From positions 124,001 to 188,000 of the IMG/VR virus record IMGVR_UViG_3300009430_000004: DNA of 64,000 bases, one strand, 5' to 3'. The notes beneath the pieces were generated by a model. The model was given only the letters and a program-made list of their open reading frames with translations. It was not told the origin of the DNA and searched no databases. The position numbers were made by a program, and so were the translations under genes. Below, one piece after another: positions 1-64,000 of the stretch. How positions within the stretch are numbered: the stretch's first letter is position 1; the number at the start of each line of letters is the position of its first letter.

Positions 1-3
1 AGA

Positions 4-2085
4 ATGCTCAATGGACTACCTGATATTGAAGATTTTGATTATATCTTCGTTGATGAAATAACCTGCACTGAGCTAAGTCTTAATCCTAATACCCCAATAC
101 ATGAGTATACTAAGGAGGAGATAATAAGACTTGAAAGCTATGGCATATTAGAATCAATAAAGAAAGAATATCTAACTAAGAAGTATTTAAATTATCTTGG
201 ACCTAATAGTATAGATATAGTTAGGGCAAGGAGTGCCAGAAACTTCAGTATTTTGAGAATGTCTCAGAGTATGTCAGAGAGTTTTTATGAAGAGTTTAAT
301 AACATATATGAACAGTGTAGAGAATACTTTATGTCTGTTCTATATATAAAAGAGTATGGTAAGGAGTATGACTTATATGATAACTTCATGGCAATGATGA
401 TATTCATAATGTCAATACAAAGACTTATCACAAATACTTTTAAATATGGTATTGAGCGAGATTTCTACGACCTAGGATCAATAGAAATGATGTTCAATGC
501 TTACAATGTTCCGTTCATAGCGGAACTGCCTATAGAATATCAACGTATTCTCCTTCGTAACCTAAATAACCTTCTAAGGTATAAATCTACTGATAAGGTT
601 CTATATGATGTTTGTACTCTATTGGGTTTTGAACGTATAAGAATATTTAAGTATTATCTTATGAAGGAACATGCTCTCGATGTCAATGAGAACCCATTGT
701 TTGTTTATAAAACTATTAAGGATGAGCATGGTAATGACATAGTGGTTGAAGATAAAGAGCAGATGTACCGATTCTATTTCCAGACAGTTGACCTTAAGGA
801 AAGAAATGTTGCACTTGCACTCACCGACTCGACAGCTAAACTTGATTATAATCAAGTAACTGTAGAAGACCCATATTGGTGGGAAGACGAAGATCTTAGG
901 GAAGCACTGTACAATACTGAGTTCAATTATGTTGAAACTAAATTCTTGAATATGAATATAATGTACAAATTGACAGAAATGTTATTTGAGGTTATATATA
1001 CATTCAGAATGTTGGTTGATAAAAAAACAGAAGTTGATCGTATTACAATACAACTTCCGAAGATATTCGATAAGAAGGAGATTAAATTATTTGATTTGGC
1101 TATCTTCTTATCTGCTTTACTATGTAAGAAGAATAAGATGAGTGGGAACATCCTACACACCCCATCTAAGATTCTATCAGTAATGGGATTTAATTTCAGT
1201 GCTGATATGAATAAGGTGAGAGAATATATTGATAAAAACCCTCGTCTATTTGACAGAGAAACGCTGAAAAGATATCTTGAGAGATTGAATATTTATAATC
1301 CTCAGGATGTAAATGCGGTATTTACTAATGTTAAGAAGTTTAACGATTTCATTGTAGACAAGATGGCTAAGAGCCAGAATATTGAAGAGTATAGAGCATA
1401 TCAACAATTACACAAGACTCTCATGATAACAAATGAGACAACAGACTTATTCAAAAAAGATGATGGTACTATTGCTGAAACATTCCTTGATTATCTTGAG
1501 TATAGCGACTTTGACCTATATACTTTCGTAACAACATGCGATGAGTCTAAAATTTCTGAGTATATTGAACACGGCTTATTTAAACTAAATGAGCTCATGA
1601 CAACCTTAAAATATACTTATATACTTAATGACTCAAACAATGCATTGCTTAATGCTGTAATAACATTAATTCGTTTCTTCAAGTCATATACAACAGACTT
1701 GAGTAACTTCAATATCTTATATCTAATGGATAGTCGATATTACAATATGATAAAGTTAATCAATGACATCCATTTTATAGATAAATGCAACTGTATTAAA
1801 GAGCCAATGAAGGCTATAAAATTAAAAGAAAAACTTACTCCAAAGAGTAAAATATGGCATAATGATTTGGAGCAATTCAAATACAAGGTTAAATCTGTTA
1901 GTGTTGATGCAACTATTAGTGATGAGAAGCATTTCGAAAATGTTATTTCATCAATTAATGCAAATTATAAAATTTACTCCAAATTGATGCTAGATTATAT
2001 GGATACCTTAGGTATATTTAAGACGAATATGGTAACTGATAGGCTACCAATGACGGATAAAATCCGTCTCATTTATGAAGAATAG
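4..2085 (+). CDS. Large conserved jumbo-phage protein, probably virion/baseplate (may extend 5' beyond the window)
   Basis: 693-aa ORF at the window edge; no enzyme motif; lies next to late-class genes. Confidence 0.45.
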   Translation: MLNGLPDIEDFDYIFVDEITCTELSLNPNTPIHEYTKEEIIRLESYGILESIKKEYLTKKYLNYLGPNSIDIVRARSARNFSILRMSQSMSESFYEEFNNIYEQCREYFMSVLYIKEYGKEYDLYDNFMAMMIFIMSIQRLITNTFKYGIERDFYDLGSIEMMFNAYNVPFIAELPIEYQRILLRNLNNLLRYKSTDKVLYDVCTLLGFERIRIFKYYLMKEHALDVNENPLFVYKTIKDEHGNDIVVEDKEQMYRFYFQTVDLKERNVALALTDSTAKLDYNQVTVEDPYWWEDEDLREALYNTEFNYVETKFLNMNIMYKLTEMLFEVIYTFRMLVDKKTEVDRITIQLPKIFDKKEIKLFDLAIFLSALLCKKNKMSGNILHTPSKILSVMGFNFSADMNKVREYIDKNPRLFDRETLKRYLERLNIYNPQDVNAVFTNVKKFNDFIVDKMAKSQNIEEYRAYQQLHKTLMITNETTDLFKKDDGTIAETFLDYLEYSDFDLYTFVTTCDESKISEYIEHGLFKLNELMTTLKYTYILNDSNNALLNAVITLIRFFKSYTTDLSNFNILYLMDSRYYNMIKLINDIHFIDKCNCIKEPMKAIKLKEKLTPKSKIWHNDLEQFKYKVKSVSVDATISDEKHFENVISSINANYKIYSKLMLDYMDTLGIFKTNMVTDRLPMTDKIRLIYEE

Positions 2086-2089
2086 CAAA

Positions 2090-2102
2090 AACATAAATAT
2101 AA
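2090..2102 (+). promoter_or_regulatory. Late-class promoter motif AACA-N6-TAA
   Basis: AACATAAATATAA just upstream of the RBS of 2123..2995; one of 16 exact intergenic copies. Confidence 0.7.
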
Positions 2103-2122
2103 TTAAATAGAATTCAGAAAGG

Positions 2123-2995
2123 GTGAAAAAGATGAGCGATATTTTAAAATTACACGATAAAATCAATAGTAATGACACCTTATCATTTGAGTATAAGCCA
2201 TCTGTTCTTACAAGAACCCGAGTAATCGGCGGTTACGTCCATTTTACAGATAAGAATGGTATAAGCCAGTTAGGAGAAGTGCTCTTCGATGAAGAGAATC
2301 AGATAGTTCTTGGTGGTGCATTATTCGTTTTGGAAAAAGTATTCGGGGTGCAATCACCTCTTACAGTAGACTATCTGAATAATGTTATGGGTATAGCCAA
2401 TACTGGTACGCCAATTACAGACATTTATCCAAAAGATAACGTTGTTTGTTTATTTGGTGTAGGAACAGGAGGCTGTGGAGACTCAATTAATTCGGTAAGG
2501 GATGTTAAATTCTATGAAAGAGAAATCTTCGATATGGTTCCTTTCAGAGTAACAGACATAGCTTTATCTGAAACTGACCAACAGAAATATTGGTTCAAGA
2601 AAGTGTTAGGTAACGGAAAAACTGCTTACTACCTGAAAAATTTCGAAGCTTCACCTCAAATAAAGGTACTCTGGAAAGATGCACAGGGAGATGAAGATGG
2701 TACAGAAGTAGAAGCAGGAGTTCATAATACCACAAGAACGGAACCAATTGAATCATTTGTTGAAATGATTCTTAAGGTAACAAAGAAGGATATTAGAGAA
2801 TGGTTTGAAATGAATGGTCATATCGAACAAACTAGGGTTAATTCTATAGGCTTATTTACAGGTGTTAAAGGTCAATTGGCTAACATGAGCACAGATTACA
2901 AACAAGTAAAAATGTTCTCAAAACTTAACATCAATAACGAAATGTTAACCCTGTCAAAAGATTTAACAATTATTTATAGAATATACACATCTTAA
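2123..2995 (+). CDS. Putative virion structural (baseplate-like) protein
   Basis: 290 aa; late-class promoter; FGVGTGG motif and a C-terminal 'LTIIYRIY' strand typical of tail/baseplate proteins. Confidence 0.45.
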   Translation: MKKMSDILKLHDKINSNDTLSFEYKPSVLTRTRVIGGYVHFTDKNGISQLGEVLFDEENQIVLGGALFVLEKVFGVQSPLTVDYLNNVMGIANTGTPITDIYPKDNVVCLFGVGTGGCGDSINSVRDVKFYEREIFDMVPFRVTDIALSETDQQKYWFKKVLGNGKTAYYLKNFEASPQIKVLWKDAQGDEDGTEVEAGVHNTTRTEPIESFVEMILKVTKKDIREWFEMNGHIEQTRVNSIGLFTGVKGQLANMSTDYKQVKMFSKLNINNEMLTLSKDLTIIYRIYTS

Positions 2996-3009
2996 CAAAT
3001 AAAAGATAG

Positions 3010-3054
3010 ATATAATAGAGTAGCTTATGTTACTCTATTATATTTCTCTTTTTT
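3010..3054 (+). terminator. Intrinsic terminator
   Basis: ATATAATAGAGTA-loop-TACTCTATTATAT followed by a T-rich tract. Confidence 0.75.
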
Positions 3055-3067
3055 AACATCTATATAA
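3055..3067 (+). promoter_or_regulatory. Late-class promoter AACA-N6-TAA
   Basis: AACATCTATATAA upstream of the RNAP beta'-C gene. Confidence 0.7.
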
Positions 3068-3092
3068 GAAATTTATAGAAAGGGGAGATACG

Positions 3093-4301
3093 ATGAGTAA
3101 GTTACCTGATAAGGAGAAAGCTTATCTATTAAGCTTGAAACCTGAAGATATAACATTTGATTTATTAGTGGACTTATTTGCAGATACTGCAAAGGTTGTT
3201 GATGGAAAAGCAAAGACTATTCCTAGCAGGATTAAAACTCATGACGAGTTTGATTTAAATCCTGGTGAGTATTTCAACAAAGAAAAGGTTCATACAAATG
3301 CTGGTCTTTTCATATATAATAAACTTATTGTGGAAAGAAGATTATCTGGAGTGTTAGGCTATGTCAATACTCCACTAAATAAGGGAGCCGTTGAAAAAAT
3401 AGAGGATAAACTATCAAATGCATTACTTAATGATGAAATTACAGTTAATGATATGGTTGAATATCTGGACAGAACTCAATGGTTAGCAATGCAATTTCAT
3501 GCTGTTGTGAGTGGTTCATTCACGATGAATACCTTAAAACCAAATACTAAGGTAGTTAATGAAAGAAAGCGTTTATTAAAAGAAAACCGAGAAAAACTCC
3601 AGAATGGAGATGTTGATGCTGCGGTTAAGATTGAAAAACAATTATTGGCTGTTGCAGATAAGGAGCTTGCTGGTGACCCAGGTCTAGATTTATACAAGTC
3701 TGGGGCAAGAGGTTCATTCGGTAATAACTTTAAGAATATTAGTGTTATGAAAGGTCCCGTATTTAATCCAGTAACAGGTCAATTCGATATAGTTGAATCT
3801 AATTTTATGGAAGGTATCAATAAGGAAGAGCTTCCTATTTACGGCAATGCTATCATTACTGGAGCATATCCTAAAGCAATCGGTACTGCCGTTTCAGGAT
3901 ATTTCAGTAAACAGATTATAGCAGCTCTTCAAGCCGTTGTACTTGATAAAATAGGTTCAGATTGTGGTACTAAGGGGTATCAGAAAATAACAATACATCC
4001 AGGTTCAGAGAAAGATTTCTTATATCGTTTCGTCATAGAGGGAAGTAAGTTAGTTGAATTAACTGACAAGAATATTTCTAGCTATGTCGGTAAGGAAGTT
4101 AAGATGAGGTCACCTATGTATTGCATCGGCAAGAAGTTATGTAGAGCATGTGCTGGACGAATGTATGAAAAACTTGAAATTGATAATATTGGACTTACAG
4201 CAGCAAGAGTTTCCTCAACGCTGCTGAACTTATCAATGAAAAAGTTCCATGACTCCAGTGCAAAAATAACTCAAATAAAGATTAATGATTTAGTGTTATA
4301 A
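3093..4301 (+). CDS. rpoC: Split multisubunit RNA polymerase beta' subunit, C-terminal part (probably virion RNAP)
   Basis: SGARGS, SNFMEG, TAVSGY (bridge helix), DCGT, RSPMYC..LCRACAG zinc site, IGLTAA...LSMKKFH (trigger loop). Confidence 0.9.
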   Translation: MSKLPDKEKAYLLSLKPEDITFDLLVDLFADTAKVVDGKAKTIPSRIKTHDEFDLNPGEYFNKEKVHTNAGLFIYNKLIVERRLSGVLGYVNTPLNKGAVEKIEDKLSNALLNDEITVNDMVEYLDRTQWLAMQFHAVVSGSFTMNTLKPNTKVVNERKRLLKENREKLQNGDVDAAVKIEKQLLAVADKELAGDPGLDLYKSGARGSFGNNFKNISVMKGPVFNPVTGQFDIVESNFMEGINKEELPIYGNAIITGAYPKAIGTAVSGYFSKQIIAALQAVVLDKIGSDCGTKGYQKITIHPGSEKDFLYRFVIEGSKLVELTDKNISSYVGKEVKMRSPMYCIGKKLCRACAGRMYEKLEIDNIGLTAARVSSTLLNLSMKKFHDSSAKITQIKINDLVL

Positions 4302-4303
4302 TA

Positions 4304-4335
4304 AGAGAGCATACCGTTTTGGTATGCTCTTTTTT
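4304..4335 (+). terminator. Intrinsic terminator
   Basis: AGAGCATACC-GTTTT-GGTATGCTCT followed by a T tract. Confidence 0.8.
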
Positions 4336-4338
4336 ATT

Positions 4339-4348
4339 TATATATTAT
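4339..4348 (+). promoter_or_regulatory. Early-class promoter motif TATATATTAT
   Basis: Exact recurrent 10-mer right after the terminator, upstream of 4382 and the beta'-N gene. Confidence 0.65.
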
Positions 4349-4381
4349 AGATTGGTAATAAAAAGTATAGGAGGTAAATAT

Positions 4382-4549
4382 ATGGAACCTGAAGAGTTTA
4401 AAAAGAGAATGTCTGAGATAAATTCTCATGATAATGACGAAGAGACTGACCATAAAAAGGCGGATATGTTAATGTGTGAAGTATTAGAAAGTTTAGGCTA
4501 TGGGGAAGGAGTTGAAATATTCAAAAATATGCCAAAATACTATGCTTAG
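4382..4549 (+). CDS. Small hypothetical phage protein (55 aa)
   Basis: AGGAGG RBS before ATG 4382 (MEPEEFKKRM...); the track's longer start at 4319 runs through the terminator. Confidence 0.7.
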   Translation: MEPEEFKKRMSEINSHDNDEETDHKKADMLMCEVLESLGYGEGVEIFKNMPKYYA

Positions 4550-4615
4550 CACACCAAATAAAAAGTTATAAAGGATATAACTATACAATAGGTAACATGT
4601 TAAGGAGGCGGGGAA

Positions 4616-6028
4616 ATGAAGCGAAACAATGTTCGACTCATCAAATTAAATTGGAATGAGGAGTGTGAAAAAGATTTTATTATAGGTAAGGGTTTTGAAA
4701 TAACCCAACCCGCATTTAAGGGTGAAGAAAAATGTATGTATGGAACCCACTCCCCCCTATATGCAACTGACTGGGAAGATGAAGATGCTTTCTCTGAAAG
4801 ATATTCCTGTCAGTGTAAAAATCTTAGGGGTAGGGTGTATGAGGACGAGATATGTCCTGTATGTAATACAAAGGTTAGATTTAGAGATGTTGATTTAAAG
4901 ATGTTTGGATGGATAAAACTGTACAATCAGAATGTAATTCATCCAATATTTTATAAGATGATTAAATCGGTAATTGGAGATAAGCAATTTACTGAGATTA
5001 TAGAATTCGATAAAGACATGACCAAGAACGGAATAATTATAAATAAGAAAAGTAAGAATCCGTTTAAAGGTATAGGTCTTATCGAGTTTGAAGAAAGATT
5101 CGATGAGATTATGGCTTATTTCAGAGAGAAGAAAAAGAATAAGATTGACATTATAGATGAAATAATGAATGAAAGAGAAAAGGTATTCACATCATGTATA
5201 CCTGTTTACTCAGCAGTATTAAGACCTGTTTCATTCAGAGGTGAAACTTACTTCTATAATTCTATAGATAAGAAGTATAACTCAATCTTTTCATTGTCTC
5301 GTTTACTGAATAATACAGGTCCAGTATCCAGTAAAAAGAAGGTTAAGAAGAAAAAGATGGATGAACCTACAATACTACAAACACTTCAAAAGAAGTTGAT
5401 AGAACTGTGGGAATTAATATTCATGCAGATAAACCAGAAGGATGGTCATATAAAAGACCAAATACTAGGTGGAAGAATAAACTTCTCTGCAAGAAATGTT
5501 ATCATACCTGATCCTGACCTTAGAGCCGATGAAATTAGATTGTGTTACTTATCTTTCCTTGAATTATTCAAGTATCAAGTAATATCTCATCTAGTTAAGA
5601 TGAATGACATAACAGAAAACGAAGCTTATGAGCAGTGGTACAAAGCCACTATTATATATAACCCGAAGATATATGAATTAATGATGCACTTGGTTAAGAA
5701 GAGAAAACCTAAAGTGCTTATAAACAGAAACCCGACAATCAACTACGGGTCAATGTTATTGATGAAAGTTGTTGATATCAAGAATGAATATAAAGAAGAT
5801 TATACAATGAGTCTACCAATACAAATACTTGGTGTACTTAATGCAGACTTCGATGGAGACATTCTCAATATTATAGCAATGATGACCAAGAAAACTGCTA
5901 AGGCATTTGATAAGATATTCAATCCTAGAAAGAATATGTTTATTTCTAGAAATGATGGATTATTTAATGATGACTTTAATCTATTCAAAGACCAGTTAAC
6001 AGGTTTGAGGGAATTCAATTGTATCTAA
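4616..6028 (+). CDS. rpoC: Split RNA polymerase beta' subunit, N-terminal/catalytic part (probably non-virion RNAP)
   Basis: Zinc finger CQC...CPVC, LGGRINFSARNVI, INRNPTI and the catalytic NADFDGD motif. Confidence 0.93.
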   Translation: MKRNNVRLIKLNWNEECEKDFIIGKGFEITQPAFKGEEKCMYGTHSPLYATDWEDEDAFSERYSCQCKNLRGRVYEDEICPVCNTKVRFRDVDLKMFGWIKLYNQNVIHPIFYKMIKSVIGDKQFTEIIEFDKDMTKNGIIINKKSKNPFKGIGLIEFEERFDEIMAYFREKKKNKIDIIDEIMNEREKVFTSCIPVYSAVLRPVSFRGETYFYNSIDKKYNSIFSLSRLLNNTGPVSSKKKVKKKKMDEPTILQTLQKKLIELWELIFMQINQKDGHIKDQILGGRINFSARNVIIPDPDLRADEIRLCYLSFLELFKYQVISHLVKMNDITENEAYEQWYKATIIYNPKIYELMMHLVKKRKPKVLINRNPTINYGSMLLMKVVDIKNEYKEDYTMSLPIQILGVLNADFDGDILNIIAMMTKKTAKAFDKIFNPRKNMFISRNDGLFNDDFNLFKDQLTGLREFNCI

Positions 6029-6060
6029 GAGGTAGGCTTATCCTACCTCTATTTTATTTT
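6028..6060 (+). terminator. Intrinsic terminator
   Basis: AGAGGTAGG-CTTAT-CCTACCTCT followed by an AT/T tract. Confidence 0.75.
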
Positions 6061-6158
6061 CGGAAAGGAAGTGTAACTAACCGTTTCCGATTTTAATCCA
6101 ATAAGATAAACAATATATTGGTATCAAGGGGAGAATTGATGAAACGGGAGGTATACGA

Positions 6159-6371
6159 ATGAAGAAAAATTTATCAATTTCTTTCAATACAATAAATGAT
6201 TCCTTTATGGTATTAAAAGTAATGGGAGGCTCATTGCATCTCCCAGTAAATCAAGATGATAAAGTTTCAGATATGTGTGAAAATGTTAATGACTTTCTTA
6301 CAGAGTTATTTAATATCCAAGGTGTAGAAGAAATATTTGAAAAATATGGTGCTAAATTTGAGAAAGTTTAA
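6159..6371 (+). CDS. Hypothetical protein
   Basis: 70 aa; GGGAGG RBS; followed by a hairpin at about 6371-6412. Confidence 0.7.
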   Translation: MKKNLSISFNTINDSFMVLKVMGGSLHLPVNQDDKVSDMCENVNDFLTELFNIQGVEEIFEKYGAKFEKV

Positions 6372-6455
6372 ATTAATTATTCCTGTGAAATATCAGGAAT
6401 AATTAATTTTTTATTTTCTCTAAAACTGTTAATTAATTAATGGAGGTGTATAAAA

Positions 6456-6959
6456 ATGAGTGATAATCAAAACCAACAAGGAACTGACATATTTGATAAG
6501 ATATTCGGTTCTTATTTAGGAATTGACGAAGAGTCTCTGAAGAAAAGAGCAAAGGAATTCATTGACAACAAAGAAATTGAAGTGACTCAATTTGCTTTTA
6601 ATGAATTAGTCACTAGAATATTAGTAGAACAGGGTTTAATAACCAAGGGAGAATTTAATAGTCGATATAACCAAATAATTGCTGGATATTTGACTATAGT
6701 GTTAGATTCAGCACAAAAGGAGAAAGAGACATTAGTAAATACTCAAGATAATGAAGTTCCCTTTAAGAAACAGGACATTCGATTTAGGGAAATACTGATT
6801 GAAACTATTAAGGAGAAGATAATTAACCTTCTTGATAAAAAACAAGAGGTTGAAATAAAAAATGGTGATGAGGAGGATGAAGTACATGGCACAACACAAA
6901 TCAGGATCGACCCAGGGCATAATAGCTCCATCGGGAATGAGAATGCCGACGGAAAATGA
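6456..6959 (+). CDS. Hypothetical protein
   Basis: 167 aa; GGAGG RBS. Confidence 0.7.
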   Translation: MSDNQNQQGTDIFDKIFGSYLGIDEESLKKRAKEFIDNKEIEVTQFAFNELVTRILVEQGLITKGEFNSRYNQIIAGYLTIVLDSAQKEKETLVNTQDNEVPFKKQDIRFREILIETIKEKIINLLDKKQEVEIKNGDEEDEVHGTTQIRIDPGHNSSIGNENADGK

Positions 6960-7278
6960 TTTAAGAAATATGGCTGCACAAGCAGTAATGGAGCAGGTTG
7001 GTGCTAATATAATATTAGACCATATTGACGCCATTGAAAATGCATTAGTTGAATGCGGGTTAGTTTCCGAGGAGAAATTTAAGGAAATACTTACAAAATC
7101 TAGAATAGACTCTCTGGAAAAAAATATAAAGGATTTAGAGACTTATATAGCTGAGGCTGAAAAAGGAAACGGTCCTATGAAGATTTATGACATCAAGTTA
7201 AGACGATATATAATTGAAGAATACAGAAGACATATAGACGAAATTAAAAAAGTTAAGGTTAGTAAAATTCTTGAGTAG
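6886..7278 (+). CDS. Hypothetical protein
   Basis: GAGGAGG RBS before ATG 6886 (MAQHKSG...); overlaps the upstream ORF. Confidence 0.65.
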   Translation: MAQHKSGSTQGIIAPSGMRMPTENDLRNMAAQAVMEQVGANIILDHIDAIENALVECGLVSEEKFKEILTKSRIDSLEKNIKDLETYIAEAEKGNGPMKIYDIKLRRYIIEEYRRHIDEIKKVKVSKILE

Positions 7279-7297
7279 GTAATAGGGGGTCGGGGTA

Positions 7298-7801
7298 ATG
7301 TATAAATGGAATGGTGAGGAATGGTATAAAGCCGCACCTTTACACAAGAGAATACGCAAATGGTTCTTTTGGTTAGGTGGCTGGGAGAAACCTAATTGCT
7401 TAGGTTGGAGGGTATTCGATAAAGATTATCTTCCAAGTAAAAAGATGACAAGGGAAGAACTCGATAAACATGTTGAAATCATAAATAATATGAAGACAAG
7501 TGAAGAACGAGATGAATATAAAAGAAAACATTTCAAGAGAATTAAAAGGAAGCTTAGGGAAATTACTCCTTGCTCCTTCTTTGGAAATACTTTAACAATA
7601 CAAAACTTTGGTGTGTATATTTCAGTGAGAAGCGGATATTTAGTAATAAACTGGAATAAGCATATGGGAAGAAAATGTTATATATCCCCAAATGGCACTC
7701 CAGGAAGTGCACATACATGGTATTGGGGTACACCATCAGATATAAAGAAATTCTCTGATGAGAAGAGAGCAAGACAGGCTGAATTTTATAGATACAAGTA
7801 G
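7298..7801 (+). CDS. Hypothetical Trp/Lys-rich protein
   Basis: 167 aa; G-rich RBS; ends in the terminator hairpin ATACAAGTAGGG-GTTTT-CCCTACTTGTAT. Confidence 0.7.
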   Translation: MYKWNGEEWYKAAPLHKRIRKWFFWLGGWEKPNCLGWRVFDKDYLPSKKMTREELDKHVEIINNMKTSEERDEYKRKHFKRIKRKLREITPCSFFGNTLTIQNFGVYISVRSGYLVINWNKHMGRKCYISPNGTPGSAHTWYWGTPSDIKKFSDEKRARQAEFYRYK

Positions 7802-7827
7802 GGGTTTTCCCTACTTGTATTTTTTTC

Positions 7828-7858
7828 CGTATTTTTGGAGCAAACACATATATATTAT
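7828..7858 (+). promoter_or_regulatory. Bipartite motif CGTA-N17-TATATATTAT
   Basis: CGTA TTTTTGGAGCAAACACA TATATATTAT; one of six copies with identical spacing. Confidence 0.75.
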
Positions 7859-7929
7859 TAATATAAGATGTAAATATATAATGCATCTAATCTATCCACT
7901 ATATAGTGGTATTCTATGGAGGGACAACC

Positions 7930-8601
7930 ATGATAAAATTTGAAAACTTAGACCTGCACGTTGATGCAAACATATTTCCAGAAAGATATAGAAAGGAAGC
8001 AATAGATTTCTTAACCCAGTTGGATAGAGAAGACTATGATACTCTATATTATGCTTGGAATGGTGAAAACTCTTTCGACACAATAGCAATGCTTAAAGGA
8101 ACACATTTCACAACTATGAAAACATTCATATTTGCTGAATTATACAGACTTCATACTAAAAAGGAGGGTATCACCGTTCAGTTTATAAAGAGTGTTTTCT
8201 TGAATGATCTTGGTGCAAAAGACATTATGACATGTCAGTTAAAAAGATACATTTCTTGTTACGAAACATATAATGATGCAAAGGATATGTTTGTAAACTG
8301 TGACGAAACTGATGTAATTAATGCCTTTAGAAGCCTAGCAATGGGTGCAGGTGTTCGATTACAAGAAATGGGTATGTCACCTTTTAACGGAAATAAAGTT
8401 CATTTAGGATTCTCACCAGATGGTTTATTTGAACTGATGGAGCTTGTTTGTGATGAAAGTCATGGACTTGATATGGGAGGATGTAATTGTAAAACCCATG
8501 AGACATATAATATCAAAATTATATCAGCTCTTGCTGCAATTGCGTTACTTAAGGGGCATCTTGAGAAAGGTTTAACAATGAAGGAGGTTGCTTGTGAATA
8601 G
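7930..8601 (+). CDS. Hypothetical protein
   Basis: GGAGGG RBS before ATG 7930 (MIKFENL...). Confidence 0.7.
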   Translation: MIKFENLDLHVDANIFPERYRKEAIDFLTQLDREDYDTLYYAWNGENSFDTIAMLKGTHFTTMKTFIFAELYRLHTKKEGITVQFIKSVFLNDLGAKDIMTCQLKRYISCYETYNDAKDMFVNCDETDVINAFRSLAMGAGVRLQEMGMSPFNGNKVHLGFSPDGLFELMELVCDESHGLDMGGCNCKTHETYNIKIISALAAIALLKGHLEKGLTMKEVACE

Positions 8602-8671
8602 GGTAAAGATGTTTGGCTTATGGATACAAAAGTTGATTACAGTACCTGGAAGGGTAATAGAACGACATAAG

Positions 8672-8705
8672 AAATAAGGACTCATCGTGAGTCCTTATTT
8701 TTTTT
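8672..8705 (+). terminator. Intrinsic terminator (possibly bidirectional)
   Basis: AAATAAGGACTCA-TCG-TGAGTCCTTATTT followed by a T tract. Confidence 0.8.
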
Positions 8706-8768
8706 CTATGCTCCGTTATATTTTTTTCTTTTCATCAACATTTAATTAATTAAATAAACAGTAAAGAG

Positions 8769-10022
8769 GTGAGAGATATGAATTACGCAATGGCGTCAAC
8801 ATCGTTAGCTCATACGTATGGAAATATAACTGCATTTATGACTGAGTTCGTAAAAGGGTTATTCCCTAAGAATTATTTCAAAACAGTCCACATAAGTTCT
8901 TCTATTGCTTATAGGCAGTTTAACGTTTTCCAAAATACTAATAAAGAGTTTATAAAGAAAAATAAGCCTATGCTTATAATACGACCAAGAATAGATATAA
9001 GTGATAATGATACATTCCTAAATAATACTTTCCTTACAACAAGGATAGATGATACTGTAACGGATTTGGATTTTAGTAATCTTCAACCGTTTATAGAAGA
9101 CAAAGAAAAGGGTGTATTCATACGATATCTTTTAAACAGATTGAAGATGAGTTTTGACATCACTATTATCACAGAAACACAGATGGAGCAAATCAACCAG
9201 GCACATTTTATAAAGAATAGAATTAGACAGGATAGACCTTTTTTCTTGTCAACATCTCTCGAAAGTTATGTGCCTAAGGAGTTCATGCAAATGCTCTCCA
9301 AGAATATAAATGTACCAATGTACGATGAAAATAATAACATAAAACCATTCTTGGATTATGTAAACGGTACATCGGTATATCCAATAACGTATAAGATGAA
9401 AAACTCTTCAGGTAATGATGAGTTCTTTAGATTTTATCCAGCTAATTTGGATACAATTTTAACTGGTTTATCAACAGACGATGGGTCTAAAAAAGGTTTT
9501 GTTTCTGACGCATTCGCTGTTAATTTCAGTTTAACTACGGAATTTTATACCGCTGGTTTATATTATTATTTGACCACCAACAAGAAGATAATAGAGGATG
9601 TTGAAATTTCAATTTTGAATGATGATACAAGTATTATTCCTGTATTTACTGTAAGTAATATCTATGATGTGAATTTACCTCATGGGTGGAATATGTACAC
9701 AGCTCCAATGTATAAAGTAGAGGTTGATAAAGTACCTGACACAATGAATATAAGTTCTTTATTCAACCAAAGCCTAGTAAAGACTATAGCTTATCATCTT
9801 GAAAAGGGGATACCTCTATCAACCTTCATTCACACCACTGTGATGAAGGACAATACAATTTTAGACCCCACTAAAGGGGAGTATAAAATAGACTTCGAAA
9901 AAATGGAATTAATTACTTATAACACAAATAAAGTATCCACATATAGACTAATAATTCATGTGAATACTTTGTATATCAATAATTTATTGGTTGATATCTT
10001 GAGACTAGACGAAGAGAGGTGA
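8769..10022 (+). CDS. Putative virion structural protein
   Basis: 417 aa; late promoter AACATTTAATTAA at 8737-8749; no enzyme motif. Confidence 0.45.
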   Translation: MRDMNYAMASTSLAHTYGNITAFMTEFVKGLFPKNYFKTVHISSSIAYRQFNVFQNTNKEFIKKNKPMLIIRPRIDISDNDTFLNNTFLTTRIDDTVTDLDFSNLQPFIEDKEKGVFIRYLLNRLKMSFDITIITETQMEQINQAHFIKNRIRQDRPFFLSTSLESYVPKEFMQMLSKNINVPMYDENNNIKPFLDYVNGTSVYPITYKMKNSSGNDEFFRFYPANLDTILTGLSTDDGSKKGFVSDAFAVNFSLTTEFYTAGLYYYLTTNKKIIEDVEISILNDDTSIIPVFTVSNIYDVNLPHGWNMYTAPMYKVEVDKVPDTMNISSLFNQSLVKTIAYHLEKGIPLSTFIHTTVMKDNTILDPTKGEYKIDFEKMELITYNTNKVSTYRLIIHVNTLYINNLLVDILRLDEER

Positions 10023-10029
10023 TAACCTC

Positions 10030-10581
10030 ATGGAGGGATTCAGGATTAAAATTATGGGCAATCAAAATATATACACTAATGAGGTAAATAACTTTTATTT
10101 ACCAAGGTACACCACCGTAGTACCTATAAATAGTGCTACTGCCGATATGGCAGAAAAAATACAATTTTTAGGGTTCACCATTGAAGATTTCGATGATGAA
10201 CAAATGAGAGTAACACTTCCATATCATTGGACTCACTTTGAGGTGAGTGATGAGCAGGAAGTAATAGTTGATGTGTTAGGTAGAATACGGGTTGTTATTG
10301 ATCCACATCGAAATAAAATGGAATTACTGCGAAGATTTGGATATGCAATTAATCATGTCAATATACCTGATAAAAAGGTATCTGGAATGCAGTGTTTCAT
10401 AACCGATATGAATAAGCCTGTGACTCAAATAGATATAAACCCACAACAATATCAACAATATTTAGATGAAGCTGGAGGCTCTGTTGACAATCTATTGAAT
10501 ATTTGCATAACTCAATGTCAAAATATACTAGATAAAGAGTTTCCAGACTGGAGAAATGAATTAGCTTATTGGAATGAATAA
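10030..10581 (+). CDS. Hypothetical protein
   Basis: 183 aa; GAGGTG RBS; terminator hairpin at about 10577-10613. Confidence 0.7.
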   Translation: MEGFRIKIMGNQNIYTNEVNNFYLPRYTTVVPINSATADMAEKIQFLGFTIEDFDDEQMRVTLPYHWTHFEVSDEQEVIVDVLGRIRVVIDPHRNKMELLRRFGYAINHVNIPDKKVSGMQCFITDMNKPVTQIDINPQQYQQYLDEAGGSVDNLLNICITQCQNILDKEFPDWRNELAYWNE

Positions 10582-10618
10582 TTAGATGGCATCCCAGCCA
10601 TCTAATTATTTTTATATT

Positions 10619-10628
10619 TATATATTAT
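10619..10628 (+). promoter_or_regulatory. Early-class promoter TATATATTAT
   Basis: Exact 10-mer upstream of ppk1. Confidence 0.65.
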
Positions 10629-10673
10629 TACAACAGATAAAAATACAGCGTACGTTATAAGGAGGGTAAAAAA

Positions 10674-12833
10674 ATGTCACATAGTGTTGCTATAACAGAT
10701 GTTTATAGAAGAGAGCTTTCAGAGTTTAATTCTAAATTCAACGACCCAAAGTTTTATATAAATAGAGAGTTAAGTTGGATAGAGTTTAACAAGAGAGTTT
10801 TACACCAAGCACTAAGAAAAGATATTCCTCTATTGGAAAGATTAAAGTTTCTAGGTATAACTAATTCAAATCTTGATGAATTCATAATGGTGAGATTTTC
10901 ATCTGTAATGAATAGAGTTATCAATGATTCTGAGGATGAAGATATATCAGGACTTAAACCCATAGATGAGTATCAGGAATTATTGGACCAAATCATGGAA
11001 TTTAAAAGTGTTCAAGCAGACTGTTATGATAGATTATCTAAAAAGTTAATTAAGACTAATATAATAATTAGTCAATATCAACAACTGAGCAAGAAGGAAA
11101 AGGAGCATGCAGAGAAGCTATTCTATAAAAATATCTTCCCATTACTAACTCCTATCACCTATGACACGACTAAAGATTTTCCATTGATAAGGTCTAAGCA
11201 ACTTAATATAGTTGTAGCATTAGAAGACAGAAAAAATGCTAATCTAAATGTAATCTCGATAATTCCCATTGATAGTGGATTGGATAGATTATATAAGATT
11301 GAAACCGACAATAAAGACGAGGATATTAAGTATATTTTATTAGAAGAGATAATTCATGCGTTCCTAAATAAGATATTCGTTAATAAGAATATCATATATA
11401 GTGGATGTATGAGAATTCTAAGGGAGGCTAATATTGAATTAGAACACAATAAAGACGTCTATATAATAGATAGGATGAAGCAAACCCTTATTCAAAGAGA
11501 GTTTAGTCGTCCGATATTCATGGATGTTCATGAGTCAATTCCTAGACATGTCCTAAAGATATTGACTAAGATATTTGATGTTGATAAGAAGCATGTCTTC
11601 AAATCAAAAGGTTTAGTAGACCCATCATTCTTAGCATCAATGCCTATAAAGAGCCATGCTTTGGAATACGAACACTTTGAACCACAATACCCTCAAGAGT
11701 TAATAGGTGAACATGATATGTTTACAGCCATAGATACAAATGACATAATCCTACATCATCCATATGAAAGCTTTGGACCTGTTATAAAATTCCTGGAACA
11801 TGCTGCTCAAGATGATAGTGTTTTAGTAATAAAACAAACTCTTTATAGAGTATCATCATATGAGTCACCAATAGTTGAAGCTTTATGTAAAGCTGCACAG
11901 AATGGTAAACAGGTTAGTGTTCTATTAGAGATTAAGGCTAGATTTGATGAAGATAGGAATATGTCCCTGATTGAGAAATTGAAATTATCTGGTTGTAAAA
12001 TAATCTATGGAGTTGAAGAGTTAAAAACTCACTGTAAGTTAATTCTTGTGGTTAGAAAAACAAGTAAAGGATTAAAGACATATTGTCATATAGGAACTGG
12101 TAATTATAATGATAAGACAGCAAAGATTTATACAGACTTATCTTATTTCACTTCAAATAATAAGATAGGTGAAGACCTGTTGTCAATATTTAATATATTA
12201 TCAGGATTTTCAGAACCTGCGAGTGAAGGAAACAAAATATTCTTCTCTCCATTCAATCTTAGAAGCAAATTATATACTCTGATTGATAGAGAGATAGAAA
12301 ATGCACGAAAGGGAAAGAAAGCATTTATAACTCTTAAATTAAATTCTCTATCTGATAAAGGAATGATACGGAAATTATACCAAGCTGCTTCATTCGGTGT
12401 TAAGATAACAATATTCTGTCGAGGAGTTTGTTCAATGAAACCTATCAATAAGAATATAACAATTAAAAGTCTTATAGGTAGATACCTTGAGCATAGTAGA
12501 ATATATTACTTTTACAATAATGATAAGTCTGAGATTTATATATCAAGTGCAGACTTGTTAACAAGAAACTTGGACAGAAGAGTAGAACTCTTAGTACCAT
12601 TAACAGATAGTGAAGTTAGGACAAAATTATTTGGCATTATAAGTGCTTATTTCAAAGACACTTGTAATACCTATATCATGAATTATAAGGGAGAGTATCA
12701 GCTATTAGCCAAGGAAGAATGTTTTAATCTGCATGAGTTCTTTATGGATGAAGCTATTAATAACTATAAGCTGAGAAATATTCCCAAGATAACATTTAAA
12801 AATAAAAAGAAATATGGGGATAGCAATGTTTAA
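10674..12833 (+). CDS. ppk1: Polyphosphate kinase 1
   Basis: NRELSWIEFNKRVL, SNLDEFIMVR, LHHPYESF, IKQTLYR, EIKARFDE, KTHCK (phospho-His motif), HIGTGNYN, GRYLEHSRIY, SSADLLTRNLDRRVE; full length. Confidence 0.96.
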   Translation: MSHSVAITDVYRRELSEFNSKFNDPKFYINRELSWIEFNKRVLHQALRKDIPLLERLKFLGITNSNLDEFIMVRFSSVMNRVINDSEDEDISGLKPIDEYQELLDQIMEFKSVQADCYDRLSKKLIKTNIIISQYQQLSKKEKEHAEKLFYKNIFPLLTPITYDTTKDFPLIRSKQLNIVVALEDRKNANLNVISIIPIDSGLDRLYKIETDNKDEDIKYILLEEIIHAFLNKIFVNKNIIYSGCMRILREANIELEHNKDVYIIDRMKQTLIQREFSRPIFMDVHESIPRHVLKILTKIFDVDKKHVFKSKGLVDPSFLASMPIKSHALEYEHFEPQYPQELIGEHDMFTAIDTNDIILHHPYESFGPVIKFLEHAAQDDSVLVIKQTLYRVSSYESPIVEALCKAAQNGKQVSVLLEIKARFDEDRNMSLIEKLKLSGCKIIYGVEELKTHCKLILVVRKTSKGLKTYCHIGTGNYNDKTAKIYTDLSYFTSNNKIGEDLLSIFNILSGFSEPASEGNKIFFSPFNLRSKLYTLIDREIENARKGKKAFITLKLNSLSDKGMIRKLYQAASFGVKITIFCRGVCSMKPINKNITIKSLIGRYLEHSRIYYFYNNDKSEIYISSADLLTRNLDRRVELLVPLTDSEVRTKLFGIISAYFKDTCNTYIMNYKGEYQLLAKEECFNLHEFFMDEAINNYKLRNIPKITFKNKKKYGDSNV

Positions 12834-13161
12834 AAAGATTCAATTATTACTACTGAAATTTAAACTGAGAATGTATGAGAGTGAAGCTAAATGGTATGAG
12901 GAGAGAGGTTGTTATGATGACTGGTATCATGAACATGGAATACCGAATCTAAAAAGGGATATTAAGGAGCTTGAAATAACTATCAAGAATCCTCAGCAAA
13001 GGACATTTTGTTATTGCCCTAATGAAGAATGTAATAATGAATTAATTAGTAGTGATAGTTTTGTAAGTGACGATGAGGTCGTCACTTACATATGCACAAA
13101 ATGTGGCACTGTATCTAAATGGTATTTTGATGCACCGTGTCCAATACTAATAAAGGAATAA
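12826..13161 (+). CDS. Small zinc-ribbon protein
   Basis: CPNEEC...CTKCG; likely start ATG 12826 overlapping the ppk1 stop region. Confidence 0.6.
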   Translation: MFKKIQLLLLKFKLRMYESEAKWYEERGCYDDWYHEHGIPNLKRDIKELEITIKNPQQRTFCYCPNEECNNELISSDSFVSDDEVVTYICTKCGTVSKWYFDAPCPILIKE

Positions 13162-13164
13162 AAA

Positions 13165-13199
13165 GATGAGATGTGTATATTACACATCTCATTTTTTTT
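13165..13199. terminator. Bidirectional terminator between convergent genes
   Basis: ATGAGATGTGTA-TAT-TACACATCTCAT flanked by A and T tracts. Confidence 0.75.
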
Positions 13200-13599
13200 C
13201 CTCTTTGTCGTCTTTTTTCTCAGTAGGGGAATCTTGGTCTGAAATACTCGAAAAATCTATCTTAATACCCTTTTTGATTTTTATAGCAGTCTCAACGAGC
13301 TTGATACACTTTGCTAACGTTGTAACATTTCCAAATAATTCAAATCCAAGTATACCGCTTATGAAAGCAAAGAATATTATTGTACTTACGTTTAATTTTG
13401 ATAACCACGTCGACTCCAAAAATATGAAGAGGAACGCAGTCCAGATTGCCCCTATTAACATTCTACATAGTCTCATCCTAGGTTCCTTATTGGTCATAGT
13501 GTCATATAGGTCCTTTATAAATGCACCAAAGAAACCGATCATGAAGTAGAATAACAGATTAATAGCAATTGTCATTAAATCTGCATAATTTAATTGCAT
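13189..13599 (-). CDS. Small 3-TM membrane protein, holin-like
   Basis: Three hydrophobic segments and a highly charged C-tail (EKKDDKEEKK); last gene of the late virion block. Confidence 0.5.
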   Translation of the reverse strand: MQLNYADLMTIAINLLFYFMIGFFGAFIKDLYDTMTNKEPRMRLCRMLIGAIWTAFLFIFLESTWLSKLNVSTIIFFAFISGILGFELFGNVTTLAKCIKLVETAIKIKKGIKIDFSSISDQDSPTEKKDDKEEKK

Positions 13600-13730
13600 A
13601 TTACTCAGAACCCCTTCCCTTTAAGAAAAAACCTATTATTCTTTGTATTAACACAAGAGGGTAAAAAGTTTTTCCTAAAAAAGTGTTATTTCTAATCATT
13701 TATACAAACCACAGTAAAAAGATATCCTTG

Positions 13731-14717
13731 TTAATCCTTTTTATTTTGCAAAATATATAAGTCATAAAGCTTATTATAAATAAATATCAGAGCGATTATT
13801 GCCAGTAGCATCAGAGCACTCATTGTCACAACTGTTATGTCCTTTATTAAAAGTCTTGTAGTGTAGTATCTGATAATTTCTGATTTTCGCTCATCTAGAT
13901 ATTTAAAATTATTGATATGTGATTTCTTTATTTGGTCATATAAATTAAAACCCTGGGTAATGATAATTTTATCATTCTCATTCTTTATACCACCAGATCC
14001 TATATCAGGTATACCAAATATGTCACCTCTACGTGTTATATATGAAGGAGTAAGAAATTCATAGGTTTTCAATCCTTCTATTCCCTCACTGTCAAACACC
14101 TCTTTTAATGCATCTAGTGTCATACTCGTTATCATTTTATGTTTAGGATTTTCCGACGGTAAGAATTCCCAGAAAATTATCTTATCTGACATTATAAGTA
14201 TTTCATCTACAGCAGCTTTAGCTAGTTTTTTATTAGCATGCATGTCATATTCAATATCCCAGGTTCTCTTATCACCAAACTTACTACAATTAGGTGAGAA
14301 ATCACCATTTATACCCCACGGCAAAGCAGCCCATGGGTCATTATTGTCATTTTCTATACCATTTAAATACACCCCTGTAAAATTAGCCCTGATTATTTCA
14401 GAGAATTTAGTATTCGGTATATTATTATCCAACTCATATTTGAGTTTATCCAAATCAGGATATGCCTGACGGAGTTGTTTTTCGATGTTAGTGGCTAATT
14501 CTTTACTCTGCATTAAAGATTTCTGACGATTTTCTTCAATAAGAGTAGTAACTAATTTCCACTCCATTTCTCGAACAACTTCAAGCCGTCTTTGACGATC
14601 CATCATCTCACTATTAACATCCACCTTATACAAATAGAAATTTGTTGATAGAAGTATCAACAAAATTAGAATTGTTGGCAGAATCGCATTAACGATTTTC
14701 TTCATCATATTACTCAT
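13731..14717 (-). CDS. Membrane protein with two TM helices flanking a large extracytoplasmic domain
   Basis: AAGGGAGG RBS before ATG 14717 (MSNMMKK...); N- and C-terminal TM segments; late promoter at 14777-14789. Confidence 0.65.
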   Translation of the reverse strand: MSNMMKKIVNAILPTILILLILLSTNFYLYKVDVNSEMMDRQRRLEVVREMEWKLVTTLIEENRQKSLMQSKELATNIEKQLRQAYPDLDKLKYELDNNIPNTKFSEIIRANFTGVYLNGIENDNNDPWAALPWGINGDFSPNCSKFGDKRTWDIEYDMHANKKLAKAAVDEILIMSDKIIFWEFLPSENPKHKMITSMTLDALKEVFDSEGIEGLKTYEFLTPSYITRRGDIFGIPDIGSGGIKNENDKIIITQGFNLYDQIKKSHINNFKYLDERKSEIIRYYTTRLLIKDITVVTMSALMLLAIIALIFIYNKLYDLYILQNKKD

Positions 14718-14800
14718 TTCCTCCCTTAGACAAAGGATAAGAAAACTTGCGGTTTGTAGTTTTGTATTTCTATCTTTTACTTTAATGTTGACAAAAGATA

Positions 14801-14836
14801 ATGACTGGATATCATTTAGATATCCAGTCATTTTTT
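14801..14836. terminator. Intrinsic terminator
   Basis: ATGACTGGATATC-ATTTA-GATATCCAGTCAT. Confidence 0.75.
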
Positions 14837-15518
14837 ATACATGTGCTATATATATTTCCCCGAGCTCAGCACCAGCAATATAGTCAAATTTAGTTAGGAT
14901 AAATCTGACTTTAATACCCCAATTTGCTGAGGTTTTATTAACATTAGAGAATCTATACATTGTTTTATTGTTAAATGCTACAGTCATATCTTCCCATGTT
15001 GGAGCAGCATCAAAAGCATTATTGCATACTAAAACTTGTACTCCAACTAAACCAGGGTTAATTTTTTTTATCCTAGCATCAACTTTAACTCTAGTTGGCA
15101 TTATTGAAGTCTGTATAGCATTCTTAGTGTCAACATTTATTGACGTTATAGTCGATATTAACACTGGTGAAGATTGATATATAACTCCACCTTCATTAAT
15201 TGTGACTCTTACAAATTTCACTGAATTTTCAGCAGGGTATTGAAATGTTACCCTAAAACTTTTATTCAAATCCGCTGGTAGTATATTAGGAGCACTATGA
15301 CTTGCAGCCCAAGCACCATTAAAAACTTCCAACCCTGTTATAGCTACAGGAAAAGGATTATTAAATTCACTATTATCAGCCATTAGAATACCCACTGATG
15401 CCGAAGCAACCTGTTGTGTTAAATGACGCAAAGTAAATTCCACTTGTACAGGACCATTAGGTACTACTCTCAATATACCATCAATTGGTTTTAAAATTTC
15501 TAATTTAGGCATATACAT
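14835..15518 (-). CDS. Putative tail/baseplate-associated structural protein
   Basis: C-terminal 'VLVCNNAFDAAPTWEDMT...WGIKVRF' domain of the kind seen in Firmicute phage tail proteins. Confidence 0.55.
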   Translation of the reverse strand: MYMPKLEILKPIDGILRVVPNGPVQVEFTLRHLTQQVASASVGILMADNSEFNNPFPVAITGLEVFNGAWAASHSAPNILPADLNKSFRVTFQYPAENSVKFVRVTINEGGVIYQSSPVLISTITSINVDTKNAIQTSIMPTRVKVDARIKKINPGLVGVQVLVCNNAFDAAPTWEDMTVAFNNKTMYRFSNVNKTSANWGIKVRFILTKFDYIAGAELGEIYIAHV

Positions 15519-15526
15519 TCACCTCC

Positions 15527-16207
15527 CTACATAATTATTTTCCCAGGCATAAATGCTCCTGAGTATATAGTAACGTTATCCGCCGTTATCAAATCGTCAA
15601 CGTATAAATGATTCAACTTGATAGGCTTTGGGAAATAAGAAGATAATTGATATACTATACTCAATACATCTTCAACTACAGAGTCTTTATTAGCCTCTAT
15701 ATTGATACCCATAGTCATCAAGTGATTGGTAAGTGTTGACCTTGAGTTGTAATCAGTAAATACTTCATCAGTTGTTGTTATAGGTAATACAACTGCGTAT
15801 GATCCGTTTTCTAATTTAACCTTTTGGAATGCCGCATACTTTCCATCACCTTTATCCTGATATTGTTCATACCATATAATATTGGCAGGTTCATCAGGTT
15901 GTGTTGTTTTAAGTTGCACCATCTTTTTATTAACTTTTTTACCTGTAATATATTCACTTACAGTATCCTCCACCCATCTGGTATGGTTGAATACTCCTGT
16001 TACACCATCCTCCTGACATCTAAATAATTCAAACCTATGAGTTGAATTATTATAAACCATTGTCAGGTCAGTTCTATTATATATTTTATTCTGATTGTAA
16101 GGTTTAACCTCTAAATCTCCAAATATATAAGAATTTAATAGTTGGATTAGATTAGGGTTAGTATTCTGTAAATTCTTTATAAGTCTTAAACTAGGCATTT
16201 CTCCCAC
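15527..16207 (-). CDS. Putative virion protein
   Basis: 226 aa in the late operon; short module YNRTDL...FRCQEDGVTGVFN..W shared with 39784..40272. Confidence 0.5.
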   Translation of the reverse strand: MGEMPSLRLIKNLQNTNPNLIQLLNSYIFGDLEVKPYNQNKIYNRTDLTMVYNNSTHRFELFRCQEDGVTGVFNHTRWVEDTVSEYITGKKVNKKMVQLKTTQPDEPANIIWYEQYQDKGDGKYAAFQKVKLENGSYAVVLPITTTDEVFTDYNSRSTLTNHLMTMGINIEANKDSVVEDVLSIVYQLSSYFPKPIKLNHLYVDDLITADNVTIYSGAFMPGKIIM

Positions 16208-16212
16208 CCCCT

Positions 16213-16830
16213 TTATTCTACGACTATTAAGATACTATGGAGAATATTCCTGATAGGCAAATCTCCATTTCTTGCATCTTTTGTTATATTTATAGCTTCG
16301 ATTGAAACCTGATATAGTAGAGCTGTATCTGCACTATAATAATCGAATGGAGTAATTATCATACCGTTCAATTCACTGATGGGTTTAGTTATTGTAAAAA
16401 CTTGTTCAAACGCCCCATTTTTAAATTTGACATCTATCGAAATAGTTGGTTCATACTCTACTAAAGTATCAGAATCTGTTAATACAAGTGAGTCCATATC
16501 TATGGACACTAACATTTTTCTCACATTGTTAGGTTTAATCATAATAGGCGTATTCATTATAGGAGAGTATGTTCCTATAACCTCAGGTAATTCCACACCA
16601 TCAAGTTGTAGTGAGAACATCTCACCATAAATATTTAGATTATATGACATTAGAGTCACATGGTCTATATGCTGATTTAACCTAGCCAAACTATCATATG
16701 AGATTACATCACCAGTATTTGTTTTAATTGATATTTGTCCTGTTTCTTTATGAATCATAACTTCTTGCGGTAATGCTTCTGCCTTATGTCTTCTTGATAA
16801 CATAGACACTGCGAAACGGTTTAAAAGCAT
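16213..16830 (-). CDS. Putative virion protein
   Basis: 205 aa; GAGGTG RBS; late promoter at 16862-16874. Confidence 0.5.
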   Translation of the reverse strand: MLLNRFAVSMLSRRHKAEALPQEVMIHKETGQISIKTNTGDVISYDSLARLNQHIDHVTLMSYNLNIYGEMFSLQLDGVELPEVIGTYSPIMNTPIMIKPNNVRKMLVSIDMDSLVLTDSDTLVEYEPTISIDVKFKNGAFEQVFTITKPISELNGMIITPFDYYSADTALLYQVSIEAINITKDARNGDLPIRNILHSILIVVE

Positions 16831-16929
16831 AGTTTTTCACCTCTTTTTCACTAACTTATTTTTATTATAATGTTTTAATATACAAAATAAAGTCTCCATA
16901 CTAACGTTTCATTAGTATGGAGAATATTA

Positions 16930-19578
16930 TTATTGGTCTGGCATGTCAGGGTTAATAGGTAAGTAGTCCTTAACATTAACTTGGTCATCAGGGTTGAATA
17001 ACAATCTTGCCATCCCATCAAATAGAACGGGATACGTTATAACATCTACATTATCTATCTGAGATTCATCTGGATTGATAAAAGCAAATCTCATGCAAAT
17101 TTCGTAGAATTTTGTTAAATCCTGAGACAAACCACCTATAACCTGACTCATAATATCTTCAAGACTATCTTCGAGCACTGTATGTGTGTCTATAATCTTA
17201 TTACGTAAGTCTTCAACAGCTCCCCACAGATAATCATTTATAGAATTCATATTAGCAATCAATGAGAAATATTCATTATCTCTATCTTTCTCAACAATCA
17301 CTAGATTTTTTCTTGTTTTAATATTCTTAATAAATATCTTAGTAGGGGATATTATATCAATATTTTTCTTATTGAGTTTTAAACCATTCAGGTACACATC
17401 GTACCATTTTAAATCTAGAGGTTTGTCGATTGTATTAGAAAGATCCACAAATCCTCTTTCATCAATTGTTGGCTGATAATGAACCTGTTTGTATTTACAT
17501 GGCGTACATTCAATTATAAATTTATCACCAACATGTTTAACCATATTGAAACCAACAGAGAACTTATCTGTTAATTGGTCACTGAAATCTATATTATAGA
17601 TATCCATCGGTAAGAAACAACCATCTTTGAACACCCTATAATACCTTGAATCATTCTTTGAATCTAAATCGAATATAGCAACATCACCAGTTTTTCTTAT
17701 TGAATCAATCTTCCATCTATAGAAGAATGAGTGTTTCTTAACATATAGTGTTAATGGAACACCAACTAGGTCAGGTTTAACTATTTTTATATAACAATCA
17801 CCAGTTATCTCTTTAAATGACCTAGGGTTTATCTCAACCTCATGTAGATGCTCATCATACATAATCATAGTAAAATTAGACATATCTACATATTGCTTAC
17901 CAACCGATGTTGTGAAGAACAAGTCATTTACACTAACTTTTGTCGCCTTATTATCGAATCTGACAAGTTTCCTTTCGCCAAGATATCCAAAGGACATTTC
18001 CCTCTCTGATTTGTATTGACCAAATTTCTCTATTTCGATAACACTATCAGGTTTAATAAGGTTTGTTGGTATATAATAATAAGCATATTTAGAGCTTGTA
18101 TATACCTTGTCAGCAACCCACAGTTTACCATCTATAAAGAACCTCATTTCATATAAATCAGTGTTAAATTCCCACTTGAATATGAATACGTACCTTGGTT
18201 CTGTAAAGACTTCTCTCTGACTTACATCAGTAATCTCTGTATAATTATCGGTCCTATACTTAGCATTTAAATCCATTTTAGATATATCTAAGTAAAAACC
18301 ATTTGAAGTTATCTGTTTATTAAGATAAGCCCTGAATACCTCATTATCATTTCTTATCATTTCCTTGAGCTCATTTATTTTATAATTGAGTGTATCCCTT
18401 GTTTGTCCATAACTAGACTTATTAAAATCTGCAATATCATATGTGAATTCAGCAGGTTTAAAGTTCTTAATTATGACTGGAATAGTGTTATTTTTGTACT
18501 TATCAAGGATATTGGATGTGAAGTTGTAGTACAATGATAATTCATTCATATACTTCAATCCAACAGTTCTTGTGTCATCGAAATAAAGTACATAAACAGA
18601 AAGTTCCTCATTGCCATAGTTATTCTCAACTTCATACATGTTAGGGTAATATAACTTAGCTCTAATATCATGAGCAAAGTATTTCTTCCCATTAACATTC
18701 CTAAAAAATATAAGATTTTCCTTAGGTATTGGCATATCTTGTACAGGAATCGAGAAATATTTCTCACCTGCTGGTATTGTAATTACATCAAGAAGATGTC
18801 TCAAACCAAATACATTCAAATGAATATATTTATCATTGAAACTCTGGAAATTGTTGTTATAAAACTTCAATAATCCCTCTGATGTCGTGGTGTCAGTAAT
18901 TACAGAACCGAATAATAACTGGTTGTTGTTTATGAATGTGATATACTGGCTTTCGGTCTTTAAATTATTTGCAAAGTTGAATCTCTGTAAAGCCAAATTA
19001 TCATAATACTTTTCCAATACATAAGGATTGGTATTGTATATACCATATGAACAGTTTGGCACAAGAAATATTGTTATACTGGCATCTTTATTTAGTAATT
19101 CTTTGAAGTATGCTTCAGGAATTCCAGTGGCATTAGTTTCATCCTGTATATCAAATACAAAATAAGTTACATCTTCCTTACATACAACTGAAATGGTATC
19201 AAAGAACTTACCATCAATAAATACCATATACACGTAACTAAATAGTTCAGGATGATTAGCAACATCAAACAGATTCAACTCTTTATTATAATACTGAGAA
19301 CGCTTAAATTCTAATCTATTTTGATTTGTTATAAAGCTTCCCTGAACAAAACCAACATATTTCTTACCGTAATATTTCATATCTGTTAGAATTCTATTCA
19401 TCTGAATTAGAGAACTCATTTTAAGGTCATATCTCCTATAATCTACCATGTCTAACTGAAGACTATATAGAAAGGAGAATGAGTTATGTTTAATATCTTC
19501 GAGCGTTTTCTCTACTACCTTTAAATCAAATGTATTATTTGAAAAGGCTTCATTGTTATACTCATATATCGTAGGCAT
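16930..19578 (-). CDS. Large virion structural (baseplate-like) protein
   Basis: 882 aa; repeated 'VFIDGK/FFIDGK/VFKDG/VYLNG' beta-modules; late-like AACT-N6-TAA upstream. Confidence 0.55.
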   Translation of the reverse strand: MPTIYEYNNEAFSNNTFDLKVVEKTLEDIKHNSFSFLYSLQLDMVDYRRYDLKMSSLIQMNRILTDMKYYGKKYVGFVQGSFITNQNRLEFKRSQYYNKELNLFDVANHPELFSYVYMVFIDGKFFDTISVVCKEDVTYFVFDIQDETNATGIPEAYFKELLNKDASITIFLVPNCSYGIYNTNPYVLEKYYDNLALQRFNFANNLKTESQYITFINNNQLLFGSVITDTTTSEGLLKFYNNNFQSFNDKYIHLNVFGLRHLLDVITIPAGEKYFSIPVQDMPIPKENLIFFRNVNGKKYFAHDIRAKLYYPNMYEVENNYGNEELSVYVLYFDDTRTVGLKYMNELSLYYNFTSNILDKYKNNTIPVIIKNFKPAEFTYDIADFNKSSYGQTRDTLNYKINELKEMIRNDNEVFRAYLNKQITSNGFYLDISKMDLNAKYRTDNYTEITDVSQREVFTEPRYVFIFKWEFNTDLYEMRFFIDGKLWVADKVYTSSKYAYYYIPTNLIKPDSVIEIEKFGQYKSEREMSFGYLGERKLVRFDNKATKVSVNDLFFTTSVGKQYVDMSNFTMIMYDEHLHEVEINPRSFKEITGDCYIKIVKPDLVGVPLTLYVKKHSFFYRWKIDSIRKTGDVAIFDLDSKNDSRYYRVFKDGCFLPMDIYNIDFSDQLTDKFSVGFNMVKHVGDKFIIECTPCKYKQVHYQPTIDERGFVDLSNTIDKPLDLKWYDVYLNGLKLNKKNIDIISPTKIFIKNIKTRKNLVIVEKDRDNEYFSLIANMNSINDYLWGAVEDLRNKIIDTHTVLEDSLEDIMSQVIGGLSQDLTKFYEICMRFAFINPDESQIDNVDVITYPVLFDGMARLLFNPDDQVNVKDYLPINPDMPDQ

Positions 19579-19634
19579 TTATCTCACCCCTCTATAATTT
19601 ACTATTAATATAAAGTTTAAATAAAATAAAATAA

Positions 19635-19662
19635 ATAGTGGTGACTCATCGTCACCACTATT
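19635..19662 (-). terminator. Intrinsic terminator
   Basis: ATAGTGGTGAC-TCATC-GTCACCACTAT with an A tract on the + strand (T tract on -). Confidence 0.75.
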
Positions 19663-19663
19663 A

Positions 19664-19849
19664 TTATGCCTCTTCTGTTTTTTCAGCAGTTGCCGCAGTC
19701 GCAAGTATAGGGTTCTGCGGTGTTGCAATTATAGTTTCATACTCAGCCTGAGTTATCAGACCTTTTGTAACAGCATTCTGAAGCTGTTCTTGTGTTACTG
19801 AACGGTTCTTCCAGCAATTTAAGAAATATGTGTAATATCTACTAGCCAT
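19664..19849 (-). CDS. xkdX: XkdX-family small phage tail-region protein
   Basis: 'W....VTQEQLQNAVTKGLITQAEYETI' signature, downstream of the fibre genes. Confidence 0.75.
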   Translation of the reverse strand: MASRYYTYFLNCWKNRSVTQEQLQNAVTKGLITQAEYETIIATPQNPILATAATAEKTEEA

Positions 19850-19865
19850 TTAAAACCATCCTCCT

Positions 19866-20192
19866 TTATAAGCCGAATACGACTTCATTAATAATCATCT
19901 GGGTATCACGCAATTGTTCTTCCAGCATCTTTATTCTTTGGTCTGAAGAATAATATGGTACGTAATTAGGATTGCGGAAGAATCCTTCGCTCTTTGTATA
20001 ACAATATTCGTGAGGAACAACACCTTCTGGAATTAGACTAACTTCAATGGCTTCTAGCCTTTCCTGAGGATCAACTACAAACCTTTTTGTATCTTGATTA
20101 TTCTTATCTACCAAAAGACCATGTTGTACTCTTTCTACTGTTATAGCAGTAGCCATAAATTCTTTTGTTGCCTTATCAACCACAATAAGCAT
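19866..20192 (-). CDS. Putative tail-fibre assembly/chaperone protein
   Basis: 'PEGVVPHEYCY...FFRNPNY' followed by a coiled coil; lies between the RBP and xkdX. Confidence 0.55.
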   Translation of the reverse strand: MLIVVDKATKEFMATAITVERVQHGLLVDKNNQDTKRFVVDPQERLEAIEVSLIPEGVVPHEYCYTKSEGFFRNPNYVPYYSSDQRIKMLEEQLRDTQMIINEVVFGL

Positions 20193-20232
20193 ATTATTAC
20201 CTCCAATCTAATTTTATTACTAATCTGTTCTA

Positions 20233-22188
20233 CTAATAAGTTGACAATTTATCTATCATGGCAACGTTAGGATTTATATATGGAGTATACTTTACTATGC
20301 CGTTTCCTACGATGGAACCAATTGGTTTTCGAGATCCATCATTTGCTGCGGATAGATTACCTGCTCCACCATCCCCACCGTTCCTATATACAGCACCTAC
20401 ACCAGATGTTACTGAATTAGGGGCTTTCATAGCTCCCGATAGTAGTATTTTACTTGATGAAATTGCAACACCTATAACTCTAGGTAGTTTTACAGTGCAG
20501 AAATAGTTAGTAATTATATGTATACCTCGTGCTGAATCATATGTGGATGAGTAGTAGCTAAACACTAAGAAAGAACCATTAATTATAAAGTACCCTGCAT
20601 TACCACCACCGAAACCTCCCCATCCTGTTGTAGGCATAAACGCAACCCAATGGACAGCATTATTATCCCAATCGACTGAAAATAACGCCAAATAGGTCTT
20701 TGAGCTAACACTGACAACAAAGTAACTTCCACCTTCCCACATCTGTTGTATACGTTTCTTATTCTGTTGATAGTTTCTTGAATTATATGACCAGTTTGTA
20801 TAAAGTTCCCCTATGGTTTCCCATGATGATGCTGTTGGTGATGTATTACCAAATATTCTTGCTGTTACACCATCACCATAAACAACGACAGCCTTTGTAT
20901 CAGATACCTTAGCTGCACTTATATCTGGTGTTCCATCTGCAAATCTATAGTCAAACTTATATTGCAAATCAGTATTACCATTGGCATAGAAAAATGCTGC
21001 CTGACATATATTAGGTCCAGATTCGTCCCAGTTATAAGTTACACATAGACGCCCGCCACCTAGGTGGGTTATTGCACCGTTATAGTCCATATTCTTACCA
21101 GGCATCATGACGACGGTCATTCCATGGTAGAAATAAGTACCACTGGTATACATTAAGGACACCTTAAGACCATCACCACTACTACCCAGTATTGCAAATC
21201 TATTACTATCAATACCTTCAATATCCCTAATACTATATCCACTTCCCCCATCCAATGTAACCGCATTGTTTGACCATATGGTCATTATACCAGAATCTAC
21301 GTTAATAGCTATACGTGTGAAATTGTATGTTGGGTTCGAATCGTATGTTACTAAAACGACATAAGCCGTAGCATTCTTATAATTCCCATCAATTTTTGCA
21401 CACGCACAAAATGAACCTGCACTTATTGAATATACTGCTGGGTTACCATGAGGTTCCAAAGCCCCAGTTGTGGGGTGTATTCCCATTGTCTGAAGGTAAA
21501 AAGTTGAAAGGTTGTTATACGGGCATGTTATAACCAAAACCTTATCATCAGATATCTTTTCAACACACATTATCAGGTAATCAGGACCTAAATAGTTACT
21601 TGAAAATGTCTTTGCTATATAGCTACCTGCTGCATATGAGGTTATAGGAGCAAATACTGCTGGGTCACCTGGATTAGGCCCGCTAGCAACTACAGTAGCA
21701 AGTTTTCCAGGAACTAAATTTGTTGCGTTAGTTTCTAATATCACAGGTTCAGTTGAACTAAATGTTGTTCCATAAAAGAAGAAACTATTTGGACCTAGAG
21801 CAACTCCGATAGGATGCATATTCCCTATATGTGTGTATAAAGGATATGTCAATACTGATGTAGCTGTATAAGGATAATATTCTGCACCAGTAACAAGATT
21901 TGCCCACCCATAATACATTCCCTGAACACATACATCACATGCAACACCAGGACCTGCTGGTCCACCTATAGCTATTCCTATAGGAATTTCATCCATATTA
22001 TATACAAATGGAATTATTTTACCGTCTTCTCTAAGTGATACTAAATTACCTGGGTTTACAGTTGTTTCACCAACTAAAAATGTTTTTATTATTGATTGTG
22101 GTCTTTTATTGTACATTTTGGAGAGGGAGTCTCCACCGACTCCCCCTAACATTCCATGTGCACTTAAGACATTATTAATATTAGGCAT
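20233..22188 (-). CDS. Tail-associated receptor-binding protein (beta-propeller-like repeats)
   Basis: 651 aa; 'IGIA/IGVA' flanking modules and repeated 'KISDDKVLV/KVSDTKAVV' blades. Confidence 0.55.
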   Translation of the reverse strand: MPNINNVLSAHGMLGGVGGDSLSKMYNKRPQSIIKTFLVGETTVNPGNLVSLREDGKIIPFVYNMDEIPIGIAIGGPAGPGVACDVCVQGMYYGWANLVTGAEYYPYTATSVLTYPLYTHIGNMHPIGVALGPNSFFFYGTTFSSTEPVILETNATNLVPGKLATVVASGPNPGDPAVFAPITSYAAGSYIAKTFSSNYLGPDYLIMCVEKISDDKVLVITCPYNNLSTFYLQTMGIHPTTGALEPHGNPAVYSISAGSFCACAKIDGNYKNATAYVVLVTYDSNPTYNFTRIAINVDSGIMTIWSNNAVTLDGGSGYSIRDIEGIDSNRFAILGSSGDGLKVSLMYTSGTYFYHGMTVVMMPGKNMDYNGAITHLGGGRLCVTYNWDESGPNICQAAFFYANGNTDLQYKFDYRFADGTPDISAAKVSDTKAVVVYGDGVTARIFGNTSPTASSWETIGELYTNWSYNSRNYQQNKKRIQQMWEGGSYFVVSVSSKTYLALFSVDWDNNAVHWVAFMPTTGWGGFGGGNAGYFIINGSFLVFSYYSSTYDSARGIHIITNYFCTVKLPRVIGVAISSSKILLSGAMKAPNSVTSGVGAVYRNGGDGGAGNLSAANDGSRKPIGSIVGNGIVKYTPYINPNVAMIDKLSTY

Positions 22189-22189
22189 A

Positions 22190-24694
22190 CTATGACACCA
22201 CCTTACTTAATATATTTCCGTTACCATCATATGACATTGTCCATGTCTTAGTGAGTATAACGGTCACTCCATCAGCAGCAAAATACTGCCAAGTGTCAGT
22301 TGTATAGTTAGGACTCGCTCCACCCGATAGTGTACTCTTCATATATAGAGTACCATCGGCAGGTCTCTTGTATTCAACAACAGTTGCTACCCCATTTGAA
22401 TCATGATTACTCATATATTGATTGTAAAAATCTAATTCTTTAAAATTGTCTATATCAATTATTTTCTTCCACGGTCCCCAAACTCCACCAGCCATTGCCC
22501 TATACCAAGAATTTATACCGCTGAAATCTGTTAGATATTGTACAGCGTGAATTTCATTATGTCTTAATACAGTTAAATACTTCCAAGGATGCCCGTCATT
22601 TGGTACATTAGACATATTGTAGCCCATATAGAAACCTGTGGTTATTACATCATTGGCGTTCCCGTATGTTACATCGGTACATGTTCCTCCCAATCCATAC
22701 CCACTTGGAGCAAATGATGAAGCATGTTTACCATCTAGTAAGTCAGCATCCATTCCCGTTCCAGAACCTTGATATCCACCATTCCATATAACATTACCGT
22801 TAATCATAACAGCGGCATTGTAAACACCTGCACTATTAACTCCTGTCATAAAGTTAATTGTATCAGGAGAATCGTTACCAACATATATTCTTAATTCAGT
22901 AGCTTCAGCACCGTCCTTACTTATTAATTTAATACCAGCACAGTCTCCTCCACCACCAAATGCATCATTTGGGAATCCTATTCCGTTACCATCCCCAGCG
23001 GCGAGCCATAGTTTTCCTGACATTGAACCACCAGACAGATTTAATTTTGTACCAGGGTCAAAGTTACCAGTATGCCATAATTCATGCCACGCTCCCCATG
23101 AACCATTACTCTTTAGACGGAAAAACTTACGAGCACTACCTGAACCAACAAACTCTTGAACTAACCAGTTAGGATTGGTATCACCATTATATCTCCACAC
23201 CCATAAATGTCCCCATAACCCTCCAGGGACATTTGTTGTTACCGTTGGATTAACATGGTAAAATCCTGGGTATATTGCATCATTTAGGTCAGCAACCTGA
23301 CCACCCCCAGCATTGCTTCTATAATCCCCATCGTGTAAGAAATACTGTCTATTAGAACCTGCTAATTGTGAAATACCATGTACACCATCAAGAGTGTCAG
23401 CATCTAAACCCGAACCGTCCCCATCATTTCCAGAAGACCATACTTTTTCTGGAGTTAATGCAACTTCTTTGGATATATCAGCAGGTTTAGCAACGTCATC
23501 AATTGCAACAACCCTATTAACCCTAGTTCCTTCTGCACTTGTATCACAAGCAAATACAGAGAAACCTTGCCAATAATCTTGTCTTGGGAACCACATGCAT
23601 AGGTGGTTATTATAATTGAATAATCTTATCTCAGGTATATATCTACCAGTACATATACCACCAAAGTTGATGATGGTGTTATTATAGATATATCCCTGTA
23701 CTTTGATATTGAATGGTATACACCCACCATAGGAGTTACCAACAATTTCAAACAGGAAAGACGCACCTGCCCAGTCAGCAGACCATATATCGGTGCGGAT
23801 TAACGTACCATTTATGAAATCTCTTTTTGAGCTAATATATTCCAAATCGGAAGCATGTAATCCATCTAGTATATCAGCATCTAACCCAGAACCAGATCCA
23901 TCATTGCCTGCGTTCCATACAACAAATTGACCCTCATTAGCATAATATTCTCCATTAGTGATGAAATGTAATTTACTATCTTTTTCGTAGAATGCACACT
24001 CACCACCATTAGAACCTACACCTCCAAGATAATTCCACCCCTCAGCGGCACTCCTCGGTCTCCATGAACTACTACCATCGGGAAATTTATCATGGGTATC
24101 AAGTCTTCTCCACGATGACCAATTACTCCCACTTCTAAAAACTCTTGTCCATACCCCAACACCATCAAAGTCATATGCTGTTTGGGCTATCCAGTTATCG
24201 TCATGACGCATTACTAAATAGTGACAGTGATTGGCTGAACCAAGAGGGGGTCTATTAGGATTATTATGACCCCTATAAAATCCTGTAACTTTTAATGTAT
24301 TAAGGTCTTGCTGGTCAATCCATGTAGCAGCAGTACCCAATCCATAACCAGATGGGGCATAATTCGCAGGATTTAAATTACCAGCGTGCCACACCGTATT
24401 TCCATTTACTCTAATATTTGCATCAGTATCTATAAAACCATTTTCACTATGCCATATATTCTGCTGAGTGAATCCTGGTCTATGAAATGATAATGCTGCA
24501 ATATTAGAACCATTTGATTTTATTTCTAGTGTGCAATTATTCCACATAGGTGTTCCTTCAACACCATGTTGCACCGTTAGTTTTCCCATTGTATCGCCTG
24601 TTTTATTAACTTTGCCATCGAGGCTTTGATCTACATAATCGGTCGTAGCTATATATTTATTACCTACACGGCTACCACCTCTCATATCTGACAT
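22190..24694 (-). CDS. Tail fibre protein (pair 3)
   Basis: Three GxDADxLDG linkers, APSGYGLG motifs and knob repeats (DLN...TGFY...W..W). Confidence 0.85.
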   Translation of the reverse strand: MSDMRGGSRVGNKYIATTDYVDQSLDGKVNKTGDTMGKLTVQHGVEGTPMWNNCTLEIKSNGSNIAALSFHRPGFTQQNIWHSENGFIDTDANIRVNGNTVWHAGNLNPANYAPSGYGLGTAATWIDQQDLNTLKVTGFYRGHNNPNRPPLGSANHCHYLVMRHDDNWIAQTAYDFDGVGVWTRVFRSGSNWSSWRRLDTHDKFPDGSSSWRPRSAAEGWNYLGGVGSNGGECAFYEKDSKLHFITNGEYYANEGQFVVWNAGNDGSGSGLDADILDGLHASDLEYISSKRDFINGTLIRTDIWSADWAGASFLFEIVGNSYGGCIPFNIKVQGYIYNNTIINFGGICTGRYIPEIRLFNYNNHLCMWFPRQDYWQGFSVFACDTSAEGTRVNRVVAIDDVAKPADISKEVALTPEKVWSSGNDGDGSGLDADTLDGVHGISQLAGSNRQYFLHDGDYRSNAGGGQVADLNDAIYPGFYHVNPTVTTNVPGGLWGHLWVWRYNGDTNPNWLVQEFVGSGSARKFFRLKSNGSWGAWHELWHTGNFDPGTKLNLSGGSMSGKLWLAAGDGNGIGFPNDAFGGGGDCAGIKLISKDGAEATELRIYVGNDSPDTINFMTGVNSAGVYNAAVMINGNVIWNGGYQGSGTGMDADLLDGKHASSFAPSGYGLGGTCTDVTYGNANDVITTGFYMGYNMSNVPNDGHPWKYLTVLRHNEIHAVQYLTDFSGINSWYRAMAGGVWGPWKKIIDIDNFKELDFYNQYMSNHDSNGVATVVEYKRPADGTLYMKSTLSGGASPNYTTDTWQYFAADGVTVILTKTWTMSYDGNGNILSKVVS

Positions 24695-24707
24695 AATAAC
24701 CCCTCCC

Positions 24708-27700
24708 TTACAAATTCATTTTTTCTTTTATATTTCCATTAATTATTAGTTTGTCTTTTACTTCTTGCATTTGAGTTCTACACATTTTGTCAAACTCTGC
24801 ATCTGTAAGAGCATATTTGCAAACTATTAAATCCTGATAGAAGGTATAACATAAGCCTTCCAACCACCACCCACCTAACTTAAGGTCATGTCCCCAGTTG
24901 TTAACATAGTGATTTGCTGGTACTGTACCAAGAGTTTTAGAGGCAAAAGCCTTTTGCCCGTTCATGAAGTATGCATTGACTGTTATGGTTGACCCACTCT
25001 TTATAATTCCCATAATAACAGGTCTACCACTATAGTAATAATCTCTGTTTATGGCACCATTTGTAAACCCAAAGGTTCCCATTGTATTATCATGTGCTAC
25101 CATATGATCTCCATTGAATTCTTTACCCCAGTAGAAATATCCAGCACCCTCTCCACCTAGTGAATCTATATTGTATCCTGTATATGTGTAGTCGTGCCCA
25201 AACATAGGATATTTCTTATATACTATTGACCAATCACCATTCCAGTCTAGTCCTAAATCCCTGTGTAGATTATAATGCAGTTTACCATAACCCCTATCCC
25301 CTACAAAGAATGGTGGTTTAAATGGTAAATTTACAACCATAGGGAATGCTACAAAGATGTCAAATGATATATCAGTCCATGTGGACCATCCACCGATGTG
25401 AAGTGTATTACCCGCTGGTTGAGTAGCTATATCCCCAGTAACAATATATTCTTTCCATTGGGTTGTTAATTGCAGTTGTTGAATTATTGCCTGACCTGCA
25501 CTATTATTTCCGATTATAAGAGGAACACTACATGGTTTAGTAGCTTTCAACCATATCGAACAAGTGAATCTTCCAGGAAATAATCTATTTTGTCTACACC
25601 CAAAGTAACTATCTATACTGCTATGAGGGTGTACTCTAACAGCTTTTTTTCCACCAAATGGATCTATTTGATTAAATGTAAGAGTTACGTTTTCTTTAGC
25701 ATCCCAAGCACTAAAATCCAATGGTGTTGAAACATAATTTGTCATTGCTTTACCAACAAATGCTTTTCCTCCCTCAAATAATACATTACTACCATCTGGG
25801 TTATCAGCATCTTTGTGATAGTATTGATCTTTTAAATTATCTGATAATGGGAAATAATACGCATTTTTAGGTATATAAGCAAATTTCTCCATTATTTCAG
25901 TATTAAATATATTTCCCTCTGATGTAAGAGAGAATCTTCTTTGTGATAATTTATTTATCTCATCAGCAGACAATCCCCAATTATATATTGTAACATCTCT
26001 AAATATCGCATTGGCACAACTGAGGTAAGGTTCATAACCTCTGGCACCCAATGTCCAATAAGGAATTTGTGTTAATTTATCAGGTTGATAATAACCCTGA
26101 TTAGATCCCCATTTCACATTGTTTATATATACATCAACCTGAGATGTATTTTTATATACAAATGTAATTTGACAATCGTCTTGATAAGGTGGCATATCAG
26201 CACGAGCTATTTGACATATATGACCACAGTAATTATCCCCTATATATTTCCATAGTGAACCCATATAAATTATATTACGCTCACTACCCTCAGAAGCAAA
26301 TCTTCCACCTTTAGTTAGTAAATTTGCTCTAAATGATACTGAAAATGGGAATGTTTTGGGCCATGGAAGTCCAATTCCATTAAACCCAGACCAGCTTCCA
26401 CTACTCTTAGAGCCTCTAATGAATGCTGTGGAATATTCTCTTCCTTCTTCAAGCTGCATACATGTCCAGTCTATTATGATAGGTTCACCGACTTGAGCTG
26501 AAGGTGAAAAGAAGCTAGTGTAAATTGCATCGTATCTTTCAGCAGGGTCATCTCCCGTTCTATAACCACAGGTACGCTTCCATCCATCTCCAACATCTTC
26601 TGTATATAGATCATACCATCGTGCTATATTACTTGCATATACTGATACCACAACATCGTCTTTATTAAGACAACGCCAGTAAATACTAAACGCATAAGCA
26701 GTATTTGCTTTGAAAGTGTGTACAGAACTGTGTATTCCATGAGACCAACGTTCTGTTCTAAATCCATTAACTGAACTCTCTGTTGGAGTCATTGATACTC
26801 TGTAAATAGGTTGGTCCATATACTTTTCTTTTATGACTTCTATTGAAGCTGGCACACCATAGTTATTATAAACACTAATTCCAGCATCAAGATTGTAAAT
26901 ATTTGTTGTAGAATCATCTACAGCTATACCATTTTGAGTCAATCTATGGTTTGTAAATAGCTCAATATCATGACCTGTTGACGTTTCAGCATAAATTCCA
27001 TCAATAGCCGAATCAAATACTGGATACCAATCCCTTCCGTTATCACTAACCTCAGTTTTAGTATTATAATATGAACGCCCATCACCCCAATAATGGAATA
27101 TTTTTAATTTTCGTACGTCATACACAGTCAACATATCAACTGTAATATACTTTGGAGCCCCATCAGCAAGCAACTCGAAATATTTTGCACAGTCAGTAGT
27201 ACCATCTGTCATTGAGAATAAATGTTGTGTCAAATGTGCGACAGGGCTTGTTTCTATCATAGGCTTTCCTTTAGCAACATTATTGCCTCTGAAATCAAAT
27301 GCCTGTATTTGCACCCAGTGATTACCTCCATTTGCTGTACTACCGTTAATCCAGTCCCTTATATATCTTATCTTCTTAGGGCAATAATATAATGGTTTTA
27401 ACCCTTGTATTGAAACTGCTGTATCATCAAATGGGAAATGTATTATTCCCTTTGGGATTGTAGTTTTAAAGTATATCCCTGTATCAGCAGTTTCACCACT
27501 TCTATAATCTTCAAATATTGCACTACCAGTGCCTTTTTGGATTATACCAGCCCATGCAGAACGGTAATTCCAATTTAGATATCTAAATCCTAATTTCTTT
27601 AATACTGGATATAATTTAGCATTTCCACTACTAGATGGATCATCATATGTTGTAAATATCAAAGTGTATCCATCTGGTGTATTAGTTATAAAATCTGCTA

Positions 27701-27986
27701 ATCTATCCGACTCTTCGGCTTGGTAGCTACCAAGTCCACCATGAGTGTCATATGATGTTGTATCAACAAAATCACCCCACTCATTTAATCTTACGAGGAT
27801 TATCCCTCTTGTATAATCGGCTCTTCTCACACCATCAATATTCGTATAAACAGAAATGTCAGCAGGACCTCCGATACCTGCTGACCTAATTTCTATTGTC
27901 GTTGTTTTACAAACAGCGGGAAGGCGTTCATTCACCTCCCCAGCTATTAGTAGGTCATTTTCTACTAATCTTCCCACTACTGGCAT
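24708..27986 (-). CDS. Multi-lectin receptor-binding protein (ILEI-like, F5/8 discoidin-like, LamG-like domains)
   Basis: RGI...SYDTH...YRSAWA (ILEI-like); RYIRDWING...TEVSDNG.DW (discoidin-like); HFPFD and RDVTIYNWGLSADEI (LamG-like). Confidence 0.7.
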   Translation of the reverse strand: MPVVGRLVENDLLIAGEVNERLPAVCKTTTIEIRSAGIGGPADISVYTNIDGVRRADYTRGIILVRLNEWGDFVDTTSYDTHGGLGSYQAEESDRLADFITNTPDGYTLIFTTYDDPSSSGNAKLYPVLKKLGFRYLNWNYRSAWAGIIQKGTGSAIFEDYRSGETADTGIYFKTTIPKGIIHFPFDDTAVSIQGLKPLYYCPKKIRYIRDWINGSTANGGNHWVQIQAFDFRGNNVAKGKPMIETSPVAHLTQHLFSMTDGTTDCAKYFELLADGAPKYITVDMLTVYDVRKLKIFHYWGDGRSYYNTKTEVSDNGRDWYPVFDSAIDGIYAETSTGHDIELFTNHRLTQNGIAVDDSTTNIYNLDAGISVYNNYGVPASIEVIKEKYMDQPIYRVSMTPTESSVNGFRTERWSHGIHSSVHTFKANTAYAFSIYWRCLNKDDVVVSVYASNIARWYDLYTEDVGDGWKRTCGYRTGDDPAERYDAIYTSFFSPSAQVGEPIIIDWTCMQLEEGREYSTAFIRGSKSSGSWSGFNGIGLPWPKTFPFSVSFRANLLTKGGRFASEGSERNIIYMGSLWKYIGDNYCGHICQIARADMPPYQDDCQITFVYKNTSQVDVYINNVKWGSNQGYYQPDKLTQIPYWTLGARGYEPYLSCANAIFRDVTIYNWGLSADEINKLSQRRFSLTSEGNIFNTEIMEKFAYIPKNAYYFPLSDNLKDQYYHKDADNPDGSNVLFEGGKAFVGKAMTNYVSTPLDFSAWDAKENVTLTFNQIDPFGGKKAVRVHPHSSIDSYFGCRQNRLFPGRFTCSIWLKATKPCSVPLIIGNNSAGQAIIQQLQLTTQWKEYIVTGDIATQPAGNTLHIGGWSTWTDISFDIFVAFPMVVNLPFKPPFFVGDRGYGKLHYNLHRDLGLDWNGDWSIVYKKYPMFGHDYTYTGYNIDSLGGEGAGYFYWGKEFNGDHMVAHDNTMGTFGFTNGAINRDYYYSGRPVIMGIIKSGSTITVNAYFMNGQKAFASKTLGTVPANHYVNNWGHDLKLGGWWLEGLCYTFYQDLIVCKYALTDAEFDKMCRTQMQEVKDKLIINGNIKEKMNL

Positions 27987-27998
27987 TTTACATCACTC

Positions 27999-30650
27999 CT
28001 AACCTGTATATACAAAGTCTAGGGAATTTAATGTTGAATTATACTGCAATTCAAATTTTCTCTTAATTGAGATATCACCTAATGCCATTAATTTAGGTGC
28101 ATCAACTATTACTGCTCCCGCTGAAGCTAATGCTATAACATCACTCGCATAATGTATATCATCGTTACCAACGCCTATTACAAGAGCACCATTTTCAACA
28201 GCATCACCCCAGAATGCATAGGTATTATTATCATCATACCATCTTATCCACGCTGAGTCTGAACCATTATTGATATTAGAATTAAATACTATACCAACAT
28301 TTCCACCAGGTGCTGCTGGACAGAATCCTATATCTGCTGACCTTGATGGTGCTGACATGTTAGCCCATATTTCACTAAAATGGAATCCATCAAGCTTATC
28401 AGCATTAACTGTAGCTGGATTAAAGTTACCTGCGTGCCATACTGTATTACCTTGTACTTTAAGTATAGCATATGGTGTAGCTTCATTTGTTGGTCTGAAT
28501 ATATTGATAGAGTCATGGTCCGAATATATATACATCGAACTGACTCCCTCTTTAAGGAAACCTATACCTGGGTTTTTTGACCCATTGGATCTAACTTCGA
28601 ATGCAATAGTTATACCCTCAGCCCCCCCAGTAGTATTGATATTGTCTGTTGGGCTTGAACTACTACCAGCTATGAATTTACCTGATGTGTTAAAGTAGTT
28701 ACCAGTTATAGTATCCCCAGTATCATTAATCTTTGAATTTGGATCGAAGTTTTTACTCGTCCATACACAATGCCAAGATGTCCAACCATTTGCATCATTC
28801 CATCCACCTCTTTGCCACATATCACCATAATGTGACGTATAAATTTGTTGTATACCATAAGTCCCATTATTATGAGACCTATAAACAAGTAATGTACCAT
28901 ATTGATATACTTGGTCTGCTGGTGGACAATTCGTTGATGCACCAAAATCACCGATAGCATACACCCCAGGATTTACATATTGATTCCAATTAGTGTCACG
29001 AATATCAGCATTTGTTGTATACATAAGATCCCAAAGATGTCTTCCATCGAGAGTATCGGCATCTAATCCTGAATTATGACCATCGTTACCTGAATGCCAA
29101 ACTGTATTTCCATCGAAAAGCATATTTGCACCAATTCTTGGAATTACAAGATTGTGAACACCAGTTTTTAATATTATGCCAAAGTGCCCAGCTAATTGGA
29201 CAGCACCTGCAATCTCAGACTCTTCAACTTTGACAGATGTTCTGGATAAGCCATACCAAGGTGCACCCGCAGCATCATTGTCCCCAACACTATCAACATA
29301 GAATTTTGCTTGAACTGCTGGTGCATATAATGTACCTGTCATAGTGTCTCCACCTTTACCCACTTTACTACCAATTTGGTTAGCAATAGATGTAGCAAAG
29401 TTAGGGTCATTACCCAATGCTGTTGCCAGTTCATTAAGAGTATTTAATGTATCAGGTGATGAACTGATAAGATTAGCTATTTTTGTATCAGTGTAACTAT
29501 TAGCTGCGGTTAAAGCTGAATCAGCTCTAGTTTGAGCACCCGATGTAGTTTCAAAACCACTGTCATTAACTAATTGGCTAGTGTGTGAAACGTCTAATCT
29601 CCTCCATTCAGTCCATACACTGTTGGATAGAGTTCTAACGTAAGTTCCACTATTGTTAAAGTCCACACATATCTGTGTTAACCATGCATTATGGTGTTGC
29701 ATTACTATGAAATACTTATGATTATGTGAACCAGGAGGGCAGTTAGCCATTGCATAACCCTGGTAAAAACCAGTGCTTCTTACAGTATTCATATCTGCAC
29801 TTTCAACCCATTGTGCAGTTGTTCCTAATCCATATCCTGCTGGTGCAAATGAAGCTGCATGATAACCATCTAATGTATCAGCATCTAATCCTGAGTTATG
29901 ACCATCATTGGCAGCATTCCAATAAGGTACTGTATTATCACTACTCTTATATAGCTGACCAGTGTTATCCATTTTAGCAACTGTTGCCTGAGCACCATTA
30001 CCGAAATGAACACCGTTACCTCTATAGTGATTTAGATGCAGCCAACATTCAACCTTAGGATCTAAGTGTAAGTTTCCGTCAGTGGCTGCAACACCAGCTT
30101 TACTACTGTCAATCCATGTTTTTCCACCTATCTGAAGGGACTCCTCCCACCCAGAGTTTGGGAAAATTAATGCACCATCAGCGTCTAGGGTATCCCCTGA
30201 TTTACTAAGTTTTCTAGCTGGGTCAAAATTATTATTTGACCATAATCTAGACCATGCTTTCCAATCTGTCCCAGTTGAATACCCACCTCTAACCCAAGTA
30301 TCAGAATTACCAGATGAATGTGATATATACATCTGTCCGATAAAATCACTTGAGCCTACATGAGTACCATATACTACAAGAACACCCCATTGATAACACC
30401 CAGCAGGGTAGTTAGAGTTTCCTCCACCATAAATATTGTCTATACTATATATACCAGGGGTTGTCAAGCTATTCCAATCGCCGACAAATTTCCCCATAGC
30501 TCGAAGCATACTAGATACTTCAAATCCATCGAGCAGGTCAGCATTTATGCCAGACCCATGCCCATGGACTAATTTTATTAAGTCAAGAAGATTTCCATGG
30601 TGGGCTGTTATATACCCACCAGTTTTACTTCCACCTCTATTACTTGCCAT
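27999..30650 (-). CDS. Tail fibre protein (pair 2)
   Basis: SPDTLNTLNELATALGNDPNFA shaft motif, four DAD/NAD-xLDG linkers, knob repeats, C-terminal YNSTLNSLDF. Confidence 0.88.
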   Translation of the reverse strand: MASNRGGSKTGGYITAHHGNLLDLIKLVHGHGSGINADLLDGFEVSSMLRAMGKFVGDWNSLTTPGIYSIDNIYGGGNSNYPAGCYQWGVLVVYGTHVGSSDFIGQMYISHSSGNSDTWVRGGYSTGTDWKAWSRLWSNNNFDPARKLSKSGDTLDADGALIFPNSGWEESLQIGGKTWIDSSKAGVAATDGNLHLDPKVECWLHLNHYRGNGVHFGNGAQATVAKMDNTGQLYKSSDNTVPYWNAANDGHNSGLDADTLDGYHAASFAPAGYGLGTTAQWVESADMNTVRSTGFYQGYAMANCPPGSHNHKYFIVMQHHNAWLTQICVDFNNSGTYVRTLSNSVWTEWRRLDVSHTSQLVNDSGFETTSGAQTRADSALTAANSYTDTKIANLISSSPDTLNTLNELATALGNDPNFATSIANQIGSKVGKGGDTMTGTLYAPAVQAKFYVDSVGDNDAAGAPWYGLSRTSVKVEESEIAGAVQLAGHFGIILKTGVHNLVIPRIGANMLFDGNTVWHSGNDGHNSGLDADTLDGRHLWDLMYTTNADIRDTNWNQYVNPGVYAIGDFGASTNCPPADQVYQYGTLLVYRSHNNGTYGIQQIYTSHYGDMWQRGGWNDANGWTSWHCVWTSKNFDPNSKINDTGDTITGNYFNTSGKFIAGSSSSPTDNINTTGGAEGITIAFEVRSNGSKNPGIGFLKEGVSSMYIYSDHDSINIFRPTNEATPYAILKVQGNTVWHAGNFNPATVNADKLDGFHFSEIWANMSAPSRSADIGFCPAAPGGNVGIVFNSNINNGSDSAWIRWYDDNNTYAFWGDAVENGALVIGVGNDDIHYASDVIALASAGAVIVDAPKLMALGDISIKRKFELQYNSTLNSLDFVYTG

Positions 30651-30687
30651 GATTATTCAACTCCTTTCATAAATAGTAAGGATTCTA

Positions 30688-33600
30688 TTAAGTTAATGTT
30701 GAAACCTCTACAATTCTATTTTGAGGTTGCACCAATCTATTAGTAAATTTAGCCCTGTTCTTAAATAAGTTATCAAGTTCTGTATCTGTCATACCCCTCT
30801 TACAAACAATCAAATCACGAAAGAATGAGTTACATGGAGTTGTCGGACTATTCTCACTATCCCATCCCCAACCCCCTAGGTTTAAATCGTAACCAAACTT
30901 AGTTACATAACCATTAGGAGCCATGGAATATCCCGAAATAACTCTTGTGTATACACCCTCTGTGTATGACCATTCTTTTATTGTCAAAGTTGAGCCTGAT
31001 TTAACAAGACTAATCATTCTTGGATTATTATAATATTTAGCTGGGTCTATATCTGTTGGTGAAGCTTCAGAAATCTTATTTACCTGATGAGTTTTCCCCC
31101 ACCAAATGTAGTTACCACCAACAGTGTTATCTCCACACCCCAAGGAATCTAAATTAAAACTACCAAACTTATCATCTGATGTACCAACAGGTATCTTGAA
31201 ATAAACTATCGACCAATCACCATTCCAATTTAAACCTAAGTCTCGATGAAGATTAAAGGCTAATAATGATCTTTCTCGGATTCCATCAACAAATGGTGTG
31301 ATAAAAGGTCGTTTTTCCCATTGTACTCCACTAACATAGATAAGCCCTTTATCAGGAGAATATCCCCATACTAATGCATCAGCCGCTATACCCCAGTCAC
31401 AACTGTCAAAGAACTTTGTTGTTAGAGATATCCTATGCCAAATATCATCCTCTATCAAATGAGCATTGTACTTATCACTTGAAGAAACCCATGTAGCCCA
31501 GTCGGTTTTTAAAATAGCAAATGAATAAGGATTAATTCCTGCTTTATTTATTACTTTAACATATGCTGATGAAGTGATATAATCACCTATATTACCACTG
31601 AAAGCACCATTATAGACACCTTCCCATCCATGCCACTGTTCACTATCACCAGTCTTTTCAAATTCCCATGTTGTTGGACCTATATACGGTCTTATTGTAT
31701 TCTTTCGTATAATCCCTCTAACTGTCCAGGGGTCGGTATGTCCACCAACAGTAGCCCATAGGTTCTCTGTTCTTCCACCAACCCATGCATACCCATCTTC
31801 AAATACTACATTTTCCTCTATTGCTGCTTTAAATTGTCCAGTTGTATCCTTAGTATTAATACTAAGAGGGAAATATACAGCGTCAGAAGGTATATATGGA
31901 GGTAGTTCTTTTACCTTCGTTCTTAATTCACCAGTGCTAGTTATAGGCATCATGCTACCAGTTAGACTTTGGATTTCACTCAGAGTTAAACATCTGTTAT
32001 ACACATGCATATCCCTAACACTACAATTAGATTTTTCATTGAAGTAAATTTTATTAGCTGAGAATTCTATTGGAATTTCAGCGGTCATATATAATACTTG
32101 TGGTGCTGAAGTTAATGGTGTTCCATCAACTAAACCGAATGCTCCTGCCAATCCACCATCTATATACCACATTTCAACTAGATTCCATCCTTTAACTAAT
32201 GGTATATCTACAACGGGGTTTGACGGCACATTCCAACCACCAACCCAAACTACTGGTCCATTATTAATTCTCATAGCACCCCAGTCATCAGCAATATATT
32301 TATGCTGAACTGTTACTGCTTCTGAGCAATACACAAATGTTCTCCATACAATCCCAGCATTATACTGAGATATATTCATATTAAAATCAGGGGTATCATC
32401 ATCTAAATCCTTAAATGATGGGTCAGTGTATTCACTTATTTCATACCCTCCCCTGCCGATACCAACCCCTTTTACTGTATATCGAGTCCATTTATTTTTA
32501 TACTCAGTTGTTTCTAGACCATTCTTATAAATTTTAAACTCATTGCCTGTCTTTGTTAGAATAAGTTTATTGAACTTATTGTCAAGGATATGCTTCTTCT
32601 CTGACACTAAGGTGAAATCACCATAGAAATCAAATCTTGATGTTATTTCTAGCTTAGCATCTCCTCGTTCACCATTTATTCTAGCTGTCGGACAATTTCT
32701 TTTCTCAAGTTGTATATCAGCGAAATCAACGGTTGTATGTGAAAGCTGACTATTCATGAATACCCCACTGAATCGTCTATGAGGACCTTCAACGAACGTA
32801 TATGGGGCATATGCCTGTTTCCACCCATCTTCTAGATCCTCAGTATAAATTGGGAGGGTACAACGCCAAGCCCCATTATCAAGGAACCACCACCCTATAG
32901 AAAATGGTATACCATTCCCCTTGATAACTTTAAATTTGAATGACCAAACCCATGTTTCACCAGTATTATATGTGATTTCTGGTCCTTCATATGATATGGG
33001 CCAATCTCCTCCATTACCGTCTTTTCTAATACACCTAATTCCATTTCCATAAGGTGTTTTGATGTATTCATGAAAAGTCTGACCATCTCCAGTACCAACA
33101 ACCCAATTTTTATATCCATTAGAAAAATTCCCATTTTCAATGTAATTCTTACTAGCCTCATGAATGGAAATAAAATCCTGTCCCAATGGGAATACACAGT
33201 TTGTAGCTTTTACATTAGGGTTATCTAGCATTATATAATTGATATCCCTAAATTCGATTTTATAACTCTCCCAACGACCAAAATCCTCTATTTGAAACCA
33301 CGCTCTCAAGGAATGTACAAAGTCACTAGGTAATGTAAATTTAATAGCGAAATCCACCCACTGACCATTAATATCTCCAGTTCTCCAAGTTTTAGCGATT
33401 ACCCATCTATGAGGATTGGGTTCTACACTCATATAGTGGAATCCTATACTGGTCAAGGATTCATCATCTGGTGTTTTCCAGCATTTTATTTTTCCAGTTA
33501 TCAGAAATGTTGAACCATCATAATCATAGTAATCTGTGAATGTTGGTCCATGTACATCTCTTGTACTTGTAATAACTTTATCTATATAATATTCTGTAAG

Positions 33601-33723
33601 TCTATCGTGACAATTCCCATCAAACGGGAAATGGTGTATTAAACCATTTGTTACAAGGGGAAGTCGTTCTTCGACTTCCCCAGCAATTAATAAATCTCCA
33701 TCCTTAAAACGCCCTGCAATCAT
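30688..33723 (-). CDS. Multi-lectin receptor-binding protein, paralog of 24708..27986
   Basis: Shares N-terminal DLLIAGEVxERLP and C-terminal LHRDLGLxWNGDWSIVY; internal CBM4/9-like (NYIENGNF) and PA14-like (ADDWG...LVKGWN) modules. Confidence 0.7.
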   Translation of the reverse strand: MIAGRFKDGDLLIAGEVEERLPLVTNGLIHHFPFDGNCHDRLTEYYIDKVITSTRDVHGPTFTDYYDYDGSTFLITGKIKCWKTPDDESLTSIGFHYMSVEPNPHRWVIAKTWRTGDINGQWVDFAIKFTLPSDFVHSLRAWFQIEDFGRWESYKIEFRDINYIMLDNPNVKATNCVFPLGQDFISIHEASKNYIENGNFSNGYKNWVVGTGDGQTFHEYIKTPYGNGIRCIRKDGNGGDWPISYEGPEITYNTGETWVWSFKFKVIKGNGIPFSIGWWFLDNGAWRCTLPIYTEDLEDGWKQAYAPYTFVEGPHRRFSGVFMNSQLSHTTVDFADIQLEKRNCPTARINGERGDAKLEITSRFDFYGDFTLVSEKKHILDNKFNKLILTKTGNEFKIYKNGLETTEYKNKWTRYTVKGVGIGRGGYEISEYTDPSFKDLDDDTPDFNMNISQYNAGIVWRTFVYCSEAVTVQHKYIADDWGAMRINNGPVVWVGGWNVPSNPVVDIPLVKGWNLVEMWYIDGGLAGAFGLVDGTPLTSAPQVLYMTAEIPIEFSANKIYFNEKSNCSVRDMHVYNRCLTLSEIQSLTGSMMPITSTGELRTKVKELPPYIPSDAVYFPLSINTKDTTGQFKAAIEENVVFEDGYAWVGGRTENLWATVGGHTDPWTVRGIIRKNTIRPYIGPTTWEFEKTGDSEQWHGWEGVYNGAFSGNIGDYITSSAYVKVINKAGINPYSFAILKTDWATWVSSSDKYNAHLIEDDIWHRISLTTKFFDSCDWGIAADALVWGYSPDKGLIYVSGVQWEKRPFITPFVDGIRERSLLAFNLHRDLGLNWNGDWSIVYFKIPVGTSDDKFGSFNLDSLGCGDNTVGGNYIWWGKTHQVNKISEASPTDIDPAKYYNNPRMISLVKSGSTLTIKEWSYTEGVYTRVISGYSMAPNGYVTKFGYDLNLGGWGWDSENSPTTPCNSFFRDLIVCKRGMTDTELDNLFKNRAKFTNRLVQPQNRIVEVSTLT

Positions 33724-33735
33724 ATATATCCCTCC

Positions 33736-36700
33736 TTAAATGAATACAATGTCTAATGCATTTTCTGAGGAATTGTGTCTTAGCTCTATTTTGTTATTAA
33801 TAGCTATAACACCTGCACTTAATCTATTATTGGTTACATTATCAGCATCACTTCTTAGGAATTGACTAGCATGTAAACCATCTACTGTATCTGAGTTACC
33901 GCCATTAGCTGGTAATGTAGTCGGAATATCTTCCATTCTAGCAACCCTTTTCCAAGCTTCCCAAGTACCAGATTCTTTATTTCTAAACCACATATTACCA
34001 GACCTCCACGATATTGCAATCTGTGTTGCCCATTGATGTTGAGGTCCACTAAATTGATTATGGATTACAGATTTATCTGATTCACCATCTTCTGTTGGCA
34101 CATTTACATCACAATGATAGAACCCACTATGATCTAATGTATTGGCATCTCGAGATGTTATATGAGATAATGCTAAGTTAGAAACATGATAACCATCAAT
34201 GGTATCTGCATTACCTCCATTAGCTGGTAATGTAGTAGGAAGATCCTGCATTGTAGCCATCCTAGTCCATGGTTGCCAATCATCATCCCATCCACCTCTG
34301 AAGTAAATATCCTTGTTTTGATGAGACATATACATCTGATTTACGGCATTTCCAGCACTTTTAAGACCCTTGAATACAACAAGAGTACCATATTGATATG
34401 CATTAGCTGGAGGTGTATTTACACAACCAGTAAATTCAGAAATCGTATACATGCCAGGCTTTCTTAATGTATTAAAATCGCCTTTAAATATAGTGCCATC
34501 ACCAACAGCTCTCATGAAATCTTCAGACTCAATTCCGTCAAACTTATCAGCATCAAGCCCTGAACCAGCACCGTCATTACCTGAGTTCCAATTAGTTACC
34601 CATGGACACCATGTACCGTGAGTCTTTTCTCTTATATACATTGTATTACCATTGTTAGTCGTTGAAAATGCTAATTGTGTAACATAATCTTTATCGGCTG
34701 AACATATTACCAAAATCTTATGCCAGTCGAGTCCTGCAACACCATATGCAGGATTTGGTACATCATACCATCCATTATCTAACAACGTATTTAAATCATA
34801 ACCTGCTGGTAATCTTTTTGCACCATTACCTAAGCCATATCCAGAAGGTGCGAAGTAGTCACGAATGTTTTTACCACTCATTATTATATCTTTAAGAGTC
34901 ATTGTACCAACAGGTGACATTCGGGCCCCTTCATGCCAACCGTTTCCATCGTCCCATCCCCATGTAAAGTAATCTTGGTTTTCAATTCCATCATCACTTA
35001 TACCAAATCTCATTTCTGAGAAATTGTTATTCTCAATGTGCTTAATATATCCAGGGTCATTTGCTTGTGATGGGAAGTAAATTATTGAGTCTGTTCCTTG
35101 TTTACTAACAATCAAGGTTTTACTAACTGTCATATTACCAGCAGTTGTAGTATCGGTATCTGACCTCATAAACTGAGATGCGTGAATTCCATCCACTGTA
35201 TCTGCGTCAATATTTGAGTTGTGACCAGTATTAAGGTCAGTTAAATCAAAAATCGTTGAAGCCGCTATATGCCAAACTAGATGTGCTCCTGCTGTTGGTG
35301 CAGGTCCCCCGTCAACTGCTAGGAAACCACCATCATTAAATATACCAGTTTCACCGCAAATATGGACCCTAATATACGTCTCCCACTTACCAGTACCAAC
35401 ATTAGTTGATAACCAATAGTGTAATGTATTATCACCACTATCGTTAGAATAATAATTCAGATGATAACCCACTGGAAGTTTTGCTTTAAAAACCATTATG
35501 AATACGCCATTAATTCTACTATAGAAACGCTGAACCACACCTCCATAATGAGGGGATGTTGGGTTACCATTATGTCTAATTTCTAATACTTTTTTGGTCT
35601 TATTTGGAGCAGTATTCATATCAATTCTATTTATTGCAACACCATCACTACCTGCTGAGTTATTATAAATAAAATATCCATTTAAACCACTAGCAAATTC
35701 TTCATCTAATAATAGTTTTTTACCTTGTCTAACAGCATATGCTATAGGATTGATTGCACCCATGCCGTTATTACCAAGTATAACTTGCAGAAGTTTATAT
35801 CCCTCTGAGTTAAAACTATTAGCATCAAGAGGTCCTTCAACTGTTAAATAGTTATTGATGGTGTCACCATTTTTATTAACAGCATCAGTTATTCCAATAT
35901 CAGCTATTGTGGATGGATTGTCAGCGGAAGTCACTCTACCTTTACCATCAACAGTCACTCTCTTATATGTGCCAGGATTAACACCAGTATTTTCTAATGT
36001 TAACTCAAGATAAGCTTCACTTTCACCGAGAGTTGCAGTTCCAGTAGCATCACCATAGATACTTAATCCATGGGTATGTGTTTTCATTGATCTAAGATTT
36101 AATTCATTGGCAAGCCCATCAATTGTAGAAATTGAGGGTCTTCCGTAGTTTATATAATCTCCTGGACGAAGAGTATGTCCAGTACATAATTTAAGAGTTC
36201 CTTCTTCAGCATTTCTAACTGCTATCAATAGATGATTGGAGTCTAAACCTCCAACAACCATGGTTGAATAGTCAGCTACAAAAAGGGTTACATCAGAAGC
36301 ATTACCACCAGGAGTATGCTTAGCATATAATGCTATCCAACCACCCGCAGGTCCACTCATTAAAATACCACCATCATCTACAGTTACAGGTGGACACCCA
36401 GCTAATCCTGCAATAACAGTACCAACTGGAGGCATAAAAATATCTATATATGCCGATACATTATTTTCTTTATCCATCGGTATAACTATAAATCTATTTG
36501 TCCATTTTACTTTTGAGTTGTTCCATGATATAACACCCCCACCAGTTATGGCAAAGTGTGCTTGCATGTAGTCAACAATCTTTTGGTCTCTGGCATCAAC
36601 TTCATCTTTTCTATAAGCATCGGCTATACCATAACCTGCTATAGTAGTAGGACTAGAAGCACCAGTGATACGACCTTGAGCATTGACTGTGAACATAGTA

Positions 36701-37521
36701 TAGGTTCCAGGGGTAACCCCTGTGTCGGTAAGATATAATGTATTACCGTTTTTAGATAATCCTGTGCCAGGAATAATCTGACCAGCACCACTAAATTGAA
36801 CGAAATTAAGGTTTGTTACACCAACTTGAATTCCATCATCAGTAGTTAATACCCAACCAGAATCTTTATTCCAAGTACCATCTTCAACAAATACGAACAT
36901 ACCTTTCTTTATAGTAGCCGTACTGTTACAATCAGTTGCTCTTTCCCAAGCACCTGCATGAGCAATCCATATACCATTTTGATTAGGTGTTGCTTGGTCT
37001 TTTACAAGAACTCTATCATTTTCATTAAGTTGTATATCATCAATTACATGAAGTCCAGCTAACGATATATCTCCTCTTGTTGCAATTCTAACAGAGTCTT
37101 TAACATCCAAACCAAGTATTACATTATCAACATAGTTCTTTGTTGCGGGATGCATAGGCTGAGTAGGGTCAGCGTGAAGTATTAAGTATCCACGCATAGA
37201 GTCCCCGTCTTTATTAACAGGGTCATAGCCTCTTACTGTATCTGCGTCCAAACCGCTATTTAATCCATCAACTGTTTTCAATAATGCCAATATATTTGCG
37301 GCATTGAAATCAACTGCTGGAAGCTTTGTTGCCAAAGCGGCAGCTACTGTTTGAGCAAATGTTGGGTCGTTGTTAATTGAGGCGTATAAGTCCTTTAATG
37401 ATATAACATTATCGAACCATTGATATCCTTTTATATCTGCTATTGTGCTAGTAACCAATCCTAACCATTCTATTATACTGACTGGTCTTTGGGGATGCAT
37501 TACTAAATTTTTATCAGCCAT
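33736..37521 (-). CDS. Long tail fibre protein (pair 1)
   Basis: DVKDSVRIAT...DRVLVKDQ..NGIW, two TGVxPGTY...GR repeats, five DAD/NAD/NSD linkers, knob repeats, C-terminal HNSSENALDI; late promoter at 37550-37562. Confidence 0.9.
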   Translation of the reverse strand: MADKNLVMHPQRPVSIIEWLGLVTSTIADIKGYQWFDNVISLKDLYASINNDPTFAQTVAAALATKLPAVDFNAANILALLKTVDGLNSGLDADTVRGYDPVNKDGDSMRGYLILHADPTQPMHPATKNYVDNVILGLDVKDSVRIATRGDISLAGLHVIDDIQLNENDRVLVKDQATPNQNGIWIAHAGAWERATDCNSTATIKKGMFVFVEDGTWNKDSGWVLTTDDGIQVGVTNLNFVQFSGAGQIIPGTGLSKNGNTLYLTDTGVTPGTYTMFTVNAQGRITGASSPTTIAGYGIADAYRKDEVDARDQKIVDYMQAHFAITGGGVISWNNSKVKWTNRFIVIPMDKENNVSAYIDIFMPPVGTVIAGLAGCPPVTVDDGGILMSGPAGGWIALYAKHTPGGNASDVTLFVADYSTMVVGGLDSNHLLIAVRNAEEGTLKLCTGHTLRPGDYINYGRPSISTIDGLANELNLRSMKTHTHGLSIYGDATGTATLGESEAYLELTLENTGVNPGTYKRVTVDGKGRVTSADNPSTIADIGITDAVNKNGDTINNYLTVEGPLDANSFNSEGYKLLQVILGNNGMGAINPIAYAVRQGKKLLLDEEFASGLNGYFIYNNSAGSDGVAINRIDMNTAPNKTKKVLEIRHNGNPTSPHYGGVVQRFYSRINGVFIMVFKAKLPVGYHLNYYSNDSGDNTLHYWLSTNVGTGKWETYIRVHICGETGIFNDGGFLAVDGGPAPTAGAHLVWHIAASTIFDLTDLNTGHNSNIDADTVDGIHASQFMRSDTDTTTAGNMTVSKTLIVSKQGTDSIIYFPSQANDPGYIKHIENNNFSEMRFGISDDGIENQDYFTWGWDDGNGWHEGARMSPVGTMTLKDIIMSGKNIRDYFAPSGYGLGNGAKRLPAGYDLNTLLDNGWYDVPNPAYGVAGLDWHKILVICSADKDYVTQLAFSTTNNGNTMYIREKTHGTWCPWVTNWNSGNDGAGSGLDADKFDGIESEDFMRAVGDGTIFKGDFNTLRKPGMYTISEFTGCVNTPPANAYQYGTLVVFKGLKSAGNAVNQMYMSHQNKDIYFRGGWDDDWQPWTRMATMQDLPTTLPANGGNADTIDGYHVSNLALSHITSRDANTLDHSGFYHCDVNVPTEDGESDKSVIHNQFSGPQHQWATQIAISWRSGNMWFRNKESGTWEAWKRVARMEDIPTTLPANGGNSDTVDGLHASQFLRSDADNVTNNRLSAGVIAINNKIELRHNSSENALDIVFI

Positions 37522-37600
37522 AAAAAATCACTCCTTTCTAGCTATTTCTTTATTAAATTGTTTTTAATAACCAAAATTATTCCGAGTTAAAGGGCAAATG

Positions 37601-37641
37601 TGGGATGTAAGCAAGCTTAAAAGCAATTGCTTACATCCCAT
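37601..37641 (-). terminator. Terminator hairpin
   Basis: TGGGATGTAAGCAA...TTGCTTACATCCCA. Confidence 0.65.
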
Positions 37642-37651
37642 ATTTAGCATT

Positions 37652-38440
37652 TTATAACTTTCGTATATAAGTTGCACTCACAAATCCTATACCTGACGAA
37701 ATAACTGTTGTAGGCACAGGAATTGACCACCAACCATTTTGGAGGTTCATTAATTTAACTCTAGTATTCATTTCTAATTCACAGATAACAGGGTAATTTG
37801 TGCCCCTACCTGATCTCACATTAAGCATTTTAGCAGTTGTTACTCCATATACTTCATTTGATGGAACTGCTGCTTCAGGTAATATAGCAATTCCTAAGTG
37901 GTCAAGGATACCATAAGCAATCGCAATACCCATCTTCTGTTGTTCTGGGATAGTATCCACTATCTGTTTGTCAACATCATTGTCGATGAAGGCTCCTTCA
38001 ACGATAATTGCAGTCATATCAGTTTGTCTGATTACACCGTAGTAATCTGTTTTCCCATTTGTGCTTTTTTTTGAGAATGTTGGGTTAGGTCTAAAGTTTT
38101 GACCTGTTACAGTATGAACTCTTTCAACAACTTTTTTAGCTAAATCAGTGCCTTTTCCGTAGAAAATGCTATGGATAGCCTCAGCTCCGTCTCCACCACC
38201 AGCATTGTAATGGATTGAAACAAAATAGTCAGCTCCCCATTTATTAGCCATGTCGCATCTTTCTGTAAGTCCAACATACCTATCATCGCTTCGTGTTAAT
38301 CCCACTGTTAACCCATGCCGAACAAGTACCTCTTTACATTTTAGTGTTGTAACAAGATTCATGTTCTTTTCAACAAGACCATTTGCTACAGCACCAGGTT
38401 CATTTCCACCATGTCCAGCGTCTAACCATACCTTTGGCAT
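37652..38440 (-). CDS. N-acetylmuramoyl-L-alanine amidase (Amidase_3) with C-terminal SH3b domain
   Basis: LDAGHGG, EK, FVSIHYNA, IIVEGAFID; LNVRSGRGTNY...GWW...GFVSATYI. Confidence 0.92.
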   Translation of the reverse strand: MPKVWLDAGHGGNEPGAVANGLVEKNMNLVTTLKCKEVLVRHGLTVGLTRSDDRYVGLTERCDMANKWGADYFVSIHYNAGGGDGAEAIHSIFYGKGTDLAKKVVERVHTVTGQNFRPNPTFSKKSTNGKTDYYGVIRQTDMTAIIVEGAFIDNDVDKQIVDTIPEQQKMGIAIAYGILDHLGIAILPEAAVPSNEVYGVTTAKMLNVRSGRGTNYPVICELEMNTRVKLMNLQNGWWSIPVPTTVISSGIGFVSATYIRKL

Positions 38441-38537
38441 ATTATCAGCCCCTTTCTTTTTATTAATTTAATGTTTGTGATATGAAAAAAATACATAAAA
38501 AATAAGGAATCGTGATATAAAACACGATTCCTCACCT

Positions 38538-39692
38538 TTAACCTTCTACCAATACTCTGTAGGTATTTGGTCCTACAACGCTATCATCAGCAATGTGATG
38601 ATTCCATTGATATTCTTTAATTTTTCCTGCTGTAAGCGGTCCGAAACATCCATCTGGATCTGCCCCAACAGCAGTTTGAACCCATCTAACAGCCTCTCCC
38701 CTACTACCAATTCTAAGAACTGGCATCTTAGCATAGGTACTCTTTGTTAAAGCACCAACACTACCATCAACATCAAGAAGATTTCCATTCTTGTCTGTTA
38801 TTCCAAGAGCTCTTGTTAACTCTTGGTATGCTCTAACTTTACTAGAGCCACCAGGAACAGGTTTATTTAGTTCTGCAATAGCTTCATTAAGCTTTCCTAA
38901 TGTCTTAGGACCTGCAACACCATCATCTTCTCCTGCACCAAGATACTTTAATTGGAATGCTTTAACAGCAGCTTCTGTTCTTGGACCAAAATCTCCATCA
39001 GCAGATAGTTGATATCCAAGTTTAACGAGCTTTAATTGCATTTCCATAACTGTTGTACTCTTATCTCCTCTTCTGAGGCAAGTTATTCCAGGGTTTGCTT
39101 TTGGCTTCTGTACAGGAATTACTGGTGCACCATTTTGAGTAGGCATTCCAGCGGCATCCAATATGCCATGAGCTATAGCAATCCCAAATCTTTGTTGTTC
39201 TTCAACAGTATCCACTATTTTACTATCGGCACTATCAACAAATGCTCCTTCAACAATTACAGGAGGTGCATTGTTACCTCTAATAACGCCATAATAGTCA
39301 GTTCCTCTTGAATTTAATCTTGTGTAGGTTGGCTTTGGTCTAGTATTTTGTCCTAATTCGGACACGATTCTGTTAACGATACGTGATGCTAAAATATCAT
39401 CTGTCATTCCGTGGAAGATACTATGGATGGCTTCCACCCCATCCCCACCACCAGCATTGTAGTGAATGGACACAAAGAAATCAGGTCCCCAAGCATTTGA
39501 CAAAGCACATCTTTCATCAAGATCGAGATAAATGTCAGTTGTTCGGGACATTCCAACAATAACACCATGTCTCTCAAGTTCTACCTTACAAGCAATTGCT
39601 GTTGTGAGATTCATGTGTTTTTCAATTAAGTTACCAGAAACGGCACCAGGATCAGAGCCACCATGACCAGGGTCTAACCATACTTTTAGCAT
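38538..39692 (-). CDS. N-acetylmuramoyl-L-alanine amidase (Amidase_3) with peptidoglycan-binding repeats
   Basis: LDPGHGG, FVSIHYNA, VIVEGAFVD; DGDFGPRTEAAVKAFQ, DGSVGALT, DGCFGPLT repeats. Confidence 0.92.
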   Translation of the reverse strand: MLKVWLDPGHGGSDPGAVSGNLIEKHMNLTTAIACKVELERHGVIVGMSRTTDIYLDLDERCALSNAWGPDFFVSIHYNAGGGDGVEAIHSIFHGMTDDILASRIVNRIVSELGQNTRPKPTYTRLNSRGTDYYGVIRGNNAPPVIVEGAFVDSADSKIVDTVEEQQRFGIAIAHGILDAAGMPTQNGAPVIPVQKPKANPGITCLRRGDKSTTVMEMQLKLVKLGYQLSADGDFGPRTEAAVKAFQLKYLGAGEDDGVAGPKTLGKLNEAIAELNKPVPGGSSKVRAYQELTRALGITDKNGNLLDVDGSVGALTKSTYAKMPVLRIGSRGEAVRWVQTAVGADPDGCFGPLTAGKIKEYQWNHHIADDSVVGPNTYRVLVEG

Positions 39693-39783
39693 GGGTTGTC
39701 ACTCCTTCTTTGTTATAGATTCTTAATAGAATGTTAAAAAAATAAAAGTTAAATGGTGATTAACACCATTTAACCTTATTTTC

Positions 39784-40272
39784 TTATTTGTGGACTTCAA
39801 ATAAAATCAACTCACCAGTATTTAACCCAAACTTTAATGTTATTGTTAATCTATCAGAGTTTAAAGTCCAATCTCTAGTCCTAAAGAGCCTACCCCTAAC
39901 ACTGTGATATATAACTAATGAATCCTTATCAACATCATACAATGGTTGATTAATAGGACATACAGTAGTTCCATCACCAGGAGATTTGAATTCTGACTCT
40001 AATATGACAGAATTTCTTTCTAATCTGAAAGTATAAATATCCCAATCATCAGGGTTGAAAACACCAGTAACTGATTCTTTTTTACATACGTGAAGTTTAT
40101 ACTTACCATCAGCAGCGTCATTTCTATATATGACATCATTACGATAGTATATTTCGTTTTCCTTAAAATCACGCACTTTGTCGATATTGTATAACACAAC
40201 ATCAGAAATTAACCTGATAATATTGTTAGAATCAATATTCCTCAGATTATCTTTCATAATTTCAATACTCAT
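39784..40272 (-). CDS. Putative virion protein
   Basis: 162 aa; YYRNDVIY...VCKKESVTGVFNPDDW module. Confidence 0.5.
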   Translation of the reverse strand: MSIEIMKDNLRNIDSNNIIRLISDVVLYNIDKVRDFKENEIYYRNDVIYRNDAADGKYKLHVCKKESVTGVFNPDDWDIYTFRLERNSVILESEFKSPGDGTTVCPINQPLYDVDKDSLVIYHSVRGRLFRTRDWTLNSDRLTITLKFGLNTGELILFEVHK

Positions 40273-40285
40273 GTTCTATCCCTCC

Positions 40286-41254
40286 TTATTTATCGAGAGT
40301 CATAAGGTCGGCATAAATCTTAGCCCCATTAACGTCTACAATATCCTCAAGGACATATTGATTGTTTATATACGCCCCATTAGTAACTGACAAAACGTTG
40401 TAAAGAAAATAGGGAAATGATTCTAATGCCAGTAATGCTGCTGCATCATACATATGAATATATGCCTCCATGTAGCTCCTTACAGTTAAATCTTTAAGTC
40501 CTAGATTCATACCCTCTTTTGTTAGAGCCTTAACAAATGTTGAGAAGTCAGTGAAATCTTCTGGAACCATCATATCATTAATCTCTTTTAAAACGAAAGG
40601 ATTACCATTTACACAATTTTTAAGTGCATAGTTAGTAACCATTTCACTATCGGTTAAACCCAGCATATTGATAAGATAGAACTTGCTTGCAAGGAATAGT
40701 ACCTTATGCATTTTGCTCTTATCAACATTTAATGCATATTTCTTATTTAATACTCTAACGAACATGTTTGAGTACACCGCAGAACCGTTTGTAATGATAA
40801 CATTACGAGTTGCTATTTGCTTACTGTAATGATAGCAGAGCTTAGCAAGATATGCAGATTCAATCATTGTATAAAGTTTCTTAGGGTCAATGTTAACATT
40901 GCCGTTTTCTTTATTCATTGTACCATACACATCAACTACAACAACAGCTACTACTTTATCAGCAGCATTTTTAGTTAAGAAGAATGGCATACATGAAGGT
41001 ATTTTAGCCCCATCTGGTGAATACATAAGCATGATATCCCCAGTTTCAACTTCATTAAGAACTTTATACTTTAATGGGAATTTAAAGTTCTTGTTTATTA
41101 TCATAAATGCCTCTTCAAGGTTGTTCTTCTTGAGAACAGTTCCATTTTGTAATATTTTGGCTATATTGTTTGTAACTGCCCCGCTTTGATTAAGATTCCT
41201 ATATATGAAGGTATCTTGAAGCGTTTTGAATGACATATTACCACATCCTTTCAC
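40286..41254 (-). CDS. Conserved hypothetical (probably virion) protein
   Basis: 322 aa, true start may be ATG 41236 (MSFKTLQ); late promoter at 41266-41278. Confidence 0.55.
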   Translation of the reverse strand: MKGCGNMSFKTLQDTFIYRNLNQSGAVTNNIAKILQNGTVLKKNNLEEAFMIINKNFKFPLKYKVLNEVETGDIMLMYSPDGAKIPSCMPFFLTKNAADKVVAVVVVDVYGTMNKENGNVNIDPKKLYTMIESAYLAKLCYHYSKQIATRNVIITNGSAVYSNMFVRVLNKKYALNVDKSKMHKVLFLASKFYLINMLGLTDSEMVTNYALKNCVNGNPFVLKEINDMMVPEDFTDFSTFVKALTKEGMNLGLKDLTVRSYMEAYIHMYDAAALLALESFPYFLYNVLSVTNGAYINNQYVLEDIVDVNGAKIYADLMTLDK

Positions 41255-41356
41255 ACTTTTTAATATTATTAGTATGTTTCCATAGTATGTAAGAAAAAAT
41301 AGTCTCTGATTATTAAAATATTTTTTGACAAACTTTAATATAAAACAAATTAAGAG

Positions 41357-41366
41357 TATATATTAT
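41357..41366 (+). promoter_or_regulatory. Early-class promoter TATATATTAT
   Basis: Exact 10-mer upstream of the nuclease/helicase operon. Confidence 0.6.
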
Positions 41367-41380
41367 ATAACCGAGGAGGG

Positions 41381-42043
41381 GTGAAAATGTATAATAGTGG
41401 GCATACTCAGTATTTTAATAGTGATAATATAGAAGTGCCTAGTGCAACGACCGTATTAAAGATTTTAAATAAACCTGCCCTTGTTAAATGGGCTAATTAT
41501 TTAGGCTTCAAGAGACAAAATGTCGATGAAGTGTTAGATGCATCAGCTACTATTGGCACATTAGTGCATCAATTGATATATAGTTACTTAATGGATAAGT
41601 ATGTTATATGGATTGGGACAAGAAAATGTGGTAAAGCTACTGCAATGATGTATATGAACAGCTTCCTTGAATGGAAAAGGACACATGAAGTGAAACCTAC
41701 ATTCATGGAAAAACAATTTACCAGCAAAAGATTTGGTGGTACAATAGATTTTTACGGTGAAGTCGATGGTAAAAAGACAGTATTAGACTTCAAAACATCA
41801 AAGAAACCTTATTCGTCTATGTTCCTTCAGTTAGCAGCTTACTGTATAATGTTAGAAGAGGCTGGATATGAAGTAGAACAATTGGCGATTATAATTATTA
41901 ATAACTCAGGTTATAATGAAAAGTTTATAACAAGGGAGGAGATACAAAGGTATATTGACGTATTCATAAAACTCGTGGAAGTATTTCATAACTGGTACGA
42001 CTTGAATATAGAGCATGGATGGGGGGATATACTTGCAAAATAA
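41381..42043 (+). CDS. PD-(D/E)XK-family exonuclease
   Basis: PSATTVL, GTLVH, E..., GGTID, LDFKTS, QLAAY. Confidence 0.85.
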   Translation: MKMYNSGHTQYFNSDNIEVPSATTVLKILNKPALVKWANYLGFKRQNVDEVLDASATIGTLVHQLIYSYLMDKYVIWIGTRKCGKATAMMYMNSFLEWKRTHEVKPTFMEKQFTSKRFGGTIDFYGEVDGKKTVLDFKTSKKPYSSMFLQLAAYCIMLEEAGYEVEQLAIIIINNSGYNEKFITREEIQRYIDVFIKLVEVFHNWYDLNIEHGWGDILAK

Positions 42044-43220
42044 TCCGTATGTTGGAGCCATTTTCGCTGACGTTCATACAGGTGCGTTTAAACCTGTTAT
42101 ACTATACAATGAGTTTAAGGAAGAGGCTCTAGAATATCTAGAAGGACTAGCAATCCTTGATTTTATAGTTATTTGTGGAGATTTCTTCCACACTAAGTTA
42201 TCAATGAATTCAGACCACGCTAAGTATGCATTTCAAATACTGATGAGATTATTAGACATCTGTGAGAAGAAAAATGCTAAACTTAGGATAGTTAAAGGTA
42301 CTGAAAGTCATGACAATAAACAATTAGAAATATTTGAGTCTATAATCAAAATGAGCAAGTATGACTTTAAGATTATAGACACAGTTGGAACAGAAATGTT
42401 ATTTGACGATATGAAGGTTCTATATATACCAGAGGAATATGTAGAAGACAAGGATGAATATTATAAGGACTATTTTGACCAAGAATATGATATGATATTC
42501 GGACATGGTTTAGTGTCAGAAGTTGTATTCGTAGCTTCAAGGCAGGAGAGTGAAGAAACTATGGCTAAAGCTCCTGTATTTAAATCAGAAGAATTGCTCA
42601 GAATATGCAAAGGACCTGTATTCTTTGGACATATTCATACACCTCAGGTCATTAATGATAGATTTATTTATGTTGGTTCATTTTCAAGATGGAGTTTTGG
42701 TGAAGAAGAAGATAAAGGGTTTTATACCGTATCATATGAAACTGACAGCAGTAATTTCATGACAGAGTTTATTGTCAATAAGAAAGCGAGGAAATATGAT
42801 ACTATTACTATAGACTATACTTCGCCAATATTTGATAAATCTGAAACTGAACAAGTAGATTATCTAATTAAGTTAGCAAATTCTCTTGTAATTGATTATT
42901 TGAGACTTGAGATAAATATACCTGAGGAATACGACAAATCGCCATTATTGGTGAATATGATTAATGATGTCTTTAATAAATATCCAAATATAAAGACAAA
43001 GATTAATAACAACAAGAAGCTTCGACAAAAGAAAGAAACAGAAGAAAAGATAAATCTATTATTAACACGATATGGATTTATATTCGATAAAACGCTGAGC
43101 CATGAGGAGAAACTTTCATTGTTTATTAAAGAAAAATACAACAGAAACATTCCTGTAAATAAGATGAGACAATATCTTTATGAGCAGTTAAGAGTTAGGG
43201 GGTCTCAGCATGGTGTCTAG
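42015..43220 (+). CDS. SbcD/Mre11-like metallophosphoesterase nuclease
   Basis: ADVH, CGDFFH, GTESHD, FGHG, FGHIH, YVGS motifs; true start may be a few codons downstream. Confidence 0.85.
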   Translation: MDGGIYLQNNPYVGAIFADVHTGAFKPVILYNEFKEEALEYLEGLAILDFIVICGDFFHTKLSMNSDHAKYAFQILMRLLDICEKKNAKLRIVKGTESHDNKQLEIFESIIKMSKYDFKIIDTVGTEMLFDDMKVLYIPEEYVEDKDEYYKDYFDQEYDMIFGHGLVSEVVFVASRQESEETMAKAPVFKSEELLRICKGPVFFGHIHTPQVINDRFIYVGSFSRWSFGEEEDKGFYTVSYETDSSNFMTEFIVNKKARKYDTITIDYTSPIFDKSETEQVDYLIKLANSLVIDYLRLEINIPEEYDKSPLLVNMINDVFNKYPNIKTKINNNKKLRQKKETEEKINLLLTRYGFIFDKTLSHEEKLSLFIKEKYNRNIPVNKMRQYLYEQLRVRGSQHGV

Positions 43221-44868
43221 AAATAATAAATTCAAGCTAGTTGAATATGAGCAAAAGAAAATACCACTAAAATTCGATATTACAATGCTAAATATGTTAG
43301 TAGGATACTTGTTTAAGAAGTCAGCACAGATTACTAGAAAGTCCTTAACAAGTATGAATAAGTTATTTACAATAATAGATGAAAGGGTATATGAAGGCAA
43401 TGAGCAACTAGAGGCTAGACTTAATTTTATAAATAGAGCATTGAAAGCAAGACTTGAGCTCGGCATGGAGAATGAAAATGTAATAATTAACTTTTGTCGA
43501 ACTGACAACTATAATAAAGAGAATGACGAAATAATAAAGAACCTTGAAATATATAAGAGAATTAATTTCGAGGAAATAAAGTTTATAAATAAGGCAGTAG
43601 AAGATAGACTTCAATATGCCGACTTATTTAATTACAAAGACCACCTATATTCAACGGTGGAGAAATTAGACTCAGGTGATTATGACTCATTTCAAGAAAT
43701 AAATAATGAGTTGCTGAGTATATGTAAGGTTATAGTTAATAATAGTAGAAAGATTAAGGTTGTTGAAGAAGTTGATACATTCAGCTTAGACCCTGAAACT
43801 TTCGAAGATAATGTAACTGATATAGTTAATAGACTGAAAGACCCATCAAGAATACTCAAGACAGGACTTCAGAAGCTTAATCAAATATTAGCTCCTGGAT
43901 ACCAGTCTAAGAGACTTTATATGTATATGGGTCTTCCAGCAGGATTTAAGTCAGGTATCTTGTTGAAAACTGCAAGAGATATTAAGAAGTTCAACAAGGG
44001 TGTAATGACAAAGAAAGCAGGAAAGAGTCCATGTGTGTTATTAGTCACCATGGAAAACTCTGTGGAAGAATCAATTGAACGTCTATTTAATATGACAGTT
44101 ACCCCTGATGATATCAGAAACTTCACAGCTAAACAAGTTGTTAAGATGCTTAAGGAACAAGGGGAACTCATACTTAAAGATGACGAAGATATTGATATCA
44201 TCATTAAATACTATCCAAATAGAAGTATTGATACCAATGACCTCTATACAATTATAGAGGAATTATCAGATGACAACAAAGAAGTTATAGCTTTAATTCT
44301 TGACTATATTAAGAGAATCAGACCTGCTGAAAAAGCAAAGGATGAAAAAGAAGAATTAAAGAATGTAACAAACGAATTAAAGAATTTGGCAACAGAGTTA
44401 GATATACCAGTTATAACAGCTCATCAGTTAAATAGGGCAGGTGCTGGAGCAGTAGATGCCGCAATGCAAGCTAATAAAGAAGACTTAGCAAGATTTGTTG
44501 GTAGAGCTAATGTAGGTAGTGCTTGGGAAGTTGTAGAAAACTCAGACTGGTGCTGTATTATTAACGTTGAGAAGAAACGTGATACTGGTCAATATTATCT
44601 AACATTCAAGAGAGTTAAGATAAGGTATAGAGACCCTAATGATTTAGGTTACTTCAATCATCCATTCGTTATGGGTAATAGGATGCAGCTTATTGATGAC
44701 ATGGGTCTTGATAAACCATTATCTGAAGAAAGCTTATCATCAGACTTCGAGGGTGTTGAGCTTGGAAACAAGAAAGGTAAGAGAAATGCAACTGAACGTG
44801 AGGTCATTGATGATGACAATGATAGTGATATCTTTGAATTTGCATGTGCAATAAATTCAAGAAAATAA
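43210..44868 (+). CDS. dnaB: DnaB-like replicative helicase
   Basis: Walker A-like GLPAGFKS, VTMEN, ILDYI, PVITAHQLNR. Confidence 0.85.
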   Translation: MVSRNNKFKLVEYEQKKIPLKFDITMLNMLVGYLFKKSAQITRKSLTSMNKLFTIIDERVYEGNEQLEARLNFINRALKARLELGMENENVIINFCRTDNYNKENDEIIKNLEIYKRINFEEIKFINKAVEDRLQYADLFNYKDHLYSTVEKLDSGDYDSFQEINNELLSICKVIVNNSRKIKVVEEVDTFSLDPETFEDNVTDIVNRLKDPSRILKTGLQKLNQILAPGYQSKRLYMYMGLPAGFKSGILLKTARDIKKFNKGVMTKKAGKSPCVLLVTMENSVEESIERLFNMTVTPDDIRNFTAKQVVKMLKEQGELILKDDEDIDIIIKYYPNRSIDTNDLYTIIEELSDDNKEVIALILDYIKRIRPAEKAKDEKEELKNVTNELKNLATELDIPVITAHQLNRAGAGAVDAAMQANKEDLARFVGRANVGSAWEVVENSDWCCIINVEKKRDTGQYYLTFKRVKIRYRDPNDLGYFNHPFVMGNRMQLIDDMGLDKPLSEESLSSDFEGVELGNKKGKRNATEREVIDDDNDSDIFEFACAINSRK

Positions 44869-44886
44869 AGTGATGGGGGTTATAAA

Positions 44887-45213
44887 ATGTCTACAAATAT
44901 TACTAGATTAAAAGAGTTGATTGGCAAAGAAATGGACATGGGACTTATCTATTGGGAGGAATATGATTTCAAAAAGACACACAATCACATGAATATCGGA
45001 ACGTACAAAATCGAGTATAAAAAGATTCTGAAAGAACAGTTCGATATTGAAACTCCATACAATAAGCTAAGTGAAGAAGAAACTGCTAAAGTCTTAGATG
45101 GGTTTGAGAAAAAATTCCGTGTATCAACCGAGCTATTTAAACTCAGAAATACAGTACATCAATTCAGAGCACCACAATTACAATTGTGGATACAACTTAG
45201 TAAGAAGAAGTAA
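44887..45213 (+). CDS. Hypothetical protein
   Basis: 108 aa with a GGGGG RBS. Confidence 0.65.
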   Translation: MSTNITRLKELIGKEMDMGLIYWEEYDFKKTHNHMNIGTYKIEYKKILKEQFDIETPYNKLSEEETAKVLDGFEKKFRVSTELFKLRNTVHQFRAPQLQLWIQLSKKK

Positions 45214-45229
45214 TGGGGGTATACTGAAT

Positions 45230-45457
45230 ATGAAAAAGAAGATATTAAGATTTATTCAGTTTATTACCAATGTACACAGAATACACCATATTACGTATTC
45301 TTATGGATGGACATTTAAACCGATACCAATTGGATACTTTGATGGATATAAAGAGAAAGACTGTAAAGAAAACTGGTGGGCTCTAAAGAAAATCAAAGGA
45401 TTCCATGTTATAAAAAGAAAAGATTTTCATGATTGTACCACAACGGGTACATATTAA
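45230..45457 (+). CDS. Hypothetical protein
   Basis: GGGGGT RBS before ATG 45230 (MKKKILRF...). Confidence 0.55.
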   Translation: MKKKILRFIQFITNVHRIHHITYSYGWTFKPIPIGYFDGYKEKDCKENWWALKKIKGFHVIKRKDFHDCTTTGTY

Positions 45458-45493
45458 TATAAAAAAATAAAATCGGGGTAGCTTATGCTACCC

Positions 45494-45790
45494 TTAATTT
45501 TTTTGGCTTATTGACCTATTCTTAACCTCTATCTTCGTCCAATACCCATGAAGATGAGGGGTTGTTCGTATCATATTGAAAAATGAGCTCGGAATATCTC
45601 GTTTATATGTATTACAACTTATTATATGTTTAAGTATATCCAATGACACTATATTCTGTCGTATTAAACTGAACTCAAAATCCTCATTAAAGAATTCATA
45701 TATAACATGATAATACACTGATAATTTAACCCTTTCAGCAATAGTTAGGTCTTCTCCATTTACAGTCTTAATTATACTCTCCATACTCAT
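45494..45790 (-). CDS. Hypothetical protein
   Basis: 98 aa; AGGGG RBS; downstream of the bipartite motif at 45902-45932. Confidence 0.65.
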   Translation of the reverse strand: MSMESIIKTVNGEDLTIAERVKLSVYYHVIYEFFNEDFEFSLIRQNIVSLDILKHIISCNTYKRDIPSSFFNMIRTTPHLHGYWTKIEVKNRSISQKN

Positions 45791-45901
45791 ACCCCCTAAA
45801 ACCTTTGTCGGAACATAAAAAATATAAGTCCAAAAGATAAACTTATAATTTTTCCAATAGAATATAATAATAGATGCCGTACCTTAACGTCATCCATTAT
45901 T

Positions 45902-45932
45902 ATAATATATATTTTCTGGATTTGAATATACG
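45902..45932 (-). promoter_or_regulatory. Bipartite motif CGTA-N17-TATATATTAT
   Basis: Minus strand reads CGTA TATTCAAATCCAGAAAA TATATATTAT. Confidence 0.75.
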
Positions 45933-45933
45933 A

Positions 45934-46362
45934 TTATAGTCCAGCCTCTCTATTATTGAGTTTTAGAGCATCATCCTCTAAAATAAGTATTTCATTGATT
46001 ACATCAAATATGTCCATTGTGAACAATTTTAATGTTTTCATAGTAAACTGAGACGCACTTGTCAGATTATTTATTCTAAGAATCATAGACCATAACTCAG
46101 TTGTCCCATAAATTTCAAAACTTAATCTTTTTGGTTGAAATTTATATTTAGCGAACTCCTCTTCTGATAAAGTAACAGTTGATATTATCTTTCTAAGATG
46201 GTCATGATATTTATCTAACAACGATGTATAATTAACGATTATTCTAGTATTGTTATTATCAATAAAAGAACTTTTTAAGTGTAGCTTAGCATGGGATATG
46301 TCTTGAGTTTTACCAAACTCAATGAGGTCTTGAATAGTATTACACTTTGTTATTGTTAACAT
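45934..46362 (-). CDS. Baseplate wedge LysM-like protein (T4 gp53-like)
   Basis: 'QPKRLSFEIYGTTELWSMILRINNL' motif. Confidence 0.65.
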   Translation of the reverse strand: MLTITKCNTIQDLIEFGKTQDISHAKLHLKSSFIDNNNTRIIVNYTSLLDKYHDHLRKIISTVTLSEEEFAKYKFQPKRLSFEIYGTTELWSMILRINNLTSASQFTMKTLKLFTMDIFDVINEILILEDDALKLNNREAGL

Positions 46363-46373
46363 TTTTTCACCTC

Positions 46374-46751
46374 CTAAACGTTATCTGTAATATATACAGC
46401 CCTAATGTTTCTATCCATAAAACAACAAATAAATCTAGCACCTGAATGTATGATGCCGTTTATATCAGCTTTAAATTGTAAATCCGTATTAGCAAACCTA
46501 GGTATGGTTATCCAGTTTTGTGTGGTAACTGAATTAGTTGGTGAAGGTTTGCACTCTTCGTCGTTCAAGAATATATTGCTATTGAACACGACATTGTTAG
46601 TCGAGGGGTTACCCTTGCCTATTAATGGCATAATTTTTGGGACATTCATCTTAAATGAACCGCTACCGTGACTATGATTTCCAATCAAAAAACAATACTC
46701 CATTTGATTTATATCATATTCTTCCAGACAATCCATAATCATCTTAATCAC
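46374..46751 (-). CDS. Putative baseplate hub OB-fold-like protein
   Basis: 'FKMNVPKIMP...G.RFICCF' pattern; adjacent to the gp53-like gene; TACA-N6-TAA promoter variant upstream. Confidence 0.4.
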   Translation of the reverse strand: MIKMIMDCLEEYDINQMEYCFLIGNHSHGSGSFKMNVPKIMPLIGKGNPSTNNVVFNSNIFLNDEECKPSPTNSVTTQNWITIPRFANTDLQFKADINGIIHSGARFICCFMDRNIRAVYITDNV

Positions 46752-46814
46752 CTCTTTCTAATATATTTCCTTATATTAATGTAGAAAAAAATAAGAAGAG
46801 GTGTAACCCTCTTC

Positions 46815-47102
46815 TTAACAAGCGACAACAAACCATAAAATCAATACGGGATGTATCATATAAGATCCATAAAACTCAATCCTAAATTCATGAGAATCAA
46901 CACCAAATTTTTCCTCACAGAATAATTTGAATTTTTCAATATCTTCAGGTGTTACATCTTCATATTTTACGTCCATACCTGCTTCTTTTAAAGCCTCTGT
47001 AAATCTCTCATTAGGTGTCAACTCACGAAATGAAGGTTGGTCATACTTCGATTTGTATTCATCATCAAATTTGATAATAGCCTTTTTCTTTTCGGCTTCC
47101 AT
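46815..47102 (-). CDS. Hypothetical protein
   Basis: 95 aa; AGGAGGG RBS; terminator at about 46792-46816. Confidence 0.65.
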   Translation of the reverse strand: MEAEKKKAIIKFDDEYKSKYDQPSFRELTPNERFTEALKEAGMDVKYEDVTPEDIEKFKLFCEEKFGVDSHEFRIEFYGSYMIHPVLILWFVVAC

Positions 47103-47113
47103 TGTTATCCCTC

Positions 47114-47719
47114 CTACAGATTAATCTTGATGCAAATCTTTTCAGCTCTTAATTTAGCTTTATCAAGATGACCCATCAATATAAATAAATGTTGAGGTTT
47201 TGAAACTGAAAATCCATTAATGGAAATTGCGTGTTTACTTATCTCCAAATGCCATGATGCTAGAGTTAAATCTTCTACTATCACGGAATGTAAGTAAATT
47301 TCTTTCTCAAGTAGAATATCAATTATTGAACACATTAATACATTATCAACCTTTGTCTTACATAAGGTAAGGACATTCTTTACATCTAAAGAATCACCAT
47401 ATAGAATATTACTTCTGAGGTATGTTAACTGAAATATTGGTCCAGCATCTAATAGTTTGAAATCAAATATTGGATCAAGTCCAGTTGGCTTAGTTTGTTC
47501 ATATATGTCCAACACATTGGTTGGGAATAGCAATTCCATTATATCTGAATCAATTTTTCTAGCAGCTTTATTTACTGCTTCGATATCAATATCTTTTTCC
47601 ATTCCAGAAAGTTTTCTTAATATTTCTCCGAATTTGTCTTGGGGGTTTGATTTTAAATCAATACCTATAAACCCAATTGTTGGTTCTGTTCCATTCATCT
47701 TTGCTTTTTCATTAAACAT
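47114..47719 (-). CDS. Hypothetical protein
   Basis: 201 aa; GGGAG RBS. Confidence 0.65.
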   Translation of the reverse strand: MFNEKAKMNGTEPTIGFIGIDLKSNPQDKFGEILRKLSGMEKDIDIEAVNKAARKIDSDIMELLFPTNVLDIYEQTKPTGLDPIFDFKLLDAGPIFQLTYLRSNILYGDSLDVKNVLTLCKTKVDNVLMCSIIDILLEKEIYLHSVIVEDLTLASWHLEISKHAISINGFSVSKPQHLFILMGHLDKAKLRAEKICIKINL

Positions 47720-47832
47720 GTTTCCACATCTCCCTTTGTCATATTTTTTTAGTTTATTTGATTTTTACTATCTTTAATACATTTAAATAATATACAAATA
47801 AATCGGCGTTTGTTGATTAGAGGTGATGAAGA

Positions 47833-49005
47833 ATGGGAATAGAATTAAATTCGCAACAAACCGATACAGTTGATAGATTAGTTAAATGGTGGCATAGTAG
47901 AGATAAACAAACCTTTGAGATATCAGGACCTGCTGGTTCTGGTAAGACTACATTGGTTTATTATCTAATTGAGCGAATAGGGATAGACCCTAAAAAAGTA
48001 TTATTTATGGCTTATGTTGGCAAGGCAACAATGGCACTTGCTAGAAAAGGAAATTTTGCTAAGACTATACATAGCACTATTTATAGATTAGTTGAAGTTC
48101 CTAAACTAGATAATGAAGGAAATCCTATAAAGAAAAATAATAGGGTTGTAACAACAACTGTTTTTCAGAAGAAGGATAAGATAGATGATGATATACAGGC
48201 GTTAGTTATTGATGAGGGTTCTATGGTAAATAAACAGATAGCTGAGGATATACTTAGCTTTAATTTGCCAATAATTGTACTAGGAGACCTAAACCAGCTA
48301 CCCCCTGTATTCGGAGACTCTTATTTCTTACAAAAACCTGATAGTGTACTTACTCAAGTTATGAGACAGATGGAAAATGACCCAATAGTACATTTAAGTC
48401 AGAGAGCTATAAGAGGAGAATATCTAAACATAGGTAAATATGGACCTATGTGTTTTGTTATTGATAAGGAAGTTATCAATGATAATTTATTAATTAAGTC
48501 TGATATAGTTATCTGTGGAAAAAATAAAACAAGAGAAGATATCAATAACTATGTAAGACGACAAATTAAAGGAATTAAATCTGACATACCAGTTATGGGA
48601 GAAAAACTTATATGTAGACAGAATAACTGGAACCTATCTGTTGGAGGGGATATATTCCTCATAAACGGTTTAATAGGTTATATGGAGGGTATCTATCTTG
48701 ATACCTATAATAAGAAGTCTATTTGCATAGATTTCAGACCAGAGTTTATGGAAGATGACTACTTTGAGAAGATACCAATGGACTATGAATACTTATTCCA
48801 GACTTATGAGGAAAAAAAACGAGGCAAGAGAAGTTACTATAATAAGTTTGAATTTGCATATGCCATTACTGCACACTTAGCACAAGGTTCGCAGTATGAT
48901 AAAGTAATGATATATGACGAAAGAATAGGTGACAGAGATTACTATAGGAAATGGTTGTACACAGCCATAACTAGGGCTGTTAAAGGATTAGTAGTAGCTG
49001 TATAA
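47833..49005 (+). CDS. Dda/RecD-like SF1B helicase
   Basis: GPAGSGKT, TIHS, IDEGSMV, GDLNQLPPV, LTQVMRQ, AYAITAHLAQGSQY, LYTAITRA. Confidence 0.92.
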   Translation: MGIELNSQQTDTVDRLVKWWHSRDKQTFEISGPAGSGKTTLVYYLIERIGIDPKKVLFMAYVGKATMALARKGNFAKTIHSTIYRLVEVPKLDNEGNPIKKNNRVVTTTVFQKKDKIDDDIQALVIDEGSMVNKQIAEDILSFNLPIIVLGDLNQLPPVFGDSYFLQKPDSVLTQVMRQMENDPIVHLSQRAIRGEYLNIGKYGPMCFVIDKEVINDNLLIKSDIVICGKNKTREDINNYVRRQIKGIKSDIPVMGEKLICRQNNWNLSVGGDIFLINGLIGYMEGIYLDTYNKKSICIDFRPEFMEDDYFEKIPMDYEYLFQTYEEKKRGKRSYYNKFEFAYAITAHLAQGSQYDKVMIYDERIGDRDYYRKWLYTAITRAVKGLVVAV

Positions 49006-49120
49006 AAAAAATAATATGCGGGAGGTCTATCTATCCAGATATAACCTCCCTCTTCCTTAGGGTAATTGATAATTAGACTATATTTTTTAGTGTCTCAATT
49101 ATCATTTATGTGTATACACA
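49004..49120 (-). ncRNA. Candidate small RNA (~115 nt)
   Basis: Unit without a credible ORF, between the bipartite promoter (49124-49154) and a GGGAGGT...ACCTCCC stem + T tract; internal TGATAATT(G)AGAC/GTCTAATTATCA hairpin. Confidence 0.5.
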
Positions 49121-49123
49121 ATT

Positions 49124-49154
49124 ATAATATATATCTGTGTTGGACTACTTTACG
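49124..49154 (-). promoter_or_regulatory. Bipartite motif CGTA-N17-TATATATTAT
   Basis: Minus strand reads CGTA AAGTAGTCCAACACAGA TATATATTAT. Confidence 0.75.
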
Positions 49155-49238
49155 GTTTTCCTAAATACAGAAAAAATAATTTAGATTATATATTATATGT
49201 AGGTATCAGAACAAATTTATAAGAAGGGATGGGTTTAT

Positions 49239-49400
49239 ATGGAACCACCAAAGGTTTTAGCAGACCTTATGAAACCTTTGACTCAAAGGAACATACAATT
49301 GGCGACAGAAACGCCAGAAGAAAAAATGCAACGAATAAAAGACCAATTTGGTCTTTACCATGGTCCTGGTAAAAGGAAGAAAAAGAAGAAGAAAAAATAA
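49239..49400 (+). CDS. Small basic protein with a poly-Lys tail (53 aa, not in ORF track)
   Basis: MEPPKVLADL...GPGKRKKKKKKK*; preceded by TATATATTAT (49187) and AACA-N6-TAA (49210). Confidence 0.65.
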   Translation: MEPPKVLADLMKPLTQRNIQLATETPEEKMQRIKDQFGLYHGPGKRKKKKKKK

Positions 49401-49422
49401 ATATAAAAGGAGGGTGGGTTAA

Positions 49423-49701
49423 ATGGATTTAGAAAAATTGCAACAAATTATTGCTTACCTTGGAGGAGAGAATAAAATAGCAGGATTTGTATTTGACAAT
49501 AGTGGAAGAAGACTATTTGAGAAAGATTTCAGTCTTGCTAAATATCTCATTCCTGATACTGAAGTTTTAGTATTTGTGGAAAAGGATGGTTATGGAAACA
49601 CGTTTAAAGTGTTTAAAGCAGTTAGTGATATCCAGACTGTAATAGGAGTCGATGATGTTGCTACCATAGACCACATAGATACAAGATTTATAAGCATGTA
49701 A
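49423..49701 (+). CDS. Hypothetical protein
   Basis: 92 aa; AAGGAGGG RBS; terminator at about 49703-49748. Confidence 0.7.
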   Translation: MDLEKLQQIIAYLGGENKIAGFVFDNSGRRLFEKDFSLAKYLIPDTEVLVFVEKDGYGNTFKVFKAVSDIQTVIGVDDVATIDHIDTRFISM

Positions 49702-49773
49702 AAAGAATATGTATATAGTAGGATTTTATTCTACTATATACATATTTTTAATCTATATAAAGGAGGTGGGGTA

Positions 49774-50088
49774 GTGTTTGGTTTGAAAGATTCAAATATG
49801 CCTGTAACAGAATTTGATAGAGACCCTAGGAAACAAGAACTATTAGACAGATATAATCATGGAGACCCTATAGTAAAGAATGTAGTAGATAGACTCAATG
49901 ATTTAAAGTTTAATAAATCAGAAACAATTGATTGGGTCCGATATACTATCGTTAAAGAATTTGAGGATGTTATCTATTATTGCATGAAAGCTTATCAGGC
50001 TATATTGTCAGAGAAGGTTTCAAATGCTGGTAGTATATTTATCGTAGACAAATTATTTACGGTGGATGAGTTGACAAAAAAGGATTAG
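49774..50088 (+). CDS. Hypothetical protein
   Basis: 104 aa; AAGGAGG RBS, GTG start. Confidence 0.65.
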   Translation: MFGLKDSNMPVTEFDRDPRKQELLDRYNHGDPIVKNVVDRLNDLKFNKSETIDWVRYTIVKEFEDVIYYCMKAYQAILSEKVSNAGSIFIVDKLFTVDELTKKD

Positions 50089-50225
50089 ACCAAATAAATT
50101 ATAAATTATAATTGGGATAACAGTTAATTAAGAAATTTAACTGATATTTCAGTTATATATTATTATGCTGTAATCAGTAAATAAATAATCAAAAAAATAA
50201 TTATATTATTAGGAGGTAAACAATC

Positions 50226-50705
50226 ATGGCTAAAGGAAAAAGAAAATTCGTTGAGAAAATCGCTCGTATTAAGGAGCTTCAGAAAGAGGCTGAAAAGGAA
50301 AGAAGAAAGGCGATAATTGAGTGTGCTCACCAAAATGAAAAAGGCAAGCTCAAGATTCACCCAGTTAACGAAAAGGGTGATTATGAATGTAAATACTGTG
50401 AAGAGCAGTTCAACATGAACTCCATCAGCAGAAGTAACATTGAGGACGCAATCGAAACAATGCACAATGCTATTCAGCAAATCAGATGTTTCTCTGATCC
50501 TGAGGACGATGCTAAGCTTGTAAGATTACTTGGCGAACTTGACTTCAACATGCAGGAAGTTGGCGAGCTCTATGAGAGAATCGTTAACCTATACGGCAAG
50601 AACAAGAAGAAGAACAGGGGTGACAAGTACAAAGATCATGATAGCTTCGGTAGCTACGGTGCATCCTCATTAAGCTTCATTGGTGGCGGAAAGAAAAATA
50701 AATAG
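50226..50705 (+). CDS. Basic zinc-binding protein, probably highly expressed
   Basis: CAH...CKYC; Lys/Arg-rich termini; C-ending codon bias; two promoter motifs (50119, 50154). Confidence 0.7.
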   Translation: MAKGKRKFVEKIARIKELQKEAEKERRKAIIECAHQNEKGKLKIHPVNEKGDYECKYCEEQFNMNSISRSNIEDAIETMHNAIQQIRCFSDPEDDAKLVRLLGELDFNMQEVGELYERIVNLYGKNKKKNRGDKYKDHDSFGSYGASSLSFIGGGKKNK

Positions 50706-50892
50706 TAGAAAGCTGCATCAGTCTTTTTAGGTAGCGGATGTGTAAGATGGAGTACTCCATCTTACACATTCATTTTTGTCTGTTTTACAGACAATTATTT
50801 TTTGTATCAAAAGAAATTCCAATACGTAAGGGCGTAATAAATTACAAACTAACAAACATTATATTGGAGTATATTTAAGAAGGGGTGATATA

Positions 50893-53319
50893 ATGGAAAA
50901 GTTTGTAGATGATGTTATAGAGCATAAAGAGGATGACATCGAGAAAATACAGACTAAACCCAATATGTATATCAGCTACTCAGGTAGAAGGGGTTCTAAA
51001 CAGTTAGCTTATGAAAACATCAATAATGGTATTGATGAATGCATTAACCCTAATTCACCTGGAGATGAGATTGATATTGTAATTGATGAGACTGAAAACT
51101 CAATAAGTGTAACCGATAATGGTAGAGGAATTCAGTTTGAAAAGATGGAACTTGTCTGTACAAAGTTACAGGCTGGAAGTAAATTTACTAGAGAGGGAAG
51201 CGGTGGTTCTGCTGGTGAAAACGGTGTAGGTATGACCGCTATGAATGCTCTCTCAGACTGGTTTGAAATCATTTCATATAGATATGGTGAAAGAGCCAAG
51301 GTAAGATTTGAGTTAGGAAAGCTAGTTCAACCTCTTACTGTAAAGAAAGTATCTGGGGATAAACATGGAACAACGGTCGCATTTAGACCATCATCTATGT
51401 TCCTAGGAGAAGATTGTGCTATAGACTCTGATGAGTTATTGGCATGGACTGAAAAAATTATTTGTTTAGTACCACCTGAAATAAAGGTAAACTTTAATGT
51501 GATTAAGAAAGGAAAAGAATCAACAATCCAAAAGAAATTTAGAAATAAAAATGGTCTTTACGACTATTGCAAGAAGTTGGCTAAAAAGCCGCTTATAGAC
51601 CCAATTCATTTTATGAGAACAATGAAAATGATGGAGAGAGTGAATACAATAACACCATCTAATTTAGATGATGCTATGAAATCACCAAACTCGACATTTA
51701 AAGACGTAGAACGCTTTATTGGGCTAGAAGTGGCATTTACGTTCAATTCTGGTAGTGTAGACATGGTTGCTGATTCATTCTGTAATTTTATTAACACAGT
51801 AGAGAATGGTGTGCATGTAGATGCAGTTAAAACAGGTATATTACAATACCTAACTAAACAGACAAAAGATATGATGTCTGAGAAGGAAGCTAAGAATATT
51901 GATATAACCTTTGGTGATGCAGCTCAAGGTTTAGTATTAACAGTATACTTGAGCACTAATATGCAACCTCAGTTTGCATCTCAGACTAAAGAGAAGTTAA
52001 CAAATAACGATTTCTTCAAACCTCTAAGAGATATGTCTTATAGAGCTTTGGATGAATATTTTAAGAAGAATACAAAAGAGCTGAAGAAGCTTACTGATAT
52101 GATAAAGACTAATGCTAAGGCTAGAATAGAAGCCAACAAGGTTAGAAACTCAGTCATTAAAGGTGAGACAACTTCACTCGATGAGCATAAATTAAAGAAC
52201 TTTGCTCCTGCAAATAATAAGGGTAGAAATGAGTATAGAGAGTTATTCTTGATAGAAGGAGACTCAGCAATGGGCTCTGCTAGACAAGGAAGATTCGATA
52301 ATGACACTCAAGCACTATTTGCCCTTAAGGGAGTCCCCCTAAACTCATTTAGCTTAAAGCTTGACAAAGTATTATTAAATGATGAGTTTAGAGGATTAAC
52401 AAAAGTCTTAGGTTGTAACATAGGAGAAAGATTTGACATAACTAAGTTGAAGTATAAGAAGATTATCATCATGACTGACGCAGATATTGACGGTAATAGA
52501 ATTACATCACTTATTTGTGCATTCTTCTTAGTGCATATGCCTGAGATAGTAAAACAAGGTTATCTGTATAAAGCAGTTACGCCTTTATATAAAATAAAGG
52601 ATAATAAGAAACCTTTCATACTCAATAAACAAGAGTACATTGAAGTCTTTGAGGAAAGAGTTAGAAAGAACATCAGACTTATTAATCCTGAAACAAAGGT
52701 TGTATTCAAGGAAAAAGATATGAAGGAATTCTTGTTAAATAACAGAGAATACCTTGAAGAATTAGATAGAGTAGCAAATCATTTCGCAGTACATCCTATG
52801 ATAGTTGAATTCTTAGCTATACATATGGATGATAGCGACTTCCTCAAAAAGCTTAGAAAGAAATTCCCTGAATTGAAAGTTGATGAAGACAATGTATTGT
52901 CAGGTATATATGAAGGTAGATATCAGAATATAATACTTGATAAGATATTCAATAAAAGAGTCAACACTTTGAAGACTCTTATTAGAGAAGTCAATCAGAA
53001 TAAAGCTTATTACATTCTTCATGAAGTTAGAGGTAAGGAGTTCGAAGATAGAGGGTTAATGTCAATCGGTGAGTTGTTAACATTATGTGAAAAGTTCCAA
53101 CCTGAGATAGAAATGAGGTATAAGGGACTTGGTGAGTTAGACCCAGCTAAACTAAGAGAAACAACTCTTGACCCGAATAATAGAATACTTATCAAACTTA
53201 CTCTTGAAGACTTGGAAGCAGAGTTAACTAAGTTTAGAATATTACACGGAGATGACTCTGAAGAAAGAAAGAAGCTTATGGCACACTTCAAAATCAATAG
53301 GGAAGATCTTGATAACTAA
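50893..53319 (+). CDS. gyrB: Type IIA topoisomerase B subunit (GyrB/ParE)
   Basis: ENINNGIDE, DNGRGI, GENGVG (GHKL ATPase); EGDSA, MTDADIDG (Toprim); RYKGLGE. Confidence 0.95.
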   Translation: MEKFVDDVIEHKEDDIEKIQTKPNMYISYSGRRGSKQLAYENINNGIDECINPNSPGDEIDIVIDETENSISVTDNGRGIQFEKMELVCTKLQAGSKFTREGSGGSAGENGVGMTAMNALSDWFEIISYRYGERAKVRFELGKLVQPLTVKKVSGDKHGTTVAFRPSSMFLGEDCAIDSDELLAWTEKIICLVPPEIKVNFNVIKKGKESTIQKKFRNKNGLYDYCKKLAKKPLIDPIHFMRTMKMMERVNTITPSNLDDAMKSPNSTFKDVERFIGLEVAFTFNSGSVDMVADSFCNFINTVENGVHVDAVKTGILQYLTKQTKDMMSEKEAKNIDITFGDAAQGLVLTVYLSTNMQPQFASQTKEKLTNNDFFKPLRDMSYRALDEYFKKNTKELKKLTDMIKTNAKARIEANKVRNSVIKGETTSLDEHKLKNFAPANNKGRNEYRELFLIEGDSAMGSARQGRFDNDTQALFALKGVPLNSFSLKLDKVLLNDEFRGLTKVLGCNIGERFDITKLKYKKIIIMTDADIDGNRITSLICAFFLVHMPEIVKQGYLYKAVTPLYKIKDNKKPFILNKQEYIEVFEERVRKNIRLINPETKVVFKEKDMKEFLLNNREYLEELDRVANHFAVHPMIVEFLAIHMDDSDFLKKLRKKFPELKVDEDNVLSGIYEGRYQNIILDKIFNKRVNTLKTLIREVNQNKAYYILHEVRGKEFEDRGLMSIGELLTLCEKFQPEIEMRYKGLGELDPAKLRETTLDPNNRILIKLTLEDLEAELTKFRILHGDDSEERKKLMAHFKINREDLDN

Positions 53320-53320
53320 T

Positions 53321-53347
53321 GGGCTAGAAATCTAGCCCTATTTTTTT
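53321..53347 (+). terminator. Intrinsic terminator between gyrB and gyrA
   Basis: GGGCTAGA-AA-TCTAGCCC followed by a T tract, then TATATATTAT at 53352-53361. Confidence 0.75.
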
Positions 53348-53387
53348 AAAATATATATTATTGATATAGCAATGATGAGGGAGGTAA

Positions 53388-55793
53388 TTGTTAATGGGAA
53401 AGAAAGAAAAAAAGAAACGTAATAAAACTGCCGATTATAACGGCAATATAGAAATACGTAATATAGGAAATGAATGTACAGCACTTATGAAGATATTCGG
53501 TGCTAACAATAATCTTATGAGGCATCTTCCATTCGTAACAGATGGATTAAAGCCTGGTGAGAGAAGAATACTTTATACAATGTATGAGGAGCTTAAAGCT
53601 GTATATAATGGTAGATTTAAAAAGGTATCTGCTATTGTAGGGCAGACATTATTCTATCACCCACACGGTGAAGCTCCAGTATATGATACAATAACAAAAT
53701 TAGGTCAGCCATGGAATAACATTCAATGTCTAGTAGATGGAGGAGGAAACTTCGGTTCACCTATGGGAGATGATGCAGGAGCTTCTCGTTACATTGAGGC
53801 AAGATTGAGCTTCTATTCCCATAAGTGTTTCTTTGAAGAGTTTAGTCCTAACATAGTAGATATGAAGCTCAATTATCTTAATGATAGAAGAGAGCCTGAA
53901 TATCTTCCATCAAGATATCCAAATGTGCTGATTAATAATACCTTTGGTATAGGTTATGGAGTTGCATGTGGTCTTCCTACTTATAATCTAAAAGAAGTTT
54001 TAGCTTTAACCATAAAACTTTTGGATGACCCAGATTATGAAGATGTAACTCTTATACCTGATAGTCCAACAGGGGCTTATGTTATAGATGAAGGACAATT
54101 TAAAGAAATATCTGAGACTGGAAAAGGTAAGTTTAAAATGAGAGGTGTTATGGACATTAATGAAACTGAGAACACCTTGACTATTAGATCAGTACCTCTA
54201 CAAGTTTCAGCAATTGATGTTAAAAATGACATCATATCATTATTTGAGGAAAATAAGATACAGGGACTAAAGGATATTAGGGACGACTCTGATATCGGTT
54301 ATATCGAGTTGGTTCTATATCTTAAGAAAGAAGTAGACCCAGTATCCATAATGCATACTATATACACTAAGACAAATATGGAGAAGACATTCCCTGTAAA
54401 CTTCAAATTAATTGATGATTATGAGGATTTCGACTTCAATGTAAGGTCTTTACTTCTTAACTGGATTGACTTCAGAAGAGAAACAAAAAGAAGACTTTAC
54501 AATCATAAGCTCATTAGAGCTAGAGAAAGACAGCATATTCTCGAGATACTATTATTCATATTAAATAAGGATAATGCTGAGAAAACTCTGAAGATTGTAA
54601 AGCAGTCTGAAAATAAGAAAGAAATTATAAGTAAGCTTATGAAAGAATATGGTATATCATCATTACAAGCGGATACTATTTCGGAGATGAAAATGACTGC
54701 ATTCTCAAAGGAAGCTTATAAGAGATACGTGGAAGAGAAGAAAGATATTGACGACAAAGTTGAAAAGTTTGAGAAAATAGTACGTTCCTCAAAGAAAATA
54801 GACAAGATGATTAAAGAAGAACTTGAGGAAGGTATCAAACTATTCGGAGAGGATAGAAGAAGTAAGGTAATCACAATTGATGGTGAAACTAAGATAAGAG
54901 ATACTAATCACTTAGTTGTATTGACATTGAATGGTTTCATTAAGAAACTACCTGATAAGTCAACAACTATAGGATTTATCAATCAAGGTGACTATCCAAT
55001 TGAAATTATCGAGATTAAGAATACTTCTGATTTACTAATCTTCGATGAGACAGGAAAGATTTCTAAGTTGCCAATACATCTATTACCTAATAATGATTTG
55101 AACGGTGAGGGTGATAAGATAAGCAAGTATTGTGCAATCAATGGAAAGATTACAACAATAATTCCAAAACCTACAGATTTAGTGTTGTCTCAAGTTAAAG
55201 TACCAATATACTTCTTAATGGTTACAAAGAAAGGTGTCATCAAGAAGACTTTAGCTAATCATTATACTAACATCAAGAATGAGTTGTTAGGTATGATAGT
55301 TAAAGATGGTGATGAACTGAAATCAGTTAAGTTGTTAGCTGGAGATAAGAATGTCGTTATTTATACTAATAAAGGTTTTGGTGTAAGAATATCTTCAACT
55401 GAAATAAAAGAAACTAGCAGAATGAGTATAGGTGTTAAAGCTATTGAAATGGGACTTGATGAAGAAGTCATAGGGATGGATATAGTTAATGAGAAAGATA
55501 AATATCTATTCTGCTTAACCAATAAAGGCACAGGAAAGAAATCTTCATTGGACACTTTTGCTGTGATGGATAGGAATAGTAAACCTCTAAGATTAGTTAC
55601 TTTGGATGCTGACGAGGATTTAATGTTGGTTAGAGTGGTTAAGGGTAACGAGGTTTATAAAGCATATCTAAAGAATACAGTTGAAGAAATCAAATTGCAG
55701 GATGTAATAGAATTACCTAGATTATCTAAAGGTAAGAAACTAATTCCTGTAAGAAAAGGTGAGGTAATAATTGATATAAAAGAAGTGAAGTAG
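53388..55793 (+). CDS. gyrA: Type IIA topoisomerase A subunit (GyrA/ParC) with beta-pinwheel CTD
   Basis: DGLKPGERRILY, YHPHG, GNFGS, catalytic SRYIEARL, C-terminal 'T..G..K' blades. Confidence 0.95.
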   Translation: MLMGKKEKKKRNKTADYNGNIEIRNIGNECTALMKIFGANNNLMRHLPFVTDGLKPGERRILYTMYEELKAVYNGRFKKVSAIVGQTLFYHPHGEAPVYDTITKLGQPWNNIQCLVDGGGNFGSPMGDDAGASRYIEARLSFYSHKCFFEEFSPNIVDMKLNYLNDRREPEYLPSRYPNVLINNTFGIGYGVACGLPTYNLKEVLALTIKLLDDPDYEDVTLIPDSPTGAYVIDEGQFKEISETGKGKFKMRGVMDINETENTLTIRSVPLQVSAIDVKNDIISLFEENKIQGLKDIRDDSDIGYIELVLYLKKEVDPVSIMHTIYTKTNMEKTFPVNFKLIDDYEDFDFNVRSLLLNWIDFRRETKRRLYNHKLIRARERQHILEILLFILNKDNAEKTLKIVKQSENKKEIISKLMKEYGISSLQADTISEMKMTAFSKEAYKRYVEEKKDIDDKVEKFEKIVRSSKKIDKMIKEELEEGIKLFGEDRRSKVITIDGETKIRDTNHLVVLTLNGFIKKLPDKSTTIGFINQGDYPIEIIEIKNTSDLLIFDETGKISKLPIHLLPNNDLNGEGDKISKYCAINGKITTIIPKPTDLVLSQVKVPIYFLMVTKKGVIKKTLANHYTNIKNELLGMIVKDGDELKSVKLLAGDKNVVIYTNKGFGVRISSTEIKETSRMSIGVKAIEMGLDEEVIGMDIVNEKDKYLFCLTNKGTGKKSSLDTFAVMDRNSKPLRLVTLDADEDLMLVRVVKGNEVYKAYLKNTVEEIKLQDVIELPRLSKGKKLIPVRKGEVIIDIKEVK

Positions 55794-55827
55794 GGGTATC
55801 CCCTACTTCACTCTTATTTTAAAGGAG

Positions 55828-56466
55828 TTGAAAATAATGACAATCAATTTCTATGATGTTGTAACAAAAATGAATGAATTAAAGAATAAGGTATCATATA
55901 TAAGGATAGATTTTAATATTGAACAAATAAAACCTGAGAATCAAGATGCCCCTATAATAACACCAAGATACACGGTTGCTTTTATCGAGCCACCTAGATT
56001 TATTGTAAAGATAAAAATATATAAATCTTTGCATGATATGTTATTGAGGGAGATTGAATTTGACTTAAGTCAGTTCAATGTAGCATTTGAATATGTAAAG
56101 GCATTATGTATCACAGATGACCATGATCGTCATATTAGCACAATAGTCTATAATTATAATTCGGCTCAAATAGAACAACATATGGAGAAGGTAAAGAACT
56201 TCTACAGCTTCGTTGGTAATTTCAATATTAGGAATGGTGTCTATAGATCGGTTGAAGAAGCTTATAATTCCTTTGAAGCTTATAGTAGAAGATTCTATGC
56301 TTCATTTGCTTCCAGAATACCACCTATAGAGATGGGTAAGATAAATAATATGAAAGAAGAAATGAAGCAGTTATCAAGGATAATAATGGATGAGAAATAT
56401 ATGTATATTATAAAGGACACATTAAACTTCTCATTGTTGGATGATGAGAAACTATACTGGTTATAA
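55828..56466 (+). CDS. Hypothetical protein
   Basis: 212 aa; AAGGAG RBS; terminator at about 56465-56495. Confidence 0.65.
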   Translation: MKIMTINFYDVVTKMNELKNKVSYIRIDFNIEQIKPENQDAPIITPRYTVAFIEPPRFIVKIKIYKSLHDMLLREIEFDLSQFNVAFEYVKALCITDDHDRHISTIVYNYNSAQIEQHMEKVKNFYSFVGNFNIRNGVYRSVEEAYNSFEAYSRRFYASFASRIPPIEMGKINNMKEEMKQLSRIIMDEKYMYIIKDTLNFSLLDDEKLYWL

Positions 56467-56538
56467 AAGGAGGATTATCCTCCTTTATTTTTTTTCCAAT
56501 TAATTGGAACAAATTAGTAATTACCATAAGAAGGGGAG

Positions 56539-57063
56539 ATGGGGATGGATAGACAACCAAGGATTATAGATGAAACCTTTTTAATGGAGTTCGCTAAATC
56601 CTATAACACACTGAAAGACGATGGCATGATTCCAGTTGGCATCAAAAAGAAGCTAATGGTTGAATTTGAATGCAAAGAATCGTCTTACTACAGATATCTT
56701 CAACTAGCAAGAGATAAAGGGTATGTGTCCGACAGTTATGAGGAGAACACGACAGCTATGAGAAAAAGAGAAGCCAAACTCAGAGAAGCTCATAAAGTTA
56801 TTGAACCTGATATGGCTGCAACTCTTAGAGAGATACTGTACGGTAATGAAACAAAGGTAGAGGAGAAAGCTCCTGAAAAAGAAAGCGACATATTTATAAG
56901 TTTACATAGTGGTTATGAAGACTCTAAAGATGCTGAAAAATATTTTGTTGTAAAAGAGGAGTCAAGTATCGCTCAACCCACGCCAGAACCGCCCAGTAGG
57001 GTTAAACCTTCAATCGGTACTATCTTGATGGATTACGTCAAGAAAATTTTCACAAAAAGATAA
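56539..57063 (+). CDS. Hypothetical protein, possible N-terminal helix-turn-helix
   Basis: 'LMVEFECKESSYYRYLQLARDKGYV' is HTH-like; late promoter at 56508-56520. Confidence 0.45.
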   Translation: MGMDRQPRIIDETFLMEFAKSYNTLKDDGMIPVGIKKKLMVEFECKESSYYRYLQLARDKGYVSDSYEENTTAMRKREAKLREAHKVIEPDMAATLREILYGNETKVEEKAPEKESDIFISLHSGYEDSKDAEKYFVVKEESSIAQPTPEPPSRVKPSIGTILMDYVKKIFTKR

Positions 57064-57101
57064 GATATACGGCTAAAAACCGTATATCTTATCTTATTTT
57101 T

Positions 57102-58268
57102 TTATGCTTCTTCCTTTTCATAAAGGACATTAAATACTTCCCTTATATCCATCTTACCATCAAACATATCCTCATTGAACTTTCTTAACCAAGCTGAAAG
57201 CATTTGTTGCTTCTCATATGTTGGGTCATTGAGGTAGTTTTCATAGTAACCTTTATAAGCTGCAAGGTTATCCTTTAATTCTTCCTTCAAATCCTTCGGA
57301 AGGTTTGGATCATCCAAATCCCTTTCGAGTTTGTTAATCATATTCTTCATTCTTGTCTGATTCTTAGGATGTACACCTATGAATGTAGACATGATATTCT
57401 GCATAATTCCAGCTATGTCATCAATAACATTAAGAACTGGAACATTTCTAACTATTCTGTTGTACATTTTATTTGGGTCATTCTGCAACTTATCTAACGC
57501 TGTTGCAAGTGGCTGTGCATACCCATATGATGCAGCAAAGCTATCAGAGAATCTCTCCATACCATATCTAAATAGGTTTGATATGTCGAAATTAACAACC
57601 TGTTGAGCCATAGCAAGTGGGCTACCAAGTAATGGTCCAGAAATGTGATAAAGAAGTCTATTAAGCCCAGCACCTATATTATAGAATACTGATAGATACT
57701 TCTTAAAGAACCTTTCAACACCCATTCTGATTTCAGTTATTAACTGTACAACCCAATGCTGAACAGCCCAGCCTATAGGACTGTATAACAGAGTTGGTAT
57801 TGTGCATAGGAAGTAAAATGGAGATGTGTCAAAATTGTGTCCTATCTCATGAAGTATGATAGCCATCATTTCTTTCTCATTCAATTTAGTCTGAGAAATA
57901 AGTGCTGTGTCAAGGAACACATAGATTTTCAATCTCTCATTGATAAATTTACCTGATTCTTCCCTTTTCTCGATGTTCTTAAGATACATCATAGGGAAAG
58001 ATGATATTGGTGTGCAGGCATTAGGTACTGAATCTTGCCAGTGAATTTTAATATACTTAACTCCAAAGAAATCAGCAAGAATCTTCTGTAATTTCTGGTT
58101 AGGTTCTGATTTATCTATATCAGTCATCGCCCTGAAAATACTCTTATCGTTATCCTTTCTGATTATCTCTGCAATTTTAGCAAGTTCTGCCTCCGCTGCT
58201 TCGAATTGTTTAGGCTTACCTAGATAAGCTTCCATAACAGGGTTATTTTTTCTTGAAAAAATAGCCAC
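57102..58268 (-). CDS. Zincin (M48-like) metalloprotease-domain protein, probably virion-associated
   Basis: AIILHEIGH, ERFSDSFAASYGY..LATALDKL, HP...R; late promoter at 58304-58316. Confidence 0.7.
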   Translation of the reverse strand: MAIFSRKNNPVMEAYLGKPKQFEAAEAELAKIAEIIRKDNDKSIFRAMTDIDKSEPNQKLQKILADFFGVKYIKIHWQDSVPNACTPISSFPMMYLKNIEKREESGKFINERLKIYVFLDTALISQTKLNEKEMMAIILHEIGHNFDTSPFYFLCTIPTLLYSPIGWAVQHWVVQLITEIRMGVERFFKKYLSVFYNIGAGLNRLLYHISGPLLGSPLAMAQQVVNFDISNLFRYGMERFSDSFAASYGYAQPLATALDKLQNDPNKMYNRIVRNVPVLNVIDDIAGIMQNIMSTFIGVHPKNQTRMKNMINKLERDLDDPNLPKDLKEELKDNLAAYKGYYENYLNDPTYEKQQMLSAWLRKFNEDMFDGKMDIREVFNVLYEKEEA

Positions 58269-58303
58269 AATTTTATCATCCCTTTCATTTATTAGTTTTC
58301 CAT

Positions 58304-58333
58304 TTAATTTATTGTTTTAAAACAATTAAATAA
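58304..58333. promoter_or_regulatory. Back-to-back divergent late promoters
   Basis: Near-palindrome TTAATTTATTGTTTTAAAACAATTAAATAA gives AACA-N6-TAA on both strands. Confidence 0.7.
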
Positions 58334-58358
58334 GATAAAATAATAAAGGGGTGATATT

Positions 58359-59519
58359 ATGGCAAATGATAGAGTATTATTAAATGAATTATACCCTTTA
58401 ATAGAGAAGGGTCTATCCAAAAAAGAAAATACCCAGAAGCTTAAGCTGGCTGTAAGCCAATTCCTTGATAGGAACAATGAAAAATTAACCACTAATGGTC
58501 CAGTATATAGAATTATATTCTCAGAAGAGGATGCTAATAAACTATACGAAGCTATAGAAGTTGACCCGCTTACAATCAAGGGAATAATTAATAGGTCACC
58601 GACAATTAAGAGTCAGTGGCAGATAATGAATAATCCTTTCAACTCTGCAATAGCCTTGACTATTAGATATTATAAGGTTAACAAGAACCCTGAAATGGTT
58701 AATGCAACGCTTATATATTTAACAATGTCAATGTATCCATCATTACACTATAAGTATTTTCAATATGAACCTAATGAAAATATAATGAATTATACCATCA
58801 ATAATCTATCAAATAAGTTTAAAATCAAACAAACTGGTACAATTTATGCTGCCTTAGTAGATACTGTACAAGTTAGTGATAGGACTTATACTGACGATTT
58901 GATACGTGGTACTGATAAGGATATCGTTGACTATATCGAAGCAGTTAAGACAAGAATGAATAGTTTGCTTAGAAAAATATCAAATGAATTTTATGAGAAT
59001 GATAAAAAAAAGAATTATCTTAATACTGAAAGCGATAGCTTCGAAGAAGATAATTATCATGAAGCTGATAGCAATATCTACGCTGTGGAACGTGTTACTA
59101 ACAATGTCGTCCTAAAACTTATAGTTAATGGACCAAATATACAGCTAGTTAATATTGCGGCTAAAATGAGCCAAGTAAGTGTTAGTGAACTGAGGAATTA
59201 TGTTAATACCTTGGTTATCGGGGAGAATCGTGAACAAATTAAGACTGTTGTTGAATGTATTTTATTCTTATATTTATTTGATTCACAGAACAAAGTTGAG
59301 GATATAGGAAGCAATAAATTCCTATTCTATTGTCTTGAAGTATATAAGAAATCTAATACTACAGACGAGAATATCATAAAGATTAAGAAGATTCTTGATG
59401 AATGGTTGGAAGACTTAGGAACATACAAAAAAACTCAGAGACTTGCTACTATCAATAATTTTAGAAGGGCTTTGTTTACCTTCTTCGTTCTAAGTATTCA
59501 ACATACGGGAAATAGCTAG
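58359..59519 (+). CDS. Conserved hypothetical alpha-helical (probably virion) protein
   Basis: 386 aa; late promoter at 58321-58333. Confidence 0.55.
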   Translation: MANDRVLLNELYPLIEKGLSKKENTQKLKLAVSQFLDRNNEKLTTNGPVYRIIFSEEDANKLYEAIEVDPLTIKGIINRSPTIKSQWQIMNNPFNSAIALTIRYYKVNKNPEMVNATLIYLTMSMYPSLHYKYFQYEPNENIMNYTINNLSNKFKIKQTGTIYAALVDTVQVSDRTYTDDLIRGTDKDIVDYIEAVKTRMNSLLRKISNEFYENDKKKNYLNTESDSFEEDNYHEADSNIYAVERVTNNVVLKLIVNGPNIQLVNIAAKMSQVSVSELRNYVNTLVIGENREQIKTVVECILFLYLFDSQNKVEDIGSNKFLFYCLEVYKKSNTTDENIIKIKKILDEWLEDLGTYKKTQRLATINNFRRALFTFFVLSIQHTGNS

Positions 59520-59686
59520 AAAAAAAAGCGGGGTCAGAGATAAAAGCATAAAGCCTGGCGTATAGCCCCCCATTGACCCCCCCATCATGTGGGAAATTAA
59601 ACCATGTAAACCATGGATGATGGCTGTTTAAATAGTCACCACATTATCATTTCCCAAGGAATTGACATATTATATATACACACATG
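59520..59686 (-). ncRNA. Candidate structured non-coding RNA (~165 nt)
   Basis: GC-enriched, no credible ORF; lies downstream of the bipartite promoter (59690-59720); several complementary segments; ends in a GGGGTCA...TGACCCC stem + T8. Confidence 0.55.
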
Positions 59687-59689
59687 ATA

Positions 59690-59720
59690 ATAATATATAT
59701 TTTATTAGTGTGACTTTACG
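59690..59720 (-). promoter_or_regulatory. Bipartite motif CGTA-N17-TATATATTAT
   Basis: Minus strand reads CGTA AAGTCACACTAATAAAA TATATATTAT. Confidence 0.75.
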
Positions 59721-59760
59721 AATTATAAAAAAATAAGGAAGATGATTAATTTCATCTTCC

Positions 59761-60300
59761 TTATTTTTCTAACTCATTTATTAACTTATTCATTATAACA
59801 GTATTACTTATATATCGTAATACAGTTGGATCATTACTTAATGCCTGCCTGCATATATCTTCAGTTTGAATCTTGCAGAATTGTAATGCTCTAGGAGTTT
59901 TCTTAACAGCTTCCATGCATATTTCTTCAGTCTGTTCTTTTACAAATTGTAATGCAGTACCATTCTGCCTAACAGCTTCTATACACAGCTCATGAGTTTG
60001 GTTATCCTTTATCATATTAAGTATCCTACCATTACGCTTAACAGCTTCAAGCTTCATTTCATATGTAGGATTCATTATAAACTGATATGACAAAGGATTG
60101 TTTCTAATAGCCATTAGACATAATTCCTCAGTTTGGCTTTTAACATATTCCAAGGCATCACCATTCTGTGTAATGGCTACACGACATGCTTCCTCAGTTT
60201 GTGGACTAAAATACCTCAATAACAATCCGTCACGCCTTAAATCGTCAATAATAACAGATGGTAAATGATAGTGGTTTCCTCTCATAGCAAATTCTCCCAT
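59761..60300 (-). CDS. DUF4116-like helical repeat protein
   Basis: Tandem ~24-aa repeats 'QTEE.C..AV.QNG.ALQFVK'. Confidence 0.75.
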   Translation of the reverse strand: MGEFAMRGNHYHLPSVIIDDLRRDGLLLRYFSPQTEEACRVAITQNGDALEYVKSQTEELCLMAIRNNPLSYQFIMNPTYEMKLEAVKRNGRILNMIKDNQTHELCIEAVRQNGTALQFVKEQTEEICMEAVKKTPRALQFCKIQTEDICRQALSNDPTVLRYISNTVIMNKLINELEK

Positions 60301-60338
60301 AGATTTTATACCTCCTAATTATATTAGTATCTATATTA

Positions 60339-60369
60339 ATAATATATACTTAGCGTGTCGTAAAATACG
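60339..60369 (-). promoter_or_regulatory. Bipartite motif CGTA-N17-TATATATTAT
   Basis: Minus strand reads CGTA TTTTACGACACGCTAAG TATATATTAT. Confidence 0.75.
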
Positions 60370-60398
60370 AAAAAAATAAGGATGGTGTAAAACCATCC

Positions 60399-60542
60399 TT
60401 ATTTTCTTTTTTTCTCTCTCTTAACGAATTTGTATGTTCCGTCATCATTCGTTACAAGCATCGGTGCATTATGAATTGCATACCCCATAAACACCACAGT
60501 TACTACAACACAGGCTATAAGAATCTTTACTACTAATGGCAT
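60399..60542 (-). CDS. Small single-TM membrane protein (47 aa, not in ORF track)
   Basis: MPLVVKILIACVVVTVVFMGYAIHNAPM...KREKKRK*; own TATATATTAT (60577-60586) and terminator (about 60374-60404). Confidence 0.6.
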   Translation of the reverse strand: MPLVVKILIACVVVTVVFMGYAIHNAPMLVTNDDGTYKFVKREKKRK

Positions 60543-60599
60543 ACCCCATACCCCTAATATATTATTTCATACTGTGATAATATATAAATATAACTTCTA

Positions 60600-60938
60600 T
60601 TAGGTCAATACTATTTTATACCCAATAAACTTTTGTATTGCTTCTCTTACACTAGGCTTATAACAAGCCACACAATTATCAATCGCAGTTTCATAGAGAT
60701 TTATGGCAATTATAACGCCATTGTTGTCAAATTCTATATCCCCACGAGTTGCCCCTGGTAATCTTATTCCATAAAAATTTGGTATAGTATTATCACATAG
60801 CATATATGTGAATCCACCATAATCTATACAAGATTTATACACATCTAATAAGTGTTCATCCATAGTTCTAGTTAGATCATTTACATACCTATCATTATTA
60901 CACTTTTCATACGGCTTCGTTGATACTAACTCTTCCAT
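60600..60938 (-). CDS. Hypothetical protein
   Basis: AGGAGG RBS before ATG 60938 (MEELVSTK...). Confidence 0.65.
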   Translation of the reverse strand: MEELVSTKPYEKCNNDRYVNDLTRTMDEHLLDVYKSCIDYGGFTYMLCDNTIPNFYGIRLPGATRGDIEFDNNGVIIAINLYETAIDNCVACYKPSVREAIQKFIGYKIVLT

Positions 60939-60948
60939 AACAAACCTC

Positions 60949-61347
60949 CTAAAATGAATTAAGAATTTCGGTAAAATAGAATAGTAAATCATGTGTTCTG
61001 ACAATGTTATTATTAAGAATAACAGAATCAATATTGTCAACTATCTTTATATAATACCTCTTATCCTTTTGTACTATTAAACCTTTCTTTGGGTCCATCA
61101 TCTTGAGGATTCTCACAAATAAATCAACGGACTTTTTCTCATTATAGAAAAATATCAATGAATCCTCATAGTTTGTTTCAATTGTATTCACGACAATATC
61201 CTTAAATCCCTCTTGCTCATGATAATGTAGCATTGTCAAAGGATATATATTAACATCTGTACTCGTCTTTGTACCTAAAACCGTTCGTATTGCATTAGGT
61301 TGCTTCTCTATAAATAAAGTTTTTGGAAATGATTTAATAAAATCCAT
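60949..61347 (-). CDS. Hypothetical protein
   Basis: 132 aa; AGGAGGGG RBS. Confidence 0.65.
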   Translation of the reverse strand: MDFIKSFPKTLFIEKQPNAIRTVLGTKTSTDVNIYPLTMLHYHEQEGFKDIVVNTIETNYEDSLIFFYNEKKSVDLFVRILKMMDPKKGLIVQKDKRYYIKIVDNIDSVILNNNIVRTHDLLFYFTEILNSF

Positions 61348-61462
61348 AATATCCCCTCCTATCTATTATATAATGGTTGGGAATATTTTATATAAGAACT
61401 CAATTTTTTCTTTACGAAAAAAACAATTAAATAAGACTAACTAAATAGAAAGGGGTGAGTTT

Positions 61463-62182
61463 ATGGCTATAACAAAACAAACTAGAAAACAAATGGAAGC
61501 CTTAATATATTCCGTTTTCGATGCTCTCGACCCTTCCAAAACAAATAGTAATAAATACAAGGATTTCTTCGGGGAAATGTCGGATTCACAGTTCGATTCA
61601 TTTTTTAGAAATTTCTTTAAGGATGAAAATCAGTATTTAACTCTTGATGTTGTGGATTATGAGAGAGATTTTAAGATTGAAAATGTTGAGCAAGCAGCTA
61701 AGATACTTGGGGTTCCATTATTTGAGAAAGTAGTTATGCCATTTGTTAATAAAAATACAGATAAACCAGTCATTACTAAATATGAAGTACCTGTGGGATA
61801 TGTGCATGTTAAGAGGGTTCAGCAGATGCTCAGTAAGAAGAACACTACTTCTACTGAAATAGCTTCCCGTTCAGCATTAACAGGACAGGTTGTTGGAAAG
61901 GATAAGAATGCAAGAGACTCTGATGCTGAAAACTTCGCATTAGTTACGCTTAATGCTAATGAGACATTAAGAGAGTTTATGGGTCCAAGAGCTGACGACT
62001 TAGTAATGAAGAATGAAATGTACGCTTCAATAGCACAAAAGGGATATGTTTCCCTAGACCAATTAACTAACCATGTTGAAAATAAGACTACTTTAAATGC
62101 CCTCGATGTACATCTAATAGGTATGGGTATTAAGTCAGACCTTGTTACTCAAGGATTATTGGTTAAGAAATCACTAAAATAA
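61463..62182 (+). CDS. rpoB: Split RNA polymerase beta subunit, C-terminal fragment (probably virion RNAP)
   Basis: VPVGYVHVKRVQQMLSKK, RSALTGQV, ENFAL, LREFMGPRADD match the beta C-terminal motifs (GxxYxxKL, YSxxTQQP, EVWAL, LQExLTxKSDD); late promoter at 61422-61434. Confidence 0.8.
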   Translation: MAITKQTRKQMEALIYSVFDALDPSKTNSNKYKDFFGEMSDSQFDSFFRNFFKDENQYLTLDVVDYERDFKIENVEQAAKILGVPLFEKVVMPFVNKNTDKPVITKYEVPVGYVHVKRVQQMLSKKNTTSTEIASRSALTGQVVGKDKNARDSDAENFALVTLNANETLREFMGPRADDLVMKNEMYASIAQKGYVSLDQLTNHVENKTTLNALDVHLIGMGIKSDLVTQGLLVKKSLK

Positions 62183-62185
62183 AAA

Positions 62186-62220
62186 AAATAAGGTATGGAG
62201 AAATCCATACCTTATTTTTA
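62186..62220. terminator. Bidirectional terminator
   Basis: AAATAAGGTATGGA-GAAA-TCCATACCTTATTT. Confidence 0.8.
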
Positions 62221-62224
62221 TTTT

Positions 62225-62554
62225 TTAATATGTTACTATATACTCATCATCTTCCCCATCGAATACACGTTTTGCTTCCATAACGGATTTGTATAAATCG
62301 AATAGAGTAATCGGATGAAAAGTATTAAGATACTCAATAAAAGTTCTTCCATCATTAACTATAGCCAAGGATTTATCACGATCAAATGTAATCGTAACCT
62401 TTTGAGTATTATCAAATTCATTGACAAATATAAACTTTGGAAAAACGTTATTAACGTTTACAAACCTAGTAGTTTGACAAACCTCATGATTTATTGATGT
62501 TCTAACCTTGTTGTACATTGACTGATAATCTTTTAATTCAAACATTTCTTTCAC
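62225..62554 (-). CDS. Hypothetical protein
   Basis: 109 aa; AAGGAGG RBS, GTG start. Confidence 0.65.
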   Translation of the reverse strand: MKEMFELKDYQSMYNKVRTSINHEVCQTTRFVNVNNVFPKFIFVNEFDNTQKVTITFDRDKSLAIVNDGRTFIEYLNTFHPITLFDLYKSVMEAKRVFDGEDDEYIVTY

Positions 62555-62564
62555 CCTCCTTATA

Positions 62565-63152
62565 TTAACCGTAAACTATAATGCCTTTTTTGGTACTGAT
62601 ACATCCAGTTAACCAACCAAAGGAATCTTGTTCACCTGCAAATACTCTATAACCTGCTCCTTCGACCTTCTTAATATTGGTCCAATTACATCTTCCATTA
62701 CTGGATATCAATGCACCGCAAGCTAACCCATCTATAATACGAGCAGCATCATCCTCATTATCACTATTCATGTCAATATATAATCGACCTTCATAGTCAT
62801 ATGACTTAACTTCAGATTCACCAGATTCAACTTTCTTGAGCATGTCAAGAAGTTCTGTCAAGTAATCCTTAGTTTCTGGATGTATCTTCTCTTCAAGAGG
62901 TGAAGGGTAATTATCAAAATGTCTCCAACCGAGACTGAGTAAGTATTCAAAAGCTTCAGCATTTCTATTACTGCTGAAATCTGAAACAGTCATTGAGATT
63001 TTGCTATAATCTGTTCTAACATTGAAAGTCTTAGCTTCCTCATCCTTTTGTCCGAGTTCTTTCCTTGTTAGGTTAACTCCATCAAAAGATACAATCTCAA
63101 GAATGCTACCCATATAGGTTTTAATAAAAACTGGTTTTTCTAATCTTATCAT
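62565..63152 (-). CDS. Hypothetical protein
   Basis: 195 aa; GGGAGG RBS; C-terminal 'GEQDSFGWLTGCI' motif. Confidence 0.7.
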   Translation of the reverse strand: MIRLEKPVFIKTYMGSILEIVSFDGVNLTRKELGQKDEEAKTFNVRTDYSKISMTVSDFSSNRNAEAFEYLLSLGWRHFDNYPSPLEEKIHPETKDYLTELLDMLKKVESGESEVKSYDYEGRLYIDMNSDNEDDAARIIDGLACGALISSNGRCNWTNIKKVEGAGYRVFAGEQDSFGWLTGCISTKKGIIVYG

Positions 63153-63247
63153 GATTTAATTCCTCCCACAGAATCAAAATATTTTTCACTAGCATCTATA
63201 TTTACTAGCGGAACATACAAATATATTATCTACGTATGTACACAATA

Positions 63248-63278
63248 ATAATATATATTCATCATGTTTTAATTTACG
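63248..63278 (-). promoter_or_regulatory. Bipartite motif CGTA-N17-TATATATTAT
   Basis: Minus strand reads CGTA AATTAAAACATGATGAA TATATATTAT. Confidence 0.75.
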
Positions 63279-63333
63279 ATTTTAATATTATAGGAACATA
63301 GAAATAATCGAAAATAATTGTGAGGTGATTATA

Positions 63334-63501
63334 ATGAGTGACAAAGGAGAATTGCACATTGTAACAGAAGTTGGGACATTTGGCGATTTAAATATAACCG
63401 ACCCAACAAAGAAAAAGGTGGCTAAAAAGGACGAAGATATGGATGCCCTTATAAGAGAAGCTCACCAGGAAAACATAAAAAATCTTGGACAGAAAAAGTA
63501 A
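63334..63501 (+). CDS. Small hypothetical protein (55 aa, not in ORF track)
   Basis: GAGGTG RBS; MSDKGELHIVTEVG...; late promoter at 63295-63307. Confidence 0.6.
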   Translation: MSDKGELHIVTEVGTFGDLNITDPTKKKVAKKDEDMDALIREAHQENIKNLGQKK

Positions 63502-63555
63502 TTGGTATGGGAGTTAGTCTCCCATGCCTAATTTTTATCGTAAGGAGATGGTTAT

Positions 63556-63702
63556 ATGGAAATTCAAACAATTGGTAATGATGAGGTAAAAATAGAGCCT
63601 CTACCAATAGAAGTGATAGAACCAATCGAACCACCAGTAATTGATTGTTCTGCTGTATTTTCAGCATTAGGGGTTCCCCCTCATTTACTAGGGGTTAAAT
63701 AG
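63556..63702 (+). CDS. Small Pro/Glu-rich protein (48 aa, not in ORF track)
   Basis: AAGGAG RBS; MEIQTIGNDEVKIEPLPIEVIEPIEPP...ALGVPPHLLGVK*. Confidence 0.5.
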   Translation: MEIQTIGNDEVKIEPLPIEVIEPIEPPVIDCSAVFSALGVPPHLLGVK

Positions 63703-63783
63703 AAAGTTAATAGTTAAAATAAATATATATTATCTTTCTGTAATCAAACATAAATAATCTAAATATAAAGGAGATGTATATCA

Positions 63784-64000
63784 ATGTTAAAAGTTTGCGT
63801 AATCGGTATAGGTAATGCTGGAAACCAAATAGCTGAGTTGGCTAAAAAGGAAAGAAACATTCCTGGGATTGCACTCAATTCAAGCGAGAAAGATATATCA
63901 ACACTATGTCACGTAGATAAGTTTATCGTAGGTGACGAAAAGGGTGCTGGTAAAGATCGTAATATCGCCAAAGAGTTTATGAGACAGAATATTCAAACAC
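63784..64000 (+). CDS. Tubulin/FtsZ-family GTPase (PhuZ/TubZ-like), 5' part; truncated by the window edge
   Basis: MLKVCVIGIGNAGNQIA (T1 loop), ALNSSEKD, KGAGKDR (T3-like); AAGGAG RBS; TATATATTAT at 63724-63733. Confidence 0.85.
   Translation, partial: MLKVCVIGIGNAGNQIAELAKKERNIPGIALNSSEKDISTLCHVDKFIVGDEKGAGKDRNIAKEFMRQNIQT

What the first reader, a model, noticed from the sequence alone, without database searches (positions are those of the whole stretch)
2090..63307. AR9-type late promoter AACA-N6-TAA (16 exact copies) hints at template-strand, possibly uracil-dependent, recognition
Seen: exact intergenic copies in the orientation of the downstream gene, at 2090, 3055, 8737, 49210, 50119, 56508, 58321, 61422 and 63295 (+), and 14777, 16862, 37550, 38463, 39723, 41266 and 58304 (-). 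AACT and TACA variants also occur. Knowledge: the non-virion RNAP of Bacillus phage AR9 recognises AACA-N6-TA/G late promoters through deoxyuridines in the template strand of its uracil-containing genome. Inference: this phage uses the same late system and may have U-DNA, which the sequence alone cannot show.
Basis: partly seen in the sequence, partly recalled or inferred. Interest (0 to 1): 0.6.

Follow-up and report, generated by a model that had tools for sequence, protein, structure and literature searches.

The report
AR9-type late promoters without uracil DNA
The repeated AACA-N6-TAA signal is a genuine late-gene promoter of a giant phage that brings its own RNA polymerases, as Bacillus phage AR9 does, but this phage encodes a full thymidine-making pathway and so most likely has ordinary thymine DNA rather than uracil DNA.

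Summary
All 16 sites exist as listed. The whole-window count is at chance (24 vs 25.9). Non-coding DNA holds 16 against 2.9±1.7 expected in the window, and 57 against 10.0±3.1 genome-wide. Copies face the downstream gene 55:5, the spacing is strictly 6, and the motif is depleted inside genes. It is the top dyad in an unbiased search.

The 218-kb phage is a distant AR9 relative. It has both split multisubunit RNA polymerases, a homologue of AR9's promoter-specificity subunit gp226 outside the window, and an AR9-type early promoter (TATATATTAT-N6-G). Late motifs precede virion, tail-fibre, endolysin and virion-polymerase genes. Early motifs precede replication and non-virion polymerase genes. 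The promoter call is supported.

The uracil inference is not. The genome encodes thymidylate synthase ThyA (above NCBIfam's equivalog cut-off, catalytic residues intact), an adjacent dihydrofolate reductase, thymidylate kinase and a dCMP-type deaminase. No UGI homologue was found. AR9, BpSp, LPJP1, S6 and phiR1-37 have no ThyA, ThyX or DHFR, whereas 21 of 21 large metagenomic relatives have ThyA or ThyX. The uracil-reading helix of gp226 is altered (V206 to Q, Y210 to Q).

Best reading: the AR9 promoter architecture works on thymine DNA in a large uncultured clade, a new variant of a known system.

The parts
2090..2102 (+). late promoter AACA-N6-TAA, 20 nt before the start of 2123-2995 (virion structural protein, AR9 gp258-like)
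3055..3067 (+). late promoter before 3093-4301 (virion RNAP beta-prime C-terminal piece)
8737..8749 (+). late promoter before 8769-10022 (homologue of an AR9 hypothetical protein)
14777..14789 (-). late promoter after a terminator-like hairpin; real start of the downstream gene is 14708
16862..16874 (-). late promoter before 16213-16830
30688..30700 (-). probable internal-operon late promoter at a gene junction, 37 nt before tail-fibre-like 27999-30650
37550..37562 (-). late promoter heading the block of giant tail-fibre-like genes (33736-37521 and downstream)
38463..38475 (-). late promoter before endolysin 37652-38440
39723..39735 (-). late promoter before endolysin 38538-39692
41266..41278 (-). 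late promoter before virion structural protein 40286-41254 (AR9 gp280-like)
49210..49222 (+). late promoter just after an early promoter (49189), before small ORF 49239-49400; both classes together, as in AR9's continuously expressed genes
50119..50131 (+). late promoter followed by an early promoter (50156), before 50226-50705
56508..56520 (+). late promoter before 56539-57063
58304..58316 (-). late promoter before M48-type protease 57102-58268; one of a back-to-back divergent pair with 58321
58321..58333 (+). late promoter before 58359-59519 (AR9 gp052-like)
61422..61434 (+). late promoter before 61463-62182 (homologue of the RNAP part of AR9 gp077, a virion RNAP subunit)
63295..63307 (+). 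late promoter before small ORF 63335-63502
6424..6436 (+). AACT-N6-TAA variant, 19 nt before 6456-6959
19605..19617 (-). AACT-N6-TAA variant, 26 nt before 16930-19578
41331..41343 (+). AACT-N6-TAA variant next to early promoter 41359, before 41381-42043
4341..4355 (+). early (virion-RNAP type) promoter TATATTAT-N6-G after a terminator hairpin, before a small ORF and the non-virion RNAP beta-prime N gene
7851..7865 (+). early promoter before 7906-8601
10621..10635 (+). early promoter before polyphosphate kinase 10674-12833
41359..41373 (+). early promoter heading the block 41381-44868, which holds the SbcD-like nuclease and DnaB-like helicase genes
53354..53368 (+). early promoter before topoisomerase II subunit 53388-55793
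60332..60346 (-). early promoter before 59761-60300
63726..63740 (+). early promoter before the tubulin-family gene that starts at 63784 and runs off the window
4616..6028 (+). non-virion RNAP beta-prime N-terminal subunit (AR9 gp270 homologue), part of the enzyme proposed to read the late promoters
3093..4301 (+). virion RNAP beta-prime C-terminal subunit (37% identical to the AR9 protein)

Best explanation
AACA-N6-TAA is the late promoter of this phage's own non-virion multisubunit RNA polymerase. That enzyme is built from four split beta and beta-prime pieces (one encoded at window 4616-6028) plus a sigma-like specificity subunit homologous to AR9 gp226 (genome 37427-38911, outside the window). 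By analogy with AR9, transcription should start at the A that follows the T, giving short leaders of roughly 12-40 nt before strong GGAGG-type ribosome sites. The non-virion polymerase genes and the gp226 homologue sit behind a second motif, TATATATTAT-N6-G. This matches AR9's early promoter, which is read by the polymerase injected with the virion. The result is a two-polymerase cascade: replication and non-virion polymerase genes early; virion, tail-fibre, lysis and virion-polymerase genes late; some genes under both. Unlike AR9, the DNA is most likely thymine DNA, because the phage carries thymidylate synthase, dihydrofolate reductase, thymidylate kinase and a deaminase. The specificity subunit would then accept 3'-TTGT-5' where AR9's needs 3'-UUGU-5'. 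I think template-strand reading by base flipping is retained. The gp226 I207, W208, S245, aromatic 246 and aromatic 263 equivalents are kept, and so are the beta-N R363 and K375 equivalents. The pocket helix is remodelled (V206 to Q, Y210 to Q, followed by R-E). Shown: motif statistics, placement and gene classes, homologies, the thymidylate genes. Inferred: the start site, which enzyme reads the motif, thymine in the virion DNA, which strand is read.
For: Motif. The same pipeline recovers AR9's own promoters (64 sense, 12 antisense). AR9 consensus and mapped start sites: PMC5312081. Mechanism and key residues: PMC9209446. Polymerase and gp226 homologues with conserved gene order (GroEL, hypothetical, gp226, primase). 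The gp226 homologue matches PDB 7S01 chain A by sequence (E 1e-18). Its AlphaFold model (pLDDT 84.5) has 7s01_A as the top Foldseek hit (E 2e-18). Early motif with G six bases downstream, placed before the non-virion RNAP genes and the gp226 homologue. Late-driven genes are virion proteins, tail fibres, endolysins and virion RNAP pieces. Thymine pathway: ThyA PF00303 E 5e-72; NCBIfam NF002495 352.9 bits against a cut-off of 327; best PDB match B. subtilis ThyA with the Cys nucleophile, R-S-x-D, Asn and H-x-Y kept. DHFR lies directly downstream (E 3e-47), with thymidylate kinase and a deaminase nearby. ThyA, ThyX and DHFR are absent from AR9, BpSp, LPJP1, S6 and phiR1-37. ThyA or ThyX is present in 21 of 21 large relatives. 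No UGI homologue. gp226 helix differences. Beta-N R363 and K375 conserved.
Against: No chemistry was possible on the DNA, so thymine is inferred from gene content. The contrast between the thymidylate-synthase-bearing clade and the U-DNA group amounts to one phylogenetic split, so the 22:0 vs 0:5 table is not 27 independent observations. Every residue except Gly has the C-beta that clashes with thymine's methyl in AR9, so V206 to Q does not by itself predict thymine tolerance. Some thymidylate-synthase-bearing relatives keep Val at that position. gp226 identity to AR9 is only about 25%, so residue-level inference is soft.
Confidence: 0.75

Rival explanations
1. One reading: same promoter system, and the genome is uracil DNA with uracil-dependent template-strand recognition as in AR9.
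For: The late and early motifs are almost identical to AR9's. The nearest cultured relatives all have or are presumed to have U-DNA. A deaminase homologous to the PBS1/AR9 dCTP deaminase is present (PMC12697855). No dUTPase or UDG gene was found.
Against: An intact ThyA with adjacent DHFR and a thymidylate kinase would work against a dU-only pool. The five U-group genomes have none of ThyA, ThyX or DHFR. No UGI homologue was found. The only homologue of the PBS1-type dTMP phosphatase is weak and lacks the first Asp of the DxDxV motif. V206 and the aromatic at 210, invariant in the U group, are replaced.
Confidence: 0.08
2. Same promoter and thymine DNA, but the gp226 homologue no longer reads the template strand. 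It reads the non-template AACA or the duplex, as ordinary sigma factors read the -10 element.
For: The residues that define AR9's template-strand pocket helix have changed (V206, Y210, L211, K212). The residues that hold the non-template AACA in AR9 (S245 and the aromatic at 246) are kept. phiKZ gp68, a more distant homologue, works on T-containing double-stranded DNA (PMC9209446).
Against: I207, W208 and the aromatic at 263 of gp226, and R363 and K375 of beta-N, which contact the flipped -10 base and -9 G, are conserved. The short extra helix is still predicted at residues 219-226. The invariant promoter core across relatives is the A-C at -10 and -9, the two bases read most tightly on the template strand in AR9.
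Confidence: 0.2
3. The motif is not a promoter of the phage polymerase. It is AT-rich chance, a host-sigma promoter, or an RNA-level signal in the 5' leaders.
For: The whole-window count equals chance. Intergenic DNA is AT-rich, and the motif is short.
Against: Non-coding enrichment is five- to six-fold over composition-matched shuffles. The strand bias is 55:5 and the spacing is strict. The motif is depleted on both strands of coding DNA, most strongly antisense, which an RNA leader signal would not explain. The distance to the start codon varies while the internal spacing is fixed. It has no resemblance to -35/-10 promoters. The cognate specificity subunit is present.
Confidence: 0.03

Closest known systems
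Bacillus phage AR9/PBS1 non-virion RNAP late promoters (AACA-N6-TA/G) read by the gp226 holoenzyme
   Same: Same bipartite motif and spacing. Same gene classes behind it. Same five-subunit enzyme set with conserved gene order around the gp226 gene. Same early promoter core with a G six bases downstream. Same depletion of the motif inside genes (PMC5312081, PMC9209446).
   Different: Proteins are only about 25-37% identical. The base after TA is nearly always A here but T, A or G in AR9. The gp226 2.1bis helix reads N-K-Q-I-W-T-Q-R-E instead of D-x-V-I-W-x-[YF]-L. Thymidylate synthase and DHFR are present here and absent in AR9. No UGI homologue. A tubulin gene is present and has no AR9 match.
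Engineered AR9 gp226 V206G, the thymine-tolerant enzyme of Fraser et al. 2022 (PMC9209446)
   Same: One sub-clade of the relatives carries Gly at exactly this position and encodes ThyA (loci L064-L066, L069, L080-L082). This is a natural counterpart of the designed change.
   Different: This phage has Gln, not Gly, and the clade as a whole is variable at the site (G, L, T, V, I, P, A, D, Q). Any thymine tolerance must come from a wider remodelling, including Y210 to Q/K.
phiKZ non-virion RNAP with gp68 (TATG late promoters, thymine DNA, phage nucleus)
   Same: Thymine DNA (inferred here), a split multisubunit RNAP with a gp68/gp226-family fifth subunit (Foldseek third hit 8que_B), and a tubulin-family gene.
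   Different: The promoter motif is unrelated. No chimallin was detected with the phiKZ protein or with Pfam PF25677. The RNAP subunits are much closer to AR9's than to phiKZ's.
Bacterial sigma-70-family recognition of the -10 element
   Same: A short element about 10 nt upstream of the start, read by a sigma2-like domain after strand opening.
   Different: In AR9 the template strand is read, not the non-template strand. There is no -35 sequence. Which strand is read here is unknown.

Membership tests
AR9-type non-virion RNAP late promoter system | Bipartite AACA, six unspecified bases, TA, placed upstream of late genes in their orientation | tested here: met
   Top dyad in an unbiased search, 51 sense vs 3 antisense, spacing strictly 6. 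57 vs 10 expected in non-coding DNA. The AR9 control scores likewise.
AR9-type non-virion RNAP late promoter system | Four split beta and beta-prime core subunits plus a gp226-family specificity subunit | tested here: met
   tblastn matches to all four AR9 core genes and to gp226 (E 7e-20), with conserved neighbours. PDB 7S01_A by sequence and by fold.
AR9-type non-virion RNAP late promoter system | A separate early promoter (extended AT-rich element, six bases, then G) read by the virion RNAP and driving the non-virion RNAP genes | tested here: met
   About 47 intergenic sense copies of TATATATTAT, with G six bases downstream in 31. They lie before the beta-prime C, beta C, beta N, beta-prime N and gp226-homologue genes.
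AR9-type non-virion RNAP late promoter system | Transcription starts at the last base of the TA/G element | not testable with these tools
AR9-type non-virion RNAP late promoter system | Template-strand recognition and activity on single-stranded DNA | not testable with these tools
   Only indirect: the I207, W208, aromatic 263, beta-N R363 and K375 equivalents are conserved.
AR9-type non-virion RNAP late promoter system | Uracil dependence: 2.1bis helix with invariant Val206 and an aromatic at 210 | tested here: not met
   Gln at both positions. The U group has 6/6 Val and 6/6 Tyr/Phe. The clade of this phage is variable at 206 and has Gln/Lys at 210 in 52 of 54.
Uracil-DNA phages (PBS1/AR9, BpSp, S6, phiR1-37) | No thymidylate synthesis genes | tested here: not met
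   ThyA is above the equivalog cut-off with catalytic residues kept; DHFR is adjacent; thymidylate kinase is present. The five U-group genomes have none of ThyA, ThyX or DHFR.
Uracil-DNA phages (PBS1/AR9, BpSp, S6, phiR1-37) | Uracil-DNA glycosylase inhibitor (Ugi) | tested here: inconclusive
   No match to AR9 Ugi among all six-frame ORFs of 30 aa or more (best E 3.1). Such small inhibitors evolve fast and have unrelated analogues.
Uracil-DNA phages (PBS1/AR9, BpSp, S6, phiR1-37) | Enzyme that destroys thymidine nucleotides (PBS1-type dTMP phosphatase, or dTTP pyrophosphatase) | tested here: inconclusive
   A weak homologue lies at genome 33588-34295 (26% over 125 aa). The first Asp of the DxDxV motif is replaced, and there is no Pfam or PDB match. 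Function per PMC12697855.
Uracil-DNA phages (PBS1/AR9, BpSp, S6, phiR1-37) | dCTP deaminase supplying dUTP | tested here: inconclusive
   A deaminase homologue is present (30% identity to the AR9 protein). dCMP versus dCTP specificity cannot be read from sequence, and either would also feed ThyA.
Uracil-DNA phages (PBS1/AR9, BpSp, S6, phiR1-37) | Deoxyuridine in virion DNA | not testable with these tools
   Needs chemistry on DNA.
Nucleus-forming jumbo phages (phiKZ-like, Chimalliviridae) | Chimallin shell protein together with PhuZ tubulin | tested here: inconclusive
   A tubulin-family gene is present (PF00091, E 8e-22). There is no match to phiKZ chimallin or to PF25677, but that model is narrow.

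The most novel reading that the evidence does not exclude
A large, uncultured clade of jumbo phages, probably infecting Clostridia, runs the AR9 two-polymerase programme with the same AACA-type late promoter on thymine DNA. Its gp226-family subunits would be natural thymine-accepting versions of the only known template-strand, base-flipping promoter reader. One sub-clade carries the very Val-to-Gly change that was engineered in AR9. Promoter letters shift between sub-clades along with the subunit (AACA, AACT, GACA). On this reading, uracil dependence in AR9-like phages is a lineage-specific specialisation laid over an older promoter code. These thymine-DNA members, which also carry a tubulin gene, must separate phage from host promoters by some means other than uracil.
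Probability: 0.5. Interest if true: 0.7.

Novelty: new variant of a known kind. Interest (0 to 1): 0.55.

Why it matters
AR9's late promoter recognition is the only known case of a multisubunit RNA polymerase reading a flipped-out base on the template strand, and it has been presented as tied to uracil DNA. If the same motif and a homologous specificity subunit work in a phage that makes thymidine, promoter architecture and DNA chemistry are separable.

That would give natural sequence variants for learning how U versus T is discriminated. Examples are Gln, Gly, Leu or Pro at position 206 and Gln or Lys at 210. It would also give co-varying promoter letters for learning how the -11 and -8 bases are read.

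There is a practical caution for annotation too. An AACA-N6-TA promoter or a gp226 homologue should not be used to predict U-DNA. Presence of ThyA or ThyX is a better first test.

Finally, the work points to more than 60 related metagenomic contigs that extend the AR9 lineage well beyond Bacillus, Staphylococcus, Listeria and Yersinia phages.

Tried and rejected
- Whole-window enrichment: none (24 vs 25.9). The claim holds only for non-coding, gene-oriented copies.
- Near-identical DNA in the phage collection: none.
- tblastn of the gp226 homologue against phages found only BpSp weakly. AR9 gp226 had to be used as the query to collect the U-group homologues.
- TACA-N6-TAA variants: not enriched (19 sense, 13 antisense).
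- ThyX, trimeric dUTPase and UDG in this genome: none. The dimeric dUTPase model gave only a sub-threshold hit inside a structural gene, taken as noise.
- AR9 Ugi homologue: none.
- Chimallin: none, with the phiKZ protein or with Pfam PF25677. This is not strong evidence of absence.
No start-site test was possible.
- Tree of gp226 homologues: the careful search did not finish in the time allowed. Only the quick tree is reported, with 14 fragments and duplicate rows left out.
- V206 alone as a marker of uracil dependence: rejected, because some ThyX-bearing relatives keep Val there.
- No complex prediction was run, since no new protein-protein binding claim is made.

Full report
**Context.** The window is bases 124001-188000 of a single 218,088-bp virus record with direct terminal repeats and 33.5% G+C. 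It has no near-identical DNA in the phage collection.

**The observation.** All 16 listed sites are exact AACA-N6-TAA on the stated strand.
- The window as a whole holds 24 matches against 25.9±5.8 in dinucleotide shuffles, so the motif is not over-represented overall.
- The signal lies in where the copies sit. With a simple greedy ORF map (223 ORFs, 92% coding), the window's 5,070 non-coding bases hold 16 copies against 2.9±1.7. The genome's 17.3 kb of non-coding DNA holds 57 against 10.0±3.1.
- Upstream of start codons there are 55 copies in the gene's orientation and 5 in the opposite one. The first A lies mostly 27-50 nt before the start, ahead of a GGAGG-type ribosome site.
- I counted every 4-mer/gap/3-mer dyad in upstream regions, sense against antisense. 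AACA-N6-TAA came first (51 vs 3). Spacings of 5 or 7 gave 4 each.
- Inside genes the motif is depleted relative to codon-shuffled genes: sense 21 vs 32.9±5.9, antisense 5 vs 26.9±5.4. The AR9 control shows the same trend. This fits a signal that fires wherever it occurs.
- Two sites that looked misplaced are fine. 14777-14789(-) follows a terminator-like hairpin, and the downstream gene really starts at 14708. 63295-63307(+) precedes a small ORF at 63335.
- AACT variants are modestly enriched (14 vs 4), with three clean intergenic examples in the window. TACA variants are not enriched (19 vs 13).

**What the phage is.**
- PHROG scans find split RNA polymerase subunits at 3093-4301 and 4616-6028, plus topoisomerase II, an SbcD-like nuclease and a DnaB-like helicase.
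- The best relatives of the 3093-4301 protein are AR9, PBS1 and BpSp (37% identity), then the Staphylococcus S6 group, Listeria LPJP1 and Yersinia phiR1-37.
- I fetched AR9 and ran all ORFs against it. 66 have matches, often in the same local order.
- All four non-virion RNAP core pieces are present: beta-prime N at window 4616-6028, and beta-prime C, beta N and beta C elsewhere in the genome. So are the virion RNAP pieces, including window 3093-4301 and 61463-62182.
- Genome 37427-38911 encodes a 494-aa homologue of AR9 gp226, the promoter-specificity subunit (E 7e-20). It is flanked as in AR9 by GroEL, a hypothetical gene and primase.
- That protein matches PDB 7S01 chain A by sequence (E 1e-18). 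Its AlphaFold model (pLDDT 84.5) has 7s01_A as the top Foldseek hit (E 2e-18), and phiKZ gp68 as the next distinct protein (rank 3).

**Promoter classes.**
- AR9's mapped late consensus is AACA-(6N)-TA/G with the last base as the start site. Its early consensus is AAATATATATTAT-(6N)-G (PMC5312081).
- This genome also has the early element. TATATATTAT is the most over-represented 10-mer upstream of genes. There are about 47 intergenic sense copies, with G six bases after TATATTAT in 31 of them.
- Early elements precede the non-virion RNAP genes, the gp226 homologue, DNA polymerase, ligase, topoisomerase and the SbcD/DnaB block.
- Late elements precede major head, sheath, tape-measure, virion structural, tail-fibre-like, endolysin and virion RNAP genes. 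Some genes have both classes (49189/49210, 50119/50156), like AR9's continuously expressed class.

**Uracil or thymine.**
- The genome encodes a ThyA-family protein at 108765-109604 (PF00303, E 5e-72). It scores 352.9 bits on NCBIfam's thymidylate synthase equivalog NF002495, whose cut-off is 327.
- Its best solved relative is B. subtilis ThyA. The alignment keeps the Pro-Cys nucleophile, the R-S-x-D motif, the Asn that selects dUMP, and H-x-Y.
- Dihydrofolate reductase follows directly at 109615-110121 (E 3e-47). Only a true thymidylate synthase, which oxidises its folate, needs this partner.
- Thymidylate kinase (102397-103131), a ribonucleotide reductase and a dCMP-type deaminase lie just upstream.
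- None of these ThyA, DHFR or kinase ORFs has an AR9 match. Family searches find no ThyA, ThyX or DHFR in AR9, BpSp, LPJP1, S6 or phiR1-37.
- There is no homologue of AR9's Ugi.
- The only homologue of the PBS1/AR9 dTMP phosphatase (function from PMC12697855) is weak and lacks the first Asp of the DxDxV motif.
- A phage that invests in dCMP to dUMP to dTMP to dTDP is very unlikely to exclude thymine from its DNA. This is an inference from gene content, not a measurement.

**The specificity subunit.**
- In AR9 the -10 uracil is flipped into a pocket between the gp226 2.1bis helix (residues 205-214) and beta-N. V206 blocks a C5 methyl, and V206G makes the enzyme accept thymine. Y210 stacks on the -9 G. 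The valine is reported as invariant in U-DNA relatives (PMC9209446).
- Three alignments agree, anchored on an invariant Trp. The six U-group proteins read D-x-V-I-W-x-[YF]. This phage reads N-K-Q-I-W-T-Q-R-E.
- Across 54 full-length metagenomic homologues, position 206 is variable (Gly 9, Leu 7, Thr 6, Val 6, Ile 6, Pro 5, Ala 5, Asp 5, others). Position 210 is Gln or Lys in 52.
- Other contacts are kept: I207, W208, S245, the aromatics at 246 and 263, and beta-N R363 and K375. The model still shows a short separate helix at residues 219-226.
- I read this as a retained architecture with a remodelled base pocket. Val at 206 is not by itself diagnostic, because some relatives keep it and still encode ThyX.

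**Relatives.**
- The gp226 homologue has 275 database relatives, many on contigs of 200-260 kb. The only organism names attached to any of the listed relatives (the best 120 of 275) are Herbinix and Romboutsia, which points to Clostridia hosts.
- A profile scan of IMG/VR gave 61 loci. Of 21 large records searched, 10 have ThyA and the other 11 have ThyX.
- Counting this phage, the table is 22 of 22 against 0 of 5 in the U group (Fisher p 1.2e-5).
- On a quick tree the U group is one side of a single branch (SH-aLRT 93). The contrast is therefore one evolutionary event, not many.
- I fetched three complete relatives and ran the same dyad count. G010 uses AACA-N6-TAA (46 vs 4). G013, whose subunit has Gly at position 206, prefers AACT (30 vs 2) alongside AACA. 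G007 uses GACA (32 vs 6).
- The A-C core and the TAA are constant in all of them. AR9 differs in having T, A or G after TA.

**Verdict.** The AR9 kinship is real. The uracil inference is most likely wrong. The result is a new variant of a known system: AR9-type late and early promoter codes and enzymes operating, by inference, on thymine DNA in a broad uncultured clade.

**Main uncertainties.** They are the DNA chemistry, the start sites, and which strand is read.

Noticed in passing
window 10674-12833 (+): Full-length polyphosphate kinase PPK1 with all four Pfam domains (E 1e-30 to 1e-69), behind an early-type promoter at 10621. This is an unusual metabolic gene for an AR9-like phage and has no AR9 match.
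   Followed up: partly
window 63784-64000 and beyond (genome 187784-188914): Tubulin-family gene (PF00091, E 8e-22) behind an early promoter at 63726. It has no AR9 match. No chimallin was detected with the phiKZ protein or with PF25677, so it could be PhuZ-like or TubZ-like.
   Followed up: partly
window 20233-37521 (-): Six consecutive giant ORFs (651-1261 aa) with tail-fibre-like PHROG matches and 37-38% G+C against about 32% elsewhere. None has an AR9 match. This may be a host-range module acquired or evolving separately.
   Followed up: partly
window 58304-58333: Two late promoters lie back to back on opposite strands, 4 nt apart. They form a near-palindrome and drive divergent genes (M48-type protease and an AR9 gp052-like gene).
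   Followed up: no
window 50202-50225; genome 57469, 188946, 199414: A nearly identical cassette of about 25 nt (AT-rich run, TATATTAT, then TAGGAGGTAA) recurs directly before four start codons. Two copies are preceded by the same AACA-A7-TAA late motif. It looks like a duplicated promoter-leader unit.
   Followed up: no
genome 33588-34295 (locus L007:13588-14295): Weak homologue of the AR9/PBS1 dTMP phosphatase (26% over 125 aa) in which the first Asp of the HAD DxDxV motif is replaced. It may be a relic or a repurposed copy of a U-DNA pathway enzyme.
   Followed up: partly
relatives G007, G013, G010 (loci L083-L120): The late motif differs between sub-clades while the A-C core and TAA stay fixed: GACA in G007, AACT with AACA in G013, AACA in G010. 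G013's specificity subunit has Gly at the AR9 V206 position.
   Followed up: partly
whole genome, coding regions: AACA-N6-TAA is about five-fold depleted on the antisense strand of genes (5 vs 26.9 expected by codon shuffling). This suggests selection against antisense late transcripts. AR9 shows a weaker version of the same pattern.
   Followed up: yes
window 37652-38440 and 38538-39692 (-): Two adjacent endolysin paralogues share an N-terminal catalytic domain, and each has its own late promoter.
   Followed up: no
genome 103735-106146: The ribonucleotide reductase has a barrel domain plus a TSCPD domain in a single large protein. This differs from AR9's class Ia pair with NrdI and fits an anaerobic host.
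   Followed up: no

What the first reader, a model, noticed from the sequence alone, without database searches (positions are those of the whole stretch)
7828..63278. Strictly spaced bipartite motif CGTA-N17-TATATATTAT marks a separate regulon of orphan genes and small RNAs
Seen: six intergenic copies with exactly 17 nt between CGTA and TATATATTAT, at 7828-7858 (+) and 45902-45932, 49124-49154, 59690-59720, 60339-60369 and 63248-63278 (all -). The spacers are otherwise unrelated. Eight other TATATATTAT copies (4339, 10619, 41357, 49187, 50154, 53352, 60577, 63724) lack the CGTA at that position and mostly precede core genes (RNAP beta', ppk1, nuclease/DnaB, gyrA, tubulin). The CGTA copies precede only small orphan genes and two ORF-less units. 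Knowledge: TATATT(A)-type motifs are the early promoters of phiKZ/AR9-like phages; I know of no described upstream element for them. No TTGACA-like box is conserved, so this is not a plain host sigmaA promoter. Inference: a second recognition element for the virion RNAP or a phage factor, defining an immediate-early (host-takeover or anti-defence) class.
Basis: partly seen in the sequence, partly recalled or inferred. Interest (0 to 1): 0.82.

Follow-up and report, generated by a model that had tools for sequence, protein, structure and literature searches.

The report
Upstream CGTA box on early promoters
A subset of this giant phage's early promoters carries a second, strictly spaced "CGTA box" about 35 bases before the predicted RNA start. 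The same box occurs in related phages, including the lab phage AR9, where published data show that box-bearing genes peak earliest in infection.

Summary
Six of the 14 perfect TATATATTAT cores in the window have CGTA exactly 17 nt upstream, where shuffles give none. The box extends to (Y)CGTAWWKT.

The core is the published AR9 virion-RNA-polymerase early promoter, which has a purine start 7 nt after it. That puts the box at about -37 to -30, a -35/-10-like geometry.

It replicates:
- Outside the window in the same genome, 2 of 17 further cores have it.
- In 55 loci from relatives chosen without reference to the motif, CGTA occurs at N17 six times and at no neighbouring spacing. All six are positional orthologues with unrelated spacers.
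- In AR9, 9 of 41 mapped early promoters carry CCGTATYRAA at N18.
- In the first 50 kb of phiR1-37, two promoters carry it.

The box is not found on its own more often than chance.

My re-analysis of published AR9 RNA-seq shows box-bearing genes are front-loaded. The median 5-min/20-min FPKM ratio is 1.13 against 0.21 (p = 8e-5).

In the window the box drives only genes with no assignable function (three without any family match, one DUF4116 protein) and two ORF-less units.

Best reading: a -35-like element defining an immediate-early subclass of virion-polymerase promoters. What reads the box is unknown. No RNA data exist for this phage. I found no description of the box in the literature.

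The parts
7828..7865 (+). Bipartite early promoter 1. Box CGTATTTT at 7828-7835, core 7849-7858, predicted start A7865. It drives ORF 7906-8601 (231 aa, no family).
   Evidence: Box-bearing promoters sit at the same position (just downstream of the RNAP beta' gene) in relatives with 36-65% beta' identity.
45895..45932 (-). Bipartite early promoter 2. Box CGTATATT at 45932-45925, core 45911-45902, predicted start G45895. It drives ORF 45494-45790 (98 aa, no family).
49117..49154 (-). Bipartite early promoter 3. Box CGTAAAGT at 49154-49147, core 49133-49124, predicted start G49117. It diverges from the box-less promoter at 49187(+).
49008..49117 (-). Predicted ORF-less transcript 1, about 110 nt. 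It forms two hairpins, the second followed by a U-rich tail, and runs convergent to the 3' end of the Dda-like helicase gene (47833-49005).
   Evidence: Fold -27 kcal/mol, z = -4.0. Sequence. No Rfam family. No homologue in the fetched loci. The terminator was not called by the simple scan.
59683..59720 (-). Bipartite early promoter 4. Box CGTAAAGT at 59720-59713, core 59699-59690, predicted start G59683.
59518..59683 (-). Predicted ORF-less transcript 2, about 166 nt. It ends in a G+C-rich irregular hairpin plus T8 and runs convergent to gene 58359-59519. This unit is weakly supported.
   Evidence: Fold z = -0.7, not better than shuffles. The only ORF (32 aa) runs through the terminator. The terminator was not called by the simple scan.
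60332..60369 (-). Bipartite early promoter 5. Box CGTATTTT at 60369-60362, lying directly after the T-run of an intrinsic terminator. Core 60348-60339, predicted start A60332. It drives ORF 59761-60300 (179 aa, DUF4116 repeats).
63241..63278 (-). Bipartite early promoter 6. Box CGTAAATT at 63278-63271, core 63257-63248, predicted start G63241. It drives ORFs 62565-63152 (195 aa) and 62225-62554 (109 aa), neither with a family.
4339..63733 (.). Comparison set: eight box-less TATATATTAT promoters. They start at 4339+, 10619+, 41357+, 49187+, 50154+, 53352+ and 63724+, and at 60586- (5' end of the core on the minus strand). They precede nvRNAP beta', ppk1, the exonuclease-DnaB operon, small ORFs, a 159-aa ORF plus gyrB, gyrA, tubulin and a 47-aa membrane ORF respectively.

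Best explanation
The CGTA box, (Y)CGTAWWKT at about -37 to -30, is a -35-like upstream promoter element. It works in cis, at one fixed distance, together with the -10-like core TATATATTAT (-16 to -7) of the early promoters used by the injected virion RNA polymerase of AR9-like jumbo phages.

Read as hexamers, TAWWKT-N17-TATTAT has the geometry of a bacterial -35/-10 promoter. The transcription machinery present at the very start of infection reads both halves. That machinery is either the virion RNAP itself or a specificity factor travelling with it. Box-bearing promoters therefore form an immediate-early subclass whose transcripts are already maximal at the first time point and then lose ground to the other early genes. 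In this phage the subclass drives poorly conserved genes of unknown function and two possible small RNAs.

Shown: the motif, its strict spacing, its conservation and positional orthology, its absence as a stand-alone site, and the distinct timing in AR9.

Inferred: that it is contacted by the polymerase complex, that it raises initial promoter use, and that timing in this uncultivated phage follows AR9.
For: - Non-random and strictly spaced: 6 of 14 cores in the window, 0 expected.
- Same genome outside the window: 2 of 17 further cores have CGTA at N17 and drive a 185-aa and a 78-aa gene without Pfam hits.
- The core equals the AR9 early promoter AAATATATATTAT-N6-G(+1) (PMC5312081). In the metagenomic loci fetched, both promoter classes show T at -1 and G or A at the predicted +1.
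- Motif-independent sample: 55 loci around RNAP beta' orthologues hold 106 cores. CGTA occurs at N17 six times and never at N12-16 or N18-28.
- All six of those sit just after the beta' gene, as window promoter 7849 does. The relatives have 36-65% beta' identity, the spacers are unrelated, and the downstream gene is not conserved.
At least 12 jumbo-size contigs other than the two that hold this phage carried 2-4 hits each.
- AR9 has 9 of 41 mapped early promoters with CCGTATYRAA at N18. phiR1-37 has two at N17 in its first 50 kb, for g078 (CGTA) and g077 (TGTA).
- No stand-alone use. In the window the 8-mer occurs 9 times (about 12 expected), 6 of them at promoters. In AR9, 8 of 16 copies are at promoters and the other 8 are close to the chance expectation of 5.3.
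- Timing in AR9 (Table S4). The median 5'/20' FPKM ratio is 1.13 (n=9) against 0.21 (n=28), Mann-Whitney p = 8e-5. Median 5-min FPKM is 296 against 85, p = 0.04. Restricted to early-only genes the ratio is 0.97 against 0.21, p = 0.0016.
- phiR1-37 g078 (CGTA box) is classed EARLY and has the highest early-phase level among the EARLY-class genes I read in that 50 kb.
- phiKZ-type early promoters are published as conserved out to -30, so contacts that far upstream by a virion RNAP are plausible.
Against: - There is no transcript data for this phage, so the start sites and the class timing are extrapolated.
- In AR9, independence from protein synthesis was shown only for two box-less promoters, P087 and P104.
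- AR9 TSS step heights at 20 min, by inspection of Table S2, are not clearly higher for box-bearing promoters (not tested statistically). The box may therefore affect timing or shut-off rather than strength.
- The AR9 comparison rests on three time points and one FPKM value per gene, and it is my post-hoc grouping.
- In phiR1-37, box-less promoters (g011, g029) are also EARLY, and the TGTA variant (g077) is flat.
- No sigma-like subunit is known for virion RNAPs.
Confidence: 0.55

Rival explanations
1. The box is an operator. A phage protein made early, or a virion-borne protein, binds CGTAWWKT next to the polymerase site and shuts these promoters off after the first minutes. On this reading the box marks genes to be silenced rather than promoters that fire better.
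For: Box-bearing AR9 transcripts stay flat or fall from 5 to 20 to 40 min while other early-only genes rise 3-8 fold. By inspection of AR9 Table S2, 20-min TSS heights are not clearly higher. All six window promoters already have perfect cores.
Against: The element is short, asymmetric and always in one orientation, with no conserved dyad. It is never over-represented away from promoters. CGTA is kept between phages whose RNAP beta' subunits are only about 31-34% identical to the window's. Median 5-min FPKM is higher for the box-bearing class.
Confidence: 0.25
2. The box is the site of a separate activator or alternative specificity factor, analogous to the T4 MotA box. That factor recruits the polymerase to a second promoter class. 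The box is not read by the polymerase itself.
For: Fixed distance to the core, class-specific use and family-wide conservation. The spacing differs by one base between clades, N17 against N18 in AR9, as might follow from co-evolution with a factor.
Against: Box-bearing transcripts are already maximal at 5 min in AR9, so any factor would have to be packaged in the virion. No candidate was identified here.
Confidence: 0.15
3. The pattern is chance, or shared descent of duplicated promoter cassettes, with no function for CGTA.
For: The motif was found by eye in one AT-rich window. Three copies abut terminator T-runs.
Against: 0 expected in shuffles. Spacers and flanks are unrelated. It is replicated outside the window, in a motif-independent sample of relatives, in AR9 and in phiR1-37. 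Positional orthologues keep the box and its spacing while the spacer turns over.
Confidence: 0.02

Closest known systems
AR9 / PBS1 early (virion RNAP) promoter, AAATATATATTAT-N6-G(+1) (Lavysh et al. 2017, PMC5312081)
   Same: The 10-nt core is identical and a purine lies 7 nt after it. It sits upstream of early operons in a phage with split multisubunit RNAPs.
   Different: The published consensus and the GenBank promoter features (13 nt) stop at the core. The upstream CCGTATYRAA box on 9 of 41 AR9 promoters, and its link to timing, are not described in the papers I could search.
phiKZ / 201phi2-1 early promoters (extended AT-rich motif conserved at -10, -20 and -30; PMC11512511)
   Same: These are virion-RNAP promoters whose conservation reaches about -30. 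That shows this kind of polymerase can read far upstream.
   Different: [quoted passage not shown] Here a G+C-containing box is present on only a subset (8 of 31 cores in the sequenced part of this genome, 9 of 41 promoters in AR9) and splits the early class in two.
Bacterial sigma70/sigmaA -35 element
   Same: Position and geometry match: TAWWKT at -35 to -30, a 17-bp spacer, then TATTAT at -12 to -7. The spacer length is strictly constrained.
   Different: The sequence is unrelated to TTGACA. Published work reports that jumbo-phage RNAPs have no sigma homologue and are independent of host RNAP.
T4 middle promoters (MotA box replacing -35)
   Same: A class-specific upstream box at a fixed distance from a shared -10-type element defines a temporal class of phage genes (my knowledge of T4; mentioned).
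   Different: T4 uses host RNAP plus the phage-made MotA and AsiA, so that class is delayed. Here the box-bearing class is the earliest.

Membership tests
AR9-type virion-RNAP early promoter | AT-rich core matching (AAA)TATATATTAT centred near -10 | tested here: met
   All six have the perfect 10-mer. It is identical to the AR9 consensus.
AR9-type virion-RNAP early promoter | Purine start 6-7 nt downstream of the core | tested here: met
   The seventh base after the core is G in four promoters and A in two. The same preference holds in 101 box-bearing and 188 box-less sites from the metagenomic loci fetched. This is sequence-level evidence only.
AR9-type virion-RNAP early promoter | Mapped 5' ends and early transcription that resists rifampicin and chloramphenicol | not testable with these tools
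   No RNA run was listed for this phage. The only holder is a groundwater DNA metagenome.
AR9-type virion-RNAP early promoter | Genome encodes split multisubunit RNAP beta/beta' genes | tested here: met
   ORF 4616-6028 matches jumbo-phage beta'. PF00623 and PF00562 genes are in the flanks.
sigma70-type -35/-10 promoter | -35 hexamer resembling TTGACA | tested here: not met
   The -35 to -30 hexamers are TATTTT, TATATT, TAAAGT and TAAATT. The consensus scan finds no more sigma70-like sites than shuffles do.
sigma70-type -35/-10 promoter | Two elements separated by 17 +/- 1 bp | tested here: met
   Spacing is exactly N17 in this genome and in the relatives sampled, and N18 in AR9.
phiKZ-type extended early promoter | Upstream (-20/-30) conservation shared by the early promoters as a class | tested here: not met
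   Only 8 of 31 cores in 116.8 kb of this genome and 9 of 41 AR9 promoters carry the box.
Repressor operator | Dyad symmetry or repeated half-sites | tested here: not met
   The box is asymmetric and there is no conserved partner in the position profile.
Repressor operator | Sites also used away from this promoter type | tested here: not met
   Non-promoter copies are at or below chance in the window and close to chance in AR9.
T4 MotA-box middle promoter | Delayed class that depends on phage proteins made after infection | tested here: not met
   In AR9 the box-bearing genes have the highest 5-min/20-min ratios. This is a proxy from a relative, not from this phage.

The most novel reading that the evidence does not exclude
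The CGTA box is the -35-type half of a truly bipartite promoter read by a still unidentified sigma-like specificity module of the injected virion RNA polymerase. It is conserved from Bacillus phage AR9 and Yersinia phage phiR1-37 to uncultivated groundwater jumbo phages. It can therefore be used as a sequence tag to pick out the immediate-early gene set (candidates for host takeover or anti-defence) and small RNAs in hundreds of jumbo-phage genomes.
Probability: 0.35. Interest if true: 0.8.

Novelty: new variant of a known kind. Interest (0 to 1): 0.62.

Why it matters
How the sigma-less virion RNA polymerases of jumbo phages recognise promoters is unknown. A second, strictly spaced element gives a concrete handle for footprinting, mutagenesis and the search for the protein that reads it.

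It also splits the 'early' class of AR9-like phages into two groups with different kinetics, which the published AR9 analysis did not separate.

Finally, it offers a simple sequence tag for the first genes a jumbo phage expresses. These are mostly genes of unknown function that are not conserved between relatives. They are natural candidates for host-takeover and counter-defence functions, including in uncultivated phages that can only be studied from sequence.

Tried and rejected
The spike is specific to this clade, not a general property of AT-rich viral DNA.
- Megablast of 12 kb of the window against GenBank phages gave nothing.
- No RNA run was listed. The only run is a DNA metagenome kept as contigs, so I did not use read laying: it could not show start sites.
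- Rfam and tRNA scans of the window were empty.
- The two ORF-less units have no homologue in any fetched locus. The simple terminator scan did not call their terminators. Unit 2 folds no better than shuffles.
- Pfam, PHROGs and the ESM Atlas gave nothing for three of the four box-driven coding units and only a domain of unknown function (DUF4116) for the fourth.
- A plain host sigmaA promoter was rejected because there is no TTGACA-like element.
- Duplicated cassettes were rejected because spacers and flanks are unrelated and the orthologous sites differ.
- The phiR1-37 replication was stopped after the first 50 kb. There was one CGTA promoter and one TGTA promoter, too few for a test, and box-less promoters there are also EARLY.
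- I walked only 52.8 kb beyond the window. About 100 kb of the 218-kb contig was not read.
- Slip: for minus-strand ORFs my first references included the stop codon and dropped the start codon. This is harmless for the profile searches, but it made one exact look-up fail. It was corrected.
Full report
**1. The observation**

The pattern CGTA-N17-TATATATTAT occurs six times in the window, at exactly the coordinates and strands given. None is expected in 100 dinucleotide-preserving shuffles. TATATATTAT itself occurs 14 times against 2.2 expected.

In the 45 nt upstream of those 14 cores, CGTA is found only at a spacing of 17. None of the 47 cores with one mismatch has it there.

Aligning the six copies shows a longer element, (C/T)CGTA[AT][AT][GT]T. 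The 13 nt between it and the core are unrelated. Three copies lie directly after the T-run of an intrinsic terminator and three do not.

**2. What the core is, and where the box sits**

The window comes from a 218-kb IMG/VR contig, 3300009430_000004. It corresponds to about contig 124001-188000, from a groundwater metagenome. A second contig from sample 3300025106 matches it wherever they were compared, apart from one base near promoter 2.

The phage has split multisubunit RNAP genes. Its beta' is only 31-34% identical to those of phiR1-37, BpSp and AR9.

The 10-mer equals the experimentally mapped early promoter of Bacillus phage AR9, AAATATATATTAT-N6-G(+1). That promoter is used by the injected virion RNA polymerase (PMC5312081).

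In the window the seventh base after the core is G in four box-bearing promoters and A in two. Across the metagenomic loci fetched, both promoter classes show T at -1 and a purine at +1.

With that start, the core spans -16 to -7 and the box spans -37 to -30. Read as hexamers, TAWWKT-N17-TATTAT has the geometry of a bacterial -35/-10 promoter, although the upstream sequence is nothing like TTGACA.

**3. Replication outside the window**

- *Same genome.* I walked 52.8 kb beyond the window. There I found 17 more cores, two of them with CGTA at N17. These are at window coordinates 70666+ and 88601+. They drive a 185-aa and a 78-aa gene without Pfam hits. From base composition I estimate about 0.05 expected (my arithmetic). 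The total so far is 8 of 31 cores in 116.8 kb.
- *Relatives sampled without reference to the motif.* I fetched 55 loci around RNAP beta' orthologues in IMG/VR. They hold 106 distinct cores. CGTA occurs at N17 six times and never at N12-16 or N18-28.
- *Positional orthology.* All six of those lie just downstream of the beta' gene, where window promoter 7849 lies. The phages have 36-65% beta' identity, the spacers are unrelated, and the gene behind the promoter is not conserved. This is footprinting evidence for selection on the box and on its spacing.
At least a dozen contigs of 85-320 kb, other than the two that hold this phage, carried 2-4 hits each. An untargeted scan over all spacings showed no N17 spike in viruses at large. 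The signal is therefore specific to this clade.
- *AR9.* The whole AR9 genome has 28 perfect cores. Seven carry CGTA, all at N18, as (A)CCGTATYRAA. The paper's table of 41 mapped early start sites adds two more with the core variant CATATATTAT, making nine.
- *N18 type in IMG/VR.* The N18 form is otherwise rare: AR9 with 6 hits, two other jumbo contigs with 3 and 2, and the rest singletons.
- *phiR1-37.* In its first 50 kb, the promoters of g078 (CGTAACTGTA) and g077 (TGTAACTGTA) have the element at N17 from the core GATATATTAT or CATATATAAT.

**4. The box is not used on its own**

CGTAWWKT occurs nine times in the window, with about 12 expected. Six of the nine are the promoters.

In AR9, CGTATYRAA occurs 16 times. 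Eight are at promoters. The other eight are close to the chance expectation of 5.3.

The box has no dyad symmetry and always points the same way relative to the core.

**5. Does it define a class?**

There is no RNA for this phage, so I used AR9. I took the published FPKM values at 5, 20 and 40 min (Table S4) for the first gene behind each mapped early promoter.

| Measure | Box-bearing | Box-less | Mann-Whitney p |
|---|---|---|---|
| Median 5'/20' ratio | 1.13 (n=9) | 0.21 (n=28) | 8e-5 |
| Median 5'/40' ratio | 0.96 | 0.17 | 4e-5 |
| Median 5-min FPKM | 296 | 85 | 0.04 |
| Median 5'/20' ratio, early-only genes | 0.97 (n=8) | 0.21 (n=9) | 0.0016 |

Many box-less genes also have late promoters. 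The last row repeats the test on genes that meet the paper's 'early' criterion.

The box-bearing promoters therefore mark the AR9 early genes that are already maximal at 5 min and then lose ground.

The genes involved are g047, g048, g069, g108, g120, g169, g190, g234 and g253. They are small membrane or hypothetical proteins and one intron-borne HNH endonuclease. None is a replication or RNAP gene.

In phiR1-37, g078 is classed EARLY and has the highest early-phase level among the EARLY-class genes I read in that 50 kb. However, the box-less g011 and g029 are EARLY too, and g077 is flat. In that phage, then, the box is not required for an early pattern.

**6. What the box-bearing promoters drive in the window**

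- ORF 7906-8601 (231 aa), ORF 45494-45790 (98 aa), and ORFs 62565-63152 plus 62225-62554 (195 and 109 aa). None has a Pfam, PHROG or Atlas lead.
- ORF 59761-60300, a DUF4116 repeat protein.
- Two units with no credible ORF.

*Unit 1* (49117 to about 49008, 110 nt) folds into two hairpins, the second followed by a U-rich tail, with z = -4.0.

*Unit 2* (59683 to about 59518) ends in a G+C-rich hairpin plus T8, but folds no better than shuffles.

Neither unit matches Rfam or any fetched locus. The simple scan did not call their terminators. They are predictions only.

The box-less promoters precede nvRNAP beta', ppk1, an exonuclease-phosphoesterase-DnaB operon, gyrB, gyrA and tubulin. Two of them precede small ORFs.

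**7. Mechanism**

The most economical reading is a -35-like promoter element read together with the core by whatever transcribes the DNA in the first minutes. That is the virion RNAP or a factor packaged with it.

Arguments for this reading:
- one exact spacing per genome;
- fixed orientation;
- no stand-alone sites;
- conservation of CGTA between phages whose RNAP beta' subunits are only about 31-34% identical to the window's;
- higher 5-min levels in AR9;
- the published fact that phiKZ and 201phi2-1 early promoters are conserved out to -30.

The main rival is an operator for rapid shut-off. It fits the flat or declining AR9 profiles, and by inspection the 20-min start-site signals are not clearly stronger.

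The two readings are not exclusive. Chloramphenicol time courses and in vitro transcription would separate them.

A separately acting activator remains possible only if it is packaged in the virion. Chance or cassette duplication is excluded.

**8. Comparison with what is known, and novelty**

The core and its use are known (AR9, MarsHill, phiR1-37).

I found no description of an upstream box, or of a split of the early class, for AR9-like phages. I checked:
- the AR9 transcriptome paper and its tables;
- the 2020 review of jumbo-phage RNAPs, which describes only a roughly 10-nt motif centred at -10;
- the 2026 jumbo-phage review;
- the MarsHill preprint;
- full-text searches for the motif itself.

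The library lacks most subscription journals, including the 2016 AR9 genome paper. Its GenBank record, however, annotates only the 13-nt core.

Upstream conservation as such is known for phiKZ-type early promoters. I therefore rate this a new variant of a known kind: a conserved, class-splitting -35-like box on virion-RNAP promoters.

**9. Verdict**

The element and its link to an immediate-early pattern hold in AR9. What reads the box, the function of the genes it drives, and the small RNAs all remain untested.

Noticed in passing
window 10674-12833 (+): A full-length polyphosphate kinase 1 gene (all four PPK1 domains, E-values down to 8.5e-69) sits behind a box-less early promoter in a jumbo phage.
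   Followed up: partly
L347 9130-10486, 4100-7255 (window coordinates about -15235 to -13879 and -20265 to -17110): Thymidylate synthase, DHFR, dCMP deaminase, a thymidylate/deoxynucleoside kinase and a ribonucleotide reductase are clustered upstream of the window. The phage probably makes thymine DNA, unlike AR9 and phiR1-37, whose genomes contain uracil.
   Followed up: no
L346 11411-12750 (window coordinates about 83198-84537): A gene with precomputed hits to Anti-Pycsar Apyc1 and Lactamase_B_2 is followed by an LPD28-domain gene. This is a candidate counter-defence locus.
   Followed up: no
L345 12992-13471 (-) (window coordinates about -1569 to -1090): A 159-aa protein with a GGDEF (diguanylate cyclase) domain hit lies just left of the window.
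   Followed up: no
L343 8239-9369 (window coordinates about 63784-64914, +): A tubulin (PF00091, PhuZ-like) gene starts about 50 nt downstream of the box-less promoter core at 63724-63733. The gene runs off the window.
   Followed up: yes
window 60399-60542 (-): The box-less promoter at 60586 drives a 47-aa ORF with one hydrophobic helix and a lysine/arginine tail. It ends at the terminator that abuts the next CGTA box.
   Followed up: no
L056, L133, L162, L132, L173, L177, L192, L204 (contigs 3300045988_*): In several related contigs the box-bearing promoters are followed by near-identical leaders starting GAATAGA. One type forms a perfect 12-bp hairpin right at the predicted 5' end. These look like dispersed paralogous immediate-early units.
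   Followed up: no
L243, L244 (about 9817 and 9898), L238 (five promoters), L123 4280: Other clades show other upstream elements at the same place: TGTAAAA at N18, and CYCAA ending 14 nt before the core (four of the five L238 promoters). One orthologue of a box-bearing promoter has a 2-nt insertion that moves CGTA to N19. The upstream half may diversify by clade.
   Followed up: partly
AR9 g283 (KU878088.1 246121-246306, -), Table S4 of PMC5312081: This 61-codon 'hypothetical protein' has FPKM of 116,547 at 5 min and more than 1,000,000 at 20 min, far above any other AR9 gene. It is not in the early-promoter table and may be a non-coding RNA.
   Followed up: no
window 49106-49120 (-): The predicted 5' end of ORF-less unit 1 lies in a 12-nt palindrome, TGTGTATACACA. 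Units 4 and 6 start with similar GTGT(A/G)TA strings.
   Followed up: no

What the first reader, a model, noticed from the sequence alone, without database searches (positions are those of the whole stretch)
10619..13161. Phage-encoded, apparently intact polyphosphate kinase PPK1 under a phage early promoter
Seen: a 719-aa PPK1 with all hallmark motifs, phage-like AT-rich codon usage, a phage-type TATATATTAT promoter, and a coupled zinc-ribbon gene. It therefore looks domesticated rather than host contamination. Knowledge: PPK1 interconverts ATP and polyP, and polyP affects the stringent response, Lon proteolysis, sporulation and nucleoid condensates. PPK1 is not a commonly described phage auxiliary gene. 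Inference: the phage may tap host polyP for NTPs, buffer ATP against nucleotide-depleting defences, or use polyP to organise its replication compartment.
Basis: partly seen in the sequence, partly recalled or inferred. Interest (0 to 1): 0.66.

Follow-up and report, generated by a model that had tools for sequence, protein, structure and literature searches.

The report
Jumbo-phage polyphosphate kinase, early gene
A complete 218-kb uncultured groundwater jumbo phage carries an intact, long-domesticated polyphosphate kinase (PPK1) gene behind an AR9-type early promoter, and the same gene is inherited across a large group of 200-275-kb phages, so polyphosphate probably matters to their infection cycle, though its role there is untested.

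Summary
Window 10674-12833 (+) encodes a 719-aa, four-domain PPK1. It scores above the curated PPK1 equivalog cut-off, keeps all three catalytic histidines, and its model superposes on E. coli PPK over its full length.

It is not contamination. The window lies inside a complete 218,088-bp virus record, and an independent assembly spans the locus without a difference. The nearest bacterial PPK1s (Clostridia) are only 38-42% identical.

The TATATATTAT motif is real: 49 copies in the genome, 44 of them intergenic. It matches the experimentally defined AR9 virion-RNA-polymerase early promoter. The gene has no AR9-type late motif.

New here: PPK1 is not a one-off.
- Relatives at 46-72% identity sit in the same synteny on 190-270-kb phage contigs, with dN/dS about 0.12.
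- 49 viral PPK1s are compatible with a single origin.
- A sister lineage lacks the gene.

The overlapping zinc-ribbon ORF is not conserved with PPK1. The phage has no PPX and no PPK2.

The physiological role is inference. My best guess is that it couples host polyP to ATP/NTP supply early in infection. No RNA data exist.

Virus-encoded ppk has already been reported in metagenome surveys, and it is annotated in two Vibrio phages. I class this as a new member of a known kind, of moderate interest.

The parts
8769..10022 (+). Conserved phage gene of unknown function (417 aa, phrog_21946). It is the syntenic anchor upstream of PPK1 and has an AR9-type late motif at -32.
   Evidence: A homologue is present in 10 of 10 divergent PPK1-bearing jumbo genomes.
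10030..10581 (+). 183-aa ORF of unknown function, weakly conserved between the anchor gene and PPK1 in some relatives (L099, L103). It is not an HD-domain protein.
10576..10611 (+). Intrinsic-terminator-like hairpin plus T-run that closes the upstream (late) unit.
10619..10628 (+). Early-promoter core TATATATTAT (A at -3). The predicted start site, 6 nt downstream, is A10635/G10636.
   Evidence: Matches the AR9 early consensus AAATATATATTAT-(6N)-G+1 (PMC5312081). An exact copy lies upstream of PPK1 or its operon in 12 of 13 related loci.
10659..10666 (+). Shine-Dalgarno sequence AAGGAGGG, 7 nt before the ATG.
   Evidence: AGGAGG-type words are the most enriched upstream 8-mers in the genome.
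10674..12833 (+). PPK1 coding sequence, 719 aa (P0001). Domains: N 10755-11069, middle 11097-11639, C1 11715-12215, C2 12243-12713. The codon for the phospho-histidine H453 is at 12030-12032.
12826..13161 (+). Small Cys-rich (zinc-ribbon-like) ORF, P0002. The longest reading starts at 12814. The start at 12826 has a GGGGA Shine-Dalgarno sequence and overlaps the PPK1 stop codon by 8 nt. It is an accessory gene, not conserved alongside PPK1.
   Evidence: (phrog_4005).
13160..13198 (.). Strong, bidirectional terminator-like hairpin (18 bp) that closes the PPK1-P0002 unit and the convergent minus-strand genes.

Best explanation
Shown: this is a genuine, functional-looking polyphosphate kinase 1 gene that belongs to the phage. 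The phage is an uncultured 218-kb jumbo phage from groundwater. It carries two sets of multisubunit RNA-polymerase genes and both AR9-type promoter classes. PPK1 and a small accessory ORF form a two-gene unit bracketed by terminators. The unit has an early (virion-RNAP-type) promoter and no late-type motif, the same motif that precedes genes for replication proteins and a non-virion RNAP subunit. The gene most probably entered the phage lineage once, long ago, from a Bacillota/Clostridia-like donor. It has since been inherited vertically under purifying selection across a large group of 200-275-kb phages.

From established knowledge of the family: the enzyme transfers the ATP gamma-phosphate via phospho-His453 onto a growing polyP chain. 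The reaction is reversible, so polyP + ADP gives ATP. E. coli PPK1 also phosphorylates other NDPs from polyP.

Inferred: the phage makes extra PPK1 early in infection to couple the host's polyphosphate store to the ATP/NTP pool. This would buffer energy and nucleotide-bound phosphate while several host-genome equivalents of phage DNA are replicated. The net direction in vivo (use or synthesis of polyP) is not established.
For: Identity and intactness.

The gene belongs to the phage:
- The window is G000:124001-188000 of a 218,088-bp record with terminal repeats, 100% complete by CheckV.
- The flanks carry RNAP subunits, tail fibres, an endolysin, gyrase and a helicase.
- An independent Logan contig of 41.5 kb spans 9000-14000 with 0 differences at even depth.

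AR9-like transcription scheme:
- Two beta-type matches and two beta'-type regions, the second beta' match weak at E 0.006.
- Early-motif statistics and the published AR9 consensus.
- The late motif AACA-N6-T[AG] lies upstream of 75 of 223 ORFs against 22.9+-4.2 in shuffles. It occurs upstream of structural genes but not of PPK1.
- Other early-motif genes include a Cas4-like nuclease, gyrA and nvRNAP beta'.

Vertical inheritance:
- Conserved synteny in all 11 testable IMG/VR loci whose anchor gene is >=50% identical, and in L008.
- dN/dS of 0.12.
- The 30-row phage clade has SH-aLRT 100 and a stem of 0.93; the 44-row viral clade has SH-aLRT 99.
- Holding all 49 viral rows together is not rejected: p-AU 0.68, lnL +9.3.
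- 10 of 10 divergent PPK1 genomes hold the anchor-gene homologue.
- In about 240 protein clusters no contig exceeds 276 kb, whereas the bacterial loci lie on contigs of up to 6.4 Mb.

No PPX and no PPK2 in the genome, so phosphotransfer rather than Pi release is the activity the phage supplies.

Against: - There is no expression data: no RNA run holds the phage.
- The +1 position of the promoter is A, where the AR9 consensus has G; G follows at +2. In AR9 some near-consensus sites are silent.
- The direction of the reaction in vivo is unknown. At a high ATP/ADP ratio PPK1 makes polyP.
- The host is unknown. If it is a Clostridium-like bacterium it probably has its own PPK1, so the benefit of a second copy is not obvious.
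- A sister lineage of similar genome size does without the gene.
- Bacterial sampling in the trees is limited to the 80 best hits plus one Acinetobacter sequence, so the single-origin inference could weaken with wider sampling.
- Twenty positions are fixed differently in the phage clade, for example R->F282 and Q->H687. Altered kinetics or specificity cannot be excluded.
Confidence: 0.7

Rival explanations
1. The phage PPK1 works mainly in the synthetic direction. Early in infection it converts ATP into polyP to remodel the host. Known effects of polyP include stimulating Lon to degrade ribosomal proteins, compacting the nucleoid, acting as a chaperone or stress signal, interfering with sporulation, and banking imported phosphate for later DNA synthesis.
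For: Early-promoter class. No PPX in the genome that would destroy the product. PolyP activates Lon degradation of ribosomal proteins and is required for lytic growth of P1 and fd (statements in PMC2435150). The enzyme keeps the full synthetic machinery.
Against: Spending ATP on polyP at the start of a 218-kb replication programme is costly. No phage gene that would read out or bind polyP was identified near PPK1, and its neighbours are unknowns that vary between relatives. The sequence gives no evidence on direction.
Confidence: 0.3
2. PPK1 is a counter-defence gene. It buffers ATP/NTP from polyP against host systems that deplete nucleotides during abortive infection.
For: Expression from an early-type promoter, before defences act. 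The reaction is reversible. The gene is retained across a very diverse phage group.
Against: There is no link to any defence or anti-defence locus, and no PADLOC-type context was seen near it. Position and sequence are conserved and stable, with dN/dS 0.12, unlike the usual fast-turnover anti-defence islands. This remains purely speculative.
Confidence: 0.08
3. The gene is bacterial DNA in the contig (a chimeric assembly or recent host capture) or a decaying remnant without function.
For: PPK1 is a typical cellular gene. Several 'phage' database records with PPK are really bacterial contigs: Acinetobacter phage MD-2021a has fur and pqq neighbours, and MT835512 falls inside Lachnospiraceae.
Against: The gene sits at 134.7-136.8 kb, in the interior of a complete 218-kb genome. 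An independent 41.5-kb contig is identical across it. Composition is phage-like. A phage promoter, Shine-Dalgarno sequence and terminators flank it. The nearest bacterial PPK1 is 38-42% identical. Synteny holds in more than 12 related phage contigs. All catalytic residues are kept and dN/dS is 0.12.
Confidence: 0.02
4. PolyP made by the phage enzyme serves as a physical scaffold or condensate that organises the phage replication or assembly compartment, or balances charge for packaged DNA.
For: The gene is tied to jumbo phages with very large genomes. No chimallin-type nucleus is expected in AR9-like phages (PMC13282480), so another way of organising the compartment is conceivable.
Against: No evidence from this analysis bears on it. 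PolyP is a polyanion like DNA and would not neutralise it. No polyP-binding partner is conserved next to PPK1.
Confidence: 0.04

Closest known systems
Bacterial polyphosphate kinase 1 (E. coli PPK, PDB 1XDO/1XDP; NCBIfam TIGR03705; EC 2.7.4.1)
   Same: Same four-domain architecture, same catalytic histidines and arginines, and full-length structural superposition. 128 positions are conserved in common with Clostridial PPK1s.
   Different: It is encoded by a virus and driven by a phage virion-RNAP-type promoter. It is only 28-29% identical to solved structures and 38-42% to the nearest bacteria. Twenty positions are fixed differently in the phage clade, and the termini (1-20 and 699-719) are short, poorly modelled and lysine-rich at the C-terminus.
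Virus-encoded ppk1/ppk2 reported as phosphorus-cycling auxiliary metabolic genes in metagenomes (PMC13188868, which cites Li et al. 2025 Water Res 268:122678; PMC12106651)
   Same: A PPK gene on viral contigs, flanked by viral genes and interpreted as an AMG.
   Different: Those reports are catalogue-level surveys. Here the gene is placed in a complete jumbo-phage genome, assigned to a promoter class, and shown to be an old, syntenic, selected gene of a whole phage group rather than a sporadic capture.
PPK of cultured Vibrio phages vB_VcorM_GR7B / GR11A (GenBank MT366760, MT366761)
   Same: An annotated polyphosphate kinase inside a phage genome of about 200 kb, among hypothetical phage genes.
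   Different: Only 32-33% identical. It branches apart from the clade studied here, near the proteobacterial outgroup, so it is most likely an independent acquisition.
Early (virion RNA polymerase) promoters of Bacillus phage AR9: AAATATATATTAT-(6N)-G+1 (Lavysh et al. 2017, PMC5312081)
   Same: The 10-nt core is identical. G lies 6 nt downstream in 65% of the 49 copies. The sites are intergenic and point at early-type genes. The AR9 late motif AACA-N6-TA/G is also enriched in this genome.
   Different: The phage is only distantly related to AR9 (nvRNAP beta' 31% identical). The positions just 5' of the core prefer A-(A/T)-T rather than AAA. About 15 sites carry an extra upstream CGTA element. 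At the PPK1 site the +1 base is A. No transcript mapping exists.

Membership tests
PPK1 (TIGR03705, EC 2.7.4.1) | Four domains in order: N, middle (head), C1, C2 (the last two PLD-like) | tested here: met
   Pfam PF13089, PF02503, PF17941 and PF13090 all match end to end. The model matches 1xdo_A over 691 columns with TM 0.82/0.85.
PPK1 (TIGR03705, EC 2.7.4.1) | Score above the curated equivalog cut-off | tested here: met
   TIGR03705 scores 727.1 bits against a cut-off of 465.85. NF003921 scores 755.8 against 701.
PPK1 (TIGR03705, EC 2.7.4.1) | Autophosphorylated histidine (E. coli H435) plus H454 and H592 | tested here: met
   H453, H472 and H607 align to them (that these E. coli residues are the essential ones is from my own knowledge of the literature). 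They are invariant in 15 phage sequences and shared with 80 bacterial sequences.
PPK1 (TIGR03705, EC 2.7.4.1) | Nucleotide/phosphate-binding arginines (E. coli R375, R564) | tested here: met
   R392 and R583 align and are invariant. Other binding residues that I recall only from memory were not mapped. One conserved bacterial Q is H687 in the phage clade, and its role was not checked.
PPK1 (TIGR03705, EC 2.7.4.1) | Catalyses reversible ATP-polyP phosphotransfer | not testable with these tools
   Needs an enzyme assay.
AR9-type virion-RNAP early promoter | Consensus AAATATATATTAT-(6N)-G+1 | tested here: inconclusive
   The 10-nt core is exact at 10619-10628, with A at -3. The base 6 nt downstream is A, and G follows one base later. 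For AR9, one early promoter deviating at the start point is active, and one near-consensus site is silent.
AR9-type virion-RNAP early promoter | Motif over-represented, intergenic, and oriented towards genes | tested here: met
   14 copies in the window against 2.2+-1.6 in shuffles. 44 of the 49 genomic copies are intergenic, and most lie 20-110 nt from a start codon.
AR9-type virion-RNAP early promoter | Phage encodes two multisubunit RNAP sets | tested here: met
   Two Rpb2_6-type matches over cut-off. Two Rpb1_2-type regions, the second weak (E 0.006, below cut-off). phrog_2962 and phrog_2987 subunits lie in the window.
AR9-type virion-RNAP early promoter | Transcript starts there early in infection, independently of protein synthesis | not testable with these tools
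   No RNA run holds the phage.
Viral auxiliary metabolic gene | Metabolic gene of cellular origin inside a bona fide viral genome, flanked by viral genes | tested here: met
Zinc-ribbon protein (for P0002) | Two Cys knuckles, and a match to a zinc-ribbon family above threshold | tested here: inconclusive
   The sequence shows C66-x-C68-x4-C73 and C94-x2-C97. The Pfam hits (IBR, zf-like, Zn_Ribbon_TF) have E values of 0.02-0.15, all below cut-off. It matches phrog_4005, of unknown function, at E 5.8e-15.

The most novel reading that the evidence does not exclude
PPK1 is an ancient, near-core early gene of a very large, globally distributed and so far uncultured group of 200-275-kb jumbo phages with multisubunit RNA polymerases, found in groundwater, compost, gut and rumen. 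In these phages polyphosphate metabolism would be an integral, phage-controlled part of the infection programme, with a role beyond generic phosphate scavenging. Examples would be a polyP-driven NTP supply for the phage's own RNA polymerases and replication, or a specific polyP-dependent step such as the one reported for P1 and fd.
Probability: 0.3. Interest if true: 0.72.

Novelty: new member of a known kind. Interest (0 to 1): 0.5.

Why it matters
Jumbo phages must build several host-genome equivalents of DNA per burst, and polyphosphate is the main cellular reserve of both phosphate and phosphoanhydride energy. A phage lineage has kept its own PPK1 through deep divergence: PPK1 is 52% identical where the phage RNAP subunit is only 39.5%. 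It places the gene in the early class. This suggests that control of the polyP/ATP balance is selected during infection.

The result gives a concrete, cloneable enzyme and a large natural sequence series for testing what polyP does in phage infection. That question has been open since host PPK1 was reported as essential for P1 and fd lytic growth.

It also has a practical consequence. Many of these 200-250-kb phage genomes are binned as bacterial MAG contigs (Herbinix, Ruminococcus, Muribaculaceae, Brevinematia labels). This could inflate estimates of bacterial polyP-accumulating potential in metagenomes.

Tried and rejected
- **Contamination or chimera:** rejected.
- **Near-identical DNA in the phage collection:** none found by megablast. 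By protein search the best hits are below 40% identity. Most are unverified faecal contigs or bacterial contigs filed as phage.
- **Upstream 183-aa ORF as an HD phosphohydrolase partner** (suggested by the HD-PPK operon in L008): no similarity and no Pfam hit.
- **Other polyP genes in the genome:** no Ppx-GppA and no PPK2. The one HD protein lies far away, at genome 16.2 kb.
- **Zinc-ribbon ORF as a conserved partner:** absent near PPK1 in 20 related loci and anywhere in 4 related genomes. For that reason I did not run complex prediction.
- **tRNAs as a host clue:** none in the window. The host remains unassigned. Hints only: an Amidase_3 + PG_binding_1 endolysin, the nearest bacterial PPK1s are Clostridia, and some relatives are binned with Clostridia MAGs.
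- **Sigma-70-type promoter scan:** not above chance, 38 found against 32+-6.
- **Big representative-protein search:** not used, because the word search answered the question.
- **Li, Rao & Kornberg 2007** could not be read. It is cited only through PMC2435150.
- **Li et al. 2025 Water Res** is not held and is cited only through PMC13188868.
Full report
**1. What is there**

The window is positions 124001-188000 of a 218,088-bp IMG/VR virus record with terminal repeats, rated 100% complete by CheckV. The genome has 33.5% GC and a 31-bp exact end overlap. A simple ORF call gives about 223 ORFs covering 92% of the sequence.

ORF 10674..12833 (+) is open and encodes 719 aa.
- Pfam finds the four PPK1 domains in order and end to end.
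- The NCBIfam equivalog TIGR03705 scores 727 bits against a cut-off of 466.
- The best solved relatives are PPK1 structures, at E about 1e-101.
- In the HMMER alignment to E. coli PPK (1xdo), H453, H472 and H607 correspond to H435 (the phospho-histidine), H454 and H592. R392 and R583 correspond to R375 and R564.
- These residues are invariant in 15 phage homologues. They are among 128 positions shared at >=90% conservation with 80 Clostridial PPK1s.
- An AlphaFold model (pLDDT 80.8, pTM 0.81) superposes on 1xdo_A over 691 columns with TM 0.82/0.85.

The protein is an intact PPK1 by every test available here.

**2. It is the phage's own gene**

The flanks are typical of a jumbo phage:
- split multisubunit-RNAP subunits at 3093-4301 and 4616-6028;
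- virion proteins, and a 20-kb block of tail-fibre genes;
- an Amidase_3 endolysin, a Cas4-like nuclease, a DnaB-like helicase, and gyrase B and A.

The genome holds two beta-type RNAP matches and two beta'-type regions, the second of them weak. This is the virion plus non-virion arrangement of phiKZ/AR9-like phages. The nearest cultured relatives by nvRNAP beta' are phiR1-37, Bacillus phage BpSp, Staphylococcus jumbo phages and AR9/PBS1, at only 31-34% identity. No record of these phages appears among the PPK1 hits.

PPK1 has GC 30.6% and GC3 26.0%, within about one standard deviation of the genome's genes.

The sample is a groundwater metagenome. An independent Logan contig of 41.5 kb covers window 9000-14000 with no difference at even depth, so there is no assembly junction.

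The nearest PPK1s in one genome per species of 185,579 prokaryote species are Clostridia, mostly Lachnospiraceae, at 38-42% identity.

**3. The promoter**

TATATATTAT at 10619-10628 is one of 14 copies in the window, against 2.2+-1.6 in shuffles, and one of 49 in the genome. Of those 49, 44 lie in the 8% of the genome that is intergenic. Nearly all point at a start codon 20-110 nt away, and a G lies 6 nt downstream in 65%.

This matches the experimentally mapped early promoter of phage AR9, AAATATATATTAT-(6N)-G+1, which is read by the injected virion RNAP (Lavysh et al. 2017, PMC5312081).

The AR9 late motif AACA-N6-T[A/G] is also enriched here. It lies upstream of 75 of 223 ORFs against 22.9+-4.2 in shuffles. 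It sits in front of tail, virion and endolysin genes and of the upstream neighbour 8769-10022, but not in front of PPK1.

Other genes behind the early motif in the window include nvRNAP beta', a Cas4-like nuclease and gyrA.

The unit itself is compact:
- terminator hairpin at 10576-10611;
- promoter core;
- Shine-Dalgarno sequence AAGGAGGG;
- PPK1;
- the small overlapping ORF P0002;
- a strong bidirectional hairpin at 13160-13198.

One caveat applies. At the PPK1 site the base at the consensus +1 position is A, with G one base later. No transcript data exist.

**4. The zinc-ribbon ORF**

P0002 has Cys knuckles and matches phrog_4005 of unknown function. All its Pfam zinc-finger hits are below threshold.

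Its likely start is ATG 12826, which has a GGGGA Shine-Dalgarno sequence and overlaps the PPK1 stop by 8 nt, so translational coupling is plausible.

It has no counterpart next to PPK1 in 20 related loci, nor anywhere in four related PPK1-bearing genomes. It is an accessory gene of this genome, not a conserved partner.

**5. PPK1 is a lineage trait**

The word-based protein search returned about 120 clusters at 46-72% identity. Twenty-one of them lie on contigs of 157-272 kb and none on a longer contig.

In IMG/VR, every locus whose conserved upstream gene (phrog_21946 family) is >=50% identical to the window's carries PPK1 100-2,600 nt downstream. That is 11 of 11 testable loci. In a twelfth, the gene sits at the other end of a circularly permuted contig.

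A contig deposited as a Herbinix MAG (213 kb) has the same synteny. There PPK1 is 52% identical, while the anchor gene is 44% and RNAP beta' 39.5%. In a further related phage PPK1 sits in a different neighbourhood.

An exact early motif lies upstream of PPK1 or its operon in 12 of 13 such loci.

Closely related pairs give dN/dS of 0.12.

In a tree with 42 bacterial sequences, the 30 phage sequences form one clade with SH-aLRT 100 and a stem of 0.93 substitutions per site, among Bacillota.

A profile scan of IMG/VR found 48 PPK1 loci, most on contigs of 180-275 kb.
- 44 viral rows form one clade (SH-aLRT 99) apart from 34 bacterial rows.
- Forcing all 49 viral rows together is not rejected and in fact gives a better likelihood (p-AU 0.68).
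- Ten of ten divergent PPK1-bearing genomes (215-275 kb, >=90% complete) contain a homologue of the phage-specific anchor gene, so they belong to the same broad phage group.
- The most divergent branch (L159 type) has its own large set of relatives, again capped at about 250 kb. One is labelled Caudoviricetes in nr and others are binned as Ruminococcus or Muribaculaceae MAGs.

A sister lineage has an anchor gene 42-43% identical and lacks PPK1 altogether: 0 of 5 genomes, three of them >=90% complete.

Vibrio phage GR7B carries a PPK that branches elsewhere, which indicates an independent capture.

Limits: bacterial sampling is restricted to the best 80 hits plus one outgroup, the trees are quick LG+G4 searches, and several phage branches are long.

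**6. How it most likely works**

At the enzyme level, from established knowledge of PPK1, the ATP gamma-phosphate passes via phospho-His453 to the polyP chain end. The reaction is reversible, and E. coli PPK1 can also phosphorylate other NDPs from polyP.

The phage brings no exopolyphosphatase and no PPK2. What it adds to the cell is therefore phosphotransfer between polyP and nucleotides, not release of Pi.

The gene is in the early promoter class and is tied to phages with very large genomes. My leading inference is therefore that it couples the host polyP reserve to the ATP/NTP pool while phage transcription and replication ramp up. The opposite net direction, polyP synthesis to manipulate the host, is a serious rival. 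Counter-defence and scaffold ideas are not excluded but have no support here.

A reported requirement of host polyP for lytic growth of P1 and fd shows that polyP can matter to phages (cited in PMC2435150; the original could not be read).

**7. Comparison with what is known, and novelty**

Virus-encoded ppk1/ppk2 are already listed among phosphorus-cycling AMGs in metagenome studies, with a dedicated 2025 paper cited there. Two cultured Vibrio phages have an annotated PPK. The kind is therefore known.

I did not find, in the searchable library, any link between PPK and jumbo phages. Two jumbo-phage reviews do not mention polyphosphate.

The added value here is the promoter class, the evidence for an old single acquisition, the strong conservation across a large uncultured jumbo-phage group, and the PPK1-negative sister lineage.

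I rate it a new member of a known kind, of moderate interest (0.5). If PPK1 proves to have an integral role in these phages, the interest would be higher.

Noticed in passing
L002, L004/L094, L005/L097, L096, L098, L099, L102, L008 (homologues of window 4616-6028): The nvRNAP beta' gene is uninterrupted in the window. In many relatives it is split into 2-4 pieces separated by 0.3-1.4 kb, which suggests introns, inteins or homing-endonuclease insertions. A second gene, the homologue of genome 200721-202430, is split in the same way in L009.
   Followed up: no
whole genome; e.g. window 7849, 49124-49133(-), 59690-59699(-), 60339-60348(-), 63248-63257(-): About 15 of the 49 early motifs carry an extra conserved element containing CGTA roughly 20 nt upstream of TATATATTAT (for example AAACCGTAAAC, TTTCCGTATTTT). 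The PPK1 site lacks it. This may mark a subclass of early promoters.
   Followed up: no
whole genome; window e.g. upstream of 8769, 16830(-), 33736-37521(-), 38538-39692(-), 40286-41254(-): The AR9-type late motif AACA-N6-T[A/G] lies within 100 nt upstream of 75 of 223 ORFs, against 23+-4 in shuffles, mostly structural and lysis genes. In AR9 this motif is read on a deoxyuridine-containing template strand, so this phage might also have dU-DNA. This was not tested.
   Followed up: partly
window 20000-40000: The minus-strand block of very large tail-fibre and virion genes has 36-39% GC, against 31-33% in the rest of the window.
   Followed up: no
L008:8706-11530: In the phage contig binned as Herbinix, an HD-domain gene (208 aa) and PPK1 form one unit behind an early motif. 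This is a possible functional pairing that the window's phage lacks at this site; the window's phage has one HD protein at genome 16155-16460.
   Followed up: partly
L090 (Vibrio phage vB_VcorM_GR7B, MT366760): The independently acquired PPK of this cultured phage lies 3 kb from a DHH-family phosphoesterase. From my own knowledge, that family includes exopolyphosphatases.
   Followed up: no
window 10764-12302 (reads tool, runs X1 and X2): Both groundwater runs also hold a second, diverged PPK-like contig (4-8 kb, depth about 8) that matches only short conserved patches. It is probably a related phage in the same aquifer.
   Followed up: no
P0001 residues 100, 267, 278, 282, 395, 490, 587, 630, 665, 687 and others: Twenty positions are fixed (>=90%) to one residue in 30 phage PPK1s and to a different residue in 80 Clostridial PPK1s, for example R->F282, E->R267, C->S587, Q->H687. 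Whether any of them lines the active site or an oligomer interface was not checked.
   Followed up: no
window 13166-13599: Two overlapping ORFs on opposite strands (+127 aa, -136 aa) lie just after the bidirectional terminator. The + ORF starts inside the hairpin, yet residues 36-127 have a 41%-identical match right after PPK1 in L007/L104. Which strand codes is unresolved.
   Followed up: no
public records: GCA_028691795.1 contig JAQUYQ010000001.1 (L008); clusters P0019, P0207, P0224: Whole jumbo-phage genomes or fragments that carry PPK1 are deposited as contigs of bacterial MAGs (Herbinix, Brevinematia, Muribaculaceae, Ruminococcus flavefaciens). Conversely, the 'Acinetobacter phage MD-2021a' records are bacterial contigs with fur and pqq genes.
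   Followed up: partly
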